From positions 1,408,001-1,472,000 of the forward strand of contig NZ_JAQNDL010000003.1 of assembly GCF_028368995.1 (NCBI RefSeq): DNA of 64,000 bases. The letters are read 5' to 3'. Source of the DNA: Nannocystis bainbridge. GTDB taxonomy: Bacteria; Myxococcota_A; Polyangia; Nannocystales; Nannocystaceae. Shown one piece after another: positions 1-64,000 of this stretch. How positions within the stretch are numbered: the first letter of the stretch is position 1; each line of letters starts with the position of its first letter. The notes beneath the pieces are model-generated. The model was not told where the DNA came from and searched no databases. It saw nothing but the letters and a program-made list of their open reading frames with translations. The position numbers were made by a program, and so were the translations under genes.

Positions 1-870
1 CTCGGCCTGCTCGTCCTGGTGATGGCCTGTGCGCCAGAGCCGGCGCCGCCCGCTGCGGGCACACATGTCCCAGGGGACAGGTCCGAGAAGCTTCCTCACG
101 CCCGCGGACCTGTCCCCGACGACATATCATCTGTCCCTAGAGACAGCCACGTCACCCCGCCGACGACGCTCGCACGCAACCCCGGAGACGCCCCACCCGA
201 GGCGACCGAAGAATCACCCGCTCCGCCCGCCGCTCACTCTGGACCTGTCCCCGGGGACATATCATCACACCCCGAGGCCGCCCCGCCCCTCCTCACGATC
301 GCCCCGCCGCCGGGTCTCCTCGACCTGCGCCGCGAGCTGCCCGGCGCCTGCTTCGAGGTCCGCTACGCCACCGCCGACAACTTCACCGGCGCCGTCCTCC
401 CCGGCTACGACACCCCGGGCGCCTGGCTACGCCCTCGTCCGGCCCGGGCCCTCGCCCGCGTCCAGGCCGCGCTCGCCGGCGACGGCCTCACCCTGCTCGT
501 CCACGACGCGTATCGCCCCGTGCGGGCCAGCCTCGCCATGGTCGCCTGGGCCGAGCGCAGCGGCAGGCGGCAGCTCGTCGACGACGGCTACATCGCCCGG
601 CGCTCCGGTCACAACCGCGGCGACACCGTCGACCTCACCCTCGCGCGCGCGGGCACCTGCGAGCCGCTCGACATGGGCACCGCCTGGGACCACTTCGGAC
701 CCGACAGCCGCTATTCGCGGGCCGACGGCGACGCCCTCGCACATCGCCGACGACTGCGCCGCGCCATGCAAGCAGCAGGCTTCACCCCGTACGACCAGGA
801 ATGGTGGCACTTCACCTTCCGCGACCCGGACGCCGCCCCGCTCGACATCCCCTACGCCGCGGCCCCCTGA
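1..870 (+). CDS. ddpX: D-alanyl-D-alanine dipeptidase (VanX/DdpX, peptidase M15), lipoprotein; 5' end probably lies outside the window
   Basis: Motifs RYATADNFTG, DAYRP, SGHNRGDTVDLTL, LDMGTAWDHF, EWWHF. The frame is open from base 1 (LGLLVLVMAC lipobox), followed by a Pro-rich linker. Confidence 0.9.
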   Translation, partial: LGLLVLVMACAPEPAPPAAGTHVPGDRSEKLPHARGPVPDDISSVPRDSHVTPPTTLARNPGDAPPEATEESPAPPAAHSGPVPGDISSHPEAAPPLLTIAPPPGLLDLRRELPGACFEVRYATADNFTGAVLPGYDTPGAWLRPRPARALARVQAALAGDGLTLLVHDAYRPVRASLAMVAWAERSGRRQLVDDGYIARRSGHNRGDTVDLTLARAGTCEPLDMGTAWDHFGPDSRYSRADGDALAHRRRLRRAMQAAGFTPYDQEWWHFTFRDPDAAPLDIPYAAAP

Positions 871-1049
871 GCTCTCGTCCCATGCCGCAGCGCTGCCCGA
901 TCTCCGCCAAAACCTCACCGCCCATCCTTCCCTACCTCCACGCGATCCACGAAGAACCGCGTTCCCACGGCTCCTCCGCGCCACGCTCTGCCTTGGCCGC
1001 GGTTTGACAGCCACCGCCCGCGCTGGGAGCATCGCCGCCGGAGGTACGA

Positions 1050-1475
1050 ATGCGCCCACTGCTGTCTGTTTCCCTGCCCGCGCTCGCGCTCGCGGGCGTC
1101 GCCCTCACCGCCACCGAGGCCCACGCCAAGGGCCTCGTCCTTATCACCACCGGCGAGAGCGTCCTGCATTATGACGACCTCACCGGCGAGGCCAAGGCCT
1201 TCGCCGCCGAGACCACCGGCCACGAGGTCCAGGTCGGCTATCTCTACAGTCACTTCGGCGTGTTCTGGCTCGACCTGTGGACCTGGGACGGCAAGTACTG
1301 TCTCTACCAGGGCGACAACGTGTGGGAGCTGACCCCGGACGACGCCGCCGGCCTGCTCGGCGTCAAGGTCGACGAGCTCGGCAAGCCGCTGCTCTACCAC
1401 GCCCCGCTGGGTCTCCTGATCTTGCTCGGCCTCGGCGTCGGCCTCGGCCTGTTCTACCGCTTCAGCCGCGATTGA
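1050..1475 (+). CDS. Small secreted/membrane-anchored hypothetical protein
   Basis: GGAGG RBS, signal peptide (AHA), C-terminal TM helix, strong GC3 bias. Confidence 0.75.
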   Translation: MRPLLSVSLPALALAGVALTATEAHAKGLVLITTGESVLHYDDLTGEAKAFAAETTGHEVQVGYLYSHFGVFWLDLWTWDGKYCLYQGDNVWELTPDDAAGLLGVKVDELGKPLLYHAPLGLLILLGLGVGLGLFYRFSRD

Positions 1476-1526
1476 TCGTACCACCCGGGCTCGCCGCACC
1501 GCCGGCGAGCCCGCCTGCGATCCCGG

Positions 1527-2717
1527 TCAGAGCTTGGCCCGGATCGATCGCACCAGGTGCCACAAGATGGCGTAGGCCGCGAGCGTGACGGCGAGCCCGC
1601 CGATGCCCGAGCTCAGGTGGATGTAGATGTCGCCGAGCGGATCCGGCAGCGAGAAGCCGCCGCCCGTCGGGAACGACACGTGCCACGCCCCGCCGTCGAC
1701 GCGAGTCAGCTGCGCCTTCATCCCGCGCACGATCTCGTTCGTCATCTGCAGCAGCCACCCCAGCCACCACACCAGCACCAGCAGACCCGCGCCGGTGCCG
1801 ACCACCGCCTTGTGGGCCCCGCGGACCACCAGCGGCGGCATGAAGAAGTTGAGCCCCGGGACCAGCCAGCCGGCCACCGCCATGCCCGGGCCGAACGGCG
1901 TGCCCAGGCGATTCGCGGCGTACACCCGATACAGGAACACCAGCAGCGCGACGCCGATCACCAGCGAGAGCAGCGTGTAGAGCGGCCCGACCACCTGCCA
2001 CAGGCGAAAGCCCAGCGCCGGCACCGTGTACGCCAGCGCGAACATCACCAGCGGCAGACCGAAGCGCACCAGCAGCAGCAGCTCGAGCAGCCCGCCGTGC
2101 TTCGGCCCCTTCTTCTCGGGCGGGCGCCGGATCGTCGACCGCCCCACGCCCGAGCGCCCCGTCCCCGTCGCCATGAACGCCGCCGCCGTCACCGGCTCGA
2201 GGCTGCCCTCGAGGCCTGCCAGCGAGACCTCGAGGATCTTCTCGAGCTGGGCCTTGAACGCCGGCAGGTCGAGGCCCTCGTGGAACCCGTAGTTGCTGCG
2301 GCTGCCGTCGGGCCGCGTCTCGGCCAGCACGGCCTCCTTCACGTGCACCGTGCCGGTGCCGAGATCGGCGCAGCGCTCGTAGAAGAACACGCTCGGCTCC
2401 CCGGCCTTGCGCACCAGCGCCAGGAACATCGCCTCGTTGGCATTGAGCGCCGGCGGCATCGAGATCACCACGACCTCGACGGCGCCCGACTTCACGTGAC
2501 CGACGACGTCGAGCTTCGCCATCTCGCGCCCACCCGGGGCCAGGCCGACGTGGGGCAGCGCCTCGACCATCCCCTTGCCCGACTCGGTCCACAGGAAGAA
2601 CAGGAACGCCTCGCGCTTCGGCCCCGTCAGCTCCTCGAACATGCGGTCAGGCGCGCGGAACGTCTCCGCGGGGATGACTTTCTTGGCGAACGACAAGTGA
2701 TGCTGGCGTGCGGACAT
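1527..2717 (-). CDS. Hypothetical membrane protein: soluble N-terminal domain plus DUF4328-like 4-TM C-terminal domain
   Basis: C-terminal PGMAVAGWLVPGLNFFMP...WW motif; GC3 bias. Confidence 0.65.
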   Translation of the reverse strand: MSARQHHLSFAKKVIPAETFRAPDRMFEELTGPKREAFLFFLWTESGKGMVEALPHVGLAPGGREMAKLDVVGHVKSGAVEVVVISMPPALNANEAMFLALVRKAGEPSVFFYERCADLGTGTVHVKEAVLAETRPDGSRSNYGFHEGLDLPAFKAQLEKILEVSLAGLEGSLEPVTAAAFMATGTGRSGVGRSTIRRPPEKKGPKHGGLLELLLLVRFGLPLVMFALAYTVPALGFRLWQVVGPLYTLLSLVIGVALLVFLYRVYAANRLGTPFGPGMAVAGWLVPGLNFFMPPLVVRGAHKAVVGTGAGLLVLVWWLGWLLQMTNEIVRGMKAQLTRVDGGAWHVSFPTGGGFSLPDPLGDIYIHLSSGIGGLAVTLAAYAILWHLVRSIRAKL

Positions 2718-2725
2718 GAGAGCTC

Positions 2726-4039
2726 TCAGGGCTGGGCGATGGCGGCGAGGGCCGCAGAAAAGTCTTCACGGCAGATCGAGTGGAACTCGAGCGGCCCGAG
2801 GCTGGCGCCGACCTCGAGCATGCGCACCGGCGGACGGGCGGTCATCGGATAATCGGGATCTATCGCGTTCGGCAGCACGCAACCAGGGCCGATGCCGAAC
2901 AGATCCTGGACCTCGGGATCGGGGTCGTCCTCGAACACCAGCGCCGCGTCACCGGACTCGAAGCCTGGCGGCACCCCGGCGATCGCCAGCAGCCGCACCC
3001 GCGCCCCGCCGGTCTTGCTCGCCTGAATGTCGGCCAGAAAATTCGAGTAGCGCGCCACCGGCCACAGCACCGCCGCGTCGGGATCCTTGGTGGGCGCACC
3101 ATCGATGTCATGGTCAGCCGCAGGGCACGCCGAGTACGTCGGCCCGGCGCCCACGCAATCGACCCCCGCGTTGAAGCACACCGCGCTGGTCCCGTCCGGT
3201 CGCTCGGGGTCCTCCCAGAAGGTCTTGTTGGTGGTGAAGATCTCGCCGAATCTCGGGTTGGCGCTGCAATCGACCTCGTCGGTCACGATCACCACCACCA
3301 GGTCGGCCTCCGGCCGCAAAAACCCGTACTCCGGCTCGTTCGCGTCCATCGACCGCGCCAGCGCCAGGTACATGCTCTCGAGCTGCGACTCGAACCCGCA
3401 GCCGTTCACCCCCCGCGGCAGCGCACACCGCAGCGCCTGCACCAGGCTCAGGCCCGCGTCCGCGAGGTTGGTGACGCCGCCGGTGCGCTCGAACCACGGC
3501 CGCACCGCCGGCTCGTCGTCGAGCGCCGTCGGCGTCGGCGCGATGCCGATCGACGCGACCTCACAGATGTCGGCGCACGCGTACGCATAATCGTCCATGT
3601 TGAACGAGAACTCGCCGTCCTCGATCCTCTCGAGGCAGCTCCGCGTCGCCATCGCCCCGCGCTCCGGCGTCGTCTGGGCCTCCGGGCAGCGCGGATTGCC
3701 GACGTCGGTGGTGGTGATGCCGATCCGCAGGTCGCGCTCCGTGTCGAGCAACGCGTCGATGTTCTTGGCCAGCAGCGCCTGCTCGTCGGCCATCGACCCG
3801 GTGTTGTCGATCACGAACAGCACGTCGATCGGATTGGTCCCCGACGGTCCGCCGGTCGGCGTGTCCTCGGTCGTCGTGCCCGCCGTCGGCTCGTCACCCG
3901 AGTCGTCGGGCTCGCCCGAGGGCCCGTACGACGGATCGTTCGTCGGCCCGGCGCTGACCGTCAGCTCGTCGAGGATGCTGCCCTTGCCGCCGCAGCCGGC
4001 CAGCGCCAGCGCGACGCACCACGTCACTCTCGTTCGCAC
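2726..4039 (-). CDS. Myxobacterial Cys-rich vWA-like lipoprotein
   Basis: Lipobox LAGC, acidic linker, DVLFVIDNTGSM (MIDAS-like), GCGFESQLES, FLRPEA-LVVVIVTDEVDCS. Confidence 0.8.
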   Translation of the reverse strand: MRTRVTWCVALALAGCGGKGSILDELTVSAGPTNDPSYGPSGEPDDSGDEPTAGTTTEDTPTGGPSGTNPIDVLFVIDNTGSMADEQALLAKNIDALLDTERDLRIGITTTDVGNPRCPEAQTTPERGAMATRSCLERIEDGEFSFNMDDYAYACADICEVASIGIAPTPTALDDEPAVRPWFERTGGVTNLADAGLSLVQALRCALPRGVNGCGFESQLESMYLALARSMDANEPEYGFLRPEADLVVVIVTDEVDCSANPRFGEIFTTNKTFWEDPERPDGTSAVCFNAGVDCVGAGPTYSACPAADHDIDGAPTKDPDAAVLWPVARYSNFLADIQASKTGGARVRLLAIAGVPPGFESGDAALVFEDDPDPEVQDLFGIGPGCVLPNAIDPDYPMTARPPVRMLEVGASLGPLEFHSICREDFSAALAAIAQP

Positions 4040-4104
4040 GCCGGGACTCTACCAAGCTTCGCGCAGCTCGAAGGCGCGAAACCGCGCCCTCGCTCGCATC
4101 GCCG

Positions 4105-5838
4105 TCATTGCCCCGTCAGCGCCTTGACCGGCGTTCCGGCGATGCGCTGGCGATATTCGGCGTAGCCCTGCATCAGCGACCGGTACAGCAGGGCGCCCAC
4201 CACCTTGTGCCCGTGATGCGTCAGGTGTGAAAGATCGCCGGCGCCGAGGGCCGGCGACGAGCGGACCCACCGGCCCATCGAGCCTGCCCCGCCCATCGCC
4301 TCGTACGTGTCGAAGAAGGCGCAGCCCTCCGCCTGGGCCACCTCGCGCTGGGCCTGGACCAGCTTCGTCACGATCGGCCGCGTCACGATCTTGCCCGAGC
4401 CGTCGCGTTCGCCGTGATCGAGCGGCGCCATCACCAGGCACGGCAGCGTCGGGTCGGCCTTGCGGAACAGCTGGATCACCGCCGCGTACTCGGCCTTGTA
4501 CTTCTCCATCGTCCCCTGCGTGTTCATGTCGTTGCCGCCGAACATGAGCACCAGCAGGTCTGGGTCGCGGCGGGCGATCTGGCGCTGCAGGTGGTCCGCG
4601 TCGAAGTTGAGGATCCGGCGGGTCAGCGCGCCGATCTGGCTCATCTCGTCGTAGACCACCCCGGGCCCCGAGCGCTCCATCGCCACCCCGTACGCGCGCA
4701 CCTTGCCGCCGCCGGCCGCGCGGACCGACAGCGTGTGTTCGCCGTCGTCGGTCTCGATCACGTGCCAGCGGTCCTCGAGCTGCTCGGCCGCCGTCTCGAG
4801 CTCGACCGGCTCCTGCTCGTCGAGCTTCAGCCGCAGCTTGCCGCCCTTCGGCATGCCTGCGTACCACACCTCGTAGCGGGCCACCTTGCGGCCCATCGGC
4901 CCCTTCTGCGCCGTCGACAGCCGGATCTCCGCCCCGCCGGCCGACTCGAAGGTCGTCCCGCCGACCCCGTAATAGCCGTCCTTCTTGCAGTCGAAGATGA
5001 TGAAGCAATGTTGCCACGGGCTGCGCTCGTCGAAGCGCACCCCTTGATGGCGGTAGCTCGCGTTGGGCTGGCCGAGCAGGTGGAACCCGTGGCCGGCGTC
5101 GCCGAAGCGGGCCTGCAGCTTGCTGCGGATCGCCCCCGTGATCCCGTCGTTGCCGATCGCCGAATCACCGTAGTGCATCGCCCGCGTGATCGCCCCCGGC
5201 AGGCCGAGGTGTGTGCGAGTCAGCGCCGCGTAGAAGCGGTCGAGCGCCTCGGGCCGCTCGAGCGGCATCTCGACCGGCGTCGCGTCTTCGGGGTCGACGG
5301 CCAGCGGCGGCACCTTCTCGTCCTCCTCGACCGGCGCCGCGCGGACCTCGACCTCTTTGAACTCCTCGACCTCCGCCTTCTCCGCCTCCGCGCGCGCGAC
5401 CGCCACCGCCTCCTTGACCTCCGCGTCGGCGACCTCGGCCTTCTGGCCCATCCCCAGCAGCTCGCGGCCGATCAGGTTCCAGAACGGCACATAGCGGTAC
5501 TGGCCCGTGTCCGCCTCGGTCTCGAGCGTCCACGGCCGCACCAGGTGCAGGCACTGCAGCGGCGCCGCACCGCCGACCTCGGCCTCCGCCGCCACGCAGC
5601 TCGTCAGCGCCGCCGCCACCTCGGTCCCCGGCGACGTCGCCACCGTCGGCGCCGGCACCACGTAGGTCGCGCCCATCGCCAGCGCCACCCCGAACATCGC
5701 CCCGATCACCTTGCGGAACGTGCCCGGCGGATAGCTGACGCCGGCCTCGTCGTCGCGCATCAGGTCGACCGCGACCTTGCGCTCCTCGCCGTCGAGCAGC
5801 CCCTCGTGTTCGTCCGCCGCCATGGCCCTGCTGGTCAT
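4105..5838 (-). CDS. SGNH/GDSL-family O-acetyltransferase or esterase (PatB/AlgJ-like)
   Basis: HYGDS block I, FGGND block III, D-x-x-H block V (DLSH); N-terminal TM; lies directly downstream of an MBOAT gene. Confidence 0.8.
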   Translation of the reverse strand: MTSRAMAADEHEGLLDGEERKVAVDLMRDDEAGVSYPPGTFRKVIGAMFGVALAMGATYVVPAPTVATSPGTEVAAALTSCVAAEAEVGGAAPLQCLHLVRPWTLETEADTGQYRYVPFWNLIGRELLGMGQKAEVADAEVKEAVAVARAEAEKAEVEEFKEVEVRAAPVEEDEKVPPLAVDPEDATPVEMPLERPEALDRFYAALTRTHLGLPGAITRAMHYGDSAIGNDGITGAIRSKLQARFGDAGHGFHLLGQPNASYRHQGVRFDERSPWQHCFIIFDCKKDGYYGVGGTTFESAGGAEIRLSTAQKGPMGRKVARYEVWYAGMPKGGKLRLKLDEQEPVELETAAEQLEDRWHVIETDDGEHTLSVRAAGGGKVRAYGVAMERSGPGVVYDEMSQIGALTRRILNFDADHLQRQIARRDPDLLVLMFGGNDMNTQGTMEKYKAEYAAVIQLFRKADPTLPCLVMAPLDHGERDGSGKIVTRPIVTKLVQAQREVAQAEGCAFFDTYEAMGGAGSMGRWVRSSPALGAGDLSHLTHHGHKVVGALLYRSLMQGYAEYRQRIAGTPVKALTGQ

Positions 5839-5851
5839 CGGTCGTCGTCTC

Positions 5852-7504
5852 TCAGAACTGGAAGTAGATGTTGGCCCGCGGCCCGCTCGAAAGCAGCATG
5901 TAGATCAGCAGGGCCAGCAGCGCCAGCAGCAGCCCGATCACCGGCCCCGGCAGGCGGCGGAACGCCGCGTACGTCTGGCGGTCGACCAGGCCCTTCGGCG
6001 TCAGCAGGTGGTAGCCGAGCCCGAACAGCAGCGCCGCCCACACCGCCGGCGTGATGAGCCCGTCGCGGATCCCGTGGGCGTCGAAGCGCAGCAGCCCGGC
6101 GATCATCTTGCGCGAGGTGTCGAGGTCGTCGGCGCGGAAGAACACCCGCGACAGCACCGTGAAGTGGAACGTCAGCAGCACGTGCAGCGCCGTGTTCCAC
6201 GCCGTCCCCGTCTCCGGCAGGCGGGCCACGATCAGGAACATCAGCACCGCGAAGCCGCCCAGCCCCAGGCTCTCCGTCTGGCCCAGCTGCAGCGTCGTCG
6301 ACGACAGCCCGTACACCGCCGCGAACAGGATCAGCAGCCCCGTCACCCACATCGCCCGCGTCTTCGCCGTCCCCGCCCCGCGCTTGCGCAGCCGGTTCCA
6401 GCGGTTGAACACCATCGCCAGCGCGTGGATGTTCGAATACAGGATGAAGTTCCAGCTGGCCCCGTGCCACATGCCGACCAGGAACATGGTCAGCCACAGG
6501 TTGAAGTACACCCGCCCCGGCGAGCCCTTGCTGCCGCCGAGCGGGAAGAACACGTAGTCGCGCAGCCAGGTCGACAGCGTCATGTGCCAGCGGCGCCAGA
6601 ACTCGCCGAGGTTCCTGGCCTGGTACGGGCGCTCGAAGTTCTCCGGCAGCACGAACCCGAGCATCAGCGCCACGCCGATCGCGATGTCCGTGTAGCCGCT
6701 GAAGTCGGCGTAGAGCTGCAGCGTGAACGCGTACAGCGCCAGCAGGATCTCGAGCGACGTGTAGTTCTCGGGCGCGTTGAAGATCGCGTCGGTGAACTGC
6801 GCCGCGATCCAGTCGCCGAGGATCGCCTTCTTGGCCACCCCGATCACCACGCGGTACATCCCGCGCGTCATCGCCTCGGCCGACAGCTGCGGCGGCCGGT
6901 GCAGCTGCGGCAGGAACTCGTGCGCGCGCACGATCGGCCCCGCCACCAGCTGCGGGAAGAACACCACGAACAGCGCGAACTTGCGGAAGTTCGGCTCCGG
7001 CGTCAGCCGCCCGCGCCACACGTCGATCGTGTAGCTCAGCGTCTGGAACGTATAGAAGCTGATCCCGATCGGCAGCAGCAGCTCGAGGTGCGGCACCACC
7101 ACCGCCATCCCCAGCGCGTTCGCCACGTCGCTGAAGATCCCGAGGAAGAAGTTGGTGTACTTGAAGTAGCCGAGCAGCCCGAGGTTGCCGACCAGGCTGA
7201 CGCCGAGCCAGAAGTTGCGCGTGCGGCTCGCCGCCGCCTTCGCCTGCCGGTCCTTGCCTTCGAAGGCCTCGCGCTGGCGCCAGATCTGGTGCGAGCACAC
7301 GTAGTCGAGCACCGTCGACAGCAGCAGCAGCCCGACGAAGTACCACGGCGGCTGCAGCGGCTCCGTCTCGGGCCCTGCCATGTAGAAGAAGTAGCTGGCC
7401 GCGATGAGGAACAGCACCCGCATCACCGGCACATGCGACAGCCCCCACGAGATCAGCAGCACGGGGACGATGAAGAGCAGGAAGTCGAAGCTGACGAAGA
7501 GCAT
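5852..7504 (-). CDS. MBOAT family O-acyltransferase (AlgI/PatA/DltB-like)
   Basis: LPIGISFYTFQ, FFPQLVAGPI, YADFSGYTD, FWRRWHMTLS-WLRDY, GMWHGA. Start taken at MLFVSFDF. Confidence 0.92.
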   Translation of the reverse strand: MLFVSFDFLLFIVPVLLISWGLSHVPVMRVLFLIAASYFFYMAGPETEPLQPPWYFVGLLLLSTVLDYVCSHQIWRQREAFEGKDRQAKAAASRTRNFWLGVSLVGNLGLLGYFKYTNFFLGIFSDVANALGMAVVVPHLELLLPIGISFYTFQTLSYTIDVWRGRLTPEPNFRKFALFVVFFPQLVAGPIVRAHEFLPQLHRPPQLSAEAMTRGMYRVVIGVAKKAILGDWIAAQFTDAIFNAPENYTSLEILLALYAFTLQLYADFSGYTDIAIGVALMLGFVLPENFERPYQARNLGEFWRRWHMTLSTWLRDYVFFPLGGSKGSPGRVYFNLWLTMFLVGMWHGASWNFILYSNIHALAMVFNRWNRLRKRGAGTAKTRAMWVTGLLILFAAVYGLSSTTLQLGQTESLGLGGFAVLMFLIVARLPETGTAWNTALHVLLTFHFTVLSRVFFRADDLDTSRKMIAGLLRFDAHGIRDGLITPAVWAALLFGLGYHLLTPKGLVDRQTYAAFRRLPGPVIGLLLALLALLIYMLLSSGPRANIYFQF

Positions 7505-8150
7505 CGGTTGCCGGCGACGTCGGGCGCTCACGCTACCCGCGCTGCCCGAGAACGCGAAACTTTCCCCTTAAACTTCCGTACCCCCGTAGCTCACGCTACA
7601 AGGGCAATCCGGGGCTTTTTGCGCTTCGTGTCCAGGCCGTTTCCAGACGGCGGCGGGGGCGGCTCGGCCATGGCGGTGCTCACGTCCACCGCCATCCCCG
7701 CCATCTTCATCCTGCCCGCGTGGAGGTAGCCCCGCGCGACGGTCCCCTCGCCGGTGTGCCGGACGAGGTGCTGCAGGCCCGCAGAGGCAGATGCTGCTCG
7801 GCCAGGTGGGCCCACCTGGAGTGATGGATCCGGCGGAGGCCGAATCACGCGTGACCGTCCGGCCAGGGTACCGGTCATCACCGTGGGTGCTCCCAGGCTC
7901 AGGTTCGCGCCTGGTGCGCCGAGGGAGAACCCACATCGTGTCCAGCCCTCCCGCCTTGAGCGCCTGCAGCGCCCGATCTTCTGGCCGACCTTCAAGGCGA
8001 GACCGGGTTGTCCGTGGCGCGGCGATCCGATTGCGCCCGAACCTGTCCATGCCGCCCATCCTCGACCTCGACGCGCGCCCGAATTCGCCGTGCATGGCCT
8101 CCAGGCCCTGATTTGGGCCTGGTTGCCTCCGAGCCGCGCGTCTGGGTAGC

Positions 8151-9320
8151 GTGCGACCGATGACGCGGACCACCGCCCCCCAGGCCGTCGCCACCGCGCT
8201 GGCGCTCGCAGGATGTTCGGCCGGCGAGCAGCGGCGCGAGGTCGACGCGGCGCCGGCGAAGATCGATGGCCGCCAGGCGGCGCGACAGGGCGACCTGCTG
8301 TCCGGGTCGTGGGCGCCGTTACCGGGGCGGATCGTCGACATCGCGGCGACCGACGACATGCTGTTCCTCGCCGACGTCCCCGAGGCCGGGCACCCGATGC
8401 GCGTCCACGCCGGGCGCTGGCGCGACGGGCAATGGCGGTGGGAGCAGCCGTGGAGCGTGCCCTGGCCGCCGACAGTCCCGGCAGGCCACGATCTCACGGG
8501 CTCCGGCGCGTGGCTCGGCGTCGCGGCGACCTCCGGAGGCGCGCACGTCTCGCTGACCCGCGTCGAGTATCAGGGCGGCTCGCACGGCATCGCCGTGGCC
8601 ACGCTGGTCGACGGTGCGTGGACGAACACGACGGAGCTCGAGAGCCCGACCGACGCCGACATCGCCTTCGGTCGGCCGGCCCTGCGCCGCGGCGACGTGC
8701 TGCTGACCGCCGACGGCCACGATCGCCTGTGGCACTACACGCGTGCGAACGACGACTGGCAGGGGCAGCCGATCGCCCTGCCTGCGGGCAGCACGCTGAT
8801 GCTCGAGCCGGCGATGGACCTGTCCGCGGACGCGGCCGATCTCGCGGTCGCCTATCAAGACGCCGCCGACAAACCAGCGCTCGCGCTCTACCGTCGCGGG
8901 CCCGCCGGCGGCTACGCGCTCGCCGGCACGCGGGCGCTCCCCGGCCCGGTCACCGCGCTGGCGTTCGCCGGAGCGGAGCTGTTCCTCGGGTTCCAGCGGC
9001 CGACCCCCGACGGCGCCGTCGTGTGGGCGCTGCCGGCTGCCCTGCCCGATCCGCTGGTCCCGGCGCGTCGCCTCGAGTTGCCCGCGCCGGCCGATCCGAA
9101 GCACGAGCACCTCTCCGACGGCGACGTCTCGCCCGACTGGGTCCTGGCGCTGCAGCTCGACGCCGCGTGGGTCCGCGACGCCGCGGCCGCAGGTCCGCTG
9201 CGTCGCCTCGACCTCCCGCCCGCGAAGGACGGCAAGCTGCGCCGGCCCGCTGGAGCGCTCATGGGCTCGGTCGCGGTGCTGCTCGTCGACGGTCGACTCG
9301 GGTCCTTCGCGCTCGAGTGA
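8151..9320 (+). CDS. Hypothetical lipoprotein, probable beta-propeller
   Basis: Lipobox LAGC; Trp-rich short beta-strand repeats. Confidence 0.65.
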   Translation: MRPMTRTTAPQAVATALALAGCSAGEQRREVDAAPAKIDGRQAARQGDLLSGSWAPLPGRIVDIAATDDMLFLADVPEAGHPMRVHAGRWRDGQWRWEQPWSVPWPPTVPAGHDLTGSGAWLGVAATSGGAHVSLTRVEYQGGSHGIAVATLVDGAWTNTTELESPTDADIAFGRPALRRGDVLLTADGHDRLWHYTRANDDWQGQPIALPAGSTLMLEPAMDLSADAADLAVAYQDAADKPALALYRRGPAGGYALAGTRALPGPVTALAFAGAELFLGFQRPTPDGAVVWALPAALPDPLVPARRLELPAPADPKHEHLSDGDVSPDWVLALQLDAAWVRDAAAAGPLRRLDLPPAKDGKLRRPAGALMGSVAVLLVDGRLGSFALE

Positions 9321-9422
9321 GAAACGGTCTTCCAGACAGCATGTCCCTCGGGACATGTCACCCCGAACGCGAGCGGGCAGCCACCTCGCGGCGACTGCCC
9401 CTTGCGAGCGCTCACGCGCGCC

Positions 9423-9785
9423 TCACTCCGGCTTCTTGCCGCCGTGCTTGGCCACCACCGCCGCGATCAGCGTCTTGCCCGGCTCCTCGGCGCACGACTT
9501 GAAGATCCGGTAGCCCATCGCCGAGCGGTTCTTGTCGTAGCACTCGAGCACGTCCTTGTGCTTCTCCTCGAGCTTCTGCGCCTGGCACTCGGCGGCCACC
9601 TCCGACTTCAGCGTCTTCATGATCTCGGGCGAATCGCCGGTCTCCTTGGCCTCGAGGAGGACGATGCCCGCCAGCGGACCGGCCGCCTTGGCACACAGAG
9701 AGTCGTCGGCGCCGCCCGAGCAGGCGGAGGTGACGGAAGCCGCGACGAACAGCGCGGCCAGCGAGAGCTTGAACGACAGGGTCAT
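9423..9785 (-). CDS. Small Cys-containing helical lipoprotein
   Basis: AGGAG RBS, lipobox TSAC, four further Cys. Confidence 0.7.
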   Translation of the reverse strand: MTLSFKLSLAALFVAASVTSACSGGADDSLCAKAAGPLAGIVLLEAKETGDSPEIMKTLKSEVAAECQAQKLEEKHKDVLECYDKNRSAMGYRIFKSCAEEPGKTLIAAVVAKHGGKKPE

Positions 9786-10070
9786 GACATTCTCCTGGGG
9801 GTGAAGAGGGCGCGACGCCGCAAGGGTCGCAGCCGCGCCGAGCATCGCACGATCGCCGCGGCCGCGCCCACGACCCCGATCGCAGGGTTTTTCGCGGCGG
9901 CCGGGCTCTGCCGCCGCTCGCGTCTCGCCGCCGGACGACCTCGCGTGCATCGGCAACGATGTTCCGCTGGCGGTCCGTCCTCGTTGTCGGACGTCGCGGA
10001 TCACCTCGTCACGCCCGGCGACGCCGACCGCAGCCACCCGGACAACCCCTCGTCCGCGCTCGACCTGCCG

Positions 10071-10679
10071 TCACTGCCCGCCGCCGCGGACCAGCGCCGA
10101 TTCGCCTGACCGCGTCGACCCGGCCAGCGCCGCGCGCAGGGCCTCGGCCGCCGCCAGATCGGCGGCTGCCTGCTCGACCACCGTCACCAGCTCCGCGCGC
10201 AGCCCTGGTGCCTGCGCGTACGGTCGCGCCTCGTTGTTGACTGCCCCGATCCCCAGCATCAGCGCCTCGATCTGTCCCTTGAGCCAGATCTCGTCGAACC
10301 CGGCCCCGCGGGGCTCGGCCGGCAGCTCTGCCAGCGCCCGCCGGGCCGCGAAGCGCAGCCCGTCGCTCGTATCACCGCCGCTCGCTCGCAGCCCCGTCTG
10401 CACGCTCAACGCTCGCAGCCGCCGCTGCCCCGCCGCCGCGTGGCGCGTGATCGTCTCGGCCAGCGCTCGCACCTCGCGGCTCGTCCCGCGCGTACGCCCC
10501 GGCGCGGCCGCCTCGCGGCTCACCGCGTGGATGGTCGCCAGCACCCCCAGCAATTCGTCGTCGGACGCCGGCGGGCTCGGCAGCGCCGCGGGCGGGAGCG
10601 TCGGCGGGGTTGCGGCCCCGGCTGGAGCTCCGCCAAGCACGACCATCGCTCCCACGATCAGAAATTTGAAGATCGCCAT
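10071..10679 (-). CDS. DUF4142-like ferritin-fold secreted protein
   Basis: Signal peptide; pattern SDDELL...EVRALAETITRH...GAGFDEIWLKGQI. Confidence 0.6.
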   Translation of the reverse strand: MAIFKFLIVGAMVVLGGAPAGAATPPTLPPAALPSPPASDDELLGVLATIHAVSREAAAPGRTRGTSREVRALAETITRHAAAGQRRLRALSVQTGLRASGGDTSDGLRFAARRALAELPAEPRGAGFDEIWLKGQIEALMLGIGAVNNEARPYAQAPGLRAELVTVVEQAAADLAAAEALRAALAGSTRSGESALVRGGGQ

Positions 10680-11300
10680 GCCACGAGCGTGACCCGGGTC
10701 TCGCGCCCCAACGTGGCTCCCTCGCGCTCCCCGGGGCCTCCCTCCTCGCGCCCGCGCCAGCGCGCGCCGGACCCCGCGTGCGCGGCCGCCACCCGCCGGG
10801 CCCGGTCTCTCTTCATATGTCCTTCACGACATGTCGTCCATGACATGTCATGCGAGCGACCTACGCGACATCTCGGCAGTCCGCGAGCGCTCGCCACCAT
10901 CGTCGAGGTCGCGGCCACCGAGCCCGCACCGGCCTCAAGCGGACCCGAGCAGTCGATGATCGCCCTTGCGACACCGCATGCGAGCGAGCGCCTGTGACCG
11001 CCGTCGAATCGCGGCGCCCGGGTCCGCGCCACCGCAAGCAGGCCGCCCGGCCGACGCCGACATCCGCATGACCGCCCTCTTGCCGCCGAACGGCGAGAAC
11101 TGACAGTCGCCGCGACATGAAAAAAACCACGCCGACCCCCGCACCGCTGACGACCGCTCAGACCACCTGTCCATTCGGACACATTATCTGCTTCCCCGCC
11201 CGTCGGCCCCGCGATTCGCAGCTTCATCCTTCGCCGCCCCGCCCCTCGCCCCCGGAACCGCGACTTGTTCGCCCGTGCTCGCCGTGTCACCTTCCGCCGC

Positions 11301-11933
11301 ATGCGATTACCCCGATTCGCCTGCGCCCTGAGCCTGGTCCTGTTCGCCTGCGGGGGCGACAGCGACACCAGTGCCACCGACACCACCGGCGTCACCGAGG
11401 CCAGCGGCACCGACGGCACCACCGGCACCGACGGCACCACCGGCACCGACCCCACCGAGGCGCCCGGCACCGACACCGACGGCGAGCCGCTCGCCCCCGA
11501 GTGCGCCTGCCTCGCCGACGAGGCCAGCTGTGGCGCCGAGCTGTGCCCTGGCGTCGGCCTCGACTGCGAGGAGCCCGCCTGCGATCCCGCCCACCCCGTC
11601 AACGACGAGGCCGCCCTGCAGTGCACCCTCGAGGCTCTGCGTGACCGCGAAGCCGGCAAGGTCTCCTGGTTCGTGCGCGAGAGCCTCGGCCAGTACGCGT
11701 ACGGCACCACCATCTACGTCCAGGCCGACGGCAGCGCGATCGTCACCCGCTCCGGCGGCGCTGACCTTTGCAGCTACTGGGGCCCCGACACCCGCCACGC
11801 CCTCGCCGAGCCCACCTACTTCGACGATTGCCTGGCCCTGCCGACCGGCCGCGAGCGCTTCGACTGCCTCGTGGAGGGCCTGGGCGAGGAGCTGCAGGTC
11901 TGCGTCCCCGAGGCGCAGAGCTGCGAGAGCTAG
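11301..11933 (+). CDS. Cys-rich lipoprotein with Thr/Gly/Asp linker
   Basis: Lipobox LFAC, GTDGTT repeats, multiple Cys. Confidence 0.75.
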   Translation: MRLPRFACALSLVLFACGGDSDTSATDTTGVTEASGTDGTTGTDGTTGTDPTEAPGTDTDGEPLAPECACLADEASCGAELCPGVGLDCEEPACDPAHPVNDEAALQCTLEALRDREAGKVSWFVRESLGQYAYGTTIYVQADGSAIVTRSGGADLCSYWGPDTRHALAEPTYFDDCLALPTGRERFDCLVEGLGEELQVCVPEAQSCES

Positions 11934-12053
11934 CGATCTCGCGGCGCCTCGTCTCCCCGAGGCGCGCGCGTGCCATGACCTTCAAGACATGTCCCCAAGA
12001 TCATCCACGCACGCCTGGCATGATCTTCGAGACATGTCTTAAAGTTCACCTCG

Positions 12054-13139
12054 TCACTGCGGGATCAGGCAAGCGCACGCGTCCTTGTCCCCGTCGTCCG
12101 GCGCGTAGTCGAAGCAGGTCGCGTCGTAGGCCTCGCACAGCCACGCGTGGCCGTTGCCGCACAGGGTCAGGACCGCGTCCGGCAGCATCGGCGCCCCGCC
12201 CAGCAGCGGCGCCTCGCCCAGGCCCAGCTTGGTCGCCGGGGCCACCACTCCGCCGAGCGGATCGATGATCGCCGCGCGGGCGTCCGGGGCGGTGCTCATC
12301 ACCAAAAAATTCTCGCTGCCGGCGATCAGCGCGATCCCGTCGAAGCCGGTCAGGCCGACCTGCCCGGGCATGTCGACGCGGCGGACCTCGCTGAGCCCGT
12401 CGCGTGACAGCACCACCAGCTCGTTCGTCCCGTAGCTGGCGATATAGAGGTTGTCGTCGAGGCCGAGCGCCAGCCCGGCGCAGACGCTCATGCCGAACCC
12501 GAGCTGCTGCGGCGGCTCGAGCGGCGCCAGCGTCACCGGGTCGACCTCGTTGAGCACGCAGCTCTGGTTGATGAGCAGCCCGCGCTGCAGCTTCGCATCG
12601 TACGTCGCCCCGTCGAGCTGCGGCAGCGCCTCGGCCGGCACGTCGAACACCTCGCCCTTCGGCGTGCCGTCGGTGCTGAAGCGGCGCGCCTTGCCGCTGA
12701 ACGACATGATCATGACCTCGTCCGCGTCGCCGTTGTAGAACGACGCCTGCAGCACCTTGTCGGGCAGCCCGGTGTCGAACTTCTTGACGTAGGTGAACGC
12801 CACCGTGTCGGTCACCGCTTGCGGGTCGCAGAAGTTCGGCTCGGTGGTGCTCGTCGCCGGCTCGGTGGTGCTCGTCGAGCTCGTCGTCGTCGTCGAGGTC
12901 ACCGCCGAGGTCCCCGTCGGCACCTCGCCGGTCGAGGTCGTCGAGTCGCTCGTGCCGGTTCCGGTCGCCTCGCCGGTGGTCGAGCTCGAAGTCGGCGGTT
13001 CGGCCGTCGTGCTCGCCGTGTTGCTGGTCGTCGACGCCGTCGTCGTCGCCGAGGCGCCGCCGCTGTCCGGGCGACCTTCGTCGCTGCACGCCGCGAGGGC
13101 GCAGGAGGTGAGCACGAAGACCAGCGATCGCACGAACAT
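12054..13139 (-). CDS. Lipoprotein with Thr/Ser linker and beta-propeller-like domain
   Basis: Lipobox LAAC, long T/S tract, repeats such as GLALGLDDNLYIASYG. Confidence 0.75.
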   Translation of the reverse strand: MFVRSLVFVLTSCALAACSDEGRPDSGGASATTTASTTSNTASTTAEPPTSSSTTGEATGTGTSDSTTSTGEVPTGTSAVTSTTTTSSTSTTEPATSTTEPNFCDPQAVTDTVAFTYVKKFDTGLPDKVLQASFYNGDADEVMIMSFSGKARRFSTDGTPKGEVFDVPAEALPQLDGATYDAKLQRGLLINQSCVLNEVDPVTLAPLEPPQQLGFGMSVCAGLALGLDDNLYIASYGTNELVVLSRDGLSEVRRVDMPGQVGLTGFDGIALIAGSENFLVMSTAPDARAAIIDPLGGVVAPATKLGLGEAPLLGGAPMLPDAVLTLCGNGHAWLCEAYDATCFDYAPDDGDKDACACLIPQ

Positions 13140-13591
13140 GGCCGACCATAGCCCAGCCCCACCGAGCCCGGGGCTCGATCGCGCGCGACCGCGAAGCACC
13201 GCGCCTCATGCAAACCCCGTCGTCGCGGCGCGTGAGCCCCGGACACCGCCCGCTCGACGCTCGCGCAGACGGTCGCGCGGCGAAATCAACCTGTCCCGAA
13301 GACCATCTCCATCCTCCTCGATCTGCATCCCCGCGAGAATCATCGCGCCGACGCACTCGCCGCAGACCCCGACTGCCGAACCCCGCCTCGCCGGTCCCCG
13401 CGCCGCCGCCCCCGCCGGCAGTTTTCCCCCGCTCCGCCGCCCCCGCCCCGCAGAATTTCCGCCGCCGGCTCGCCGCTCTGCCGCCCCGCCCCGCCGATTG
13501 CCGCGCAGATCCTCGTTTCGCGCCCCGCCTCGCCGCCGGGCCCCCTTCCGCCGCGCCGTCGCCTGCGATATCCCTCGGCTTGAGCCGCGCC

Positions 13592-15088
13592 ATGACGAAC
13601 GACCTGCGCTTCCCCGCCCGCAGCTACGACTTTACGCCCTACGTCCCGTGCAACAACTGGATCGGCGGCGAGTTTACCCCCGCCGCCGCCGGCGACAGCT
13701 TGCCGATCGACAACCCGCGCCACGGCAAGACCTTCGGCCACGTCGCCATGTCCGGCGCCGCCGACGTCGCCCGCGCCGTCGAGGCCGCCAAGGCCGCCTT
13801 CCCCGGCTGGCGCGACACCCCGCTCAAGGAGCGGGTCCAGGTCCTGTTCCGCCTCAAGGCCCTGCTCGAGCGCGACCTCGAGGAGCTCGCCTGGCTCGTC
13901 TCGCACGAGAACGGCAAGGTCATCGCCGAGGCGCGGGCCGACGTGCTCAAGGGCATCGAGTGCCTCGAGTACGGCATCAGCCTGCAGAACATGGTCGCCG
14001 GCGAGCAGCTCGACGTCAGCCGCGGCATCAACTGCAGCATCACCTACGAGCCGCTCGGCGTGTGCGCCGGCATCGTCCCGTTCAACTTCCCGATCATGGT
14101 CCCGCTGTGGATGCTGCCGCAGGCGCTCGTGTCCGGGAACACCTTCATCCTCAAGCCGTCCGAGGTCGTCCCCTACGGCGCGATGAAGCTCGCCCAGCTG
14201 CTCCAAGAGGCAGGTCTGCCCGCCGGCGTGTTCAACACCGTCAACGGCGGCCAGCCCGCCGTCGAGGCCATCGCCGACCATCCTGACATCAAGGCCGTCG
14301 GCTTCGTCGGCAGCACCCGCGTCGCCAAGGCCGTCTACTCGCGCAGCGCCGCCGCCGGCAAGCGGGCCCTGTGCCTCGGCGGGGCCAAGAACCACTTGCT
14401 CGTCGTGCCCGACGCCGACCTCGAGCTGACCAGCACCACCGTCGTCGCCTCCGCCTACGGCTGCGCCGGCCAGCGCTGCATGGCCGCCTCGCTGATGATC
14501 GCCGTCGGCGACGTCGATCCGATCGTCGACGCCATCGTCGCCCACGCCAAGAAGCTGCGCCTCGGCGAGGACATGGGCCCCGTCATCCACGGCGGCGCCG
14601 TCGAGCGCATCACCCACTACATCGCCGACGCCGAGCGGCGCGGGGCCAAGATCCTGCTCGACGGCCGCGGCGCCAGGGGCCCCGGCGGCGTCGGCCACTG
14701 GGTCGGCCCGACGATCCTCGACCACGTCAGCCCCGACATGCCGGCCGGCTGCGAGGAGATCTTCGGCCCCGTCCTCTCCATCATCCGCGCCCGCACCGTC
14801 GACGAGGCGATCGCCATCGAGAACGCCAGCACCTACGGCAACGCCGCCTCGATCTTCACCCAGAACGGCGCCGTCGCCCGCTACTGCATCGAGCGCTTCG
14901 AGGCCGGCATGTGCGGCGTCAACATCGGCGTGCCCGTCCCGCGCGAGCCGTTCTCGTTCGGCGGCTGGAACCAGTCGCTGTTCGGCGCCGGCGACCTGAC
15001 CGGCTGGGACGGCCTGCGCTTCTGGACCCGCGCGCGCAAGCTGACCACCCGCTGGCAGCTCAGCAAGGACGCCACCTGGATGTCCTGA
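13592..15088 (+). CDS. mmsA: CoA-acylating methylmalonate/malonate-semialdehyde dehydrogenase
   Basis: PFNFPIMVPLWM, GFVGST, GGAKNH, GCAGQRCMA (catalytic Cys), EEIFGPV, GVNIGVPVP. Confidence 0.93.
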   Translation: MTNDLRFPARSYDFTPYVPCNNWIGGEFTPAAAGDSLPIDNPRHGKTFGHVAMSGAADVARAVEAAKAAFPGWRDTPLKERVQVLFRLKALLERDLEELAWLVSHENGKVIAEARADVLKGIECLEYGISLQNMVAGEQLDVSRGINCSITYEPLGVCAGIVPFNFPIMVPLWMLPQALVSGNTFILKPSEVVPYGAMKLAQLLQEAGLPAGVFNTVNGGQPAVEAIADHPDIKAVGFVGSTRVAKAVYSRSAAAGKRALCLGGAKNHLLVVPDADLELTSTTVVASAYGCAGQRCMAASLMIAVGDVDPIVDAIVAHAKKLRLGEDMGPVIHGGAVERITHYIADAERRGAKILLDGRGARGPGGVGHWVGPTILDHVSPDMPAGCEEIFGPVLSIIRARTVDEAIAIENASTYGNAASIFTQNGAVARYCIERFEAGMCGVNIGVPVPREPFSFGGWNQSLFGAGDLTGWDGLRFWTRARKLTTRWQLSKDATWMS

Positions 15089-15093
15089 GGGAC

Positions 15094-16455
15094 ATGTCCG
15101 AGCAGCCCTCCGAGCCCCCGAGGATCTCCGCCATGGACAGCCGCACCATCGTCGAACTCTGCAAGCAACACACCATGTGGTCGTGGTCGAAGAGCGGCCC
15201 GCTGCAGCCGCTCGCGTTCGAGCGGGCCGAGGGCGTGTACCTCTACACCCCCGAGGGCAAGCGCTACCTCGACTTCAACAGCCAGCTCATGAGCGTCAAC
15301 ATCGGCCACAGCCACCCCAAGGTGCTGGCGCGGATGAAGGACGCCATCGACGGCCACATGCTGTTCGCCGCCCCGAGCGCCGCCACCCCCGTGCGCGCGC
15401 GCCTGGGCCAGCGCCTGGCCGAGCTCGTGCCCGGCGACATCAACTCGTTCTTCTTCACCCTCGGCGGCGCCGAGGCCAACGAGAACGCGATCAAGGCCGC
15501 CCGCCTCTACACCGGCCGCCACAAGATCCTCAGCCGCTACCGCAGCTACCACGGGGCCACCCACGCCGCCATGCAGATGACGGGCGACCCGCGCCGCTGG
15601 GCCAACGAGCCCGGCGCGTCCGGCTTCGTCCGCGTCATGGACCCGATCCCCTACGACTTCAGCTTCGGCAACACTGACGCCGAGCGCACCGCGAATCACC
15701 TGCGCTACCTCGAGGAGATCATCCAGTACGAGGGCCCGCACACGATCGCGGCGATGTTCGTCGAGACCGTCATCGGCACCAACGGCATCCAGCCGCCGCC
15801 CGAGGGCTGGCTGGCCGGCCTGCGCGCCCTGCTCGACAAGTACGGCATCCTCCTCGTGTGCGACGAGGTCATGTGCGGCTTCGGTCGCACCGGCAAGCTG
15901 TTCGCCTTCGAGCACTTCGGCGCCCAGCCCGACATCCTCACCATGGCCAAGGGCCTCACGTCCTCGTACGTCCCGCTCGGGGCCATGGGCGTGACCGACA
16001 AGATCGCCGCCCACTTCCGCGACAACGTGTTCTGGGGCGGCCTCACCTACAACGCCCACCCGTTCTGCCTCGCCGTCGCCGAGGCCGTGCTCGACGTCAT
16101 GCTCGAGGAGGACATGGTCGGCAACGCCGCCCGCATGCAGCACGTCATGCTCGCCGAGATGGCCGCCCTCAAGGCCAGGCACCCGAGCGTCCGCGACTTC
16201 CGGGCCATCGGCCTGTTCGGCGCCATCGAGCTGCAGAAAGACCGCCAGGGCACCCGCATGGCCCCCTACAACGGCTCGCACCCGGCCATCGACCGCATGA
16301 TGGCCTTCTTCAAGCAAGAGGGCCTGTTCACCATCTCGCACTGGTGGACCCTGATGTGCAACCCGCCGCTCTCGATCACCGAGGCCGAGCTGCGCGAGGG
16401 CTTCGCCATCATCGACCGCGGCCTCGCCATCACCGACGAGGCCGTCGAAGGCTGA
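15094..16455 (+). CDS. Class III PLP aminotransferase (beta-alanine/omega-amino acid type)
   Basis: GGAEANE, SYHG, DEVMCGFGRTG, MAKGLTSSY (PLP Lys); starts 5 bp after mmsA. Confidence 0.9.
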   Translation: MSEQPSEPPRISAMDSRTIVELCKQHTMWSWSKSGPLQPLAFERAEGVYLYTPEGKRYLDFNSQLMSVNIGHSHPKVLARMKDAIDGHMLFAAPSAATPVRARLGQRLAELVPGDINSFFFTLGGAEANENAIKAARLYTGRHKILSRYRSYHGATHAAMQMTGDPRRWANEPGASGFVRVMDPIPYDFSFGNTDAERTANHLRYLEEIIQYEGPHTIAAMFVETVIGTNGIQPPPEGWLAGLRALLDKYGILLVCDEVMCGFGRTGKLFAFEHFGAQPDILTMAKGLTSSYVPLGAMGVTDKIAAHFRDNVFWGGLTYNAHPFCLAVAEAVLDVMLEEDMVGNAARMQHVMLAEMAALKARHPSVRDFRAIGLFGAIELQKDRQGTRMAPYNGSHPAIDRMMAFFKQEGLFTISHWWTLMCNPPLSITEAELREGFAIIDRGLAITDEAVEG

Positions 16456-16459
16456 CCGT

Positions 16460-18115
16460 ATGGACATGGCGCGAAGGCCCTGTCGCTTCGACCATGTCCT
16501 CCAGGCCATCCTGATCCTCTCCGCCTGCACCGCCCCGCCCCCGGCCCCGACGTCCGAGCCCGCGCCGTCCGCCCCGCCGGTCCAGGTCCGCGTCGAGGTC
16601 GTCACCCCTGGCGGCGGCGCCTCCGAGCTCGACGCCGAAGTCGCCCAGCCGATCGAGGCCGCGCTCGCCCGCCTGCCGGCGGTCCGGCGGCTCCACACCC
16701 GCAGCGACACCGGCCGCGTCGAGGTCGTCGCCACCCTCACCCACGCCGGCGCGATCGAGGCCGTGCGCGACGCCGTCACCGGCGTCCTCCCGTCCTTGCC
16801 GCCCGCCGCCGAGGCCCCGGCGCTCACCCGCCTCGACGGCGTCGTGCCGGCGCTGGCGCTCGTCACCCGCCCCGAGCACGCCGGCGCCGTTCAGAGCGCG
16901 CTCGAGCGGACCGCGGGCGTCGGCCGCGTCGAACTCTGCGGCGTCGGCGAGCCTCGCACCGCCGTCCTCCTCGATCGCACCCGCCTCGCCGGCGTCCCGC
17001 TCGACGCGCTCGTCGCCGCCGTCACCGCCGCCCTCGCCGACGACGACCCGGCCGCGTTGGAGCGCCTCGCCAGCCGACCGATCGCCGGCGCCCTGCAGCT
17101 CCGCGACGTCGCCGCGCTGCAGGACGGCCCGCGTCCGCCCGCGTGCCGGGCCTACGGCGCCCGCGGCCCCGTCGCCCTCGTGCTCGCCGCCACCCAGCCC
17201 GGCGCCGATCCATCTGACGTCGCCGCCCGCGCTCGCCCGCACGCCGTCGACCTCGTCTCGCCCACCGCCGATCTCTTCGCCGACCCCGTCCCGGCCGGGG
17301 GCGCCGAGCTGGCCGTCCTCACCGCCGAGCTGCGGCCGCGCGACGACCTCGGCAGCGCGCTCGCCGGCTGTCTCGCCGCCGTCCCCGACCTGCCCGCGTG
17401 GGCCCTCACCGTCGCCGCGCCCGACCCGGCCGGGCCGCTCGCGCGGGTCCGCCTGCTGGCCGGCGTCACCACGACCTTCCCCATCGAACATGTCCGGAGG
17501 GCCCTGTCCAAATGCGCAGGTGATTCACGGGTCGCCGTGGTCGCCCCGCGGCTCGCCGCCGACCACGCCGTGAGCCTGGCCGTGCAGGGCGCCGATCCCG
17601 GGCTGCGCGCCGACGTGGCCCATCGCCTCGGCGAGCGCATCGCCGGCTTGCCCGGCCTCACCGGCCTGCGGGTCCGCGCGCCCGGCCCCGCCTCGCAGAC
17701 CGTCGAGCTGCGCCGCGACGTCCTGGCCGCCCGCGGCGTCCCGCTCACCGCCGCCGTCGCCGTCGTCCGCCTCGCCCTCGGACCCGTCACCCTCCATCCT
17801 CCGTTCGTGGGCCGCGGCTCCCGGCTCCCGGTCGACATCGACCTGGTCGATCGAACAGGTCCCATCGACCCGCTGGTGCGCGAGCTTTACGTCGGCGCGC
17901 CGACCGGCCCGGTCCCGCTCGCCGACCTGGTCCAGATGCAGGCCTCCGCGGGCGGCCCGCTCGAGCGAATCGATCGCCAGCCCACCGCCTCCGTCGAGGT
18001 CCGCCTGCGCCGCGCCGCCGACGGAGACGCAGTCCGCCGCGCCGTCAAGCACTTCGAGCTCCCGCCGGGCGTCGCCGTCGTCGAGGGCGGCGAGCTGGCG
18101 GAATTCGGCCCCTGA
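16460..18115 (+). CDS. Lipoprotein resembling the AcrB/RND periplasmic porter and docking domains, without a TM domain
   Basis: PGGGASELDAEVAQPIEAAL, LPSLPPAAEAP, LRDVA, VPLADLV...ERIDRQP, LPPGVAV; lipobox LSAC; no TM helices seen. Confidence 0.6.
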   Translation: MDMARRPCRFDHVLQAILILSACTAPPPAPTSEPAPSAPPVQVRVEVVTPGGGASELDAEVAQPIEAALARLPAVRRLHTRSDTGRVEVVATLTHAGAIEAVRDAVTGVLPSLPPAAEAPALTRLDGVVPALALVTRPEHAGAVQSALERTAGVGRVELCGVGEPRTAVLLDRTRLAGVPLDALVAAVTAALADDDPAALERLASRPIAGALQLRDVAALQDGPRPPACRAYGARGPVALVLAATQPGADPSDVAARARPHAVDLVSPTADLFADPVPAGGAELAVLTAELRPRDDLGSALAGCLAAVPDLPAWALTVAAPDPAGPLARVRLLAGVTTTFPIEHVRRALSKCAGDSRVAVVAPRLAADHAVSLAVQGADPGLRADVAHRLGERIAGLPGLTGLRVRAPGPASQTVELRRDVLAARGVPLTAAVAVVRLALGPVTLHPPFVGRGSRLPVDIDLVDRTGPIDPLVRELYVGAPTGPVPLADLVQMQASAGGPLERIDRQPTASVEVRLRRAADGDAVRRAVKHFELPPGVAVVEGGELAEFGP

Positions 18116-18178
18116 GGCGTGGTCACACGCGTGTGCCTTCTTGTGCGGCCGGCGCTCGCTGGTCAAGCTGCTCGAGCC

Positions 18179-18574
18179 ATGACAGAGCCCCAAGCCTCCA
18201 GCCCCTGGCCGCGACGCGTCGGCATCGCCCTCTCCGTCCTCCCGGTCGCCATGCTGCTCTTCAGCGCGTCGGCCAAGCTCGGCTCCAACCCCGAGGCCGT
18301 CGCCGGCTTCAAGGCGATGGGCTACCCCGACGGCGCGCTGCTGAAGCTCGGCATCATCGAGCTGGTCGCCACCATCCTCTACGCCATCCCGGCCACCGCC
18401 GTCCTCGGCGCGATCCTCGTGACCGGCTACCTCGGCGGCGCCGTCGACGTGCACGTCCGCGGCGGCGACGAGCTCGGCAAGATCTTGTTCCCCGTGATCC
18501 TCGGCGTCATCGCCTGGGCCGGCCTCTACCTCCGCGACCCTCGCCTCCGCGCCCTCCTGCCGATCAAGCGGTGA
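18179..18574 (+). CDS. DoxX-like membrane protein
   Basis: LFSASAKL, GIIEL...LYAIP-TAVLGAILVTGYLGGAV, WAGLYLRDPRLR. Confidence 0.85.
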   Translation: MTEPQASSPWPRRVGIALSVLPVAMLLFSASAKLGSNPEAVAGFKAMGYPDGALLKLGIIELVATILYAIPATAVLGAILVTGYLGGAVDVHVRGGDELGKILFPVILGVIAWAGLYLRDPRLRALLPIKR

Positions 18575-18650
18575 TCCACCGCCGCGGCGAGCTCCTCCCC
18601 CGAGCTCGCCCGCATCGCTCGAATTGCGGACCCGCGGCTTCGAAGAGTTT

Positions 18651-18755
18651 CCTCGCCCCGCGCATCGTGCTCGCAGCATCGCGAGCCCGCTCGTCACGAA
18701 CCCGCCGCCTCCGCGAGCCCCTCGCCCGGCGCATCGTGCTCGCGGCATTGCGAGC
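18651..18755. repeat. Two about 36-bp imperfect direct repeats, each with an internal palindrome (CTCGC-N6-GCGAG)
   Basis: cctcgccccgcgcatcgtgctcgcagcatcgcgagc versus cctcgcccggcgcatcgtgctcgcggcattgcgagc, in an intergenic region. Confidence 0.6.
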
Positions 18756-19020
18756 GAGCTCGCTCGCTGCCTCCGTGCCGAGCTCGGCGGAATCACTGCA
18801 TCCTCGACTCGAGCCGCAGCTTCCTTCTCGAGCAACTTCGCCCTCGTGCGAGCTCGACCTCGGCTGCCCCCACCTGTCCGCCCGGGCTCCTGCGTCATGC
18901 CGGCCGCGCTCGCGAACTGCACGCACGACAGCCCTGTCAGGCTCCATGCGCCTGCGATCCGGCCCTGGGACAATTTCTCAATGATCCCGCCATGGCACGA
19001 GCCTCGCTTAGGGGCCGGGC

Positions 19021-19989
19021 ATGACCCGCACCGTCCTCACCGTCGCCTCGCTCCTGCTCGCCCCCGCCCTGCTCGCCTGTGACAGCAAGCCCGAGCCGGG
19101 CGACGACACCGGCAACATCGCTGCCAGCGAGGGCACCGACAGCGACGGCACCGACAGCGACGGCACCGAGGGCACCGCGAGCCCCGGGGACCCGACCGAG
19201 GGCACCGGCACCGGCACCGAGGGCGAGGGCACCACCACTGGTAACGTCGAGGAGGCCGTCTGCACCCCGGAGATCGTCGGCGACGCCCGGACCTGCGAGG
19301 GCGGCACCCAGTTCTGCAGCACCGACTTCGCCGTGCCCGACGCCAAGTACTTCTGGGGCCCCTGCCTCGCCGCCCCCGTCTGCCAGCCCGGTGAGGAGCA
19401 GGGCTGCAACACCTGCGAGCTGCGGGCCGACGGCGTGCCCGAGTGGGTCGACACCTGCGACGAGGGCGGCACCACCACCCCGCTCGTCCTCAACTTCGGC
19501 GCCGACCCGGTCCGTTACGCCAGCTCGGCCGCCGACTTCGACCTCGGCCCGGCCTGCGGCGCCACCGACTGGCCGACCGCCACCACCCCGTGGCTCGCCT
19601 TCGACCGCGACAGCTCCGGCGCCATCGAGGCCGGCCGCGAGCTGTTCGGCAGCGCCACCGTCCTGCGCGCCGGCGGCCTGGCCGACAACGGCTTCACCGC
19701 CCTCGCCGAGCTCGACCAGGATCGCGACGGCAAGATCTCCGCCAGCGACCCCGCCTTCGCCCGCCTCCTCCTGTGGGCCGACCACGACGCCGACCGCCGC
19801 TCGACCGCGTGGGAGCTGACCCCCATCACCTCCGCCGGCATCGTCGCCATCGGCCTCACCTACCGCAACGACTCGCGCTGCGACGGCCGCTCCAACTGCG
19901 AGATCGAACGCGCCGCCTTCACCTACCGCGACGCCCTCGGCCGCGAGAGCGTCGGCGAGATCGTCGACGTCCACCTGTCCTGCCAGTGA
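19021..19989 (+). CDS. Lipoprotein with an EF-hand-like Ca-binding domain (RTX/adhesin-associated type)
   Basis: Lipobox LLAC; TPLVLNF...WLAFDRDSSGAIEAGRELFG...NGFTALAELDQDRDGKIS...LLLWADHD. Confidence 0.8.
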   Translation: MTRTVLTVASLLLAPALLACDSKPEPGDDTGNIAASEGTDSDGTDSDGTEGTASPGDPTEGTGTGTEGEGTTTGNVEEAVCTPEIVGDARTCEGGTQFCSTDFAVPDAKYFWGPCLAAPVCQPGEEQGCNTCELRADGVPEWVDTCDEGGTTTPLVLNFGADPVRYASSAADFDLGPACGATDWPTATTPWLAFDRDSSGAIEAGRELFGSATVLRAGGLADNGFTALAELDQDRDGKISASDPAFARLLLWADHDADRRSTAWELTPITSAGIVAIGLTYRNDSRCDGRSNCEIERAAFTYRDALGRESVGEIVDVHLSCQ

Positions 19990-20538
19990 GCCTCACCGAG
20001 GCCCTCTGACGACCGCGCCGGCCCCCGCCTGCGCGGTCGTCGACGTCTGGCCCCACGACGCGGGCGGCGAATCTCGCCATCCACGGTCGCGCTGCGATCG
20101 TCGCGTCCCGGCGATCGCCGCCCGGCGGACTCGCTAGAATCACGGCGCGGCGTCGATCGACACCCCGCGAACTCGCTGCGAATCAATCCGCGCGGCGTCG
20201 AGTTCTCGCCCACGAGCTCGTGGTCTTCGAGGCCCCTCGCCAGCTGCTGTCACATGCACCTTCGGACATGCCCGAAGGGTCATGTCTCGTCATGACCTCA
20301 CCCCGCCCCGGACCGCGGCGCCTCGATCGCCGGCCCGGTCGAGCCCGCCGGGCCGCCCCCGCCTGGCCCCTCGCTGCCCGCGCGACCGCGCGCCCCGCGG
20401 CGAACCTGTCCGAAGGGCCATCCTTTCCCATCCTCGCCCGAGGCCGGTTTGGGGCCCCTGTGCCACCGGGGCGGCCCGCGCGGGCTCCGCCGTCGTTGCA
20501 CGGGCCCCGCGGCGGGCGTAGGCTTGCGACACTCCACC

Positions 20539-21264
20539 ATGTTTCTCGGCATTCGACGCGCGATCTCCCTCCTCCTGCTGAGCCTCTACTTCTGGAATTT
20601 CCTGCTCGTCGCCCTGGTGGGCCCGGAGGACCTGTACGCCTGCTACGCCGCCCTGGCCGCGGTCTACGGGGTCGCCTTCGTCGGCGTCGCCGCCGAGTGG
20701 TTCTGGGCCCGGTGGTTTGCCATCGGCCTCGGCCAGTTCGGGGCCTTCTCGCTGCTGGCGCTGCCGCAGACGGGGCCCGAGCCGTCGCTGCTGGTGTTCG
20801 GCATCTCGCACGTCCTGGTCGCGCTGTTCCTCGGCGGTGAGGGCATGGCCGCCCGCTACGAGCGGAGCGAGGCCTGCGTCGAGCGTTACAACTTCCAGGA
20901 GGAGTCGCTGATCCTGCTCCGCCGCTCGATCAAGTCGGCGGGCATGTCGCTGCCCTTCCTCATCCTCTTCACCCTCGCCCCGCGGCAGGACGCCCTGCAC
21001 CTGACGGCGCTCGGCCTCGGCGTCGCCGCCCTGGTCGGCCTGATCCGTCGCCGCACCTGGGCCCTGTTCGCCGCCGCCGGCGCGGGCGCGATCGCCCTGG
21101 GCGACGGCCTCGGCCTGTTCGGCGCCCCGACCCACGGCTACTTCCTCACCACCCCGAGCGGCAGCCTGATCCTCCACGGCCCCGGCTTCGCCCTGCTCGC
21201 CTCGCTCATGCTGCTGGTGCCCCTCGCGTTCGCCCGCCCGATCGCCCGCTGGCTGCGCGCTTGA
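20539..21264 (+). CDS. Hypothetical polytopic membrane protein
   Basis: About 7-8 hydrophobic segments; GC3 bias. Confidence 0.7.
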   Translation: MFLGIRRAISLLLLSLYFWNFLLVALVGPEDLYACYAALAAVYGVAFVGVAAEWFWARWFAIGLGQFGAFSLLALPQTGPEPSLLVFGISHVLVALFLGGEGMAARYERSEACVERYNFQEESLILLRRSIKSAGMSLPFLILFTLAPRQDALHLTALGLGVAALVGLIRRRTWALFAAAGAGAIALGDGLGLFGAPTHGYFLTTPSGSLILHGPGFALLASLMLLVPLAFARPIARWLRA

Positions 21265-21462
21265 GGCGGCCGGCTCGCGCCGGTCTCTTCAGACATGAAT
21301 GTTGGGCCAGGTCTCTTGGGACCTGGCCCTTTGTACATGGGGCGGCAGCGCCCCGCAGATAACTACCCGGACGTCACGTGTCTGGGGGCGCGGGCCCACG
21401 CGCCCGACCGGAGGTTTCTGCCTCATTGATTCGCGAGACACGCGCCGCTACCGTGTGCGGCC

Positions 21463-22971
21463 GTGGGCGCTCGCTTTCCTTTCCCTTCGTTTCCGCGTGG
21501 TTGGTTCGTCATCGGCTTCCCCGAGGACATCGCTCCCGGGCAGGTCAAGACCCTCCGTTACTTCGCGGAGGACATCGTCGTGTTCCGCACCGAGTCGGGC
21601 GTGCTGTCGGCGGTCGACAAGACCTGCCCGCACCTCGGCGCCCACCTCGGCGGCGGCCACGTCAAGGGTGAGTGCCTGCGCTGCCCGTTCCACGACTGGG
21701 GCTTCCGCACCGACGGCGTCGTCGTCGACGTCCCGTACGCGCCGAAGATCCCGGCCAAGGCCGCGGTCAAGACCTGGCACATCCGCGAGCAGAACGGCGT
21801 GATCCTGGCCTGGTACTGCCCCAAGGGCGAAGCCCCGGCCTACGAGGTCCCGGTGCTCGACGAGGAGGGCTGGACCGGCAACAAGACCGTGCGATGGGTC
21901 GTGCGCTCGCACCCGCAGGAGGTCGCCGAGAACACCGTCGACTGCTCGCACCTCGGCCCGGTCCACCACGTCGGCCGCACCGACGTGCTCTCGGTCGAGC
22001 AGGAGGGCCACTTCATGCGCGTCGTCCTCCAGATGGAGGCCTCGGGCGCGCCGATCGACATGCCCGACGAGTTCAACGACGTCCAGCTCGACGTCAAGCT
22101 GTACGGCATCGGCCACATCGTCTCGTCGACCACCGTGCTTACCTCGGACATGCAAACGCGCCAGCGGATCTACCCGACCCCGATCGACGAGGACACGATC
22201 GCGATCTTCGGCGTCAGCAACATCCGGCAGATGGCGGACGAGGGCTACACCCGCGAGATCGAGGACATCTTTTACCGGGCGTTCTTGGCCGACTTCCCCA
22301 AGGACTTCCCGATCTGGGAGAACAAGGCCTACCTCGACAAGCCGATGCTCGCCGGCGGAGACGGCCCGATCGGTCGCTACCGCCGCTGGTGCCGCCAGTT
22401 CTACGACTACCCCGAGGCCGCCCCCGCGCAGCCCGCCGCCGCCGCTGCCGCGCAACCGCTGGCCGCGCCCGTCACCGCGATCGCCAAGCTCAAGGGCTGG
22501 CTGCGCAACCTGGCCCAGGCCCCGGCCGCCAACGGCAACGGCGACAACAACAGCGGCAGCAACAACGACGCCGGCCTCGACGCCCACCTGATCGACCTCG
22601 GCCCCCGCAAGCCGCGAGCCGTCGCCGCCACCAGCAAGTTCGCCTCGGTCGGCGACTACTTCGACAGCCTCGAGAAGCGCTTCAACCCGGCCGCCGCCGG
22701 CGACCTGACGGCCGTCATCCAGTGGGTGCTCACCGGCGACAAGGCCTGCACCTACTTCGCCGAGATCAAGGACGGCAACGTCCAGCGCGTCGCCGGCACC
22801 CACCCGGCGCCGACGATCACCATCGAGATGTCGGCCGACGACTACCTGCTCATGATCAACGGCGAGCTCAACGGCGCTCGCGCCTTCTCGACCGGCCGCG
22901 GGCGCCTGCGCGGCCCCGTGCGCCTGGCGATGAAGATGCAGCGCCTGTTCCCGCTCGAGGCCGCGGTCTGA
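21463..22971 (+). CDS. Rieske oxygenase (KshA/Neverland-like) fused to a C-terminal SCP2 sterol-binding domain
   Basis: CPH...CPFH Rieske ligands, ENTVDCSHLGPVH iron site, DFPIWENKAY...DGPIGRYRRW..QFY; SCP2-like tail. Confidence 0.88.
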   Translation: MGARFPFPSFPRGWFVIGFPEDIAPGQVKTLRYFAEDIVVFRTESGVLSAVDKTCPHLGAHLGGGHVKGECLRCPFHDWGFRTDGVVVDVPYAPKIPAKAAVKTWHIREQNGVILAWYCPKGEAPAYEVPVLDEEGWTGNKTVRWVVRSHPQEVAENTVDCSHLGPVHHVGRTDVLSVEQEGHFMRVVLQMEASGAPIDMPDEFNDVQLDVKLYGIGHIVSSTTVLTSDMQTRQRIYPTPIDEDTIAIFGVSNIRQMADEGYTREIEDIFYRAFLADFPKDFPIWENKAYLDKPMLAGGDGPIGRYRRWCRQFYDYPEAAPAQPAAAAAAQPLAAPVTAIAKLKGWLRNLAQAPAANGNGDNNSGSNNDAGLDAHLIDLGPRKPRAVAATSKFASVGDYFDSLEKRFNPAAAGDLTAVIQWVLTGDKACTYFAEIKDGNVQRVAGTHPAPTITIEMSADDYLLMINGELNGARAFSTGRGRLRGPVRLAMKMQRLFPLEAAV

Positions 22972-22973
22972 AC

Positions 22974-23768
22974 ATGGACGAGCTCCTGCGCTGGCTGGCC
23001 CTCGCGTTCTGGTCGATCGTCGGCGGCCTCGTCATCGTCTGGGGCGTCGCCGGCTACTACCACGTCCGCTACTACGTCCTCCGCCGCCACGAGCCCGAGA
23101 CCTGGAAGTGCCAGCCCCGGCGCTGGCTACGGCCCGAGCAGCAGCGCCAGGCGATGCGGCTGACGACCATGAACATGACGATCGGCGGGCTGCTGTCGGG
23201 CACCTTCATCTGGTGCCTCGACCGCGGCCTGCCGACCGGCCTCTACTTCGACTTCGCCGAGCGCGGCTGGGCGTGGTTCCTCTTCAGCAGCGCCGCCTTC
23301 TTCCTGCTGGTCGACCTGCTGGCCTACTACGCCCACCGGGCGATGCACCACAAGCGGGTGTTCCGCCACGTCCACGCGTGGCACCACCGCTACGTCGCCA
23401 CCACCCCGTTCGTCGTCACGGCGATGCACCCGGCCGAGTTCTTGACCTTCCAGGCGGTCACCTTCTTGCCGATGCTGTTCCTGCCGATCTACTTCCTCAC
23501 GGCGATCGCGGTGTTCGTCTACATCCTGGTGTTCAACATCATCGACCACTCGGGCGTGAAGCTGAGCTCGCGCTGGCCGTGGCAGGGCCCGACCAGCTTC
23601 CACGACGACCACCACGCCCACTTCCACTGCAACTTCGGCCAGTGCCTGCTGCTGTGGGACCGCCTCCACGGCACCCTCCGCCGCAAGAACCGCCGCTACG
23701 GCGCCGACGTCTACGGCGGCCGTGGATCGGGCGGAACCACCGAAGACGAATTCGTCACGTACAAATGA
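22974..23768 (+). CDS. Sterol desaturase/fatty acid hydroxylase family (ERG3/ERG25-like)
   Basis: Three His boxes HRAMH, HAWHH, HDDHH; NFGQ...WDRLHGT; starts 2 bp after the Rieske gene. Confidence 0.88.
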   Translation: MDELLRWLALAFWSIVGGLVIVWGVAGYYHVRYYVLRRHEPETWKCQPRRWLRPEQQRQAMRLTTMNMTIGGLLSGTFIWCLDRGLPTGLYFDFAERGWAWFLFSSAAFFLLVDLLAYYAHRAMHHKRVFRHVHAWHHRYVATTPFVVTAMHPAEFLTFQAVTFLPMLFLPIYFLTAIAVFVYILVFNIIDHSGVKLSSRWPWQGPTSFHDDHHAHFHCNFGQCLLLWDRLHGTLRRKNRRYGADVYGGRGSGGTTEDEFVTYK

Positions 23769-23829
23769 CCCCGACGCGGCCCGCTCGCCGCCTCGCCTCG
23801 ACGACCTCCCGCGCCCCGATCGACCTCGC

Positions 23830-24975
23830 ATGCACGCTCCCTGGGACCTCGCCCCGCACCTGCCCTGGCACGTCTTCACCAACCCCGCCGACAAGTGGGC
23901 GACGATGCCGTCGTTCCTGCTCGGCGAGTACCTGTTCTACGCCTGCGCCGCCCTGGCGTTCACCCACGCGTGGAAGCAGGGCGCCGAGCGGCGCAAGCAC
24001 CTGCTCGCGTGGTTCGGCGCGCTGCTGGCCGGCACCGCCAACGACATGATCTTCATGGCCCTGCCGCTGGTCGACAACTTCTGGCAGGCGCAGTCGACGA
24101 TCATGATCACGCCGCGGCTGCCGCTGTACATCCCCTGCGTCTACGTCTGCTTCATGTACTTCCCGACGGTGTCGGTGTGGCGCCTCGGCCTGCCGCCGCT
24201 GGCCCGCGCCGCCCTCACCGGCCTCGCCGGCAGCCTGTTCTACGCCCCCTATGACATCACCGGCGCCAAGTTCCTGTGGTGGACCTGGCACGACAGCGAC
24301 GCCCCGATCGCCAGCCGACTGCTCGGCGCGCCGATCGGCAGCACCATGTGGGTCATCACCTTCGTCGCCGCCTTCTCGTGGCTGCTCGGCAAAGCCACCG
24401 ACCGCGACCCCGCCGTGGCCGGCAAGACGGTCGCCAAGGGCCTCGCGCTGGTGTGCGGCCTCAGCACGCTGCTGATGATGCTGCAGCTCAACGTCCTCCA
24501 GCAGCTCGACGGCGGCGTCCCGGGGCCGATCGGCCTCGTCACCGTGATCGCCCTGTACGGCCTGCTGATCTGGCGCGGAGCCAGGCGCGCCGACCCGGCC
24601 GAGCCGCGCCGCGCCGACCGGATCCTCCACGCCGCGGTGGTCCTCTACTTCACAAGCCTGGCCGTGATCATGGCGACCTTCACGCCCGAGGACCACGTCA
24701 GCGCGAGCATGCACCAGACCTACGGCCAGTGCCACGTCGAGGCCACCGACATCACCGGCCACACCCGCTGGCTTTACGTGTGCGCCGAGGACTTCGACGA
24801 GGACTACTCGTTCGACGGGGTCAAGCTGCCGAGCGACGGCGCCGAGTGGTACACCGTCACCGGCCGCCCGCACACCAGCTACCCGAAGTGGCTGGCCGGC
24901 GTGTCCGGCCTCGGCCTCGCCGGCATCGCCCTCTACTCGTTCCTGCTCGGCCCGCTGCGCCGCCGCCGTCGCTGA
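23830..24975 (+). CDS. Uncharacterised multi-pass membrane protein in a sterol-related operon
   Basis: About 8 TM segments; polar motifs DNFWQAQ, RLPLYI, YDITGAKFLWWTWHDSD. Confidence 0.75.
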   Translation: MHAPWDLAPHLPWHVFTNPADKWATMPSFLLGEYLFYACAALAFTHAWKQGAERRKHLLAWFGALLAGTANDMIFMALPLVDNFWQAQSTIMITPRLPLYIPCVYVCFMYFPTVSVWRLGLPPLARAALTGLAGSLFYAPYDITGAKFLWWTWHDSDAPIASRLLGAPIGSTMWVITFVAAFSWLLGKATDRDPAVAGKTVAKGLALVCGLSTLLMMLQLNVLQQLDGGVPGPIGLVTVIALYGLLIWRGARRADPAEPRRADRILHAAVVLYFTSLAVIMATFTPEDHVSASMHQTYGQCHVEATDITGHTRWLYVCAEDFDEDYSFDGVKLPSDGAEWYTVTGRPHTSYPKWLAGVSGLGLAGIALYSFLLGPLRRRRR

Positions 24976-24989
24976 CGGCTCGCTCTTGG

Positions 24990-25067
24990 GACATGTCACC
25001 CGCGACATGTCCCTCGCACCATGCACGAAGGGACATGCCCACGAGGGCATGTCCCTTTCACCATGTC
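24990..25067. repeat. 14-bp-phased TGTC-N6-GACA array (6 junctions)
   Basis: CATG cores at 24992, 25006, 25020, 25034, 25048, 25062, between convergent genes. Confidence 0.85.
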
Positions 25068-25080
25068 CGCTCTGGGAGCG

Positions 25081-26193
25081 TCAGGTCGCCGCGCCGTAGC
25101 CGGGGATCACCTCGGCGAGCGCCTTGGCCAGCACGTCGAGCTCGGCGTTCGTGCCGACGCCGACGCGCAGGCAGCCGCCCAGGCGCGGCAGGCCCGAGGC
25201 GTCCTTGACCAGGACCCCGCGCTGGGCCAGCTCCAGAGCGACGCGAGTGGCCTCGCCGGGCGGGTCGAGGCGGACGACCGCGAAGTTGGCGGAGGCGGGG
25301 AAGAGCTTGGCCTTGGGGATCTTGCCGAGGATCCCGACCAGCTTCTGCCGCGCCGCCAGGCTGCGGGTCAGCATCGCCTTCTGCACGCCCTCGAACTTGG
25401 TCAGCACCAGCTCGGCGATCGCCTGGCTGGTGGCCGACACGTTGTACGGGTTGCGGACCACGTTGAGCGGCCGCCGCAGCGCCGGCGGGGCCACGCAGTA
25501 GCCGACCCGCAGCGCCGCCAGCCCGATCTTCGACAGCGTCGACATGTAGACCACGTTGTCGGGCAGGCCCGCGCGCCACAGCGACGCCCCCGGCGCGTAC
25601 GAGATGTACGCCTCGTCGAGCACGAACACCGTCCCCGGGTGCTGCGCGATCAGCCGCTCGATCACCGCCGCGTCCCACAGGCTGCTGGTCGGGTTGTTCG
25701 GCCGGGCCAGGAAACACAGCGCCGCGCCAGTGGCGACGTCGAGCGCCTCGTGCAGCAGCGGCTCGTCGAGCTCGAGCTCCTCGGTGAGAGGCACCTCGAG
25801 CACGCCGATCCCGCGGCAGCGCGCCGCGTGGCCGTACATGTGGAAGGTCGGCGTCGGCACGACGAGGAAGCTCGGCTCGCTCGGCCGTCCGCCCAGCGCG
25901 GTCAGCAGGAAGCCGATGATCTCGTCGCTGCCGCAGCCGATCACCACCGCCTCCGGGTCGACCCCGTGGCGCTGGGCCAGCAGCGCCCGCAGCTTGCGCC
26001 CCGACGTGTCGGGATAGCGGGCCAGCTCGATCTGCGCCACCCGCTTGCCGATCTCCTGCATCACCTCCATCGGCCACGGCTCGGCCAGCTCGTTGGACGC
26101 AAGGCGTGCCTTGGCCGGCACTGGCTCGATGTCATATACGTCGAGACCCGCGAGCGCAGGCCGCAGGTGGCGGGTCCATTCAGATGTCGTCAT
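25081..26193 (-). CDS. hisC: Histidinol-phosphate aminotransferase
   Basis: LASNE, RYPD, GCGSDE, PNNPT, DEAY, TLSKIGLAALRVGY; adjacent to hisD. Confidence 0.9.
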   Translation of the reverse strand: MTTSEWTRHLRPALAGLDVYDIEPVPAKARLASNELAEPWPMEVMQEIGKRVAQIELARYPDTSGRKLRALLAQRHGVDPEAVVIGCGSDEIIGFLLTALGGRPSEPSFLVVPTPTFHMYGHAARCRGIGVLEVPLTEELELDEPLLHEALDVATGAALCFLARPNNPTSSLWDAAVIERLIAQHPGTVFVLDEAYISYAPGASLWRAGLPDNVVYMSTLSKIGLAALRVGYCVAPPALRRPLNVVRNPYNVSATSQAIAELVLTKFEGVQKAMLTRSLAARQKLVGILGKIPKAKLFPASANFAVVRLDPPGEATRVALELAQRGVLVKDASGLPRLGGCLRVGVGTNAELDVLAKALAEVIPGYGAAT

Positions 26194-26230
26194 GAACATG
26201 TCCTCCGGGTCATGTCTTAAGTGCTATGTC
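26181..26230. repeat. 14-bp-phased array spanning the hisD/hisC junction
   Basis: (C/G/T)ATG cores at 26183, 26197, 26211, 26225. Confidence 0.7.
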
Positions 26231-27528
26231 GTTTCGCGCAGGCGTAACTCGGCCGCGCGAGCGTGCCCCTCGAGCCCCTCGGCGCGGGCCAAGCGAGCGA
26301 TCGCCGGCGCCTGGGCGGCCAGCGCGGCGCGGCCGAGCCGCAGCACGCTGGTGTGCTTGACGAAGTCCCACACCCCGAGCGGTGAGGCGAAGCGGGCCGC
26401 GCCGGCCGTCGGCAGCACGTGGCTGGGCCCGGCCGTGTAGTCGCCGGCGGCCTCGGGCGTGAACGCGCCGACGAAGATCGCCCCCGCGCTGACGATCTGC
26501 CGCGCCACCTCGTCGGCCTCGGCCACCAGCAGCTCGACGTGCTCGGGCGCGTAGGCGTTGACGGCCGCGACCATCGCCGCGAGGTCGTCGACCACCACCG
26601 CCGCGCCGTGCTCGCGCAGCGCCTGCGAGGCGATCTCGGCCCGCGGCAGGTCGCCCAGCTGTCGCGCCAGCGCCGCGGTCACGCGGGGCACCAGCGCCTC
26701 GTCGTCGGTCACGAGGATCGCGCACGCGAGCACGTCGTGCTCGGCCTGGGCGATCAGGTCGGCGGCGATCAGCTCGGGGTCGGCGGCCGCGTCGGCCATC
26801 ACCACGATCTCGCTCGGCCCGGCGATCCCGTCGATCGCACACAGCCCGAACACCTGGCGCTTGGCCGCGGTCACGTAGGCGTTGCCGGGCCCGACGATCT
26901 TGTCGACGCGCGGCACCGTCGCGGTCCCCAGCGCCAGCGCGGCGATCGCCTGCGCCCCGCCGATCTGGAACACGCGGTCGACCTCGGCGATCTCGGCCGC
27001 CAGCAGCACCACGTCGGGCGCGCGCGGCGTCACCAGGATCACCTCGGGCACGCCGGCGACCTTGGCCGGGATCCCGGCCATCAGCACCGACGACGGATAG
27101 GCCGCGGTGCCGCCGGGCGCATACACGGCGACGCGGCGCAGCGGCGCGACCCGGCTGTACAAAGAGACATCTTCGATCTCGAGCCCGGTGTCGCCGTGGG
27201 CCTGGGTCTCGTGGAACACCCGGATCCCGCGGGCCGCGGTGACGAGGGCGGCGCGCAGGTCGGGCGACACGCGCGCCGCCGCCTCGGCCCGCGCCTCGCG
27301 GGAGATCTCGAACTGCTCGGGCGTCAGCGTGCGCTGCTCGAACCGGCTCGTCAGCTCGCACACCGCCGCGTCGCCGCGCGCCCGCACGTCGGCGATGATT
27401 GCGCGCGCAGCCGCATCGGCCTCGCCTTCGAGCCCCGCCGCGCGGGAGCAGAGGCTCCTCCAGGTCGCCTGGTCCTCGGCTCTACCCCCGCCGCGGAGGT
27501 CGAGCGTGCGAAAGCCGAGGTCTCGCAT
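26224..27528 (-). CDS. hisD: Histidinol dehydrogenase
   Basis: [62 protein letters not shown]. Confidence 0.95.
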
Positions 27529-27606
27529 CGCTCGCAAGGTACAGCGCTCACGCCCCTGACGGAAGTGAAACTCGCCCGGTTCTTGGTTATCCTGCCTTCT
27601 GCGCAG

Positions 27607-28731
27607 ATGTCGCCCGCCGCGTACTGTCCAGCTCGCGTCCTCGCGCCTGCACGCGCGGTGGGGCTCGCGCTCACGCTCGCGCACGCGGCCTGCACCGCCC
27701 CCGGCCCCGGCGCGACCGAGGGCGCCGGCACGGGCGACAGCAGCAGCACCGGGGTGTGGGCCGAGGCGCCCGCCCCCGCCGACGCTTGCGACGAGGCCCT
27801 GCTGGTGTCGCAGGGGCGTTATCGCGGCAACCTGCGCGAAATGAAGGTCGACGAGCCGATCGGCGGCGTGTGCGGCGGCGCCGGCCCGGACGCGTTCTTC
27901 CGCGTCGAGGTCCCGGTGCGGGCCGACCTCCGCGTCGCCGCCCACGGCGTCGGCTTCGCCCCGCGCCTCTCGCTCGCCCCCGACGACTGCCTCGGAGGAC
28001 GCGAGATCACCTGCGCCGCCGACGGCCCGCTCGAGCTGCCCGACCTCGCCGCCGGCACCGTCCTGCGCCTCGCCATCGGCGTCGACGCGGCTGTCTTTTC
28101 GGACCTGAAACAAAAGCCAGCCCCCGACGACGCCGTCGACCCGCTGAGCTACGACCTCGACATCGGCCTCGTCCGCGTGCTCGCGGCCGGCGACGTGTGC
28201 GAGCCGGCCTCGCGCGGGCGCTGCGTCGCCGGCACCCTGTGCATGACGAGCGCCCCGGCCCAGCCGCCCGAGTGCACCACCCTGCCCGGCGACACCTGCA
28301 GCACCGCCCTGCGCACGCCGGTCGTGCTGAGCCCCGCCGGCGAGGGCGCTCTGGTGATCGACCCCGCCCTGCCGCAGACCGACGCGCACGCCAGCAGCTG
28401 CGGCGGCGCCGGTCTGCGCGAGCGGGTCCTGCAGTTGGATCTGCCGGTGGTGCCCCCGGCGCGGGCGCTCGAGATCACGGTCAGCCGTCCGGACATCGGC
28501 CTCGCCGTGCGCTCGCCCGGCTGCCTCGCCGCCGACGAAGTCGCCTGCGCGGCCGGCACCGGCGCCCCGGCCCGGATCGTGCTGGATCGCCTCGCGGCCC
28601 GCCGCGCCGCCGGCGTGGCGCCTTACTTGTTCATCGAGCTCCCGCTCCACAGCGAACGCGATCCTGCCTTCACGCTCGACCTGCGCCTCGTGCCCGAGCC
28701 GACCGCCTGGGGCACGGCTGGAGCACCGTGA
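27607..28731 (+). CDS. Cys-rich lipoprotein with two PPC-like beta domains
   Basis: Lipobox HAAC; duplicated DAC/DTC...CGGAG motifs. Exact start uncertain. Confidence 0.7.
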   Translation: MSPAAYCPARVLAPARAVGLALTLAHAACTAPGPGATEGAGTGDSSSTGVWAEAPAPADACDEALLVSQGRYRGNLREMKVDEPIGGVCGGAGPDAFFRVEVPVRADLRVAAHGVGFAPRLSLAPDDCLGGREITCAADGPLELPDLAAGTVLRLAIGVDAAVFSDLKQKPAPDDAVDPLSYDLDIGLVRVLAAGDVCEPASRGRCVAGTLCMTSAPAQPPECTTLPGDTCSTALRTPVVLSPAGEGALVIDPALPQTDAHASSCGGAGLRERVLQLDLPVVPPARALEITVSRPDIGLAVRSPGCLAADEVACAAGTGAPARIVLDRLAARRAAGVAPYLFIELPLHSERDPAFTLDLRLVPEPTAWGTAGAP

Positions 28732-28913
28732 CGCCCTCGCGTGCGCGTGTGAGGGTTTGACGCCACCTGCGTGATCGGCGGGCTCATCCCGCGTGAGATC
28801 GTCGCGAATGGGCCGCAAAGCGCTTGCCCTGCGCAAAAGGCGCGCATATGCTCGCGCCGCGCCCGCGGGTGCCAATCCTTACGTCAACCGCTGTTCCGCC
28901 ACCGAGAGTCAAA

Positions 28914-30068
<1,155 letters not shown>

Positions 30069-30090
30069 GCCCCCTCCGGTCCCGACGCCC

Positions 30091-30134
30091 GCGCGCGACC
30101 CCGGCCCCCGCCGCGGTCGCGCGCTGTTTTTTTT
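30091..30134 (+). terminator. Intrinsic terminator of metK
   Basis: 10-bp stem gcgcgcgacc/ggtcgcgcgc followed by a T8 tract. Confidence 0.8.
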
Positions 30135-30155
30135 GGCGATGACGATGGCGTTCGG

Positions 30156-30220
30156 GACATGTCCTCACGGGCATGTCCCGATCGACATGTCCCATGTGGC
30201 ATGTCCCGTTCGACATGTCC
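30156..30220. repeat. 14-bp-phased TGTC-N6-GACA array (5 junctions)
   Basis: CATG at 30158, 30172, 30186, 30200, 30214. Confidence 0.85.
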
Positions 30221-30234
30221 AAGGGGCAGCCCTC

Positions 30235-30600
30235 GCGGCCGCCCACTCGCTCCACCCGCGCGCATCCGCGTCCGGTTGCCCCGACATGTCCGAAGCACGG
30301 TGAGCCGCCTCCGCCACCGCGCACTCGCTCCACCCGAGCCCATCCGCGGGTCGGCTGACCCCGACACGTCCGAAGCACGCCTGGGCCGCCTTCTCGCCCG
30401 CGCACTCGCTTTCGCCCACGCCCATCCGCGGCCGGCTGGCTCCGACATCTTCGAGAGCACGCCGAAGCCGCCTTCTCGCCCGCGCACTCGCTACATCCGC
30501 GGCCGGCTGGCCCCGACAAGATCAAAGCACGCGGGGCCGCCTTCGCGGTCGCGCACTCGCTATCCGCGGCCGGCGGCCCCGTCATGCTCCAGACACGCCG
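30235..30600. repeat. Degenerate tandem repeat, 5 copies of about 70-82 bp
   Basis: CACTCGCT at 30244, 30322, 30403, 30485, 30554; most copies are followed by ATCCGCG, CCGACA, AGCAC and GCCGCCT blocks. Confidence 0.8.
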
Positions 30601-30990
30601 AGTCTCCCTCGCCGCCCCGAGATCGCGCGCACCGCAAGCAGCCGCTCGCTCCTAGCACGCCGCAGCCATCGGCACGGCGACATCGCCGAGCGCCCCCTCG
30701 TCCGACTCACGCAGCGCGGCCTGTCTCGCTGCGACTCGCGAACGCGACGAGCGAGCACCCGAGCGCGCGTGCAGATGCAGCAAACCGAAGCACGCCTCCG
30801 CCAAGTTCGCCGCGAGCCGGCCACTTCAATGGTTGAAAGCCGTGCAGTCGACCCGGCTCGCGTGGCCCCAGCAATTTCTCGAGCGCGGTCGCCGCTGGTT
30901 CGATCCCGCCCTCACCCTGCAAGCACCCACGGAGCCCACGAATTGTCCGCCGACTGGCTCAGAATTACGCGCCTTGGTAGCCTGTCTGTG

Positions 30991-31791
30991 ATGGTCGCCT
31001 CGCCGTCGCGCCGGCTCTCTGTTGCTGCTCTGGTCCTCGCCCTCGCCGGCGGGGCCACCTGGGCCCACGCCGCTCCCGCCCCGAAGAAGGCGGCCGCCGC
31101 CCCGGCCGCGGCGCCTGCGTCTGCCGATCCGGCACCGACCCAGACGGCCGCGCAGACGCCGACCCCGACCGCCGCCACCAACACCGGCGGCCTGCTCGGC
31201 GAGGACCCTGCCGCCAGCGCGCGCACCTCGGACCTCTACGGCGACCGCCTCGACGGCATCGAGGCCGAGGTCAACAGCCTCAAGGACAAGATCTTCCGCA
31301 GCAAGGCGCGCCTGGCTGTCCTTCGCGACACCGTCATGGCGGGCGTCGCCGCTGGCGGCCGCGTCGTGCTCGCCCACCGCAACCTCATGGGCGTCGGCTT
31401 CCGCCTGGTGCGGATCGTCTACACCCTCGACGGCGCGCAGATCTTCGCCCGCAGCGACGAATCGGGCGGCCTCGACGCCGAGGACGAGATCCTCGTGTTC
31501 GACGGCACCTTGCCGCCCGGCCCGCACGAGGCCCGCGTCGAGCTCACCTACCAGGGCCAGGGCTACGGCGTCTTCACCTACCTGCGCGGCTACACCTTCA
31601 AGTCGCCGCAGACCCACAGCTTCAACGTCACCGAGGGCGGCAGCTTCAAGCTGGTCAGCAAGGGCTACGAGCGCGGCAACCTCACCACCGAGATGAAGGA
31701 CCGCCCGGCCGTCGAGTTCCAGATCCTGGGCCAGGACGGCGTCGCCAGCTCCGCCGCCAAGTCCGAGCCCGCCGCCGCGCCCGCCAAGTGA
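30991..31791 (+). CDS. Secreted hypothetical protein (coiled coil plus beta domain), first gene of the Glt-like operon
   Basis: Signal peptide (AHA); LEAEVNSLKDKIFRSKARL-type coiled coil; ends 4 bp before the next gene. Confidence 0.75.
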   Translation: MVASPSRRLSVAALVLALAGGATWAHAAPAPKKAAAAPAAAPASADPAPTQTAAQTPTPTAATNTGGLLGEDPAASARTSDLYGDRLDGIEAEVNSLKDKIFRSKARLAVLRDTVMAGVAAGGRVVLAHRNLMGVGFRLVRIVYTLDGAQIFARSDESGGLDAEDEILVFDGTLPPGPHEARVELTYQGQGYGVFTYLRGYTFKSPQTHSFNVTEGGSFKLVSKGYERGNLTTEMKDRPAVEFQILGQDGVASSAAKSEPAAAPAK

Positions 31792-31795
31792 TCCC

Positions 31796-34417
31796 ATGCC
31801 GCGCGCCCTCGCCCGCCTGGCCCTGGCCTGTGCCCTGCTCGCCCCCGCGGCGGCCGAGGCTGCGCCTTGGGACATGCCCGCGAGCACAGGTCTCTTCGCA
31901 CCTGTCCTTTCGCGCATGTCCCTCCAGCCATCCTGGTACGCCGCCCTCGCCCCTGTCTCTGGCGCCATGTCCTTTCGGACATCCGCGCACGCCGCCCTCG
32001 CCCCGCTCCCCGGCAACCTGTCCCTCGGGACATCCGCTCCGCTCTTCGCCCCGCTCCCCGGCAACCTGTCCCTCGGGACATCCGCTCCGCTGCCCGCCGC
32101 CCTGCGCGCGCCCGTGCTCGCCGCCCCCGGCCCGCGCGTCCCCGCGACGCCCGGCGAGCCGGTGGTGAGCGGCGACGCCGTCCGCCTCCTGAGCGACGCC
32201 GAGGACGCGATCAAGGCCGCCGAGCAGCTCACCGCCGCGGCCGCGACCCCGAGCCCCGCCGAGCTGGCCGAGCGCCTCGTCGCCGGCCAGGTCCAGCTCG
32301 AGGGCGGCGACGCCGAGGGCGCCGCGATCATCTTCCTCGACCTGCTGGAGAACGCCCCCGGCACCCCCGCGGCCGTCCAGGCCCGCTACTACCTCGGCGA
32401 GGCGCTGCTGCTCCTGCGCATGCGTCGGTGGGCCAGCGAGTGCTTCTCGCTGACCCTCGCCGACGCCAGCCCCGAGGCGCGCCGCCTCCATCAGCGCAGC
32501 GTCGCCCGCCTGCTCGAGCTCGCCGCGCCCGCCCGCGCCCGCGGCCACGCGCGCAAGCAAGGCCTGTCGGTCATGCCCGAGCTGCGCGCGCGCATGCAGT
32601 CGGTCGGCCTCGACGGCGACCGCGGCCCCGGCAGCGAGCTCAGCGCCCTCGACGTCACGCGCCTGCGCGGGTGGGTCGCCGCCGTCCCGACCGAGCAGCG
32701 GATCCCCGAGCTGCGCTACGCCTGGGGCCGCTTCCTGTTCCTCTCGAAGGAGTACGCCGAGGCCCTGACCGAGCTCGACGGCATGGTCCCGGCGGACCTG
32801 CCTCTCGGGACATCCGCGCCCGCCTGGCGCAGCCTGCTGCGCGCCGTGTACGTCGCCGGCGCCGCCGCGGCCGCGCTCGGCCGCCTCGACGACGCGATCG
32901 TGCGCTTCGACCGGATCGTCGCCACGCGCACCCTGCCCGGCCCGGCGGAGCAGGAGATCCGCGAGCTGGCGTGGATGGCCCGCGCGCGCGTCTTCCACGA
33001 CCGCGGCGACTACGACGGCGCCCTGCTGTCGTACCGCTCGATCGGCCGCGCCTCGCCGCTGTACGCCTCGGCGCTCTACGAGATCGCGTGGACCCTGCTC
33101 CGCGCCGACCGCCACGAGGCCGCCCTCGCCGCGCTCGATCAGCTGCTGCGCGAGACCCCGCACAGCCCGGCCGCCGCCGAGGCCAAGTCGCTGCGCGGCA
33201 AGCTGCAGATCCGCCGCCGCAACTGGAAGGCCGCCGAGGACGAGTTCGCGGCCCTGCGCCGCCACTTCGACGACCAGTACAAGGCCGTCGCCCCGGCCCT
33301 CGCGGTCGGCAGCGACGCGCTCGACTACGTCGCCGCCGTCATCCGCTCCGACCCGCGCCACTTCGCCCTCGACACCCTCGTCCCGCGCGCCGCCATCCCG
33401 CTGGCGCGCAACCTGCCGCGCGCGGTGCAGGCCGAGCGCCTGGCCCGAGAGACAGGTGAGACCGAGCACCTGCTGCGCGAGACCCTGGCCCTGCTCGAGC
33501 GCATGGAGATCGCCGCGGCCTCGCCCGAGCGCGCGCTGCTGTTTACCGACCTCGGCGCCCACTGGCAGGCCCTCGACCGCGCCGGCCGCGACCTCGGCGA
33601 GGCCGGCGAGGCGCTGCTGCTCGCCGTCGGCCGCAGCCCGACCCGCGCCCTCACCGACATGCGCAGCGCCGTCGACGCTCTGTTCGAGCGGCCGTCCAAG
33701 CAGCTGCGCCGCGTCAGCGAAATGGGCGAACCGCTGGCCGACGCCCGCGCCGAGACCACCGCCGTGCGCGCGCGCCTCCACGGCCTCGAGTACATGCACC
33801 GCGAGTCGTCGCGCCGCGGCTCGCCCGACCCGTTCTTCCAGGAGGCCGCGGCCCTGCGCAGCGAGCTCGGCGCGCTCGAGGACAGCCTCGCCGACGCTCA
33901 CCGCGGCCTGCAGACCGCCCGCGCCACCCTGCGCTTCACCGACCCGCTGCCCGGCACCCGCCGCGACGCCATCGCCGCCCACAACCTCGTCGTCGGCAAC
34001 CTGTGGCCCGCCGGCGGCGGCGACGGCGTGCGCGAGCCGTGGCAACGTCGCCAGCGCCTCCTCATCCGCCTCGACGCCGCCCGCAAGCGCCTCGCCGCCG
34101 CCGCCCAGGCCCGCCTCGCCCGCGCCGTCGTCGTCCTGAAGGAAGAGCGCGACAACCTCGCCCGCTACCGCGACGAGCTCGAGGCCCTGCGCCCGCGCGC
34201 CGAGGTCACCGCCGCCGAGGCCGTGCACGCCGGCGTCCGCGACGTCGCCGCCGACCTCCGCTACTGGACGATCCGCGCCGACGTCGGCCTGCTCGACGTC
34301 GCCTGGGCCACCAAGGAAGCCGAGCTCGAGCAGGCCCGCGACCTCGAGCGCACCCGCGACCGCAGCCTCAAGAACATCGACCGCGCCGTCAACGAGGCGC
34401 TGGAGGACAGCGAGTGA
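31796..34417 (+). CDS. Secreted TPR and coiled-coil protein (GltC-like)
   Basis: Signal peptide, TPRs (ARYYLGEA, ALYEIAWTLL), long helical C-terminus; overlaps the next gene (GTGA). Confidence 0.75.
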   Translation: MPRALARLALACALLAPAAAEAAPWDMPASTGLFAPVLSRMSLQPSWYAALAPVSGAMSFRTSAHAALAPLPGNLSLGTSAPLFAPLPGNLSLGTSAPLPAALRAPVLAAPGPRVPATPGEPVVSGDAVRLLSDAEDAIKAAEQLTAAAATPSPAELAERLVAGQVQLEGGDAEGAAIIFLDLLENAPGTPAAVQARYYLGEALLLLRMRRWASECFSLTLADASPEARRLHQRSVARLLELAAPARARGHARKQGLSVMPELRARMQSVGLDGDRGPGSELSALDVTRLRGWVAAVPTEQRIPELRYAWGRFLFLSKEYAEALTELDGMVPADLPLGTSAPAWRSLLRAVYVAGAAAAALGRLDDAIVRFDRIVATRTLPGPAEQEIRELAWMARARVFHDRGDYDGALLSYRSIGRASPLYASALYEIAWTLLRADRHEAALAALDQLLRETPHSPAAAEAKSLRGKLQIRRRNWKAAEDEFAALRRHFDDQYKAVAPALAVGSDALDYVAAVIRSDPRHFALDTLVPRAAIPLARNLPRAVQAERLARETGETEHLLRETLALLERMEIAAASPERALLFTDLGAHWQALDRAGRDLGEAGEALLLAVGRSPTRALTDMRSAVDALFERPSKQLRRVSEMGEPLADARAETTAVRARLHGLEYMHRESSRRGSPDPFFQEAAALRSELGALEDSLADAHRGLQTARATLRFTDPLPGTRRDAIAAHNLVVGNLWPAGGGDGVREPWQRRQRLLIRLDAARKRLAAAAQARLARAVVVLKEERDNLARYRDELEALRPRAEVTAAEAVHAGVRDVAADLRYWTIRADVGLLDVAWATKEAELEQARDLERTRDRSLKNIDRAVNEALEDSE
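31871..32091. repeat. Intragenic 14-bp-phased array plus a 48-bp tandem duplication
   Basis: Cores at 31873, 31887, 31901, 31915, 31929 and at 31952, 31966, 31980. The 46-bp segment containing TGTCCCTCGGGACA is repeated at 31998 and 32046. Confidence 0.75.
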
Positions 34418-37400
34418 AGCGCCTGTCCTTTCGGCCATGGCTGTTCGGACCTGCTCTTTGGGCCCTGTCCCTTGCGACAGCATCGCCCGCCGCCGCCCTG
34501 CCGCGCAGCGAGCTGCCGCCGCCGTCGGGCTGGCAGGGCATCCTCGGCGAGCCGGGCTCGGGCAGCGCGCGTGAGCCGACCGGCGCGGTCGACCGGCGCG
34601 CGCTGTCGGTCCCGCCGGCGCGCCTGCCGAAGACCGCCGAGGACGACAAGGCCCTCTCCGACCTCGAGGCGATCTTCGCCCGCTACCGCCGCGCCGCCGC
34701 CGTCGCCGCCGACACCCTGGCCGTCGTCACCGTGGTCGAGGCCGAGCGCGGCCGCGGCAAGCTGCAGAAGCAGCTCGACGGCCAGATCGCCGCCCACAAG
34801 GCCAAGGCCCTGCAGCTGCGCGAGGCCGCGATCGCCCGCTACGACGGCTTCCTCAAGCAGAACCCGTCCGACCCGAGCTGGACCCCCGAGATCCTGTTCC
34901 GCCTGGCCGAGCTCCACTTCGAGTCCGACAACGAGCGATACGCACGCGCCGAGTCCGACTACGAAAAGGCGCTGCTCGCCTTCGAGGACCGCAAAGACAA
35001 GAAGCCACCTCCACGGCCCTCCGGGCCTGGTGCCGACGTCCCGCCCGACCCGCCGAAGGTCGACTACGCCAGGAGCGTCGCCCTGCTGCACGACCTCAAC
35101 GCCCGCTTCCCGTCCTACGTCCACGCCGACGCCGCCCTGTACTTGATGGCCGTCCTGCGCTTCGAAGAGGAGCGGTTCGACGAGAGCCGGCAGACCATGC
35201 TCGCGCTGGTGTGCGCCGACCGCTACGCCGTGCCCGGCCCCGACGGCAGCGGCGTCGTCCCGGCCAAGAACTTCCGCGCCGGCGACTACAACGGCTGCAA
35301 CCCGCGCAAGCCGGGCAGCAAGTACATCGCCGAGACCTGGCTGCGGATCGGCGAGCTCCACTACGACCTCGACGAGATGCGGCCCGCGCTCGAGGCTTAC
35401 ACCGAGGCCGCGCGCGACACCGGCGGCCCTTACTTCGACGAGGCGACCATCCGGATCGCCTGGACCCTCTATCTTCAGCGCGATTTCCCCGGCGCCGCCG
35501 CCCGCCTCGACGAGTACGTGCGCCTGGCCGAGAGCATGAAGGCCGCCGGCGACGACTCGGCGATGGCCCTGCGCGACGACGCCATCCGCTACATCGCCAA
35601 GTGTTACATCGAGGACGACTGGGACCTCGACGGCAACCCCGACCCCGCGATCGGCTTCGCCCGCCTCGAGCGCGACTACAAGGCCCGCGGCGGCGAGAAG
35701 CACGTCGCCGAGATCTACGCCGCGCTCGGCGACCTCTACGCCTTCCAGACCGACTTCAAGCTCGCCATCAAGATCTGGGACGCCGCCCTCGCCCGCTGGC
35801 CGACCGCCGCCGCCGCCCCGCTGCTGCAGAAGAAGATCCTCGACGCCCAGGTCGCGCTCGGCGACAAGAACGGGGCTCGCAACGCCCGCGACGCCCTCGC
35901 CAACAACTTCTTGCGCGGCACCCCGTGGTTCTACGCCAACGAGGCCGACACCGAGGCGATCGACGCGGCGATGAAGCTCGTCGAGGAGGCGCTGGTCGCC
36001 AGCGCCGTCGAGCGCCACGCCTACGCCCAGAGCTTGCGGGCCGCCGGCGACCCGCGGGCCGAGGAGGAGTACAAGAAGGCCGCGGCCGCCTACGCCGCCT
36101 ACCTCCTGCGCTACCCCGACACCCCGTCCTCGTACCAATACCGCTACGACTACGCCGAGAGCCTCTATTACTCCGGCCAGTTCCTCGAGGCCGCGCGCGA
36201 GTACATCATCGTGCGCGACAGCAACACCGCCGCCAGCCGCCAGATCGACGCCGCCGAGGGCGTGGTGTTCTCGCTCGAGGACTTCGTCGACGCCGAGCAG
36301 AAGGCCGGCAAGCTGACCCTGCCGGACCTGCCGAAGCAGGACGTCGCCAAGCCGCCCTTCGACCCCAAGCCGATCCCCGAGGCCCTGGTCGCGCTGCAGG
36401 CCGCCTACGACAAGCTGGTCGCCATCAAGCCCGACGCCAAGGCCGCCGGCAGCCTGGCCTTCAAGTCAGGCGCGATCAGCCAGCGCTACATGCACTGGGA
36501 CGAGGCCGAGACCCGCTTCACCCGCGTCATCGACGACTACTGCGGCGAGAACGTCGCCATCAACGCCGGCTTCTCGATCATCGACGGCAAGGTCATCCGC
36601 GGCGACCTCAAGGCCGCGCAGGAGTGGACCGAGAAGCTGCTGCAGAAGGGCTGCGGCGACGCCGAGCAGAGCGAGAAGTTCGCCGGCGACCTCAAGACCC
36701 TCGGCAACGCGGTCCGCTTCAAGGAGGCCAACCAGCTGTTCGAGGCCGGCGAGTTCGAGGCCGCCGCCGACCGCTACACCGCGCTCGTCGACCAGGCCCC
36801 GAAGGACCCCAACGCCGACCGCGCGCTCAACAACGCCGCCGTCGCCTACGAGAAGATCGGCCGCTTCGGCAGCGCCTCCAAGACCTACGAGCGCATCTAC
36901 AAGCAGTACCCGGACAGCGAGTTCGCCGACGACGCCCTGCTGCGCTCGGGCCTCAACCACGTCCGCTTCTTCGAGTTCGACGACGCCGTCGCCAGCTACC
37001 TCGTGCTGGCCCAGGACGAGCGCTACAAGGACTCCGAGCACCGCCTGCTCGCGCTCAAGAACGCCGCCGACCTGCTCGACAACCTCCAGCAGTACAAGAA
37101 ATCGTCGGACCTGTTCGTCCGCTACGCCGCCAAGACCACCGACCCCAAGGAGGCCGCGGACGCCAGCTTCCGCGCCGCCTCGGTGCTCGGCAAGACCGAC
37201 GACCACAAGGCCGCCGAGACCGCCTTCGCCGCCTTCCTCGCCAAGTTCGGCGCCGACCCGACGCAGGCCGCCAAGTCGGTCGAGGCCCACCTGCGGATCG
37301 GCGAGGCCCGCTCCGCTCGCGGCGACCGCAAGGGCGCCGAGACGGCCTACCGCGAGTGCGTCGCGCTCTACACCGCCCGCGGCCTGCAGGCCGCCAGCGA

Positions 37401-37905
37401 CGCCGCCGACTTCCCGTCCGAGGCCCAGTTCCTGCTCTCCGAGTTCAGCCTGTCCGACCTGCTCGATTTTAAGCTGACCGGCACCGGCAAGAAGTTCGCA
37501 GACAGCGCCAAGGTCCTGTTCGACAAGGTCGTCGCGGCCAGCAAGTCCTACGACTCCGTGTTCCCCTACCGCCGGATCGAGTGGGTGCTGGCGGCGATGT
37601 TCCGCCGCGGCTACGCCTTCGAGGTGACCGCGATCAAGATCCGCGAGGCCCCGGTCCCGCGCGAGCTCAAGGAGTACAGCGAGCCCTGGTTCGCCTACAA
37701 GGACATCGTCGAGACCGAGGCGGGCAAGTTCGAGGCCAAGGCGATCCAGCTGTACGAGGAGACGATCAAGCGCGGCAAGGAGTACGGCGTCGCCAGCGAG
37801 TGGACCAAAAAGGCCCTCGAGCGCATGAACATCTACAAGCCCGACCAGTACCCGCTGCTGCACGACGCCGCCGTCGACCTGCAGGTGGAGGACCGGCGCC
37901 GATGA
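34414..37905 (+). CDS. Large periplasmic TPR protein (GltD/AgmU-like)
   Basis: PEILFRLAELH, two TPR clusters, C-terminal KAIQLYE..IK.G..YGVASEWT..ALERMN...P..YP pattern. Confidence 0.8.
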   Translation: MKRLSFRPWLFGPALWALSLATASPAAALPRSELPPPSGWQGILGEPGSGSAREPTGAVDRRALSVPPARLPKTAEDDKALSDLEAIFARYRRAAAVAADTLAVVTVVEAERGRGKLQKQLDGQIAAHKAKALQLREAAIARYDGFLKQNPSDPSWTPEILFRLAELHFESDNERYARAESDYEKALLAFEDRKDKKPPPRPSGPGADVPPDPPKVDYARSVALLHDLNARFPSYVHADAALYLMAVLRFEEERFDESRQTMLALVCADRYAVPGPDGSGVVPAKNFRAGDYNGCNPRKPGSKYIAETWLRIGELHYDLDEMRPALEAYTEAARDTGGPYFDEATIRIAWTLYLQRDFPGAAARLDEYVRLAESMKAAGDDSAMALRDDAIRYIAKCYIEDDWDLDGNPDPAIGFARLERDYKARGGEKHVAEIYAALGDLYAFQTDFKLAIKIWDAALARWPTAAAAPLLQKKILDAQVALGDKNGARNARDALANNFLRGTPWFYANEADTEAIDAAMKLVEEALVASAVERHAYAQSLRAAGDPRAEEEYKKAAAAYAAYLLRYPDTPSSYQYRYDYAESLYYSGQFLEAAREYIIVRDSNTAASRQIDAAEGVVFSLEDFVDAEQKAGKLTLPDLPKQDVAKPPFDPKPIPEALVALQAAYDKLVAIKPDAKAAGSLAFKSGAISQRYMHWDEAETRFTRVIDDYCGENVAINAGFSIIDGKVIRGDLKAAQEWTEKLLQKGCGDAEQSEKFAGDLKTLGNAVRFKEANQLFEAGEFEAAADRYTALVDQAPKDPNADRALNNAAVAYEKIGRFGSASKTYERIYKQYPDSEFADDALLRSGLNHVRFFEFDDAVASYLVLAQDERYKDSEHRLLALKNAADLLDNLQQYKKSSDLFVRYAAKTTDPKEAADASFRAASVLGKTDDHKAAETAFAAFLAKFGADPTQAAKSVEAHLRIGEARSARGDRKGAETAYRECVALYTARGLQAASDAADFPSEAQFLLSEFSLSDLLDFKLTGTGKKFADSAKVLFDKVVAASKSYDSVFPYRRIEWVLAAMFRRGYAFEVTAIKIREAPVPRELKEYSEPWFAYKDIVETEAGKFEAKAIQLYEETIKRGKEYGVASEWTKKALERMNIYKPDQYPLLHDAAVDLQVEDRRR

Positions 37906-39662
37906 CTGTGCTTCGGGACATGTCCGTTCGCACCTGTCTCTTGGGACTTTTGCTCGTCCTCGCGTGCGACAAGCCGGCCGGCGAGTCGACCCCGCCGGGC
38001 AAGACCGCCGCCGCCGAGCCCGACGCCAATTGGAAGCCCGAGGCCGTCGAAAAGCCCGCCGAGCCCGCCGCGAGCGACAAGCCCGCGGCCAAGAAGAACC
38101 GCGACCGCGACCCCGAGGAGGAGCGGCGCAAGCTGGCGGCCTCGCACCAGCAGAGCCAGCAGGCCGGCCAGTCGCTGCGCCAGGGCGACCTCTCCCGCGC
38201 GCTCGACCTCTCGCGCGAGGCCCTGCGGATCCACGAGCAGAACGTCGACGCCATGCTCGTCATGGCCGAGGCCTTCCTCAAGCAGGGCAAGCACGAGCTG
38301 ACCCAGACCGTCACCAGCTCGGCGCTCGCCGTCGACGCCAAGGTCATCACCCCCGAGGAGACCTCGCGCGCCTACAACCTCAAGGGCTTCGCCTACCTCG
38401 CCGCCGACAAGCCGACGCTCGCCACCCAGTCGTTCCGCAAGGCCGCCGAGACCGACGCCGGCAACGCCACCGCGTGGAACAACCTCGGCGCGCAGTACCT
38501 CCGCACCGGCAACTTCAAGACCGCCAGCGAGTGCTTCATCTACGCGCTGAAGCTCGACCCCAACTTCTTCAAGGCCCACCTCAACCACGGCAGCGCGCTG
38601 CGGGCTCTGGGTGACGTCGTCGGCGCCGAGAAGGCCTACCAGGCCGCGCTGCGCCTGCGCGCCGACTACCCTGACGCCCACTTCGACCTCGGCGTGCTCT
38701 ACCTCGACGCACCCGAGTTCCCCGGCCTCGACATCACGACCCGCCTGCAGCGCGCGCTGATCCACTTCGGCAAGTACCGCGACCTCGCCCTCGCCAGCGG
38801 CGGCGGCGCGGCCAAGGGAGATCGCTTCACCGATCTCAAACGCGACACCGGCGCCAACAAACCCCGCACGGCCCCGGGCAAGGAGTCGGTCAGCGTCGCC
38901 CAGGCCGACCTCTACATCGACCTTGCCAAGAAAGGCCTCGAGCGCGAAAAGCGGCGCCTGGAGCGCGAGGGCAAGTCGCCACCTGTCTCGAAGGACAGCC
39001 CGGCCGCCCCCGGCACCGCGACCTCACCTGGCCCCAAGGACAGCCTGCCGGCCGCGGCCACGCCCGCCGCAGCCTCGACTGCACCTGGCCCCAAGGACAG
39101 CTCGCCGACGAAGCCCGGCGAGCCCCCGGCCGCGACCAATCCGACTCCGGGCAGCCCGGCCGGCTCGCCCAAGCCAGGCGCCTCCACCCCCGCCGCCAGC
39201 CCGCCGACCGCCGGCTCGCCCACGGCCGCCAAGCCCGGTGCCTCGGCCCCGCCGACGGCCACGACCCCGCCGCCCGCCGGCCCCGGCAGCTCCGGACCCG
39301 CCGCCACCCCTCCGGCCGCCAGTTCGCCCGCCACCACCCCGCCGGCCACCGCCAAGCCCGGCGCCCCGCCGCCGGCCACCGCCAAGCCCGGCACGCCGCC
39401 GCCGGCCACCGCCAAGCCTGGCACGCCGCCGCCCGGCAATGCGCCCCCGGCCACCCCGCCGGCCGCCAGCGCGCCCTCGGCCACCCCGCCACCGACCGCC
39501 AAGCCGGGCGGGACCGCTCCCCCGCCGACCGCGACCGCCAAGCCTGGCGAAGCCCCTCCCACGGCGAAGCCCGGGGCTCCGCCGCCGTCGGCCCAGAAGC
39601 CCGGAAGTGCGGCGTCGCCCACCCAGAAGCCGGGCGGCAATGGGGGCGCGAGCGCCCCATGA
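37902..39662 (+). CDS. TPR lipoprotein (GltE/AglT-like) with a long Pro/Ala/Thr-rich tail
   Basis: Lipobox VLAC; TPRs AWNNLGA, AHLNHGSALR, AHFDLGVLYL; PPPATAKPG repeats. Start may be 37920. Confidence 0.8.
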   Translation: MTVLRDMSVRTCLLGLLLVLACDKPAGESTPPGKTAAAEPDANWKPEAVEKPAEPAASDKPAAKKNRDRDPEEERRKLAASHQQSQQAGQSLRQGDLSRALDLSREALRIHEQNVDAMLVMAEAFLKQGKHELTQTVTSSALAVDAKVITPEETSRAYNLKGFAYLAADKPTLATQSFRKAAETDAGNATAWNNLGAQYLRTGNFKTASECFIYALKLDPNFFKAHLNHGSALRALGDVVGAEKAYQAALRLRADYPDAHFDLGVLYLDAPEFPGLDITTRLQRALIHFGKYRDLALASGGGAAKGDRFTDLKRDTGANKPRTAPGKESVSVAQADLYIDLAKKGLEREKRRLEREGKSPPVSKDSPAAPGTATSPGPKDSLPAAATPAAASTAPGPKDSSPTKPGEPPAATNPTPGSPAGSPKPGASTPAASPPTAGSPTAAKPGASAPPTATTPPPAGPGSSGPAATPPAASSPATTPPATAKPGAPPPATAKPGTPPPATAKPGTPPPGNAPPATPPAASAPSATPPPTAKPGGTAPPPTATAKPGEAPPTAKPGAPPPSAQKPGSAASPTQKPGGNGGASAP

Positions 39663-40000
39663 GAAAATCGGCCGGAGTGATCTCCGCCATCCGGAAAAAA
39701 TTCGCGAACCGGTGTCGCCGATCGAGACCGCCGCTCCACCCCGCCCGTTTGGCCTCCACCGTGGCGACGGAACTCCGCAGCGAGACGATGGCTGGCGAAT
39801 CGGGGCGCCCTGCGCGATCGGTCGCCGCTTCGTCGGTCCGCCGCGGCCCCGTCCTTCATCCCCGCAGCGGTCGACCGACCGGGGGCTCGCCACCAACTCG
39901 TTGGTGGAATTCTCCGCGGCGTTCACTGTATAACGCGGTCGTGCTCCGCTCACACCGTTCTGTCGCCGTCCGCCCGCTCCCGGGCCTGGGCCGCGCGCGG

Positions 40001-40315
40001 ATGTGGCAGCTGCTCGTGTTCCTGATCGTGCTCGCGCCCGTCACGGCCCCGGCCCTGGCGCTCGCAGCCCCGCCGCCGGCGCCCGCATCAGGGTCGGGCA
40101 CCAAGGCGGCCAAGACCTCGACCCGGGCTCCCGAGCCCACCCCCGGCGGCAAGAAGGTGATCTCGCTCGACGACGAGTTCCTCGTCGAGGGCCAGTTGGA
40201 GAAGCCGAGTGCGTTCTACGTGCTGCGGCGCTCGTCCACGGATTACGACTGGGCGCGTCTCGACGCGACCATGACTCCGCTGGTGCTTGAAAGTGTCTGG
40301 GATCCTTTGTTCTAA
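40001..40315 (+). CDS. Small secreted GltF/CglF-like protein
   Basis: Signal peptide; KKVISLDDEFLVEGQLEKPSAFYVLRR motif; position between GltE-like and AglR-like genes. Confidence 0.7.
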   Translation: MWQLLVFLIVLAPVTAPALALAAPPPAPASGSGTKAAKTSTRAPEPTPGGKKVISLDDEFLVEGQLEKPSAFYVLRRSSTDYDWARLDATMTPLVLESVWDPLF

Positions 40316-40498
40316 TGGACCCTGAAAAAGCTTCAGGTGCCTGAAGGCCTGAGAAGACAACGCGGGTCGGGCGCTCTCCGCGCGCGAAAGCTCCCGCACC
40401 CGAGTCCGAACCCACAACAACCACCACAGCCGGGACGAACCCGGTCCACGAGCGACACATCGGGATCACACCCCGGTCTCTGAGGAGGATAAGCGGCC

Positions 40499-41128
40499 AT
40501 GGATTTTGCGCAGTTTTACCAGGAAGGCGGCGTCTGGATGCACCCGATCGCCGTGTGCGCCGTGCTCGGTGCCGGCGTCATGATCGAGCGCTTCATTTTC
40601 TTGTTCTTCCGCTTCAACATCAACGGCGCTCAGTTCTTCAACCAGATCCAGAAGCTGGTGATGGCGAACAACATCGACCGCGCCATCAAGCTGTGCAACG
40701 CCGCTGACAAGGCTGCGCTCGCCCGCGTGATGAAGGCCGGTCTGACCCGCGCCAACAAGAGCGAGGCGGACATCGCCGCGGCGATCGAGGAGGCGATGCT
40801 CGAGGTTTCGCCGGCGATCACCAAGCGCATCTCGATGATCGCGGCCGTCGCGAACATCGCCACGCTGCTCGGTCTGCTCGGGACGATCTTCGGCATGATC
40901 GACGCCTTCACTGCGGTGGCCGTGGCGGCCGCCGACCAGCGGTCGCAGGCGCTCGCGAAGGGCATCTCGATCGCCATCAACACCACGGGCTTCGGCCTCA
41001 TGGTGGCGATCCCGCTGCTCTCGGCGCAGGTCTTCATCCAGGGCCTGGCCAAGAAGATCGCCGACGAGGTCGACCTCTACGCGGTCAAGCTCGAGAACCT
41101 CCTCGCCGCGCGGGTGCGTCAGGGGTAA
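40499..41128 (+). CDS. MotA/TolQ/ExbB proton-channel subunit (AglR-like)
   Basis: GAGGAGG RBS; ATLLGLLGTIFGMI, LAKGISIAINTTGFGLMVAIP. Confidence 0.92.
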   Translation: MDFAQFYQEGGVWMHPIAVCAVLGAGVMIERFIFLFFRFNINGAQFFNQIQKLVMANNIDRAIKLCNAADKAALARVMKAGLTRANKSEADIAAAIEEAMLEVSPAITKRISMIAAVANIATLLGLLGTIFGMIDAFTAVAVAAADQRSQALAKGISIAINTTGFGLMVAIPLLSAQVFIQGLAKKIADEVDLYAVKLENLLAARVRQG

Positions 41129-41232
41129 GGCGGTCCGGCTCGAAGCCTGTTCACGAGGACATGTCCTTCAAGACAGACCCAGGGCCGACCGCAGACCAAC
41201 TCTCCACCCGAGCGAAAGAAAGGAGGTGAACG

Positions 41233-41808
41233 ATGCCCCGTAAGAAGATGGAGGAAGAGGAGATTGAGGCGAACCTCTTGCCGGTCATGAACGTGATGTT
41301 CTTGATGATCCCGGCGCTGCTGATGGCGATGGAATTCGCCCAGATGGCCTCGATCAACGTCTCGCCGCCGAAGTTCGCGGCTGCTGCTCAGCAGAAGGAC
41401 GAGGAGCAGAAGAAGGACGAGAAGCCGCTCAACCTCAAGGTCTTCGTCATGGAGGACGGCTTCCGCGTCAGCGCGGATGGTCAGCAGGAGGGCGCCGAGG
41501 CCGGCAAGTCGCAAGACTCCAAGGCCCCGACGATCGGCCTCGCCAAGCAGGGCGCGCCGCTCAACGACTACGAGCGTTACGACTACGCCCAGCTCGAGGC
41601 CAAGGCCAAGGGCTACAAGCAGCTGTTCCCGAACGAGGCGGTGGTCACGGTGAGCGCCGAGGCCAACATCCCGATGCAGTCCATCATCATGACGATGGAC
41701 GCCCTGGCGGGCACCAAGTGCAAGCTCGCCAAGGCCCTCAAGGGCGGCGAGAAGATCCCCGACGATTGCTACTTCTGGCAGCCGATCGTGGAAGGGGGTG
41801 CGAGCTGA
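41233..41808 (+). CDS. ExbD/TolR family subunit (AglQ-like), Asn at the canonical Asp position
   Basis: AGGAGG RBS; EANLLPVMNVMFLMIPALL TM segment; VSAEANIPMQSIIMTMDA. Confidence 0.85.
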   Translation: MPRKKMEEEEIEANLLPVMNVMFLMIPALLMAMEFAQMASINVSPPKFAAAAQQKDEEQKKDEKPLNLKVFVMEDGFRVSADGQQEGAEAGKSQDSKAPTIGLAKQGAPLNDYERYDYAQLEAKAKGYKQLFPNEAVVTVSAEANIPMQSIIMTMDALAGTKCKLAKALKGGEKIPDDCYFWQPIVEGGAS

Positions 41809-42344
41809 TGACCCCCGAACAAGAGGCGTTCATCGCCAGGAAGAAGGAGAAGGCCGCAGCTCGCCGGGCCAAGCCGGAAGAGAAGGCCAACCTCGGCATC
41901 ACCTCGCTGATGGACATCGTGTCCATCCTCGTGGTGTACCTGCTGAAGAGCTACGCGTCCGACCCGGTCGTCATCAACCCGACCGCGGGCCAGAAGATCC
42001 CGATGTCCTATGCCGACGCGCCGATCCAGGACGGCATCCCGGTCTTCGTCACCACCCGCGGCATCACGTTCGACAGCAAGAAGATCGTGACGATGACGCC
42101 CGACGGCGACATCGACCCGTCCCAGGTGCAGAACCACCTGATCGGGCCGCTGTACGACCAGCTCGCCGAAGAGGTCGACAAGGCCAAGCAGCTGGCCGAG
42201 CGCCAGGGCAAGCCGTGGAACTCGCGGATCATCCTGGTCGGAGACTCGGATCTCAAGTTCAGCGTCCTCGTCGATGTCATGTACACGACGGGTCGCGCCG
42301 AGTTCGCCGAGTACTCGTTCTGCGTGATCAAGAAGAGCGGCTGA
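41808..42344 (+). CDS. ExbD/TolR family subunit (AglS-like)
   Basis: ITSLMDIVSILVVYLLKS; GDSDLKFSVLVDVMYT; TGATG stop/start overlap. Confidence 0.88.
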   Translation: MTPEQEAFIARKKEKAAARRAKPEEKANLGITSLMDIVSILVVYLLKSYASDPVVINPTAGQKIPMSYADAPIQDGIPVFVTTRGITFDSKKIVTMTPDGDIDPSQVQNHLIGPLYDQLAEEVDKAKQLAERQGKPWNSRIILVGDSDLKFSVLVDVMYTTGRAEFAEYSFCVIKKSG

Positions 42345-42361
42345 GCGCAGGAACACACGAC

Positions 42362-42403
42362 GAGGGTCGGCAGCTCTTCGGAGCCGCCGGCCCTTCGTTT
42401 TTT
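42362..42403 (+). terminator. Intrinsic terminator after the aglRQS-like genes
   Basis: GC-rich stem with a C(TTCG)G loop followed by GTTTTTT. Confidence 0.75.
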
Positions 42404-42592
42404 GCTCGCGGAGCGCCCCGCGTAGCCGTTTGGCCGCCGCCCCTGAAATCCGTCAGCGCCGCGCAGCGAACTCCCGGCGACCTCGCTCGCATGGTGTTCC
42501 GAGCTGTCTTGTCCCCAGGTCCGATCGCGCAGGGACCCGGGAAAATTGGCGCGTGCACCACAAATCAACTACATCCGCTAAACTTCCTTCGC

Positions 42593-43927
42593 GTGGTAGC
42601 CCGGTCCAAGGTCCTGCGGATCGCCTCGATCATCGACGGCTTGGTCTGCGACGAGCTGCATCAGAGCGCAGCCGAGGCGGTGACCGCCGGCACCGACGTC
42701 GACAATCAGCTGCTGTGCTTCGGCCCCGCGGTGCCGAAGAGCCACGTCCTCTTCGTCGTGCAAGAGGGCCGCTACGTGCTCGACCTGCCGCCGCGCGTCG
42801 GCGGCCAGCTCGTCACGCGTGGGCGCTCGGTCAACCTGAATCAGCTGTGGCGCAAGCAGCTGCAGTCCGACCCGCAGGCTCGCAGCCTGCGGGTGACGCT
42901 CGACCCGAGCACGCGCGGCAAGCTCGACGTCGGCGAGACCACCCTGCTGTTTCAGTTCGCGGCGCCGGTCCCGGTCCCGCCCAAGCCGCCGTTCCCGGCC
43001 GAGTTCAAGGCGCGTCCGTCCAACATGTGGACGCGCTCCGACCTGACGACGCTGACGGTCGCGTTCTTGATGTTCGGGCCTTACTTCATCTGGGCCTCGA
43101 ACAAGCACATCGACTACACCATCGAGCCCGAGATCGACGAGCGCTTCTTGCGGGTGATGCAGCTCGACAAGCCCAAGAAGAAGGAGCCCGAGGAAGAGAA
43201 GCTGAACGACGACGAGGAGGTGCTCGCCAAGGAGGACGAGAAGCTGACGCCGAAGCCGGACAAGGTGATCGACAAGCCCGTGCTGACGCAGAAGACCTAC
43301 TCCAAGGAGTCGATGGACAAGGCGCGCGGCGTCGGCATCGCCCGCGTGCTCGGCACCTACGGCGGCGACGGACCCGGCACCGTGTTCGACGTCATCCAGG
43401 GCACCGAGAACAACCTCGGCGAGCTGTTCGCCGCCGGCATGACGGCCACCGTCCTGCCTGACGGCACCGTCGTCAGCCCCTACGTCCCCGGCGGTGAGGG
43501 CATCAGCGCGCAGGGGGCGATCGTCGGCACCAAGGGCTTCGAGGCCCAGGGCCCGGAGCTCGCCGAGCTCGAAAAGAAGGAGCGGAAGATCAACTCCTCC
43601 GTGAAGAGCTCCGGCGCCGATGTCTACGGCGACGCCGACAAGAAGGCCGTGCAAGCCACGATCCGCCAGCGCACCGGCGCGCTTCAGGCTTGTTATAACA
43701 AGGCGTTGCAGACCAACCCTGGCCTGGCTGGCAAGATCTCCTACACGATCACCATCAGCGTCATGGGCACCGTCACCGACGTCCGCATCAATGACGACAC
43801 CCTCCAGGACGGTGGTGTACAGACGTGCACTGTCGCCAAGCTCAAGGGGTGGCGGTTCCCCACCACGCCAGGGGCCGAGCAGGCTTCGGACGTGACCTTC
43901 TCCGTGGTATTTTCTGGAGGGTCATGA
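42593..43927 (+). CDS. GltG/PglI-like TonB-type energy transducer (AgmX/PglI C-terminal domain)
   Basis: N-terminal KVLRIASI...RGKLDVGETTLLFQF, one TM, charged linker, C-terminal ACYNKALQTNPGLAGKI...C....LKGWRFP. Confidence 0.85.
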   Translation: MVARSKVLRIASIIDGLVCDELHQSAAEAVTAGTDVDNQLLCFGPAVPKSHVLFVVQEGRYVLDLPPRVGGQLVTRGRSVNLNQLWRKQLQSDPQARSLRVTLDPSTRGKLDVGETTLLFQFAAPVPVPPKPPFPAEFKARPSNMWTRSDLTTLTVAFLMFGPYFIWASNKHIDYTIEPEIDERFLRVMQLDKPKKKEPEEEKLNDDEEVLAKEDEKLTPKPDKVIDKPVLTQKTYSKESMDKARGVGIARVLGTYGGDGPGTVFDVIQGTENNLGELFAAGMTATVLPDGTVVSPYVPGGEGISAQGAIVGTKGFEAQGPELAELEKKERKINSSVKSSGADVYGDADKKAVQATIRQRTGALQACYNKALQTNPGLAGKISYTITISVMGTVTDVRINDDTLQDGGVQTCTVAKLKGWRFPTTPGAEQASDVTFSVVFSGGS

Positions 43928-44550
43928 GCACGTTTTCCAAGCGCGTCGTCCTTGCCTGGGGGTCCGCCACGCTGCTCGCGGCCAGCCCCGTCGGAGCAGC
44001 TCCTTCGACCAGCCCGGCACCTGCGCCCGCGTCGCCCGACGCGGGCGTCGCTGCATCTGGGCCTGCCGCCGACGCCGCCGCTCCCGACGCTGCCGCCGCC
44101 GCCCCGGCGCCGCTCGCCGCCGCCGCAGTCGGCAGCTCTCGCGGCAGCATCGAGCGCGGCATGACCGAACTCGGCACGCTCCTCACCCGCGCCCGGCAAA
44201 GCGGCGACATGGGTCGGACTGCGTGCGTCCAGGACAAGCACGACCGCGCCGAGATCGTGCTCGAGGTTGCGACCGGCGAGCTCTTGGTCTTGCAAGATTC
44301 GTCGGCCGATGGGCAGAGCCGCGCCTTTGCCGGCGAGAAATTGGGCGAGGCCGCCGAGCGAATCTCCGGCCTCGTCGGCCAGGCCAGGGCGTGTCAGGGC
44401 GATCAGGAGCAGAAGCGCAGCGACGCCCAGAACACCGCCAATCAGCCGAAGACGGTCATCCCCACCGACCCCACGTCGACCAGCGCCGGTGTCCAGCGAT
44501 TGCCGCCGCGCATCGACCCGCGCCCGCCCGTCGCCAGCCCCGTGATTTGA
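43924..44550 (+). CDS. Secreted helical protein with one Cys pair
   Basis: Signal peptide; ACVQDK...ARACQG; ATGA overlap with the GltG-like gene. Confidence 0.7.
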   Translation: MSTFSKRVVLAWGSATLLAASPVGAAPSTSPAPAPASPDAGVAASGPAADAAAPDAAAAAPAPLAAAAVGSSRGSIERGMTELGTLLTRARQSGDMGRTACVQDKHDRAEIVLEVATGELLVLQDSSADGQSRAFAGEKLGEAAERISGLVGQARACQGDQEQKRSDAQNTANQPKTVIPTDPTSTSAGVQRLPPRIDPRPPVASPVI

Positions 44551-44733
44551 CCTCGCTGCGTCGGACCTCGCCGTCGGTTTTTGGCCGGGCGGACTGGCCA
44601 CACGCGCGTCGGTCTGTCTCGTCGGGCGCTCCCCCGCAGCGGACAAGCCACACGGCGCTCGCGGTTCGGACTTGGCGCTCACAATTCTCGCCTCCGGGCT
44701 GAGATTCGCTAGGCTGTAGCCTCTCGCCTTCCC

Positions 44734-46140
44734 TTGCGCCGACTTAACCAGCCAGCCCCCCGGTGGGCTCTCCGCGGCCTCGTCGTCGCGGCGACGATCT
44801 GCATGGCCCTCTCGATCCGTCCCGCGCGCGCGGCCGGGGGGAACGCCACTGGCAGCCTGATCGGCAGCGTGCCGCGGACCGAGGACGGCGCGGGCATCAA
44901 GCTCGGCCCGCGATCGACGTTCCACCCCGGCTTCGCGCTGATGGTCGGCGGCGACAGCAACGTGTTCTGGAACCGCCGCGGCGACCACGGCGGCATTCGG
45001 CCTGCCGCCCTCGTCATGCCGGTCGCATGGCTCGGCATCGGCAACCGCGAGGTCCGCGACGGCGTGCTGCAGAGCGAGGTCGAGGCGCAGCAAGATCGCA
45101 AGATCGACTACAACATCCGCGTCACCGCCGGCTACCGCGCCTTCATGGCCCGCGCCGAGGAGATTCGTCGCCTCCCCCGCTTCAGCGTCGATCTCAACGC
45201 GCACCTCGTGATCGCCCCCGGGCGGCGCTTCAGCTTCAACATCACCGAGTTCTTCTCGCGCTTCGCCGACCCGCGCAACTACGACGCCGGCGTCGGCTAC
45301 AACTACAACCGCATCGACCACCGGCTCTCGCTCGGCTTCATCTATCGCCCGGGCGGCGGCCGCTTCAGCATCGGCGCCAACTACCTCAACGAGGTGTTGT
45401 TCTTCGAGGCCCCCGACGTCTACAGCGGCGACCGCTACATCCACGGCGCCGCCGCCGAGGTCAAGTGGCGCATCGCCCCGCGCTCGGCGCTGCTCGTCAA
45501 CTACTCGTTCGCCCACTCGTATTACTTCAGCTGCAACGCCAACACCGATCCCGACTGCAACGAGGACAACAACGCCCACCGCGTCTACCTCGGCTTTCGC
45601 GGCCAGATCGCCAGGCGCTGGACCCTCGACGCCATGGCCGGTTACGGCGCCGGCCTCTACTACGACGACGAGAACGGCCCCAACTTCCGCGGCTTCATCG
45701 GCGGCCTCCGGGCGGCCTACTACCCGACCCTGCGCACCCAGTTCTTCGCCCAGATCGATCGCCAGTTCAGCGACTCGCTGTTCGGCAACTACTTCCACGA
45801 CATCGCCGGCCGGATCGGCGGCCAGCACACCTTCCGCTGGAAGATGTACGCCGAGCTGAACTTCTCCGTCGTCGGTCGTCGCTACGCCGGCCTGCCGATC
45901 CCCGGGCGAGAGACCCGCATCCAGTCGTACGAGAACGCCCCCGGGTTCGTCCGCTCCGACACCCTCTTCGCCATCGGCGCCAGGGTGGAGCAGCCCTTCG
46001 GCCGCCTGTTCGTCGTCGGCGTCCGCTACGACATGATCGTCGACCGCACCGACTTCATCGCCCACTACGCCGGCGGTTTGACCGACTTCGGCGGCTTCTC
46101 CAAGCATATTGCCATGGTCCTCGGCGCCGTGAGATTCTAG
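44734..46140 (+). CDS. Outer-membrane beta-barrel (EpsX/Wzp-like OPX partner)
   Basis: Signal peptide, alternating aromatic beta-strands, C-terminal Phe; adjacent to an OPX gene. Confidence 0.75.
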   Translation: MRRLNQPAPRWALRGLVVAATICMALSIRPARAAGGNATGSLIGSVPRTEDGAGIKLGPRSTFHPGFALMVGGDSNVFWNRRGDHGGIRPAALVMPVAWLGIGNREVRDGVLQSEVEAQQDRKIDYNIRVTAGYRAFMARAEEIRRLPRFSVDLNAHLVIAPGRRFSFNITEFFSRFADPRNYDAGVGYNYNRIDHRLSLGFIYRPGGGRFSIGANYLNEVLFFEAPDVYSGDRYIHGAAAEVKWRIAPRSALLVNYSFAHSYYFSCNANTDPDCNEDNNAHRVYLGFRGQIARRWTLDAMAGYGAGLYYDDENGPNFRGFIGGLRAAYYPTLRTQFFAQIDRQFSDSLFGNYFHDIAGRIGGQHTFRWKMYAELNFSVVGRRYAGLPIPGRETRIQSYENAPGFVRSDTLFAIGARVEQPFGRLFVVGVRYDMIVDRTDFIAHYAGGLTDFGGFSKHIAMVLGAVRF

Positions 46141-46158
46141 CGGCTGCGGCGTCTGCTC

Positions 46159-46770
46159 ATGCCCGCACCTCCACGCAGCGGCCTCTCCTGGCTCGGCTCC
46201 GGCCTCGTTCTCTTGCTGTCCTTCGGGACAGCTTGTGATCGCCCGGTCCGCACCCATGCCCCGGTGATCGCCCCGAGCGCCGGCCTGCGCCCGGGCGACG
46301 AGCTCGACATCCGCGTGTTCGACGAGGACCGCTTCAACGGCACCTACGCGGTCGCCGAGGACGGCACGATCGATTTCCCGATGGTCGGCGGCGTCGCGGT
46401 CACCGGCCTCACCAAGGACGAGGTCGCCCGTCACATCGAGACCAAGCTCGCCGATGGTTACCTCAACCATCCGCACGTCGTGGTCCAGATCAAGGAGCGC
46501 GGCAACCGGGAGATCAGCATCCTCGGCCAGGTCAACGAGGCCGGCTCGCTCGGCTGGCGCGACGGCCTCACGCTCGTGCAGGCCGTCTCGCTGGCTGGCG
46601 GCCTGACCCCCTTCGCCGCCCCTGCGCGCGTCAAGCTGACCCGCCGCACCGGCCGCGGCGAAGAGACCGTGACCTTCGAGATCTCCCTCTCGGCGATCGT
46701 CGACGGCCGCGCCGAGGACCTGGTCTTACGGCCAGGTGACATCGTGTTCGTGCCTGAGACCCGGATGTAA
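46159..46770 (+). CDS. Short OPX/Wza-family polysaccharide export protein (Poly_export plus SLBB only)
   Basis: LRPGDELDIRVF, DGTIDFPMVG, GQVNEAG, AGGLT, LRPGDIVFVP; lacks the C-terminal OM helix. Confidence 0.9.
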   Translation: MPAPPRSGLSWLGSGLVLLLSFGTACDRPVRTHAPVIAPSAGLRPGDELDIRVFDEDRFNGTYAVAEDGTIDFPMVGGVAVTGLTKDEVARHIETKLADGYLNHPHVVVQIKERGNREISILGQVNEAGSLGWRDGLTLVQAVSLAGGLTPFAAPARVKLTRRTGRGEETVTFEISLSAIVDGRAEDLVLRPGDIVFVPETRM

Positions 46771-46780
46771 GCGAGGCCCC

Positions 46781-47383
46781 GTGAACCCTGTGCGCACCGC
46801 CCGTGTCGAGCGAGCCACCCGCGAGACCCAGATCACCGTCGATCTGACCCTCCCGTGCGACGGGCCCGCGCACCACAACATCGACACCCCGGTGCCGTTC
46901 CTCTCGCACATGCTCGAGGCGCTCGCGCGTCACGGCGCGATGCAGCTCGAGGTCCTGGCCCGCGGCGACACCCACATCGACGACCACCACACCGTCGAGG
47001 ACATCGGCCTCGTGCTCGGCAGCGCGTTCGACCGGGCTCTCGGCCCGCGGCTCGGCATCTTCCGCTACGGCCACTTCTCGCTGTGCATGGACGAGGTCCT
47101 GGTCGACGTCGCCCTCGACCTCGGCGGCCGCCCCTACCTCGTCTACGACCTGCCGGGCGTGGCCGGCAAGCGCGTCGGCAGCTTCGACTGCGACCTCGTG
47201 CGCGAGTTCTTCCAGGCCTTCGCCGTCCAGGCGCGAATGAACCTGCATGTCCATCAGCGCGAAGGTGGCAACGCCCACCACCTCGTCGAGGCCAGCTTCA
47301 AGGGCCTCGCCCGCGCGCTGCGTCAGGCCTGCGCCCCCGATCCATACGTCGGCGTGCCCTCGACCAAGGGCACGCTCGGCTGA
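46781..47383 (+). CDS. hisB: Imidazoleglycerol-phosphate dehydratase
   Basis: RATRETQI, FLSHML, IDDHHTVED, MDE, NAHHLVEASFK, PSTKGTL. Confidence 0.95.
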   Translation: MNPVRTARVERATRETQITVDLTLPCDGPAHHNIDTPVPFLSHMLEALARHGAMQLEVLARGDTHIDDHHTVEDIGLVLGSAFDRALGPRLGIFRYGHFSLCMDEVLVDVALDLGGRPYLVYDLPGVAGKRVGSFDCDLVREFFQAFAVQARMNLHVHQREGGNAHHLVEASFKGLARALRQACAPDPYVGVPSTKGTLG

Positions 47384-47479
47384 CGCAGCTGCCACTCGCT
47401 CGGCGGGCGCGCGCTCACCCGGTCGCGTCCTCGCAACCATCGCCGCGGCGCGGATGACCCGCGGCCGCAGCACGCCCCG

Positions 47480-48010
47480 TTAATTCTTGCTCATCTGCGT
47501 CTTCTTGCTGCGGGCCTCGCCCTTCTTCTCGAACCCTGCCGCCAGGCAATCGCCGGGTGAGCCCGCCTTGGCGCAGGCGTCGGTCAGCGCCGCCTTGCAG
47601 GCCTCTTCGCTGCTGACCGCGGAGGACGCCTCGCCGTCGACCATCGGCGCGATCGCCACCAGCGTCAGCGTCGTCGAGTGGGCCGTCGGACCGCCGCCGC
47701 TGGCCGACATCGACGACTTCGTCATCGACCACTTCGACTCGTCGCGGCAGGAAGGGCGCTCGGCCTCCGGCAGCTTGGCGCACACGTCCGTCCACGCCGC
47801 CTCGTCGGCCTTGGCCGGGTCCTCGCCGTTGCCCTTGCCCGAGAACTCGCTGGCCTTGTTCGCCACCTGAATGCTGCAGCGGTACTCCGTCTTCGGGCCC
47901 TGCGGCTGGCTCGGCGCCGGCTCGCTGCCGCTGCCGCCGCCGCAGGCCGCGAGGCAGGCCGCCAGCCCCAGCACGGGCGCCATCGGGGTGCTCTTGCGCT
48001 CTTCTCGCAT
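47480..48010 (-). CDS. Cys-rich lipoprotein
   Basis: Lipobox LAAC; two similar Cys-containing halves. Confidence 0.7.
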
Positions 48011-48072
48011 GCTGCGCCCATAGCACATCTGCGCGCGAGCCCGCCGCGATTCCTGCTATTTTCCGCCCCGTC

Positions 48073-49698
48073 ATGTCCGACGCACCCAAGCGCCCGAGCA
48101 CTCCCGACCCGCGCGCAGCCCTCGAACAACGCGAGCGGCTCGCCGACAGCTACGCCGGTCCGAACCTCGTGGCCGGCGGCGAAAAGGACCTCGCGGTGGC
48201 CGAGAAGGGCGCCGCCACGGCCGTCGAGCGCTTGCACAAGAGCGGCCGTCAGACCGCCCACGAGCGCATCGAGCTGCTCCTCGACCCCGGCAGCTTCGTC
48301 GAGCTCGACCGCTTCGTCACCCACCAGTGCCCCGACTTCGACATGCCGGGCAAGAAGGTCTACGGCGACGGCGTCGTCACCGGCCACGGCACCGTCGAGG
48401 GCCGCCCGGTGTTCGTGTTCGCCCAGCAGGCACCTGTCTTTGGGGGCAGCCTCGGCTGGGCCCACGCCATGAAGATCTGCAAGGTCATGGACATGGCCAC
48501 CACCGTCGGCGCGCCGGTCATCGGCCTCAACGACAGCGGCGGCGCGCGGATCCAGGAGGGCGTCGCCTCGCTGGCCGGCTACGCCGAGATCTTCAAGCGC
48601 AACGTGCTCGCGTCGGGCGTGGTCCCGCAGCTGTCGCTCATCCTCGGCCCGTGCGCCGGCGGGGCCGTGTACTCGCCCGCGCTCACCGACCTCGTCCTCA
48701 TGGTCGAGGAGAGCTCGTACATGTTCATCACCGGGCCCGACGTCATCAAGACCGTCACCCACGAAGAGGTCACCAAGGAGGCGCTCGGCGGCGCCGCCAC
48801 GCACAACGAGAAGAGCGGCGTGGCCCACTTCGCCTGCCCGAGCGAGGCCGCCGCCGCCGCGATGACGCGCGAGCTGCTCGGCTACCTGCCCTCCAACAAC
48901 ATGGAGGACCCGCCGCACCGCCCGACCACCGACGACCCGGCCCGCGCCACCCCCGAGCTGGCCGACTTCGTCCCCGTCGACGCCTCGCGCCCCTACGACA
49001 TCCGCACCATCATCCGCGCCGTCGCCGACGACGGCGCCTTCCTCGAGGTGCAGGAGCACTTCGCCCGCAACATGGTGATCGGCTTCTGCCGCATCGACGG
49101 CCGCAGCGTCGGCGTCGTCGCCAACCAGCCGCTCGTGCTCGCCGGCTGCCTCGACATCAACGCGTCGATCAAGGCGGCCCGGTTCGTCCGCATGTGCGAC
49201 GCCTTCAACATCCCGCTGTGGACCCTCGTCGACGTCCCAGGCTTCCTGCCCGGCACCGACCAGGAGTTCGGCGGCATCATCCGCCACGGCGCCAAGCTGC
49301 TCTACGCGTTCGTCGAGGCGACCGTCCCCAAGGTCACCCTCGTCACCCGCAAGGCCTACGGCGGCGCCTACGACGTCATGGCGAGCAAGCACATCCGCGC
49401 CGACGTGAACCTCGCCTACCCGACCGCCGAGATCGCCGTCATGGGCGCCGAGGGGGCCGTCAACATCATCTACCGCCGCGACCTCGTCGAGGCCAAGAAC
49501 CCCGCGGCCCAGCGCACCGAGCTGCTGAACAACTACCGCGACCTGTTCGCCAACCCGTACAAGGCCGCCGAGCTCGGCTTCATCGACCAGGTGATCCTGC
49601 CCGAGGACACCCGCCGCCACGTCTCCCGCGCCTTCGCCCTGCTGAAGAACAAGCGCCAGGAGAACCCGCGCCGCAAGCACGGCAACATCCCGCTGTGA
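48073..49698 (+). CDS. pccB: Acyl-CoA (propionyl/methylmalonyl-CoA) carboxylase, carboxyltransferase subunit
   Basis: [45 protein letters not shown]. Confidence 0.9.
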
Positions 49699-50154
49699 AT
49701 CGCACCGCCTGTCCCCAGGGACAGGCTCACCGCGAGCACCGTGCCCGCGCAACTCGGGGCGGGCTCGCCCGCGCGAACGACGAGCGCATCGTGCGTCGCG
49801 GCCTCCGAGCGAGCCGCCTCGGCCCGCGTGGCCATCGAGCGCATCCTGATCGCCCCGCATCGCGCAAGGCGCTCGCCTCGGCCCACGCAGACGCCGATCG
49901 CGTCGCTGCCCGTGACCCGCGAGCGCATCACGCGACCGCGCCACGCGCGTCGGCAGGGGATCGTCCTGCGCGCGCTCGCCCGACCCTCCATAGCGACTCG
50001 CCGAGCAGCACCCGCGCCAAGGCTCGCGCCCCCGCGAGCGAGCGAGCGCGCCAATCGTGCCCACGAGGCCGCCCCGGGCCAAGCGCCGCTCGCGTCCACG
50101 GCCACCTGCCCGGGCCTGAACCCGCGTCGCCGCAAAATGTGTCAAGCTCTCCGC

Positions 50155-50562
50155 ATGTCCCCGCCCCGCGCCGTCCTCGCCCTCGCGCTCGTCAGCGCGT
50201 GCGCACAGGCCGGCCCGAGCTCGCGGACCCTGCACTACATCGACAAGACCCTCGTCACCAGCGCCCCGGTCGACCACCGCGCCTACGGGGCGTACATGCA
50301 GGCCCGGATCGCCCTCGCCGCCGAGCCGCCCGACCTGGCCCGCGCGCTGCAGCAGATCGACCTCGCGCTCCGCTACGACCGCGACGACCCGCACCTCTGG
50401 ACGACGCGCGGGGAGATCGAGCTCCGCCTCGGCGACGTCGAAGCCGCCCGCCGCAGCAGCGCCCGCGCCCTCGCGTACGGCCCCAAGTATCCGCCCGCGC
50501 TCCAGCTCGCCGCCGATCTCCAGCTCCCCGGCGGCCGCCAGGTCGCCGAAGCCCGCCGCTAG
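50155..50562 (+). CDS. Small TPR lipoprotein
   Basis: Lipobox VSAC; TPR-like helices. Confidence 0.7.
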   Translation: MSPPRAVLALALVSACAQAGPSSRTLHYIDKTLVTSAPVDHRAYGAYMQARIALAAEPPDLARALQQIDLALRYDRDDPHLWTTRGEIELRLGDVEAARRSSARALAYGPKYPPALQLAADLQLPGGRQVAEARR

Positions 50563-50589
50563 TCTTCTTCCCCGTTCTTAAAAGGAAGA

Positions 50590-50655
50590 GACATGTCCTC
50601 TGCGACATGCTTCCGAGGACATGCTCATCGGGACATGTCCTCGTGAGCATGTCCT
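50590..50655. repeat. 14-bp-phased array (5 junctions)
   Basis: CATG at 50592, 50606, 50620, 50634, 50648. Confidence 0.85.
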
Positions 50656-51335
50656 GATCGCGCCCCGACGAAGATCCCCGCCGCCAGCAGATCCTCCACC
50701 ACCTCGTCCGCGCCCCACGGCTCCGGCGCGCCGGCCAGCGCCGCCTCGATCGCCGCCAGCTCCTCGTCGATCGGCGTCGCCCGGCAGGCGTCGAGCTCGC
50801 CGTCTCGCCACACCACCGTCGCCGTCTCGCCGCGCACAGGCTCGGCCGCCCACGCCTCCTCGCCGAGCCAAGCCGCCACGTCCCACGACCCGCGCAGCAC
50901 CACCACCGACCTCGCCGCTCGCAGCGGCCCCTCCGCGCTGTCGCGCGGGTCATCCGGCCCGCTCTCGGCCCGCCACGTCGCCCACTCGAGCGCCGCCAGC
51001 TCCCCGAGCCACGCTGGCGACCCCGCCTGCCGGGCCACGAACTCGCCGAACCCCGCGGCGTTCTCGTTGAGCTCGAAGCTCTGCGCCGGCCGCTCGTGGA
51101 AATAAGCCTCGACCCACGCCGCCCACCGCGCCTCGCCCACGCGCACCATCACGGCCTCCCGCGTGCCCGCGTGGATGACGTCGATCGCGTCGCGCCGCAG
51201 CTTGCGGCACATCTCCGCGTACACCTGCAGCCCCTCGGCTGCCCCCTCGATCGCCAGCGACTTCGCCACCGTCGCCGCGTCCGCCGTCCCCTCGATCAGC
51301 GGCTGCAGCGTCGAGAACAAGCCCGCCAGCCGCAT
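50625..51335 (-). CDS. DUF2063/HvfC-BufC-like MNIO partner protein
   Basis: GLQVY..., VGEARWAAWVEAYFHERP, GFGEFV, WLGELAALEWA; TGATG overlap with the DUF692 gene. Confidence 0.8.
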   Translation of the reverse strand: MRLAGLFSTLQPLIEGTADAATVAKSLAIEGAAEGLQVYAEMCRKLRRDAIDVIHAGTREAVMVRVGEARWAAWVEAYFHERPAQSFELNENAAGFGEFVARQAGSPAWLGELAALEWATWRAESGPDDPRDSAEGPLRAARSVVVLRGSWDVAAWLGEEAWAAEPVRGETATVVWRDGELDACRATPIDEELAAIEAALAGAPEPWGADEVVEDLLAAGIFVGARSGHAHEDMSR

Positions 51336-52159
51336 CACAGCCCCTCCAGCGCCAGCGCCGACTCGCGGCGGGCCCGCGCCACCTCGGCCAGCAGCACCTC
51401 GACCGGCGGAAGATCGGTCTCCCACTCGACGATCGTCGGGATCGCCCGCCCCGCCTTGCGGATCGTCCAGCGATACAGCGACCACACCGCCTCCGGCACC
51501 GGCCCCGTGTGATCGTCGATCAGCAGCGACCCGCGCGGCCGATGCCCCGCCACGTGGATCTCCCGCACCCGCGCCAGCGGCAGCGCGTCCACATAGGCCT
51601 CCGGCGCCAGCCCGTGGTTGTGCGCATTGACGAGGACATTGCCGATGTCGAGCAGCAGCCCGCAGTCGGCCTCCTCGATCACCGTTCGCACGAACACCGG
51701 CTCCGCCAGCGCGTCGTCGGGCAGGCGCGCGTACGTGGCCACGTTCTCGAGCACCAGCTCTCGGCCGAGCCGCGCCTGTACCGCCTGCACCCGCCCCACC
51801 ACGTGCGCCGCCGCCTCCTCGCTGTGCGGCAACGGCAGGAGCGCGTGCGTGTAGCCGCCGCCGATCCGCCCGAAGCACAGGTGGTCGCTCCACCACTCGA
51901 GACCCAGCCCCGCGACCGCGCGGAGGAGCTCGTCGTCGAGCGGTTCGGGCCCGCCGACCGACAGCGAGATGCTGTGACCGACAGCGGGCCAGCGCTCGCG
52001 ACACGCGTCGAAGATCCGCCGCCGCCGCCCGCCGAAGCGGGCCCAGTTCTCCGGCATCACCTCGATGAAGTCGAGCGCCGGCTCGGCGGCCAGCAGCGCC
52101 TCTGCATATTCGTGCAGCAGCAACACCCCGACCCCGCCGTCCGCGATCGTCCCTTTCAT
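51335..52159 (-). CDS. DUF692 multinuclear non-heme iron oxidative enzyme (MNIO)
   Basis: EVMPENW, HSISLSVGG, SDHL, LLPLP, LENV, LLDIGN, EIHVAGH, IDDH. Confidence 0.92.
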   Translation of the reverse strand: MKGTIADGGVGVLLLHEYAEALLAAEPALDFIEVMPENWARFGGRRRRIFDACRERWPAVGHSISLSVGGPEPLDDELLRAVAGLGLEWWSDHLCFGRIGGGYTHALLPLPHSEEAAAHVVGRVQAVQARLGRELVLENVATYARLPDDALAEPVFVRTVIEEADCGLLLDIGNVLVNAHNHGLAPEAYVDALPLARVREIHVAGHRPRGSLLIDDHTGPVPEAVWSLYRWTIRKAGRAIPTIVEWETDLPPVEVLLAEVARARRESALALEGL

Positions 52160-52228
52160 CGCAGTCTCACCAATGCCCATACCGCGAGCCGAGCCCGCGA
52201 CAGCCAACAATCCGGGGTGGGTTCAATC

Positions 52229-52272
52229 GGCCCTCCTCGCCCGCAGCGAGCCGCCCAGGCGCGAGGAGGGCC
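52229..52272 (-). promoter_or_regulatory. Intercistronic hairpin between the precursor and MNIO genes
   Basis: Perfect 12-bp inverted repeat ggccctcctcgc/gcgaggagggcc. Confidence 0.55.
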
Positions 52273-52324
52273 CGTATTTCCCCGGCGCGCCGATGCGGCC
52301 CGCCGGGCGCGAACCGGCGCGGCG

Positions 52325-52399
52325 CTAGCCCTTGCAGCTGCCCGCGCGCACGTTCGTCTTGACCTTCACCCCACCCTTGACACCCTTTTTCTTCTGCAT
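52325..52399 (-). CDS. Putative RiPP precursor peptide, 24 aa, MQKKKGVKGGVKVKTNVRAGSCKG
   Basis: AGGAGG RBS 7 nt before ATG, mostly G/C third codon positions, co-oriented directly upstream of the MNIO, single Cys in terminal SCKG. Below the ORF-track length cut-off. Confidence 0.75.
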   Translation of the reverse strand: MQKKKGVKGGVKVKTNVRAGSCKG

Positions 52400-52516
52400 T
52401 CAAAAGCCTCCTGTAAAAGCCATTTTTAAAGCTAGCCGAGCCCCTCCGCACCGTCAAGGCGCGCCGGCGCACGATTCACGGCCGCATCCGCGCCGCGGCT
52501 GGTATCGTCATAGTCG

Positions 52517-53218
52517 ATGCCCGCCTTCGTCGTCTCGCTGCGCGAGCCCAATTACGGCAGCCCCGTCGCCGCCGAAGTCGTCGGCGACGTCGCTGTGGTC
52601 GCCGTCGCCAGCGCATGGGGAGCGTGGACCGGACTCGAGGCCGAGCAGCCCGCCGTCCTCGGCGCCCAGACCTCGCTCGCCGCCGACGCGCGCGCCGGCG
52701 CGACCGACTGGCGAGCCGCGCTGGTGCGAGCATTCGCTGGCGCCTCCGCGCACATCAGCCGCCTGCCCCCGCCCGAAGACCCCGAGTGGGCCCCGCTCAC
52801 CTCGCTGACCTGCGCCGTCGTCACGCCCGCGCAGATCTTCGTCGGCTGGCTCGGCGGCGTCACGGCCTGCGTGCTCGACGATCGTCGCCTCGCCCGCGAG
52901 TCAGAGCCGCACACGCTCATCCGCCAGCTGCTCGCCGAGGGCCACAAGACCGCGGCGCTGGGCGGCATGGCCCTCAGCCTCGGCCACATCATCGTCCGCA
53001 GCGTCGGCCCCGCGGGCCACCCCGCCCCCGCGCCCGAGCTCGTCGAGTGGCCGCCGCTGCAGCCCGGTCAACGCCTGCTGTTGACCCCGCGGGCCACCGT
53101 CGCCGCGCTGCGCGGCAGCTTGCCGCTCGCGCAACTCGGCGGCGATCCATGGCTGCACGCCGCCGTCTCGACGTGCGACGAGATCGGCCACCGGATCGGC
53201 GCCCTCGTCGAACCATGA
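52517..53218 (+). CDS. Degenerate PP2C/PPM phosphatase-like protein
   Basis: PP2C-like order of segments (TSLTCAVV, VGWLGG, PHTLIRQL, HIIVRSVG, LQPGQRLLL), but the metal-binding Asp residues are missing. Confidence 0.55.
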   Translation: MPAFVVSLREPNYGSPVAAEVVGDVAVVAVASAWGAWTGLEAEQPAVLGAQTSLAADARAGATDWRAALVRAFAGASAHISRLPPPEDPEWAPLTSLTCAVVTPAQIFVGWLGGVTACVLDDRRLARESEPHTLIRQLLAEGHKTAALGGMALSLGHIIVRSVGPAGHPAPAPELVEWPPLQPGQRLLLTPRATVAALRGSLPLAQLGGDPWLHAAVSTCDEIGHRIGALVEP

Positions 53219-53235
53219 ATCCATGCGTCCCATCG

Positions 53236-53328
53236 GTCTCCAAGGACATGTCTCGAGAGACACATCAATCGCTCACGCGTGAGCCCGACCGTAAACTCTG
53301 TCTCCAAGGACATGTCCCGAGAGACAAT
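53236..53328. repeat. Two copies of a 27-bp double unit of the 14-bp array
   Basis: gtctccaaggacatgtc(t/c)cgagagaca at 53236 and 53300. Confidence 0.8.
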
Positions 53329-53342
53329 CTTAAAAAAAGGAC

Positions 53343-53756
53343 TCATTCACCGGTCGCTTCGAGCAGCAGCTCGCGCAGCATCGTCCGGTGGCAGCGATCC
53401 GCGTCGAAGCACGCGCTCGAGCACAGCAGCGTGATCGTCTCGCCCGCGGCCACCCGCTCCGCCAGCGCCAGCACCTGCGCGTGCGCCGGCTCGTGCCGCA
53501 TCTCGCTGCGGTAGCGCCGGCGGAACATGCGATCGCTGATGGGAGCCTGCTGCTTGCCATGGAACGCCGCCAGCAGCTCCGGGCTCGGGCTCACCTCCTT
53601 GATCCACTCGTCCCACGTCTCGTCCTCGTGCCGGACCCCGCGCGGTCGGTAGCGGCACACCAGGATCCGCGTGCCCTCGCCCCGGTGCGCGCGATCGTTC
53701 CACCGCCGTGTGTGGATCTCCCCGGCCCTGCCCCGCATGTCGAGCGCCGCCGTCAT
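53343..53756 (-). CDS. DUF488 (YeaO-like) family protein
   Basis: RILVCRYRPRGVR, WIKEVSPSPELL, ITLLC...CHR. Confidence 0.85.
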   Translation of the reverse strand: MTAALDMRGRAGEIHTRRWNDRAHRGEGTRILVCRYRPRGVRHEDETWDEWIKEVSPSPELLAAFHGKQQAPISDRMFRRRYRSEMRHEPAHAQVLALAERVAAGETITLLCSSACFDADRCHRTMLRELLLEATGE

Positions 53757-53845
53757 CGCTTCACCATGGCACGCCGGCGCTCAGGCGCCGATCAAAACCA
53801 CCTCGCTTGCGGCTCGCCCCTCCGCTTGTCACCCTCTCCTGGCTC

Positions 53846-54997
53846 ATGCGGTCGACCTCGCTCGCGCTGCTCGCCCTCGTCCTCGCCGCCCCCCGGCTCG
53901 CCCACGCGGCAGCGCGCTGCGAGCTGACGGGCTCGCCCGCGCTCCTCGGACGGATCGTCGGCGACGATCGCCTCGCCGGCGCGCTCGACGTCCGCCGCGG
54001 CGCCGCGATCGAGGTCCACCTGGTCGCGCCCGGCCGCCTCGACGGCAAGCCCGTCCTGTTCGCCGACACCGGCGCCGCCCGTCACGTCTCGTGGTCCGGG
54101 TCCGGCTGTCCCAAAGCGCAGGTCCGATGGCGCCGCGTCGAGCCGCGCATGCAGCACATCACCACCCCCGCGCCCAACGCCGCGATCGCCATCTACGCCA
54201 ACGCCGTGGTGTTCGGGCCCACCCACGGCACCTGGCTCGGCCACGACCACCTCGAGTACTTCGAGACCGCGCAGCCGGCCGGCGACGACCTGTGGACCTT
54301 CACCGTCCGCGACGCCCGGCCCAGCGAGCCCGCCCTCGCCGACGCCCGCCTGCCCGAGTACCGCGACCTCGGCACCATGCGCCTCGCCGCCACGATCACC
54401 GGCCCCGACGCTCGCGCCCGCGCCACCCCTGACGCCGATGATGCTCCGCGCGGGCAGATCGGCGACGACGTGTTCCGCTACAGCGTGCGCAGCGGCGACG
54501 GCCTGTTCGGCTGGCTCACCTCCTACTTCAACGTCCCCTACGTGTTCGGCAGCGCCGGCGTCGGCGCGCGCAGCCAGGCCGAGCGCCGCGTCGGCGTCGA
54601 CTGTGCCGATCTCATCGTCGCCGGCCTGCGCCGCGCCGGCCGCCCCGACCTCGCCTACTCGAGCGTCGGCGGCCTCGTCCGTTCGCTCGAGCGCGTCACC
54701 GAACCACTCGAGGTCCACGCCCGCGGCGACGCCCTCGACCCCGCCATCTACGCCCCGCGCCCCGGCGACATCCTCGCCCTCGACTATGTGAACAGCGCCG
54801 CGCTCCCGCGCCCGTGGGACCACATCGTCGTGCTCGCCGTCGACCGGGGCCCCGGCGGCGGTCCGGCTGACGGCCGCCTCGGCCCCGACGACCTCGTCGC
54901 CGACATCGGCGACGCCCAGGGCCTCAAGTTCGCCCCGCTCGGCGACCAGGGCGACGTCCGCGTCCTCGTCCTGCGCGCCCGCGGCGTCGAAGGCTGA
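53846..54997 (+). CDS. Secreted protein with a C-terminal NlpC/P60-like cysteine hydrolase domain
   Basis: Signal peptide; PYVFGS...GVDCADL, PGDIL, WDHIVV. Confidence 0.6.
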   Translation: MRSTSLALLALVLAAPRLAHAAARCELTGSPALLGRIVGDDRLAGALDVRRGAAIEVHLVAPGRLDGKPVLFADTGAARHVSWSGSGCPKAQVRWRRVEPRMQHITTPAPNAAIAIYANAVVFGPTHGTWLGHDHLEYFETAQPAGDDLWTFTVRDARPSEPALADARLPEYRDLGTMRLAATITGPDARARATPDADDAPRGQIGDDVFRYSVRSGDGLFGWLTSYFNVPYVFGSAGVGARSQAERRVGVDCADLIVAGLRRAGRPDLAYSSVGGLVRSLERVTEPLEVHARGDALDPAIYAPRPGDILALDYVNSAALPRPWDHIVVLAVDRGPGGGPADGRLGPDDLVADIGDAQGLKFAPLGDQGDVRVLVLRARGVEG

Positions 54998-55025
54998 CGC
55001 CACGACCGAGTCGAGGCTCTCTTCA

Positions 55026-55103
55026 CCCATGTCCCAAAGAACATGTCCTCCGGAAAATGCCCTTCAAGACATGTCTTGAAGAACATTCCCCGAAGGACAT
55101 CCC
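55026..55103. repeat. 14-bp-phased array (6 junctions)
   Basis: Cores at 55028, 55042, 55056, 55070, 55084, 55098. Confidence 0.8.
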
Positions 55104-55110
55104 GAGATCC

Positions 55111-56124
55111 TCACACAGGGTCGCTCGCCAGCGTCACCCCGAGCGCCGAGCCCAGCGCCAGCAGTTGCCGCGGCGACGCGCAGCCCAGGTGCTCCGGCGA
55201 CAGCTTCCCTGCTCGCCGGCGCAGCAGCCACGACCCGGCCGGGTGGGCGGCAGCCGCCCTTCCGAACTCCTCCCCGGCCGTCTCGGCGATCCGTGCCACC
55301 TCCGCGTCGAGCCGCTCGCGCAATTGCGGCAGCGCCCCGCGCAGCGTCGTCAGCCAATGCTGCACCTGGTCGAGCACCGCCCCGTCGAGCTCCGGATCGC
55401 GGAGCGAGCGGACCTTCTTCTCGATCTGCTCGAACGTCATCGTCTGCCACGGCAGCGTGCGCAGCACCGGCGCTTGCCACTCGCCGCGCACCCGCGCCCA
55501 GTGATCGGCGCGCGCCGGCACCGACACTAGTTTAAACTGCGGCAGCAAGAGCCCCGTCAGCCGCATCCCGTGGCACACCCCGGTGTCGATGCCGAAGATC
55601 CGGTCGCGCAGCACCAGCGGCTCCGGTCCGACCACCGCGTGCCCGAACACCACCGGCTTGTCGTCGTCATAAAACTCGTACCAGGGCCGCTCGCCGAAGC
55701 GCTCACGCAGCCGCGCCTCGCCCGACGTCGTGCCCGCGCGCACGTCCTCCGGCACCTCGTCGAGCGGCACCCCGGGGAACAGCCCCCAGTGGACCACCCG
55801 CACGTCGTCGCGCTCCCAGTGGTACGGCAGCGTCGCCATCCAGCCGACGTGGTCCGCGTAATCGGCCCCGAGCTGCAGCTTCGCCACCTGCTGCGAATAC
55901 GAAAGCACCCCGCGGATGTGCTTGCGCTCGTGGTTGCCGCACAGCGCCAGCGAGTGCGGCCGGCTGCGAAACAGCTCGACCACCGAGCTCGGGTCGGGCC
56001 CGCGGTCGACCAGGTCGCCGACGCTGACCACCAGGTCGTCGTCGCCGATCGCCGCCACGTCGAGGAGGTCGAGCAATTCGGCGTAACAGCCGTGAATGTC
56101 GCCGATGATGAGCGTGGACTGCAT
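55111..56124 (-). CDS. Calcineurin-like metallophosphoesterase (ApaH/PrpA type) with a helical C-terminal extension
   Basis: GDIHG, GDLVDRG, GNHE, FGH, IDTG. Confidence 0.9.
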   Translation of the reverse strand: MQSTLIIGDIHGCYAELLDLLDVAAIGDDDLVVSVGDLVDRGPDPSSVVELFRSRPHSLALCGNHERKHIRGVLSYSQQVAKLQLGADYADHVGWMATLPYHWERDDVRVVHWGLFPGVPLDEVPEDVRAGTTSGEARLRERFGERPWYEFYDDDKPVVFGHAVVGPEPLVLRDRIFGIDTGVCHGMRLTGLLLPQFKLVSVPARADHWARVRGEWQAPVLRTLPWQTMTFEQIEKKVRSLRDPELDGAVLDQVQHWLTTLRGALPQLRERLDAEVARIAETAGEEFGRAAAAHPAGSWLLRRRAGKLSPEHLGCASPRQLLALGSALGVTLASDPV

Positions 56125-56257
56125 GACACCTTCTCCTTCGGCGCGCGCCGATGCGCTCGACGCCGCCCGCGCGCCGCGGATCTCCGCGCGCGCCAGATCG
56201 CACCAACTGCGCGGCGAACCCCGTCGCCGCGTCGCGTCCGGGTATAAAGGGCACCCC

Positions 56258-57241
56258 GTGGCCGCGCGAGGACAAAATTCCGGACAACCCACGTGGGCCG
56301 TCTATCTCGACGGTCTGGTCGAGGAGCACGGCTCGCTCGCCGCCGTCGCCGAGCGCATGGCCGCGCTCCACGGCTGGCGCGAGGACGTCGAGAGCATCAC
56401 CCGCGCCCTCCGTCGCCTGCGCCTGCGCGGCAGCCTGCCCGGCGGCAAGTGGGGCGACCGGCTGCTGCGCACCTTCGGTCTGCCGGCCAGCGTCGACGCC
56501 CGCCTGCGCTTCATGGGCAGCTATCACTCGCGCTTCGTCGACCTGCCCGTGTCGCTGTGCACCGACCTCGTGCAGCTGTGGGACCGCCCGCCCACCAGCG
56601 AGAGCCGCGGCGGACGCCTGTGGCTCTCGCTCGCGCGCGCCACTCTGGCCCTGCGCGCCCGCCATCCCGACGAGGCCGCCACCCACCTCGCCACCGCCAA
56701 ACCTCTCGCCACCGACGACCCCGCGGCGCAGATCGAGCTGGCCCTCTCCGAATCACTGCTCGACAGCCGCGCGCGCCCGACCTCCGCCTCGGCCGCGCTG
56801 GCCCACGTACCCGAGCTCTTGCGATCGCTGACCGGGCCTGACGCCGACTGCCTGCGCGCCCGCTACGTCGGTCAGGTCAGCCACGCGCTCAATCACGCTG
56901 GCGACATCGACGGCGCCGAGGCCCTGCATTTCGCCCTGCCCGACGCCGCCACCACCCACCCCTTCGCCCGCAGCCGCCGCGCCAACGGCCTCGCCTACGC
57001 CCGCTTTCGCCACGGCGACCTCGCGGCCGCCCGCGAGCACGCCCGCCTCGCCGCCCGTCACGCCGGCGACGCCGGCCACGTCCGCCTGCGCGCCATGGCC
57101 CTCCTCATGGTCGTGCGCGTCACCCACGGCACCCCCGAGGCCGCCGAGTCCCTCGCCCGCGCCCGCGCGATCGCCCACGCCCTCGAGGACGCGACCTTGC
57201 TGTCCCGCTGCGACGCCGCCGAGCGCGGCCGCCTGCCCTGA
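56258..57241 (+). CDS. Hypothetical all-helical protein (possible N-terminal HTH, TPR-like C-terminus)
   Basis: GC3 bias; divergent from the phosphoesterase gene. Start uncertain. Confidence 0.6.
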   Translation: MAARGQNSGQPTWAVYLDGLVEEHGSLAAVAERMAALHGWREDVESITRALRRLRLRGSLPGGKWGDRLLRTFGLPASVDARLRFMGSYHSRFVDLPVSLCTDLVQLWDRPPTSESRGGRLWLSLARATLALRARHPDEAATHLATAKPLATDDPAAQIELALSESLLDSRARPTSASAALAHVPELLRSLTGPDADCLRARYVGQVSHALNHAGDIDGAEALHFALPDAATTHPFARSRRANGLAYARFRHGDLAAAREHARLAARHAGDAGHVRLRAMALLMVVRVTHGTPEAAESLARARAIAHALEDATLLSRCDAAERGRLP

Positions 57242-57331
57242 TCGCCGCATTCCCTGCGACTGCCACCATTCCACCGACCTCTTGCTTATTTTCTCCCCAA
57301 GCTCGCCTGCAAACGCGGCATCCTCCCGATC

Positions 57332-57589
57332 ATGACCACCCCGCGAACGCTCCTCCTCGCCCTCGCCGGCCTCCTCGGCGCCTGCGCCGGCAAGTCGAAC
57401 CCTCCGCCCGCCGACAACCCCGGCGGGGTGGCCTGCACCATGGAAGCCAAGGTCTGCCCGGACGGCAGCGCCGTCGGCCGCACCGGCCCGAACTGCGAGT
57501 TCGCCCCCTGCCCCGGCCCCGCCGGCGAATCGCCCGAGAGCGAGACCCCGCCGCCCGCCGAGCCGCCGAACCCGCCGCCGTCGCCCTGA
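57332..57589 (+). CDS. Small lipoprotein with a 4-Cys module CTMEAKVCPDGSAVGRTGPNCEFAPC
   Basis: Lipobox LGAC; paralog immediately downstream. Confidence 0.8.
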   Translation: MTTPRTLLLALAGLLGACAGKSNPPPADNPGGVACTMEAKVCPDGSAVGRTGPNCEFAPCPGPAGESPESETPPPAEPPNPPPSP

Positions 57590-57611
57590 CCGGGTAGCGC
57601 CCGAACGCATG

Positions 57612-57707
57612 GACATGTCCCAAAGAACATGCTCCATGCGACATGAGACACAACTGTAGCGATGGCTCGCCAGGACATGTCCAACAGGACATGTCCAACA
57701 GGACACG
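57612..57707. repeat. 14-bp-phased arrays between the two paralogous lipoproteins
   Basis: Cores at 57614, 57628, 57642 and 57676, 57690, 57704; exact tandem caggacatgtccaa. Confidence 0.8.
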
Positions 57708-57872
57708 GGTCGAGCAAGCAATCCCGCTCACCTGTCCCTCCGAGCAGGTCCTCGAGGCCATGCAAACGAACTCGCGCGCCAACACCCTCGTCGCCCACCG
57801 GCCTCGACCGTGCCGCGCTCCGCTGAAAATGCCTACCCAACGGCCGGCGGACGGGGCATCGTCACCGCGGTC

Positions 57873-58100
57873 ATGAACACCACGCGCACGCTCCTCTTCA
57901 TCGTCGCCGGCCTCGTCGGCGCCTGCAAGTCGGACAAGCCCCCCGCCGAAGATCCCGGCGCCCCCAAGGCCTGCACCAAGGAGGCCAAGGTCTGCCCCGA
58001 CGGCAGCACCGTCGGCCGCACCGGCCCCGATTGTGAATTCGCCGCGTGCCCCGAGGGCAGCGAGACCCCCGAGACGCCCGAAGAGCCGCCCACGCCCTGA
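57873..58100 (+). CDS. Small lipoprotein, tandem paralog (CTKEAKVCPDGSTVGRTGPDCEFAAC)
   Basis: Lipobox VGAC; near-identical Cys module. Confidence 0.8.
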   Translation: MNTTRTLLFIVAGLVGACKSDKPPAEDPGAPKACTKEAKVCPDGSTVGRTGPDCEFAACPEGSETPETPEEPPTP

Positions 58101-58329
58101 GCCCCTCTAATCCGGTGCGCGCGGGCGGGCGACCCAACTGCTCGCGTCCTCGGTGCACACGCGACGAGCCCGCAGCGCCCGCCGCCCGCTTCACGCATAG
58201 TGGCGGCCCCCGCGGCCGGCTGCGCGCTCGCAGCCGCCGCCGCTCGCCGGCCCACCGCTCCCCGCTCTCACGCCACCGCGGCCCGCCCGGCCCCCGATCG
58301 GCCCACACCGTGCCGACCGAGGTTGTCCC

Positions 58330-58659
58330 GTGAAGCCGACCCTGCCTCTCTCCTGCGCCCTCACGGCGCTCCTGGCCGCCGCGCCCGCCCTCGCCTATTT
58401 CGTCTGCCCGGACGAGCGCGCCTCCCCGCCCGAGACCGAGCCCGCCTCGTTCGGCGTCACCAATCACAGCCCCGCCGACGTCTACCTCTTCTGGCTCGAC
58501 GCTGACGGCCAGCGCCAGTTCCAGGCCACCATCTACGCGGGCGGCTATCACCTGCAGCAGACCTGGTTCGGCCACGTGTGGGTCGCCACCACCGTCTACG
58601 AGGATTGCCTCGCCACCTTCGTCGGCGAGCTCGACCACGTCGACTACGACGTCTGGTGA
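58330..58659 (+). CDS. Secreted VHL beta-domain-like protein
   Basis: Signal peptide; VTNHSPADVYLFWLDADG...QQTWFGHVWV. Confidence 0.7.
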   Translation: MKPTLPLSCALTALLAAAPALAYFVCPDERASPPETEPASFGVTNHSPADVYLFWLDADGQRQFQATIYAGGYHLQQTWFGHVWVATTVYEDCLATFVGELDHVDYDVW

Positions 58660-58827
58660 TTCCGCCGCCGAGTCATCACCTGTCTCTCCGGACATGGGAT
58701 CAACGCCGAGCCCGCCACGCATTCTCCGCCGTCGCGCCCCTGCTCCGTCGCTCGCGCGAAATCAAGCCCGCCCCGGCGCCCCCCGCGAGCGGGCCCGCCC
58801 CCGCGCGCTACGCTGCCACGCACCGCC

Positions 58828-59943
58828 ATGCGCGACCCACTCGTCGAGCTCACCGAGCGCGGCCTCTACTGCCGCGCGGGCGACTTCTACATCGACCCCT
58901 GGCAGCCGGTCGACCGCGCCGTCGTCACCCACGCCCACAGCGACCACGCCATCGGCGAATGTGCGCACTACCTCACCGCGGCGCCCGGCCGTGACCTCCT
59001 TGCCATGCGCGTCGGCGACGGCGCCGCCATCCAGCCGCTCGCTTACGGCGAAGCGATCGTCCACCACGGCGTCGGCGTCTCGCTGCACCCGGCCGGTCAC
59101 ATCCTCGGCTCGGCCCAGGTCCGGCTCGAGCACCACGGCGAGGTGTGGGTCGTGTCCGGCGATTACAAGCTGAGCCCCGACCCCACCTGCGCCGCCTTCG
59201 AGGCGGTGCGCTGCCACTGCTTCATCAGCGAATCGACCTTCGGCCTGCCGATCTTCCGCTGGGCCCCGCCGGCCGCCACCATGCACGACGTCGCCGCCTG
59301 GTGGCGCGCCAATCAACAGAGCGGCCGCACCTCGCTGCTGCTGTGTTACGCGCTCGGCAAGGCCCAGCGCCTGCTCGCCGGCCTCGACCCCGAGATCGGC
59401 CCGATCTACGTGCACGGCGCCGTCGAGCGCTGCAACGCCGTCTATCGGGCCGGCGGCGTGCGCCTGCCCGCGGCCCCGCCGGTGCTCGAGGCGGCCCGCA
59501 GCGCCGAGTTCGAGCGCGCCCTGATCCTCGCCCCACCTTCCGCCCAGGGCACCCCGTGGACCCGCCGGTTCAAGCGTCCGGTCCGCGGTTTCGCCTCCGG
59601 CTGGATGCAGATCCGTGGCACCCGTCGGCGCAAGGTGGTCGACCGCGGCTTCGTCCTGTCCGACCACGCCGACTGGCCCGAGCTGCTGGCCGCGATCGCC
59701 GGCACCGGGGCCGAGCGCGTGCTGGTCACCCACGGCTACGCCCAGGCGCTGGCCCGCCACCTTTGCGAGCGCGGCCTCGACGCCCAGCCGCTCGCCACCC
59801 GCTTCGTCGGCGAAGCCGGCGGCGAGGAGGTTTTGCCCGCACCCGAGCCCACGGACGCGAGCGACCCCCCGGAGGATGAGCCCGCGGAGGATGAACTTTC
59901 GGACATGTCCGAACCACCAGCCTCCGAGGAGACCGCACCATGA
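58828..59943 (+). CDS. Ligase-associated DNA damage response exonuclease (metallo-beta-lactamase/beta-CASP)
   Basis: IDPW, THAHSDH, AGHILGSAQ, SGDYK, ESTFGLP, YALGKAQR, SDHADW. Confidence 0.92.
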   Translation: MRDPLVELTERGLYCRAGDFYIDPWQPVDRAVVTHAHSDHAIGECAHYLTAAPGRDLLAMRVGDGAAIQPLAYGEAIVHHGVGVSLHPAGHILGSAQVRLEHHGEVWVVSGDYKLSPDPTCAAFEAVRCHCFISESTFGLPIFRWAPPAATMHDVAAWWRANQQSGRTSLLLCYALGKAQRLLAGLDPEIGPIYVHGAVERCNAVYRAGGVRLPAAPPVLEAARSAEFERALILAPPSAQGTPWTRRFKRPVRGFASGWMQIRGTRRRKVVDRGFVLSDHADWPELLAAIAGTGAERVLVTHGYAQALARHLCERGLDAQPLATRFVGEAGGEEVLPAPEPTDASDPPEDEPAEDELSDMSEPPASEETAP

Positions 59944-60046
59944 CCTCCGCGCCTCATCATCCTGTCCTCGGAGACATGCTCGAAGCGACATATCATCATT
60001 GTCCCGAGCGCCATTTTAATAATGACCCTCTCCGGGGCTCCGCGTC

Positions 60047-61633
60047 ATGAGATCGTTCGCCGCGCTCTACGCCGCCCTCGACGAGACCACCCGCACCAGC
60101 GAGAAGGTCGCGGCGATGCGCGCCTACCTGGCCGCCGCGCCGCCCGAGGACGCCGCCTGGGCCGTCTATTTCCTGATCGGTCGCAAGCCGCGGCAGGCCG
60201 TCGGCGCCCGCAAGCTGCGGACGTGGGTCAGCGAGGCCGCCGGCGTGTCCGAGTGGCTGTTCGAGGAGTGTCACGAGGCCGTCGGTGACATCGCCGAGAC
60301 CGCCGCCCTGCTGCTCCCTCCGCCCTCGCGCACCACCGAGCAGCCGCTGCACCGGTGGGTCCACGATCGCCTGCTCCCGCTCGCCGGCAAGGACGAGGCC
60401 GCCCAGCGGGCCGACCTGCGGGCCGCCTGGGACGAGCTCGACCGCAACGAGCGGCTCGTCTTCCACAAGCTGATCACCGGGGCCTTCCGCGTCGGCGTGT
60501 CGCAGCGGCTCGTCATCGCCGCCCTCGCCGAGCTCGGCGAGCTCGCCCCGGCCACCGTCGCCCACCGGCTCATGGGCGACTGGCAGCCCTCCGCCGCCCA
60601 GTTCCGCGGCCTCGTCGCCGCCGAGTCCGACCAGCCGAGCGCCTCGCGGCCCTACCCGTTCCTGCTCGCGCACGCGCTCGAGGGCGAGCCCGCCGAGCTC
60701 GGCCCGCGCGACGCCTGGCAGGCCGAGTGGAAATACGACGGCATCCGGGCCCAGGTCGTCCGCCGCGGCGGCCAGCTGTTCGTGTGGTCGCGCGGCGAGG
60801 AGCTGATCGGCGAGCGCTTCCCCGAGCTCGCCGCCGCCGCCGGTCGCCTGGCCGAAGGGACAGTTTTGGACGGCGAGCTCTTGCCGTGGAAGGACGGCGA
60901 GCTCCTGCCGTTCGCCGAGCTGCAGCGGCGGATCGGCCGCAAGAACCTGTCGCGCACGATCCTCGCCGAGGTCCCCGTCACCTTCCTCGCCTTTGACGCG
61001 CTCGAGGCCGGCGGTCGCGACCTGCGCGAGCGCCCGCTCGCCGAGCGCCGCCCGATCCTCGAGCAATTGCTGGCCCCGCTCGCCGGCGAGGTCCTGCGCG
61101 TGTCGCCGGTCGTCACCGCCGCCACCTGGCAGGAGCTCGCCGCCCTGCGCCAGGACAGCCGCGCCCGCGGCGTCGAGGGCCTGATGCTCAAGCGCCGGGC
61201 CGCGCCCTACGGCGTCGGCCGCGTGCGCGGCGACTGGTGGAAATGGAAGCTCGACCCGCTCGTCGTCGACGCCGTGCTGGTCTACGCCCAGTCGGGCTCC
61301 GGCCGCCGCGCCAGCCTGTTCACCGACTACACCTTCGCCGTGTGGCAGGACGGCGCCCTGGTCCCGTTCTGCAAGGCCTACTCCGGCCTCACCGACGCCG
61401 AGCTGACCGAAGTCGACCGCTTCGTCCGCGCCCACACGCTCGAGCGCTTCGGCCCGGTCCGCAGCGTCACCCCCGAGCTGGTGTTCGAGATCGGCTTCGA
61501 GGGCATCGCCCGCTCGCGCCGCCACAAGTCCGGCGTCGCCGTCCGCTTCCCGCGGATCCTCCGCTGGCGCCGCGACAAGCAGCCCGTCGACGCCGACCAC
61601 ATCGACGCCCTCGAGGCCCTGCTCGGCGCCTGA
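60047..61633 (+). CDS. ATP-dependent DNA ligase
   Basis: EWKYDGIR (KxDG), LDGE, EGLMLK, WWKWK, VRFPRI. Confidence 0.95.
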   Translation: MRSFAALYAALDETTRTSEKVAAMRAYLAAAPPEDAAWAVYFLIGRKPRQAVGARKLRTWVSEAAGVSEWLFEECHEAVGDIAETAALLLPPPSRTTEQPLHRWVHDRLLPLAGKDEAAQRADLRAAWDELDRNERLVFHKLITGAFRVGVSQRLVIAALAELGELAPATVAHRLMGDWQPSAAQFRGLVAAESDQPSASRPYPFLLAHALEGEPAELGPRDAWQAEWKYDGIRAQVVRRGGQLFVWSRGEELIGERFPELAAAAGRLAEGTVLDGELLPWKDGELLPFAELQRRIGRKNLSRTILAEVPVTFLAFDALEAGGRDLRERPLAERRPILEQLLAPLAGEVLRVSPVVTAATWQELAALRQDSRARGVEGLMLKRRAAPYGVGRVRGDWWKWKLDPLVVDAVLVYAQSGSGRRASLFTDYTFAVWQDGALVPFCKAYSGLTDAELTEVDRFVRAHTLERFGPVRSVTPELVFEIGFEGIARSRRHKSGVAVRFPRILRWRRDKQPVDADHIDALEALLGA

Positions 61634-61938
61634 TCCGCCGGTCTCGAATCACAAGAGTGCGTCCAATTGACGCATCCATATGTCGCCGCGGATAGGGTCG
61701 TGAAGATCCGGAATGATCTATCCGCTGCGGAAACCGGATTCCGTCACCGGCATTCTGTCATGATGGACAGAAGGCCGCCCAAACCCGCGCCTTCGCCCGA
61801 TTCACCGCGATCTGGCGCCCCACCGTGCGGCGCTCTGCACATTCCCTGATTGCGGTCCGCGCGGACCCATGCGACGAAGCCCCCCCGCGCTCCGTCGAAT
61901 GGCGTGAGCCGGACTTTTCCGTCAGGAGACATACGAAC

Positions 61939-62448
61939 ATGAAGCCCGGAATCCTCTCGATCCTCTGCCTCGTGAGCGCCGGCCTCGCGTGCAAGCCCGC
62001 GATCCCCGCCGAGCCCCCGCCCGAGCCCGCCACCGTCGCCGAGGACGAGCCCGCGCCCGCGCCGACCGCCGTCGTCGACCCCTCGGACGTGCACATCGAG
62101 GGCGACCACCTCGTCATCGACCGTCACATCAACTTCGCGTTCGACAAGAGCGAGATCCTCGCCGACTCCTTCGATTTGCTCGACCACGTCGCGCAGCTGC
62201 TGAAGAACCACCCGGAGATCGCCAAGCTCCACATCATCGGCCACACCGACAGCGCCGGCGGCGCCGACCACAATCAAAAGCTCTCCGACGCGCGCGCCAA
62301 GGCCGTCCTGGAGGCCCTGCGCAGCCGCGGCGCGACCCAGACGATGGACGCCGTCGGCAAGGGCGAATCGCAGCACCTGTGCAGCGAGGACACCGAGGAT
62401 TGCCATCAAAAGAACCGCCGCGTCGAGTTCTTGATCGAGGCCGGCTGA
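61939..62448 (+). CDS. OmpA-family peptidoglycan-binding lipoprotein
   Basis: AGGAG RBS; lipobox GLAC; INFAFDK, GHTD, NQKLSDARA, NRRVEF. Confidence 0.9.
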   Translation: MKPGILSILCLVSAGLACKPAIPAEPPPEPATVAEDEPAPAPTAVVDPSDVHIEGDHLVIDRHINFAFDKSEILADSFDLLDHVAQLLKNHPEIAKLHIIGHTDSAGGADHNQKLSDARAKAVLEALRSRGATQTMDAVGKGESQHLCSEDTEDCHQKNRRVEFLIEAG

Positions 62449-62458
62449 GCGCGCCCGG

Positions 62459-63343
62459 TTAATCGAGCGCGTCCTCGGCGACCTCGTCGAGCCAGTCGAC
62501 CACCGCGCGGATCTTCGGCACCTCGGCCAGCGCCTCCGGCACCACGCGCCACAGCGCGCGCTCCATCGGCGGCGCGTCGCGGTCGAGGCGGACCAGCTCC
62601 GGGTGACTCTCGGCCGCGGCCATTGTCATCACCCCGAGCCCGACCCCCGCGCGCACCAGCGCGTACGAGGTCGGCACGCTGCCGGTCGCCGCCGCCACCC
62701 GCCCGTGCGGCACCAGGGCCCGCATCCATCGCATCTCCGCCAGCCGGCTGTCGGGCGGCCCGAGGATCACCAGCTCGGCCTCGGCCGCCGGCGGCAGCGG
62801 GTCGAGCCCGTGGCGCTCGACGTAGCTGCGCAGCCCGTACAGCCCGAGCGACACCTGGGCCAGCCGCCGCACCCGCACCCCCGCCTCGGTCGGCCGCACC
62901 ACCCGCACCGCGACGTCGGCCTGCCCCGCCGCCAGGTCGAGCACCTGCTCGGTGCAGCGCAGGTCGAGCACCAGCTCCGGGTGCCGCTCGCGCAGCAGCG
63001 GCAGCTTCGGCGCCAAAAACGACGAGGCGATGTAGTCGAGCGTCGTCAGCCGCACCGTGCCGACGGCCCGCTCGGACGCGGCCTCGAGGTCGCGGGCGAG
63101 CTCGCGCACCTCGGTGGCCATGCGCCCGGCCGCGTCGACGACCCGCCGCCCCGCCTCGGTCAGCCGCCAGCCCTCGGCGTCGCGCACGAACAGGGCGGCC
63201 CCGACAGCGGCCTCGAGCGCGGAGATCCGGCGACTGATGGTCGTGGGATCGAGCCTCAGCGCCCGCCCGGCCTCGCCGAGCGAGACGTGCCGCGCGAGCG
63301 CGAGGGCGATCCGGAGGTCGCGCCAGTCGAGGAGGTGCTGCAT
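62459..63343 (-). CDS. LysR family transcriptional regulator
   Basis: DWRDLR...SLGEAGRAL...TISRRISALE...LFVR HTH followed by a substrate-binding domain. Confidence 0.92.
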   Translation of the reverse strand: MQHLLDWRDLRIALALARHVSLGEAGRALRLDPTTISRRISALEAAVGAALFVRDAEGWRLTEAGRRVVDAAGRMATEVRELARDLEAASERAVGTVRLTTLDYIASSFLAPKLPLLRERHPELVLDLRCTEQVLDLAAGQADVAVRVVRPTEAGVRVRRLAQVSLGLYGLRSYVERHGLDPLPPAAEAELVILGPPDSRLAEMRWMRALVPHGRVAAATGSVPTSYALVRAGVGLGVMTMAAAESHPELVRLDRDAPPMERALWRVVPEALAEVPKIRAVVDWLDEVAEDALD

Positions 63344-63423
63344 GGATGCAGTTCGGGACTGCATGATACTGCGTTGGCGCAGCCGCCGGTAGCCCGTACG
63401 GTTCACGGGCCTCGGAGGTCCCC

Positions 63424-64000
63424 ATGCCGTCGGAAGACATCACCCTCAAAGCGCTCGACGGGCGCCCGCTCGCCGCCACCCTCCACGCCCCGCGCGAGGC
63501 CCCGCAGGCGGTTTTGGTCGTGCTCGGCGCCCTCGGCGTCCCGCGCCGCTACTACGCCGCCCTGGCCGCCTGGCTGGCCGAGCGCGAGGTCGCGGTCCTG
63601 ACCCTCGACTACCGCGGCGTCGGCGGCTCGCGCTCGGTCCCGCTGCGCCAGGACCCGGCGGTGCTGCTCGACTGGGCCCGCCTCGACGCCGCCGCCGCGA
63701 TCGACCTCGCGCGCGAGCGCTTCCCCGGGCTGCCGGTCTGGGGCCTCGGCCACAGCTTCGGCGGCCAGGCGTTCGGCCTCACGGCCCGCGCGCTCGACCT
63801 GGCCGGCATCTTCGTGGTCGCCGCCGGCTCGGGCGACATGTCGCTGTATCCGAGCGGCCAGCGCCAGAGCTTCAAGGTCCGCCTCGGCCTCGCCACCAAC
63901 GTCATCGCCGCCCTGTTCGGCTACGTGCCCGGCCGCCTCGGCCTCGGCGAGGACCTGCCCGCCGGCGTCGTCCGCCAGTGGGCCCGCTGGTGCGAAACCC
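63424..64000 (+). CDS. Alpha/beta hydrolase, truncated by the window end
   Basis: MPSEDITLKALDGRPL, DYRGVGGS, GHSFGG nucleophile elbow; divergent from the LysR gene. Confidence 0.85.
   Translation, partial: MPSEDITLKALDGRPLAATLHAPREAPQAVLVVLGALGVPRRYYAALAAWLAEREVAVLTLDYRGVGGSRSVPLRQDPAVLLDWARLDAAAAIDLARERFPGLPVWGLGHSFGGQAFGLTARALDLAGIFVVAAGSGDMSLYPSGQRQSFKVRLGLATNVIAALFGYVPGRLGLGEDLPAGVVRQWARWCET

Follow-up and report, generated by a model that had tools for sequence, protein, structure and literature searches.

The window analysed here, a stretch of 64,000 nucleotides from Nannocystis bainbridge, a member of a genus of soil bacteria, carries many copies of a 14-bp inverted repeat, TGYCC-N4-GGRCA. 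The units occur singly or chained head to tail with no linker, and in the chains the abutting halves of neighbouring units give RRRCATGYYY cores every 14 bp. The form TGTC-N6-GACA is found 30 times in the window as compared to 0.57 expected, and none of 100 shuffles reaches 30. The junction sequence GACATGTC is found 24 times (0.67 expected). The statement in an earlier note on this DNA that the junctions read exactly GACATGTC was too strong, because the cores are degenerate: RRRCATGYYY is accompanied by variants one letter off, for example CCTG, CAGG, and CATT. The 14 arrays listed in that note all lie on in-phase cores. CATG is exact throughout in 5 of them, and 12 match at least three of the four letters at every position; the exceptions, at 41146 and 53297, each have a single full core between half cores.

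Many of the arrays lie between convergent genes. Two in-phase cores (9337..9360) separate the ORFs 8160-9320(+) and 9423-9785(-), two 2-core arrays (11971..12039) lie in the gap 11933-12054, and a 6-core array (24989..25068) fills the gap between the ORFs 23830-24975(+) and 25081-26121(-). As RNA, either strand of this last array forms two core-core hairpins, and a different array stands behind the same stop codon in each of the four relatives in which the anchor was found. The 5-core array at 50589..50654, in the convergent gap 50562-50625, overlaps the end of the (-) ORF and is found in all four assessable relatives, with differing spacers and unit numbers. Two capped single cores (53244..53330) occupy the convergent gap 53218-53343. 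In the gap 54997-55111, there is a 6-unit array with three exact CATG (55025..55104), whose minus strand gives a 27-bp hairpin with 5 G.U pairs.

Other arrays lie behind genes or in tandem gaps. A degenerate 5-unit array (21277..21340; two exact CATG, four of five positions matching at least three of four letters) lies directly 3' of the stop of ORF 20539-21264(+), a 5-core array (30155..30220) about 90 bp past that of ORF 28968-30068(+), and a degenerate 3-unit array (59958..59995) past that of ORF 58828-59943(+). An isolated unit, CCTGTCC-N4-GGACAGG (49705..49728), is found 9 bp past the stop of ORF 48169-49698(+), in a gap that holds one to five such units in relatives. The tandem gap downstream of ORF 19021-19989(+) holds a 3-core array (20250..20287), and the gap between the ORFs 25081-26121(-) and 26224-27387(-) a 4-unit array with two exact CATG (26180..26230). 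One full core with two half-core caps, cTGTTC-N4-GGACATGTCC-N4-AGACAg (41143..41177), lies between co-directional ORFs and recurs at the same place in four of five relatives. A single unit plus core (15081..15099) covers the stop codon of ORF 13580-15088 as well as the beginning of ORF 15094-16455. Two arrays lie 3' of a small ORF at 57611..57705, one of three cores and one of 2.5 identical units, CAGGACATGTCCAA; the latter (57673-57705) exemplifies a minority of arrays that are young. The window also holds a 3-unit array in which one core reads ATATGT (10813..10850), cores and three TGTCC-N4-GGACA units within a 48-51-bp tandem repeat (31870..32080), and four single TGTC-N6-GACA units clustered at its start (60..264; at 66, 111, 132, and 246). 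Of the single units reported earlier, two lie in coding sequence. One (38984..38997) is inside ORF 37950-39662(+), and the other (46217..46230) encodes part of a lipoprotein signal peptide, LLSFGTAC, and is probably outside the array system.

The arrays are a genome-wide phenomenon and the motif is evenly distributed across all contigs. TGTC-N6-GACA has 3663 matches in the genome, whereas control spacings of N0-5 and N7-19 have 29-175; at N20, which equals 14+6, there are 984. For TGYCC-Nk-GGRCA, 2828 matches are found at k=4 and 18-93 at each other k between 0 and 12. The distances between CATG positions peak at 14 bp (3736) and its multiples (2073 at 28, 1586 at 42, 751 at 56, 383 at 70, and 391 at 84 bp), as compared to about 70-130 at off-phase distances and about 300 at multiples of 3. 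In intergenic DNA, 3242 CATG pairs are 14 bp apart, versus 53 pairs 13 bp apart and 59 pairs 15 bp apart. Both the enrichment of the N6 palindrome and the 14-bp periodicity anticipated in the earlier note are thereby confirmed. Arrays with at least three cores number 1071, and their lengths fall off near geometrically with a ratio of about 0.55. They end in half cores: the upstream cap has T at 0.47-0.53, G at 0.67-0.71, and C at 0.52-0.62, and the downstream cap is its mirror, GGrCA.

Copies resemble each other only within the 10-bp core. Adjacent units agree at 8 or more of 10 variable positions in 4.8% of 2468 pairs, as compared to 1.6-1.8% of random pairs. The spacer thus varies while the phase stays fixed, as had been claimed, and a simple slippage minisatellite, in which neighbours should be alike, is rejected. 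Strict spacing together with spacers that differ like random ones indicates that insertions and deletions are removed and substitutions are not. The two half sites vary almost independently, with a mutual information across the spacer of 0.008-0.013 bits in 2733 pairs. Each array is unique. No array-only sequence common to unrelated loci was found, and the 32-mers common to different arrays all lie within larger duplications or at the same locus, which rules out a copy-and-paste origin. MITEs, which are marked by terminal inverted repeats and target-site duplications and whose copies within a family are near-identical, are ruled out on the same grounds.

The arrays start at a median of 14 bp downstream of a stop codon, and the cap often overlaps the stop itself (spike at -3). 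Arrays are present in 35% of the intergenic regions between convergent genes, in 9% of the tandem ones, and in 4% of the divergent ones, at densities of 1.57, 0.35, and 0.09 per kb, respectively; the density is lowest in coding DNA, about 100 times below that of convergent gaps. The preference for gene ends and convergent gaps described for the window is therefore general. Of the 1071 arrays, 943 are intergenic and 128 have their midpoint in a called ORF. Of the latter, 96 lie deep inside good ORFs, which include carA, recQ, iucA/C, and clpB; these copies are in frame and sit in variable loops of the proteins.

In a search of the genomes of 185,579 species, 75 of 78 matches to the motif fell in Nannocystis and near kin. 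Triple cores number about 480-850 in six genomes, which form one subclade, and 0-12 in five others. The same intergenic gaps hold arrays across relatives; unit number and spacers change, and the phase is kept. In orthologous in-frame arrays of CarA, RecQ, and IucA/C, the mean pairwise difference is 0.11-0.17 for cores and 0.33-0.55 for spacers, while that of third codon positions elsewhere in these genes is 0.12-0.18. The spacers thus change more rapidly than third codon positions. In carA and recQ, the cores are kept at fixed positions across six species. Such a constraint inside translated linkers cannot derive from a role at the 3' end of an RNA.

No published description of such phased 14-bp arrays was found, in agreement with the earlier note, and they seem to be undescribed so far. 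REP sequences are portrayed, in the abstract of PMC3733652, as imperfect 20-40-bp palindromes that are tagged at one end by GTAG or CGTC, and proposed roles of REP/BIME in termination, mRNA stability, and supercoiling are named there. The Nannocystis arrays resemble the REP/BIME of enterobacteria and pseudomonads in being high-copy, clustered, lineage-specific extragenic palindromes behind genes or between convergent ones. They differ in the 14-bp unit, in head-to-tail chaining at exact phase, and in the lack of likeness outside the 10-bp core. The flanks carry only half-core caps and no GTAG/CGTC tag. A RAYT gene (Y1 transposase, PF01797) was found in 0 of 11 Nannocystis genomes with a completeness of 64-91%, in a search whose control was positive in 6 of 14 known genomes. 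The suggestion of a new REP- or HIP-like element holds as a description, in that the palindrome is extragenic, present in many copies at the 3' ends of genes, and restricted to the genus, and membership in RAYT-mobilised REP/BIME is rejected. Rickettsia palindromic elements (RPE), families of like copies of about 100-150 bp, likewise have no known transposase and are also found between genes and in frame inside conserved protein genes; the Nannocystis arrays, in contrast, are unique, have a 14-bp unit, and are in coding DNA in only a small minority. HIP1 of cyanobacteria (GCGATCGC) is likewise a short, lineage-restricted, hugely over-represented palindrome of coding and non-coding DNA, but is a single octamer without phased arrays or 3'-end bias. 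CRISPR arrays, with repeats of 24-48 bp, unique spacers of similar length, few loci, and cas genes, are ruled out by the 10-bp core, the 4-bp spacer, and the 1071 loci. The p53 response-element half site is RRRCWWGYYY, and the core consensus GGACATGTCC is identical to it in letters; this is a coincidence of sequence that implies no p53-like protein in bacteria.

There is also a likeness to cooperatively bound operator arrays such as the MetJ metboxes (8-bp period), Fur hexamer arrays, and ParR/omega iterons. These, too, consist of short, often dyad-symmetric units in head-to-tail order and exact register, and the dimers bound to the units contact their neighbours. They are found at a few promoters or at one centromere per replicon, whereas the Nannocystis arrays stand behind genes at more than 1000 loci. 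A cooperative operator array would show exact spacing, a complete half site at either end, and half sites that are independent of each other, and the Nannocystis arrays show all of these. Our best reading, held at somewhat less than even confidence, is that the arrays are a new REP-like repeat family that is read as double-stranded DNA by a putative symmetric protein in a 14-bp register.

A possible but rather unlikely alternative is that the arrays act as RNA, i.e., as direction-independent terminators or 3' stabilisers of the upstream mRNA. Adjacent cores would form 10-bp stems with 4-nt loops, or longer hairpins, and copies inside genes would be melted by translation. Such a role would account for the location right behind stop codons and between convergent genes. 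Seven folds of four window arrays have Z-scores of -4.6 to -7.1, with strong hairpins on both strands, and canonical terminators are scarce (13 versus 6.9 expected in 20 kb, 2 of the 13 inside arrays). In their place in convergent gaps and their hairpins on both strands the arrays resemble bidirectional intrinsic terminators, with a GC-rich stable hairpin just after the gene. They differ from them in having intragenic copies, a fixed stem sequence, and a loop fixed at 4 nt, which a hairpin does not need; nor is there a T-tract behind them, T being 0.11-0.18 over positions +13 to +40 of 389 oriented tandem arrays. The arrangement of spacers adds little, -1.3 of about -37 kcal/mol, to the folding of 501 convergent arrays (p ~1e-15 versus spacer-shuffled versions), but only -0.5 kcal/mol, near nil, in the 389 tandem arrays. 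In convergent arrays, the pairing-compatible association is confined to adjacent cores (odds ratio 1.4-2.2; about 1 at i+2 and i+3), and an excess complementarity of +0.02 to +0.10 reaches out to 16 nt from spacer centres. Some pairing signal is thus present, including the 13% of convergent arrays that fold more than 5 kcal better than their spacer-shuffled versions and the 27-bp hairpin in the window, and it speaks against the protein reading. Covariation in the arrays is weak and the 4-nt spacing strict. Combinations with a C.A mismatch show no depletion (549 versus about 520 expected), and CATG and the half sites are kept as sequence, beyond mere pairing, also in translated linkers, where a role at RNA ends is absent. 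In tandem gaps, the sense strand folds better than the antisense by 1.7 kcal, but convergent arrays show a plus/minus difference of equal size (293 versus 206), and the difference may be one of strand composition. No known RNA family was recognised: an Rfam search of the window with 4227 families gave no match at gathering score.

It is slightly less probable again, and in our judgement unlikely, that the arrays have no reader and are a self-maintaining palindromic minisatellite that goes back to an old burst in the common ancestor of the species rich in arrays. The cores would be kept alike by short-tract exchange or template switching between the loci, of which there are more than 1000, and only arrays at harmless insertion sites would survive. 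The lineage-specific burst in triple cores, the order of densities with variable loops as havens within genes, and the near-geometric lengths are consistent with this. So are the proto-unit present at the carA site of an array-poor relative, the change in copy number from about 1 to about 6 units across species in one ATPase loop, and a degree of recent duplication (8 or more of 10 variable positions agree in 4.8-10.8% of unit pairs at lags 1-6, versus 1.6% of random pairs). Exchange would also make spacers outpace third codon positions. Against it, unrelated loci share no array-only sequence, adjacent units are mostly unrelated, carA and recQ cores are fixed in position, no RAYT gene was found in the 11 genomes, and Vsr is present in only one of them. 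Moreover, homologous exchange is expected to be inefficient between 10-bp cores split by 4-nt mismatches. An uptake or recognition signal enriched by biased uptake and recombination, like DUS of Neisseria and USS of Haemophilus, which are known to form inverted pairs behind genes, is very improbable: the one-genus motif, its even spread over contigs, and its excess in coding DNA (982 units at k=4 versus 11-79 at other spacings) would suit it, but exact 14-bp tandem phasing with dyad symmetry is not known from such signals, and coding DNA is so much poorer in arrays than convergent gaps.

As to recognition by a symmetric protein, the proposal of cooperative dimer sites made earlier fits the strict N4, the loss of phases shifted by 1 bp, the half-site caps, the near-independent half sites, and the cores conserved in coding linkers. 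Against it, restriction to one genus with a burst in one subclade is seen more typically with selfish repeats than with a host regulator. PadR was considered as the reader, as its box ATGT-N8-ACAT presumably fits the array motif, and was rejected with 0 gene matches in the organism's own genome; no second candidate emerged. No DNA-binding gene is found among the neighbours of the longest array. In a 5+4+5 site with a 14-bp period, successive dimers are 120 degrees apart around the helix, a geometry for which we know of no precedent.

Based on these features, a symmetric (dimeric), sequence-specific protein may recognise the arrays as double-stranded DNA, with one dimer per 14-bp unit and adjacent dimers in contact. 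Single-base changes in spacing would not be tolerated because neighbouring dimers touch, while whole units could be gained or lost by slippage or unequal exchange between cores. The arrays would persist where they do little harm, which is downstream of stop codons, especially in convergent gaps, or in frame within variable protein loops. RNA hairpins forced by the array sequence would be a secondary effect. The arrays deep inside ORFs such as carA, recQ, and clpB fit poorly with a strong roadblock and weaken that part of the earlier proposal. In Nannocystis, the arrays would probably act as marks or insulators at the ends of transcription units, as a barrier to read-through or to the diffusion of supercoils.

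The earlier note held that TGTC-N6-GACA occurs across the window, singly and in chains, and that the junctions of chained copies read GACATGTC, exactly every 14 bp. The palindrome is indeed over-represented there (30 found against 0.57 expected, and none of 100 shuffles gets to 30), as is the junction GACATGTC (24 against 0.67), and all 14 arrays that had been named fall on in-phase cores. The phase stands; the uniform junction does not, since many cores are one-off variants around CATG. When the whole genome is scanned (11.05 Mb, 71.5% G+C, five contigs), the predicted N6 spacing yields 3663 matches, against 29–175 at each other spacing from N0 to N19; at N20, which is one unit further, there are 984. 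Distances between CATG occurrences show the expected autocorrelation, with genome-wide peaks at 14, 28, 42, 56, 70, and 84 bp (3736, 2073, 1586, 751, 383, and 391). Intergenic CATG pairs number 3242 at 14 bp versus 53 at 13 bp and 59 at 15 bp, and their counts drop ~0.55 per additional unit. Because this fall-off is almost geometric and the bumps at 42 and 84 bp reflect the multiple-of-3 background of coding DNA, a three-unit super-period of 42 bp was dropped.

A profile on in-phase CATG chains gives the unit nnGGRCATGYCCnn, composed of a 10-bp core, RRRCATGYYY, and four spacer bases that contain more A+T than the genome. Arrays are closed by half cores, (C)TGyCC at the left end and GGrCA(G) at the right; the building block is thus a 14-bp inverted repeat, TGYCC-N4-GGRCA, as had been proposed. 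Array units without CATG are mostly single-letter variants (CCTG, CAGG, CATT, AATG). There are 2074 chains with at least two in-phase CATG, 1071 of which span at least three cores and are referred to here as arrays; few exceed seven cores, and the longest has 20 units (contig C3 of the organism's own genome, G000, positions 1237911-1238190). The loop of a unit measures 4 nt in 2828 units versus 3 nt in 93 and 5 nt in 54. The spacer spectrum is broad, with shares of 5.1% for GAAG/CTTC and 4.3% for TTCG/CGAA, and a tetraloop preference was therefore rejected. Genome-wide, the bases flanking CATG within one core are anti-correlated: ACATGC and GCATGT are preferred to ACATGT and GCATGC, with an odds ratio of 0.39 for convergent arrays and 0.63 for oriented tandem ones; strand skew accounts for this only in part.

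Arrays are concentrated behind genes. Based on our own crude GC3-based ORF picker (7855 ORFs, 80–83% coverage), whose error carries into the gap classes and the 'coding' labels, convergent gaps hold 501 of the 1071 arrays (0.35 per gap, 1.57 per kb), tandem gaps 389 (0.09 and 0.35), and divergent gaps 53 (0.04 and 0.09), and the remaining 128 fall in called ORFs by midpoint. Of 1355 convergent gaps, 58% contain one or more cores or units, compared with 26% of 3964 tandem gaps and 18% of 1444 divergent ones. The first core begins a median of 14 bp after the nearest stop codon, with quartiles of 6 and 37. For tandem-gap arrays the median distance is 23 bp to the upstream stop and 192 bp to the start that follows. 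Measured from the cap, i.e. the terminal half core, arrays abut the stop, and in 71 cases the cap begins 3 nt before the ORF end and so overlaps the stop codon. Textbook terminator-like sites are scarce in 20 kb (13 against 6.9 expected, two of the 13 inside arrays), and no T-tract was found downstream of arrays. Clustering around ori or ter was rejected, as arrays are distributed across all five contigs.

The window has several other features. A tandem repeat at 30239-30601 (period 82 or 71 bp, ~4 copies) directly follows a five-core array and carries one GACATGTCC or GACATGATC core per copy. Another, at 31896-32091 (period 48–51 bp, 2–3.4 copies, one pair 100% identical), has a TGTCCCTCGGGACA unit in each copy and lies at or before the start of the ORF at 31967-34417. 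A pair of paralogous small ORFs (57330-57600 and 57890-58170), each with a lipoprotein-like leader and a Cys-rich body, falls in a 1088-bp gap left by the ORF picker, and the first is followed by arrays at 57611-57705. The long 15/30/60-bp periodic repeats rich in CCG/CCA at 39297-39567, inside the ORF at 37950-39662, are a Pro/Ala/Thr-rich coding repeat.

Units also occur inside genes. TGYCC-N4-GGRCA has 982 matches in called coding DNA versus 11–79 at other spacings, evenly distributed along genes, and 96 of the 128 ORF-borne arrays lie deep within ORFs that are long and score highly, with the reading frame running through the array. Eight of ten host proteins checked have Pfam domains; the array lies between domains in CarA, RecQ, and an IucA/IucC enzyme, and within a domain envelope in a ClpB-like protein and a P-type ATPase. 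CarA is 404 aa long in all six array-rich Nannocystis genomes (the organism's own and five relatives), where the array sits in the linker joining its two domains; in one array-poor genome of the genus it is 385 aa and the site has only a proto-unit, CCTGGTC-gctg-GGACAGGTC, and the outgroups have no unit at this site. The P-type ATPase (locus L104, G000 C3:999422-1001689; orthologues L141-L145) has one hypervariable loop, with protein lengths of 672–843 aa. Its in-frame units vary from ~1 to ~6 among six genomes, each module being a capped core that reads VSxDMS. A 200-kb stretch of C3 (~0.99-1.19 Mb) contains 12 of the first 40 ORF-deep arrays listed.

No two arrays are the same. In a sample of 40 six-core arrays no spacer pattern is shared, and neighbouring units are alike at eight or more of ten variable positions in 4.8% of 2468 pairs versus 1.6–1.8% of random pairs. 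Arrays have 34 18-mers in common where 10 are expected, and nine 32-mers where none is; among the 32-mer matches listed, all lie within larger duplications or one locus, and copy-and-paste mobility was rejected on this ground. A RAYT gene is absent from all 11 genomes of the genus in a search whose control worked. Identical multi-copy segments, flanks included, occur at G000 C2:839-2144, C5:711216-712521, and C5:715385-716690, and also at C1:4522353, C1:4526216, and C2:3023418; some are inverted and near contig ends, and either segmental duplication or an unresolved repeat in the assembly accounts for them.

In four comparable gaps, relatives with flanking genes 82–96% identical have an array in the corresponding position. 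The number of units, the spacers, and the distance to the stop differ, and the phase is kept; array-poor relatives have no array behind the same gene. In frame-fixed alignments of CarA, RecQ, and IucA/C the mean pairwise difference is 0.11–0.17 in cores and 0.33–0.55 in spacers, and 0.12–0.18 at third codon positions of the rest of these genes. Spacers are thus free and cores held, while whole units are gained and lost.

Triple RCATGY at 14-bp spacing occurs 850 times in the organism's own genome and 475–536 times in the five relatives (12–13 Mb). Five further genomes of the genus, smaller and less complete, have 0–12 occurrences; among eight other genera of the family one has a single occurrence, and the 12 other families of the class that were scanned have none. 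With the reversed control pattern the count is 0 or 1. A stricter double-core pattern, scanned across 185,579 species with one genome per species, finds 78 loci, 75 of them in records whose titles name Nannocystis, Nannocystaceae, or one Myxococcales MAG. What remains is three isolated hairpins of two cores each, of which two come from other phyla. The repeat system is real, very strong, and genus-restricted, and it is apparently undescribed so far, in that titles and abstracts in the literature yielded no published description of it.

Since the core is conserved and the spacers are free, something reads the sequence or renews it. The best explanation, to which we give slightly less than even credence, is that a symmetric putative protein reads the arrays as double-stranded DNA in a 14-bp register; this is suggested by the exact spacing, the closed and nearly independent half sites, and the cores held in any context. 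An alternative, a serious one if on balance unlikely, is that RNA hairpins of the arrays act as terminators or stabilisers. The arrays do fold well (Z-scores -4.6 to -7.1), and one strand of one array forms a hairpin of 27 bp that includes five G.U pairs, but the motif itself supplies ~96% of the folding energy. Variable positions in adjacent cores of convergent arrays are associated Watson-Crick-wise (odds ratios 1.4–2.2, p 3e-3 to 3e-7), an association that is gone at two or three units' distance. Complementarity about spacer centres is 0.02–0.10 above the permuted null, to 16 nt, in convergent arrays. These fold 1.3 kcal/mol better than their own-spacer shuffles, with a gain above 5 kcal in 13%, although for tandem-gap arrays the gain is just 0.5 kcal. 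All these pairing effects are small. The sense strand folds 1.7 kcal better in tandem gaps, but convergent arrays show an equal plus/minus difference, and strand composition may explain this advantage. Of the 501 arrays in convergent gaps, 293 fold better on the minus strand and 206 on the plus (1.7 kcal, p = 4e-7), and the minus strand has more G.U pairs; this is a strand composition skew. Also against pairing as the main constraint are C..A mismatch combinations at chance frequency, the fixed 4-nt loop, a phase exact to the base although spacers appear substitution-saturated, the conservation of specific letters, foremost CATG, and the persistence of the core constraint in translated linkers. 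That the repeat maintains itself, with no reader, is a further alternative, only a little less likely than the hairpins.

In a more elaborate and frankly doubtful version of the protein reading, the arrays would be loading platforms for a putative Nannocystis protein that polymerises on DNA in 14-bp register, acting as a sequence-programmed insulator behind most transcription units. Three dimers would occupy four helical turns of the array, and the protein would stop read-through and the spread of supercoils between convergent genes. If true, this would be a bacterial counterpart of DNA-bound terminators of organelles and eukaryotes, e.g. mTERF and Reb1.

No reader candidate emerged among PadR, the D12 methyltransferase, and the neighbours of the longest array. 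PadR was considered for its box ATGT-N8-ACAT, which we take to resemble the arrays, and was rejected: PF03551 has no match in the 11-Mb genome, so that no PadR-family gene was found there, while the control search matches 14 of 14 reference genomes. The 20-unit array is flanked by a YbjQ-like protein and a PLP enzyme and has no DNA-binding neighbour. As drivers, Vsr repair was rejected, with Vsr in one of 11 genomes, and so was a D12-class adenine DNA methyltransferase (single copy, locus L147, G000 C1:3591550-3592293), which is conserved across 10 of the 11 Nannocystis genomes, whether array-rich or array-poor, and shows no correlation with array richness. The two versions compared are 69% identical, and an apparent N-terminal extension is an open-frame artefact.

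Among known systems, REP/BIME elements are alike in position and copy number, but here there is no RAYT gene in the 11 genomes, no end tag, and a unit of only 14 bp; Rickettsia palindromic elements are alike in their in-frame coding copies. Textbook terminators are few in myxobacteria and other high-GC bacteria, and how transcription units end in them is poorly known. In Nannocystis the same tiny palindrome, in an exact 14-bp step, stands behind a large share of genes, with at least one copy in 58% of convergent gaps, and in metagenomes the arrays offer a convenient marker of Nannocystis DNA. If a protein reads them, it would be a DNA organiser of a new type, acting genome-wide; if what matters is the RNA hairpins, they would be programmed terminators of a new class, one that lacks the U-tract; and if neither is true, this would be the smallest known self-maintaining repeat that invades protein genes in frame.

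What the first reader, a model, noticed from the sequence alone, without database searches (positions are those of the whole stretch)
50625..52412. MNIO (DUF692) RiPP cluster with an unannotated 24-aa precursor ending in SCKG
Seen: an ORF at 52399-52325 (minus strand), absent from the ORF track, has a perfect AGGAGG RBS and encodes MQKKKGVKGGVKVKTNVRAGSCKG. It is followed by a 12-bp hairpin, then DUF692 and a translationally coupled DUF2063 partner. Established: MNIOs with such partners modify Cys residues in ribosomal peptides (methanobactin MbnBC, TglHI, ChrHI, and bufferin/oxazolin BufBC/HvfBC, whose precursors carry signal peptides and several Cys). Inference: this precursor has no signal peptide, a Lys/Val-rich leader ending KVKTNVRAG, and a core of only about 4 residues with one Cys. 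That suggests a distinct minimal MNIO product class, such as a small Cys-derived metabolite or metal chelator. No protease or transporter gene is adjacent.
Basis: partly seen in the sequence, partly recalled or inferred. Interest (0 to 1): 0.85.

Follow-up and report, generated by a model that had tools for sequence, protein, structure and literature searches.

The report
Signal-less one-cysteine copper-peptide precursor in Nannocystis
A real, strongly conserved 24-residue peptide gene sits in front of an iron-enzyme pair of the known copper-peptide (bufferin/oxazolin) type, but unlike all its relatives the peptide has no export signal and only one cysteine, so it is a stripped-down variant of a known system rather than a new class.

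Summary
The 24-codon ORF at 52399-52325 (-) with an AGGAGG ribosome-binding site lies upstream of a DUF692/MNIO gene (52159-51335) and an overlapping DUF2063 partner gene (51335-50625). The peptide is present in 5 of 5 orthologous Nannocystis loci. It is the best-conserved stretch of the region, with 96% nucleotide identity against 79-84% for neighbouring genes. It shows a three-base synonymous Ser codon switch. A degenerate pattern for it occurs only in the 5 of 73 genomes of the order that carry the orthologous enzyme.

The enzyme pair belongs to the bufferin/oxazolin ("captophorin") MNIO-PME1 group. In the tree its nearest clade uses 66-176-residue precursors with export-signal-like N-termini and 2-9 copies of xSCKG/xSCGG motifs. 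One of these motifs is GSCKG, identical to the last five residues here. The most likely reaction is therefore the known four-electron oxidation of Cys22 to a 5-thiooxazole, not a new product class.

The unusual features are the absent export signal, the single Cys, the net +8 charge, and the lack of DoxX, protease or transporter genes nearby. The cassette is dispensable: it is deleted in one close relative and frameshifted in another. Verdict: a new variant of a known kind, of moderate interest.

The parts
52429..52457 (-). Conserved upstream blocks TTGACG-N17-TAGCTT in the 117-nt divergent intergenic region; a possible promoter or operator
   Evidence: The TTG and GCTAGC columns are invariant in the 5-genome alignment A1. 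The strict sigma-70 scan found no promoter here, so the role is inferred only.
52407..52412 (-). Shine-Dalgarno AGGAGG, 7 nt before the ATG
   Evidence: GGAGG lies 6-7 nt before the ATG in all 4 orthologous loci.
52325..52399 (-). 24-aa precursor peptide MQKKKGVKGGVKVKTNVRAGSCKG, stop included. Net charge +8, one Cys at position 22.
   Evidence: Present in 5 of 5 orthologous loci. Only K3Q and G9S vary. The Ser21 codon is AGC here and TCC in the other four. Mean pairwise nucleotide identity is 0.96.
52229..52272 (-). 12-bp perfect stem (GGCCCTCCTCGC / GCGAGGAGGGCC) with a 20-nt loop in the 165-nt spacer; no U-tract
   Evidence: Each ortholog has a different strong stem-loop at the equivalent place. 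Spacer identity is only 0.32, and the fold energy is not unusual.
51335..52159 (-). MNIO (DUF692) enzyme, 274 aa from the ATG at 52159
   Evidence: PF05114 E 5.8e-83. NCBIfam BufB 255.2 bits (cut-off 310) and HvfB 227.5 bits (cut-off 360). PDB 3BWW E 1.9e-44. The start is placed by the ortholog alignment and by the 274-aa called protein P0155.
50625..51335 (-). Partner protein (PME type 1): DUF2063 helical domain plus a C-terminal RRE-like beta/alpha domain, 236 aa. Its start overlaps the MNIO stop (TGATG).
   Evidence: 20 of 20 aligned partners match DUF2063. The profile hits 3DEE at E 5.5e-07. The AF2 model has pLDDT 91.7. Foldseek gives 3DEE at E 7.5e-06, then TglI 8HCI_A.
50591..50610 (-). 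Terminator-like hairpin plus T-rich tail just after the partner gene, built from copies of the GGACATGTCC genome repeat
52517..53218 (+). Divergently transcribed 233-aa protein with a PP2C-like fold. Membership in the system is uncertain.
   Evidence: No Pfam match. Conserved beside the cassette in 4 of 4 orthologous loci and deleted together with it in G035. The AF2 model has pLDDT 62, and the top Foldseek hits are all PPM/PP2C phosphatases at E about 1e-07.

Best explanation
The locus is a three-gene operon (precursor, MNIO oxidase, DUF2063/PME1 partner) of the bufferin/oxazolin ('captophorin') kind, in a Nannocystis-like myxobacterium.

Proposed mechanism, steps 1-2 shown and the rest inferred:
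1. The 24-aa peptide is translated from a strong ribosome-binding site.
2. The MNIO and its translationally coupled partner are made from the same transcript.
3. They form a heterodimer.
4. The partner's RRE-like domain holds the Lys/Val-rich N-terminal part of the peptide. The alternating V-K-V-K-T-N-V-R stretch suits a beta strand.
5. The multi-iron MNIO oxidises Cys22 by four electrons, using the Ser21 carbonyl, to a 5-thiooxazole (expected -4 Da, absorbance near 305 nm).
6. With no export signal, exporter or protease gene nearby, the product most likely stays in the cytoplasm as a small cationic thiolate/N-donor ligand for Cu(I). Two peptides may bind one metal ion.

The peptide looks like a derived, cut-down form of the signal-bearing multi-repeat precursors used by the nearest enzyme clade.
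For: Real gene:
- The sORF is present in 5 of 5 orthologous loci with GGAGG 6-7 nt upstream.
- Only 2 of 24 residues vary. Ser21 is encoded AGC here and TCC in the other four.
- Mean pairwise nucleotide identity is 0.96, against 0.79 and 0.84 for the flanking genes and 0.71 and 0.32 for the flanking non-coding DNA.
- The degenerate pattern for NVRAGSCKG-stop occurs once in each of the 5 genomes with the orthologous MNIO, in 0 of the other 68 genomes of the order, and 0 times as the reversed control.

Enzyme pair:
- PF05114 full length; best NCBIfam models BufB and HvfB; 3BWW E 1.9e-44.
- The partner matches DUF2063 and has the 3DEE fold.

Substrate motif:
- A branch with 99/94 support joins the Nannocystis+P0004 clade to a 20-row clade.
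- In that clade, 17 of the 19 loci examined show an upstream precursor of 66-176 aa with 2-9 Cys in xSCKG/xSCGG/xGCKG motifs. Eight of the 17 contain SCKG, and one (L053) contains GSCKG.

Published support:
- MNIO-PME1 pairs install 5-thiooxazoles on such Cys residues (PMC13097082, abstract and sections 7, 12-14 read).
- HvfA without its signal peptide, and a 3.3-kDa truncation of it, are still modified by HvfBC (PMC11252979, passages read).
- The residue after the catalytic Asp is Asp (LLIDDHTG) in all Nannocystis enzymes and in P0004. PMC13097082 section 14 reports this substitution for MNIOs acting on Cys-Lys motifs.
Against: - No expression or modification data exist.
- The MNIO is below both NCBIfam equivalog cut-offs (255 vs 310; 227 vs 360), and the partner is far below HvfC's (36 vs 142).
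- The clade sits on a long stem (0.5, then 0.37 changes per column), so the chemistry could have shifted.
- In vitro, a FonA peptide with one EGKCG repeat was not modified by FonBC; only the two-repeat peptide was. Cys followed by a charged residue (NACKG) was also not processed by FonBC (PMC13097082, sections 12-13).
- The sister-clade enzymes that sit beside SCKG precursors have Asp-Thr, not Asp-Asp, so the Asp-Asp/Cys-Lys match is not clean.
- Published surveys pair bona fide DUF2063 partners with Sec-signal precursors (PMC12452194, section 19). This locus breaks that rule.
- The cassette is deleted in G035, and the MNIO is split over two frames in G037, so it is dispensable.
- One heterocycle per peptide is a poor chelator on its own.
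Confidence: 0.6

Rival explanations
1. The sORF is a true substrate but the chemistry differs. The diverged MNIO would perform another Cys-directed reaction near the C-terminus, such as an oxazolone-thioamide, beta-carbon excision or backbone cleavage. The Lys-rich peptide would serve as a scaffold from which a small Cys-derived metabolite is released.
For: The scores are below the BufB and HvfB equivalog cut-offs. The clade has a long stem branch. The single Cys lies two residues from the C-terminus. FonBC does not accept a single repeat or a C-K dyad (PMC13097082, sections 12-13), so this enzyme must differ at least in specificity.
Against: The closest models and the closest solved structure are of the BufB/HvfB type. 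ApyH, MbnB and ChrH score far lower at 97, 38 and 33 bits, and TglH only reaches E 4.9e-15. The nearest clade uses the same SCKG motif. No protease, PEARL-type ligase or exporter gene is nearby.
Confidence: 0.17
2. The sORF is a relic or regulatory upstream ORF, not the substrate. The enzyme pair would act in trans on signal-bearing Cys-repeat precursors encoded at the genome's other MNIO loci. The sORF plus the hairpin would only tune expression.
For: The genome has 5 PF05114 loci, and at least one (L003) has a Cys-repeat precursor candidate upstream. GC-rich stem-loops follow the sORF in all 5 orthologs. The cassette is decaying in two relatives.
Against: The amino-acid sequence is conserved far better than a spacing or regulatory uORF would need, including the Cys motif and a three-base synonymous Ser switch. 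The last five residues equal a core motif of the sister clade's precursors. The other MNIO loci have their own enzymes. No Rfam family matches the region.
Confidence: 0.08
3. The sORF is a chance ORF that is not translated, and its conservation reflects an RNA or DNA element.
For: Synonymous sites are also very conserved, with only 1-3 synonymous codon differences between genomes. No RNA-seq evidence could be obtained.
Against: A strong Shine-Dalgarno sequence sits at the right distance in all 5 loci, and the ORF's stop is kept in all 5 (an in-frame stop directly before the ATG was read only in this window). The AGC/TCC Ser switch keeps the residue. No Rfam match. The peptide-level motif is shared with related precursors.
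Confidence: 0.03

Closest known systems
Oxazolin / fontiphorin systems HvfABC and FonABC (Buf_EGKCG, 'Lys-Cys' captophorins; PMC11252979, PMC13097082)
   Same: Gene order is precursor, MNIO, DUF2063/PME1 partner. The MNIO is closest to 3BWW and the HvfB/BufB models. The partner has the 3DEE fold. The Cys sits in a small Gly/Lys-rich motif. The signal peptide is not needed for recognition by HvfBC (PMC11252979).
   Different: Those precursors are 31-506 aa, carry Sec signals and have repeated EGKCG motifs with many Cys (PMC12452194, section 15). Here there are 24 aa, no signal and one GSCKG. No DoxX gene is nearby. The host is a myxobacterium, not a member of the Pseudomonadota. Scores are below the equivalog cut-offs.
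Sister-clade myxobacterial/Polyangia MNIO loci found here (L044-L055, L062, L064, L068-L074)
   Same: They join this clade on a branch with 99/94 support, at 45-47% identity to this MNIO. The upstream precursors are Lys-rich with xSCKG/xSCGG motifs, and the last Cys lies 2-9 residues from the C-terminus. The partners are homologous at 27-37% identity.
   Different: Their precursors are 66-176 aa with an MNKK-plus-hydrophobic N-terminus and 2-9 Cys. The residue after the catalytic Asp is Thr rather than Asp.
Bufferin 2 (BufA2B2C2; 'Cys-Lys' captophorins)
   Same: BufB is the best NCBIfam model (255 bits). The substrate has a Cys-Lys dyad, and the enzyme has Asp after the catalytic Asp, as PMC13097082 section 14 reports for this group.
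   Different: BufA2 precursors have 6 or 12 Cys and a Sec signal. The score is below the BufB cut-off of 310.
Methanobactin MbnABC
   Same: A short signal-less precursor in front of an MNIO. As I recall, MbnA is roughly this size; no call checked its length. Cys is converted to a Cu-binding heterocycle.
   Different: MbnB scores only 38.5 bits. Its partner is MbnC, not DUF2063. Methanobactin operons carry export, uptake and leader-removal functions that are absent here.
Earlier scan note e1-366458 (Melainabacteria; an unchecked AI note)
   Same: It describes a signal-less minimal precursor beside an MNIO-DUF2063 pair.
   Different: That peptide has a two-Cys EGKCG unit and comes from a different phylum. 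I did not examine it.

Membership tests
MNIO superfamily (PF05114, DUF692) | Full-length match to the family profile above the curated cut-off | tested here: met
   278.6 bits against a cut-off of 25, profile positions 1-260 of 263.
MNIO superfamily (PF05114, DUF692) | Conserved His/Asp/Glu iron ligands and catalytic Asp | tested here: inconclusive
   The motifs GHSISLS, SDHLCF, LEN, LLDIGN..NAHNHG, IHVAGH, IDDH and VEWE align with identical H/D/E residues in 3BWW. Which of them are ligands is recalled, not checked residue by residue. The Asp of IDDH aligns with the position that PMC13097082 calls the catalytic base.
Captophorin / bufferin-oxazolin MNIO-PME1 gene cluster | PME type 1 partner (DUF2063 domain plus RRE-like domain) encoded directly after the MNIO | tested here: met
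   PF09836 at 31.9 bits against 27.2. 20 of 20 aligned homologues match DUF2063. 3DEE is hit by profile and by fold. The model shows helices followed by a beta/alpha C-terminal domain. The genes overlap.
Captophorin / bufferin-oxazolin MNIO-PME1 gene cluster | Cys-rich precursor (several Cys or repeats) directly upstream of the MNIO | tested here: not met
   A precursor is directly upstream, but it has one Cys and one motif. All 17 sister-clade precursors have 2-9 Cys.
Captophorin / bufferin-oxazolin MNIO-PME1 gene cluster | N-terminal Sec signal peptide on the precursor (the rule for PME1-associated precursors; PMC12452194, section 19) | tested here: not met
   The peptide has 24 residues, 8 of them basic, and no hydrophobic stretch. 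An in-frame stop directly precedes the ATG. This is by inspection; no signal-peptide predictor was available.
Captophorin / bufferin-oxazolin MNIO-PME1 gene cluster | Cys converted to 5-thiooxazole (-4 Da, ~305 nm) | not testable with these tools
   Needs co-expression followed by MS, UV and NMR.
Captophorin / bufferin-oxazolin MNIO-PME1 gene cluster | Frequent accessory genes (DoxX, sigma/anti-sigma NrsF) | tested here: not met
   None appears among the ORFs scanned between 43.0 and 59.9 kb of the window. These genes are optional in published clusters.
NCBIfam equivalogs BufB (NF050167), HvfB (NF003818), HvfC (NF050145) | Score at or above the curated equivalog cut-off | tested here: not met
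   255.2 against 310; 227.5 against 360; 36 against 142. P0004, the nearest outside relative, is also below the cut-offs at 266.9 and 255.4.
Buf_EGKCG / oxazolin precursor family | [quoted passage not shown] | tested here: not met
   A single GSCKG and no signal. No NCBIfam model matches the peptide at E up to 10.

The most novel reading that the evidence does not exclude
The Nannocystis lineage has turned an exported copper-buffering peptide system into an intracellular one. The product would be a 24-residue peptide of net charge +8 with a (V-K)n-like amphipathic strand, carrying a single C-terminal thiooxazole. It would work inside the cell, for example as a Cu(I) chaperone or buffer that binds metal as a dimer, or as a cationic nucleic-acid- or membrane-associated redox/metal ligand. 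Its enzyme would have evolved to accept a lone Cys-Lys site that the characterised FonBC rejects. This would be the first PME1-dependent MNIO with a signal-less, single-site substrate, and it would break the published link between signal peptides and PME1 partners.
Probability: 0.3. Interest if true: 0.7.

Novelty: new variant of a known kind. Interest (0 to 1): 0.52.

Why it matters
Published surveys of about 14,000-24,000 MNIO loci state that enzymes with genuine DUF2063 partners act on Sec-exported, multi-Cys precursors, and that unannotated small ORFs could not be grouped into families (PMC12452194, sections 15 and 19). This locus is a clean, conserved counter-example. It offers the smallest natural substrate so far proposed for this enzyme type: one site and 24 residues, easily made by synthesis. 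That would be a convenient minimal system for studying recognition and the thiooxazole-forming mechanism. If the product acts in the cytoplasm, it would widen the biology of these peptides beyond periplasmic copper buffering. It also shows that automated mining of this family misses precursors shorter than gene-caller limits. The expected chemistry is not new, and the family is small and dispensable, which limits the significance.

Tried and rejected
- The listing of cluster members for P0004, P0005 and P0002: database switched off. The context of P0004 (58% identity, on a 988-nt contig) and of the 78%-identical metagenome proteins P0158 and P0159 therefore stays unknown.
- RNA evidence: no RNA holder was listed for window 50600-52600.
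- Genome contigs and metagenome-contig scans with the MNIO found no relative between 50% and 75% identity: 10 and 11 loci respectively, of which the non-Nannocystis ones are at most 47% identical.
- Phylum and class samples searched with P0004 (401 genomes each) gave only signal-bearing relatives outside Nannocystis.
- Rfam scan of 52100-52560: no match at E up to 1.
- The sigma-70 scan found no promoter, so the TTGACG-N17-TAGCTT blocks are only conserved sequence.
- The hairpin as a conserved attenuator is rejected as a shared element: its sequence is not conserved and its fold z-score is -0.88.
- I first took the 'ALRPC...' C-termini upstream of second-tier MNIOs for small precursors. They are the ends of 324-431-aa proteins.
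- The Asp-Asp versus Cys-Lys co-variation holds only partly.
- Complex prediction was not run: the peptide is shorter than the 30 residues the tool asks for, and the enzyme-partner pair alone is a textbook pair.
- Earlier-scan look-ups by place and by sequence gave nothing.
Full report
**What is in the sequence.** On the minus strand, 52399..52325 encodes MQKKKGVKGGVKVKTNVRAGSCKG. AGGAGG lies at 52412-52407, 7 nt before the ATG. A TGA in the same frame directly precedes the ATG, so no longer form with a signal peptide is possible. A 165-nt GC-rich spacer follows. It contains a perfect 12-bp stem (52272-52261 pairing with 52240-52229). After the spacer comes a 274-aa MNIO gene (52159-51335; PF05114, E 5.8e-83, profile positions 1-260 of 263). 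Next is a 236-aa gene (51335-50625) whose ATG overlaps the MNIO stop as TGATG and which matches DUF2063 at 31.9 bits against a cut-off of 27.2. A terminator-like hairpin with a T-rich tail follows at 50610-50591. The window belongs to an 11.05-Mb, 71% GC genome. Its close relatives carry Nannocystis names in their record titles.

**Is the small ORF real?**
- I searched all 73 genomes of the order with the MNIO. Proteins 78-87% identical occur in 4 of the 10 other genomes of the same genus (G041, G036, G038, G037). The next best match is 49%.
- All four loci carry the sORF at the same place, with GGAGG 6-7 nt upstream.
- Only two residues vary (K3Q, G9S). Ser21 is AGC here and TCC in the other four genomes, a three-base change that keeps the residue.
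- Mean pairwise nucleotide identity is 0.96 for the sORF. It is 0.79 for the 5' part of the divergent gene, 0.84 for the 5' part of the MNIO, 0.71 for the upstream intergenic DNA and 0.32 for the spacer.
- A degenerate DNA pattern for NVRAGSCKG-stop is found once in each of these 5 genomes, in none of the other 68, and never as the reversed control.
- Within this genome a peptide regex finds no second copy.
- No Rfam family matches the region.
- No RNA data could be obtained.

**What the enzymes are.**
- The MNIO scores best against NCBIfam BufB (255.2 bits) and HvfB (227.5 bits), both below their equivalog cut-offs of 310 and 360. ApyH, MbnB and ChrH score far lower at 97, 38.5 and 33 bits.
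- The closest solved structure by sequence is 3BWW (E 1.9e-44), ahead of TglH and MbnB.
- A 20-sequence alignment of the partner and its homologues hits the PME1 protein 3DEE at E 5.5e-07. All 20 members match DUF2063.
- The AlphaFold2 model of the partner (pLDDT 91.7) has an N-terminal helical domain and a C-terminal beta/alpha domain. Its best structural matches are 3DEE (E 7.5e-06) and TglI.
- The pair is therefore an MNIO with a genuine type-1 partner.

**Relatives and their precursors.**
- An exhaustive profile-free search gave 5898 hits at E up to 0.001. Only one representative exceeds 50% identity: P0004 at 58%.
- The word-indexed search found six 90%-identity clusters at 58% identity or more. 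Two of them carry Nannocystis pusilla and N. punicea names, and three come from metagenomes.
- Scans of genome and metagenome contigs and of phylum and class samples found only relatives of at most 56% identity to P0004, or 47% to this enzyme, outside Nannocystis.
- In a maximum-likelihood tree of 63 MNIOs, the four Nannocystis enzymes plus P0004 form a clade with 100/100 support. A branch with 99/94 support joins that clade to a 20-row clade. I left out G037 because of its frameshift, L005, and duplicate loci. The tree is midpoint-rooted for drawing only.
- I examined 19 loci of that sister clade. Two are cut at the contig start. The other 17 show an upstream ORF of 66-176 aa with 2-9 Cys. 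My script selected ORFs that begin with an MNKK-like start; the hydrophobic stretch that follows was seen by eye, and no signal-peptide predictor was run.
- The Cys residues of these ORFs sit in HSCKG, KSCKG, KSCGG, GGCKG or KGCGG motifs. Eight of the 17 contain SCKG, and L053 contains GSCKG, the exact C-terminus of the Nannocystis peptide.
- More distant relatives in the tree (L003, L056-L060, L063) also have signal-type Cys-repeat precursors.
- The simplest reading is that the 24-mer is a derived form that kept one motif and lost the hydrophobic signal. P0004's context is unknown and the root is not established, so this direction of change is inferred.

**Comparison with the literature.**
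- Antoine et al. 2025 (PMC12452194; abstract and sections 13, 15, 17-19 read) survey about 14,000 MNIOs. They report that enzymes beside Sec-signal precursors have authentic DUF2063 (PME-type 1) partners, while signal-less precursors go with PME-type 2 partners. They also report that unannotated ORFs found by RODEO did not group into families. The words Myxococc* and Nannocystis do not occur in the main text.
- Gadgil et al. 2026 (PMC13097082; abstract and sections 7, 12-14 read) show that MNIO-PME1 pairs install 5-thiooxazoles. [quoted passage not shown] They find Asp in place of Phe after the catalytic Asp in Cys-Lys enzymes.
- The Nannocystis enzymes and P0004 read LLIDDHTG, that is Asp-Asp, which fits a Cys-Lys substrate. 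The sister-clade enzymes beside SCKG precursors read Asp-Thr, so this is weak support.
- Against an easy fit: FonBC did not modify a one-repeat peptide, nor a NACKG variant (sections 12-13).
- In favour: Manley et al. 2024 (PMC11252979; passages read) found that HvfA lacking its signal peptide, and a 3.3-kDa truncation, are still modified.
- Two full-text searches returned no paper linking Nannocystis with MNIOs, bufferins or captophorins. I did not open any supplements, so a listing of these loci in supplementary tables cannot be excluded.

**Surroundings.** Gene order is the same in the four other Nannocystis genomes: IGPD, a carboxyltransferase and a TPR protein converge on the operon. On the other side lie a divergent 233-aa gene, DUF488, a 429-aa unknown protein and a metallophosphoesterase. 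None is a protease, transporter or DoxX. The divergent gene has no Pfam match. Its low-confidence model (pLDDT 62) finds only PP2C phosphatases.

**Losses in relatives.** In G035, the relative with the most similar flanks (96% identity in the carboxyltransferase gene), the stretch 51224-52580 is deleted. The deletion removes the first 37 codons of the partner, the MNIO, the sORF and the start of the divergent gene. Most of the rest of the divergent gene is gone too. In G037 the MNIO is split between two frames. The cassette is thus accessory and decays in some lineages.

**The hairpin.** The 12-bp stem is real. However, the spacer varies from about 50 to 165 nt between species and is only 32% identical. 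Each ortholog has a different strong stem-loop. The fold energy of this spacer is ordinary for its composition (z -0.88), and there is no U-tract. A role in setting the precursor-to-enzyme ratio is possible but unsupported.

**Verdict.** The system is a cut-down, signal-less, single-site variant of the bufferin/oxazolin (captophorin) kind, not a separate class. The expected reaction is conversion of Cys22 to a 5-thiooxazole. What the product does without an export route remains open. An earlier, unchecked note of this scan (e1-366458) describes a comparable signal-less mini-precursor in another phylum, which suggests such reductions may recur.

Noticed in passing
window 50589-50640; also near 24989-25045, 30155-30282 and 57611-57687: The palindrome GGACATGTCC occurs 956 times in the 11-Mb genome against about 9.5 expected from base composition. 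Copies are often spaced 14, 28, 42 or 56 nt apart, forming 14-nt-period arrays. It looks like a REP-like intergenic repeat, and copies form the terminator-like hairpin after the partner gene.
   Followed up: partly
window 52517-53218 (+): The divergent 233-aa protein has no Pfam match. Its AF2 model (pLDDT 62) matches only PP2C/PPM phosphatases (E about 1e-07, TM about 0.5). The N-terminal region reads VASAWGAW where, as I recall, PP2C enzymes have an Asp-Gly metal-binding motif, so it may be inactive. It is deleted together with the MNIO cassette in G035.
   Followed up: partly
L085 (G035:C1:3246000-3252500) against window 51224-53359: This is a natural deletion of the sORF, the MNIO, the 5' end of the partner and most of the divergent gene, in the relative with the most similar flanks. 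A partner-gene remnant (residues 38-235) is left behind.
   Followed up: yes
L039 (G037), positions 9541-10370: The orthologous MNIO of G037 is split between two reading frames (residues 17-97 and 103-291). This is either a frameshift or an assembly error. Its sORF is intact.
   Followed up: partly
L015, L021, L025, L029, L030, L034, L035 (same family, other genera): MNIOs 41-44% identical to this one sit directly after 133-154-aa open frames with roughly ten T(T/S)AGCP(G/T) repeats. This Cys-Pro motif is unlike EGKCG, and the characterised FonBC is reported not to tolerate Pro in its substrate (PMC13097082, section 12).
   Followed up: no
L011, L019 (and L020, L026): Open frames of 324-431 aa ending in ...ALRVCRERGS / ...ALQPCRAGA lie 19-60 nt upstream of an MNIO in L011 and L019, and about 400 nt upstream in L020 and L026. 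Similar ...LRPC.. ends were seen in short ORFs upstream of several other loci, where their full length was not checked. They may be protein substrates or conserved neighbours.
   Followed up: no
G000 loci L001, L003, L004, L005: The genome has four further PF05114 genes. L003 has a Cys-repeat candidate precursor ending ...GEAACGEGTCG. L004, a very divergent MNIO, lies downstream of a 123-aa frame ending ...MSCCVIICRTWTPGQAG.
   Followed up: no
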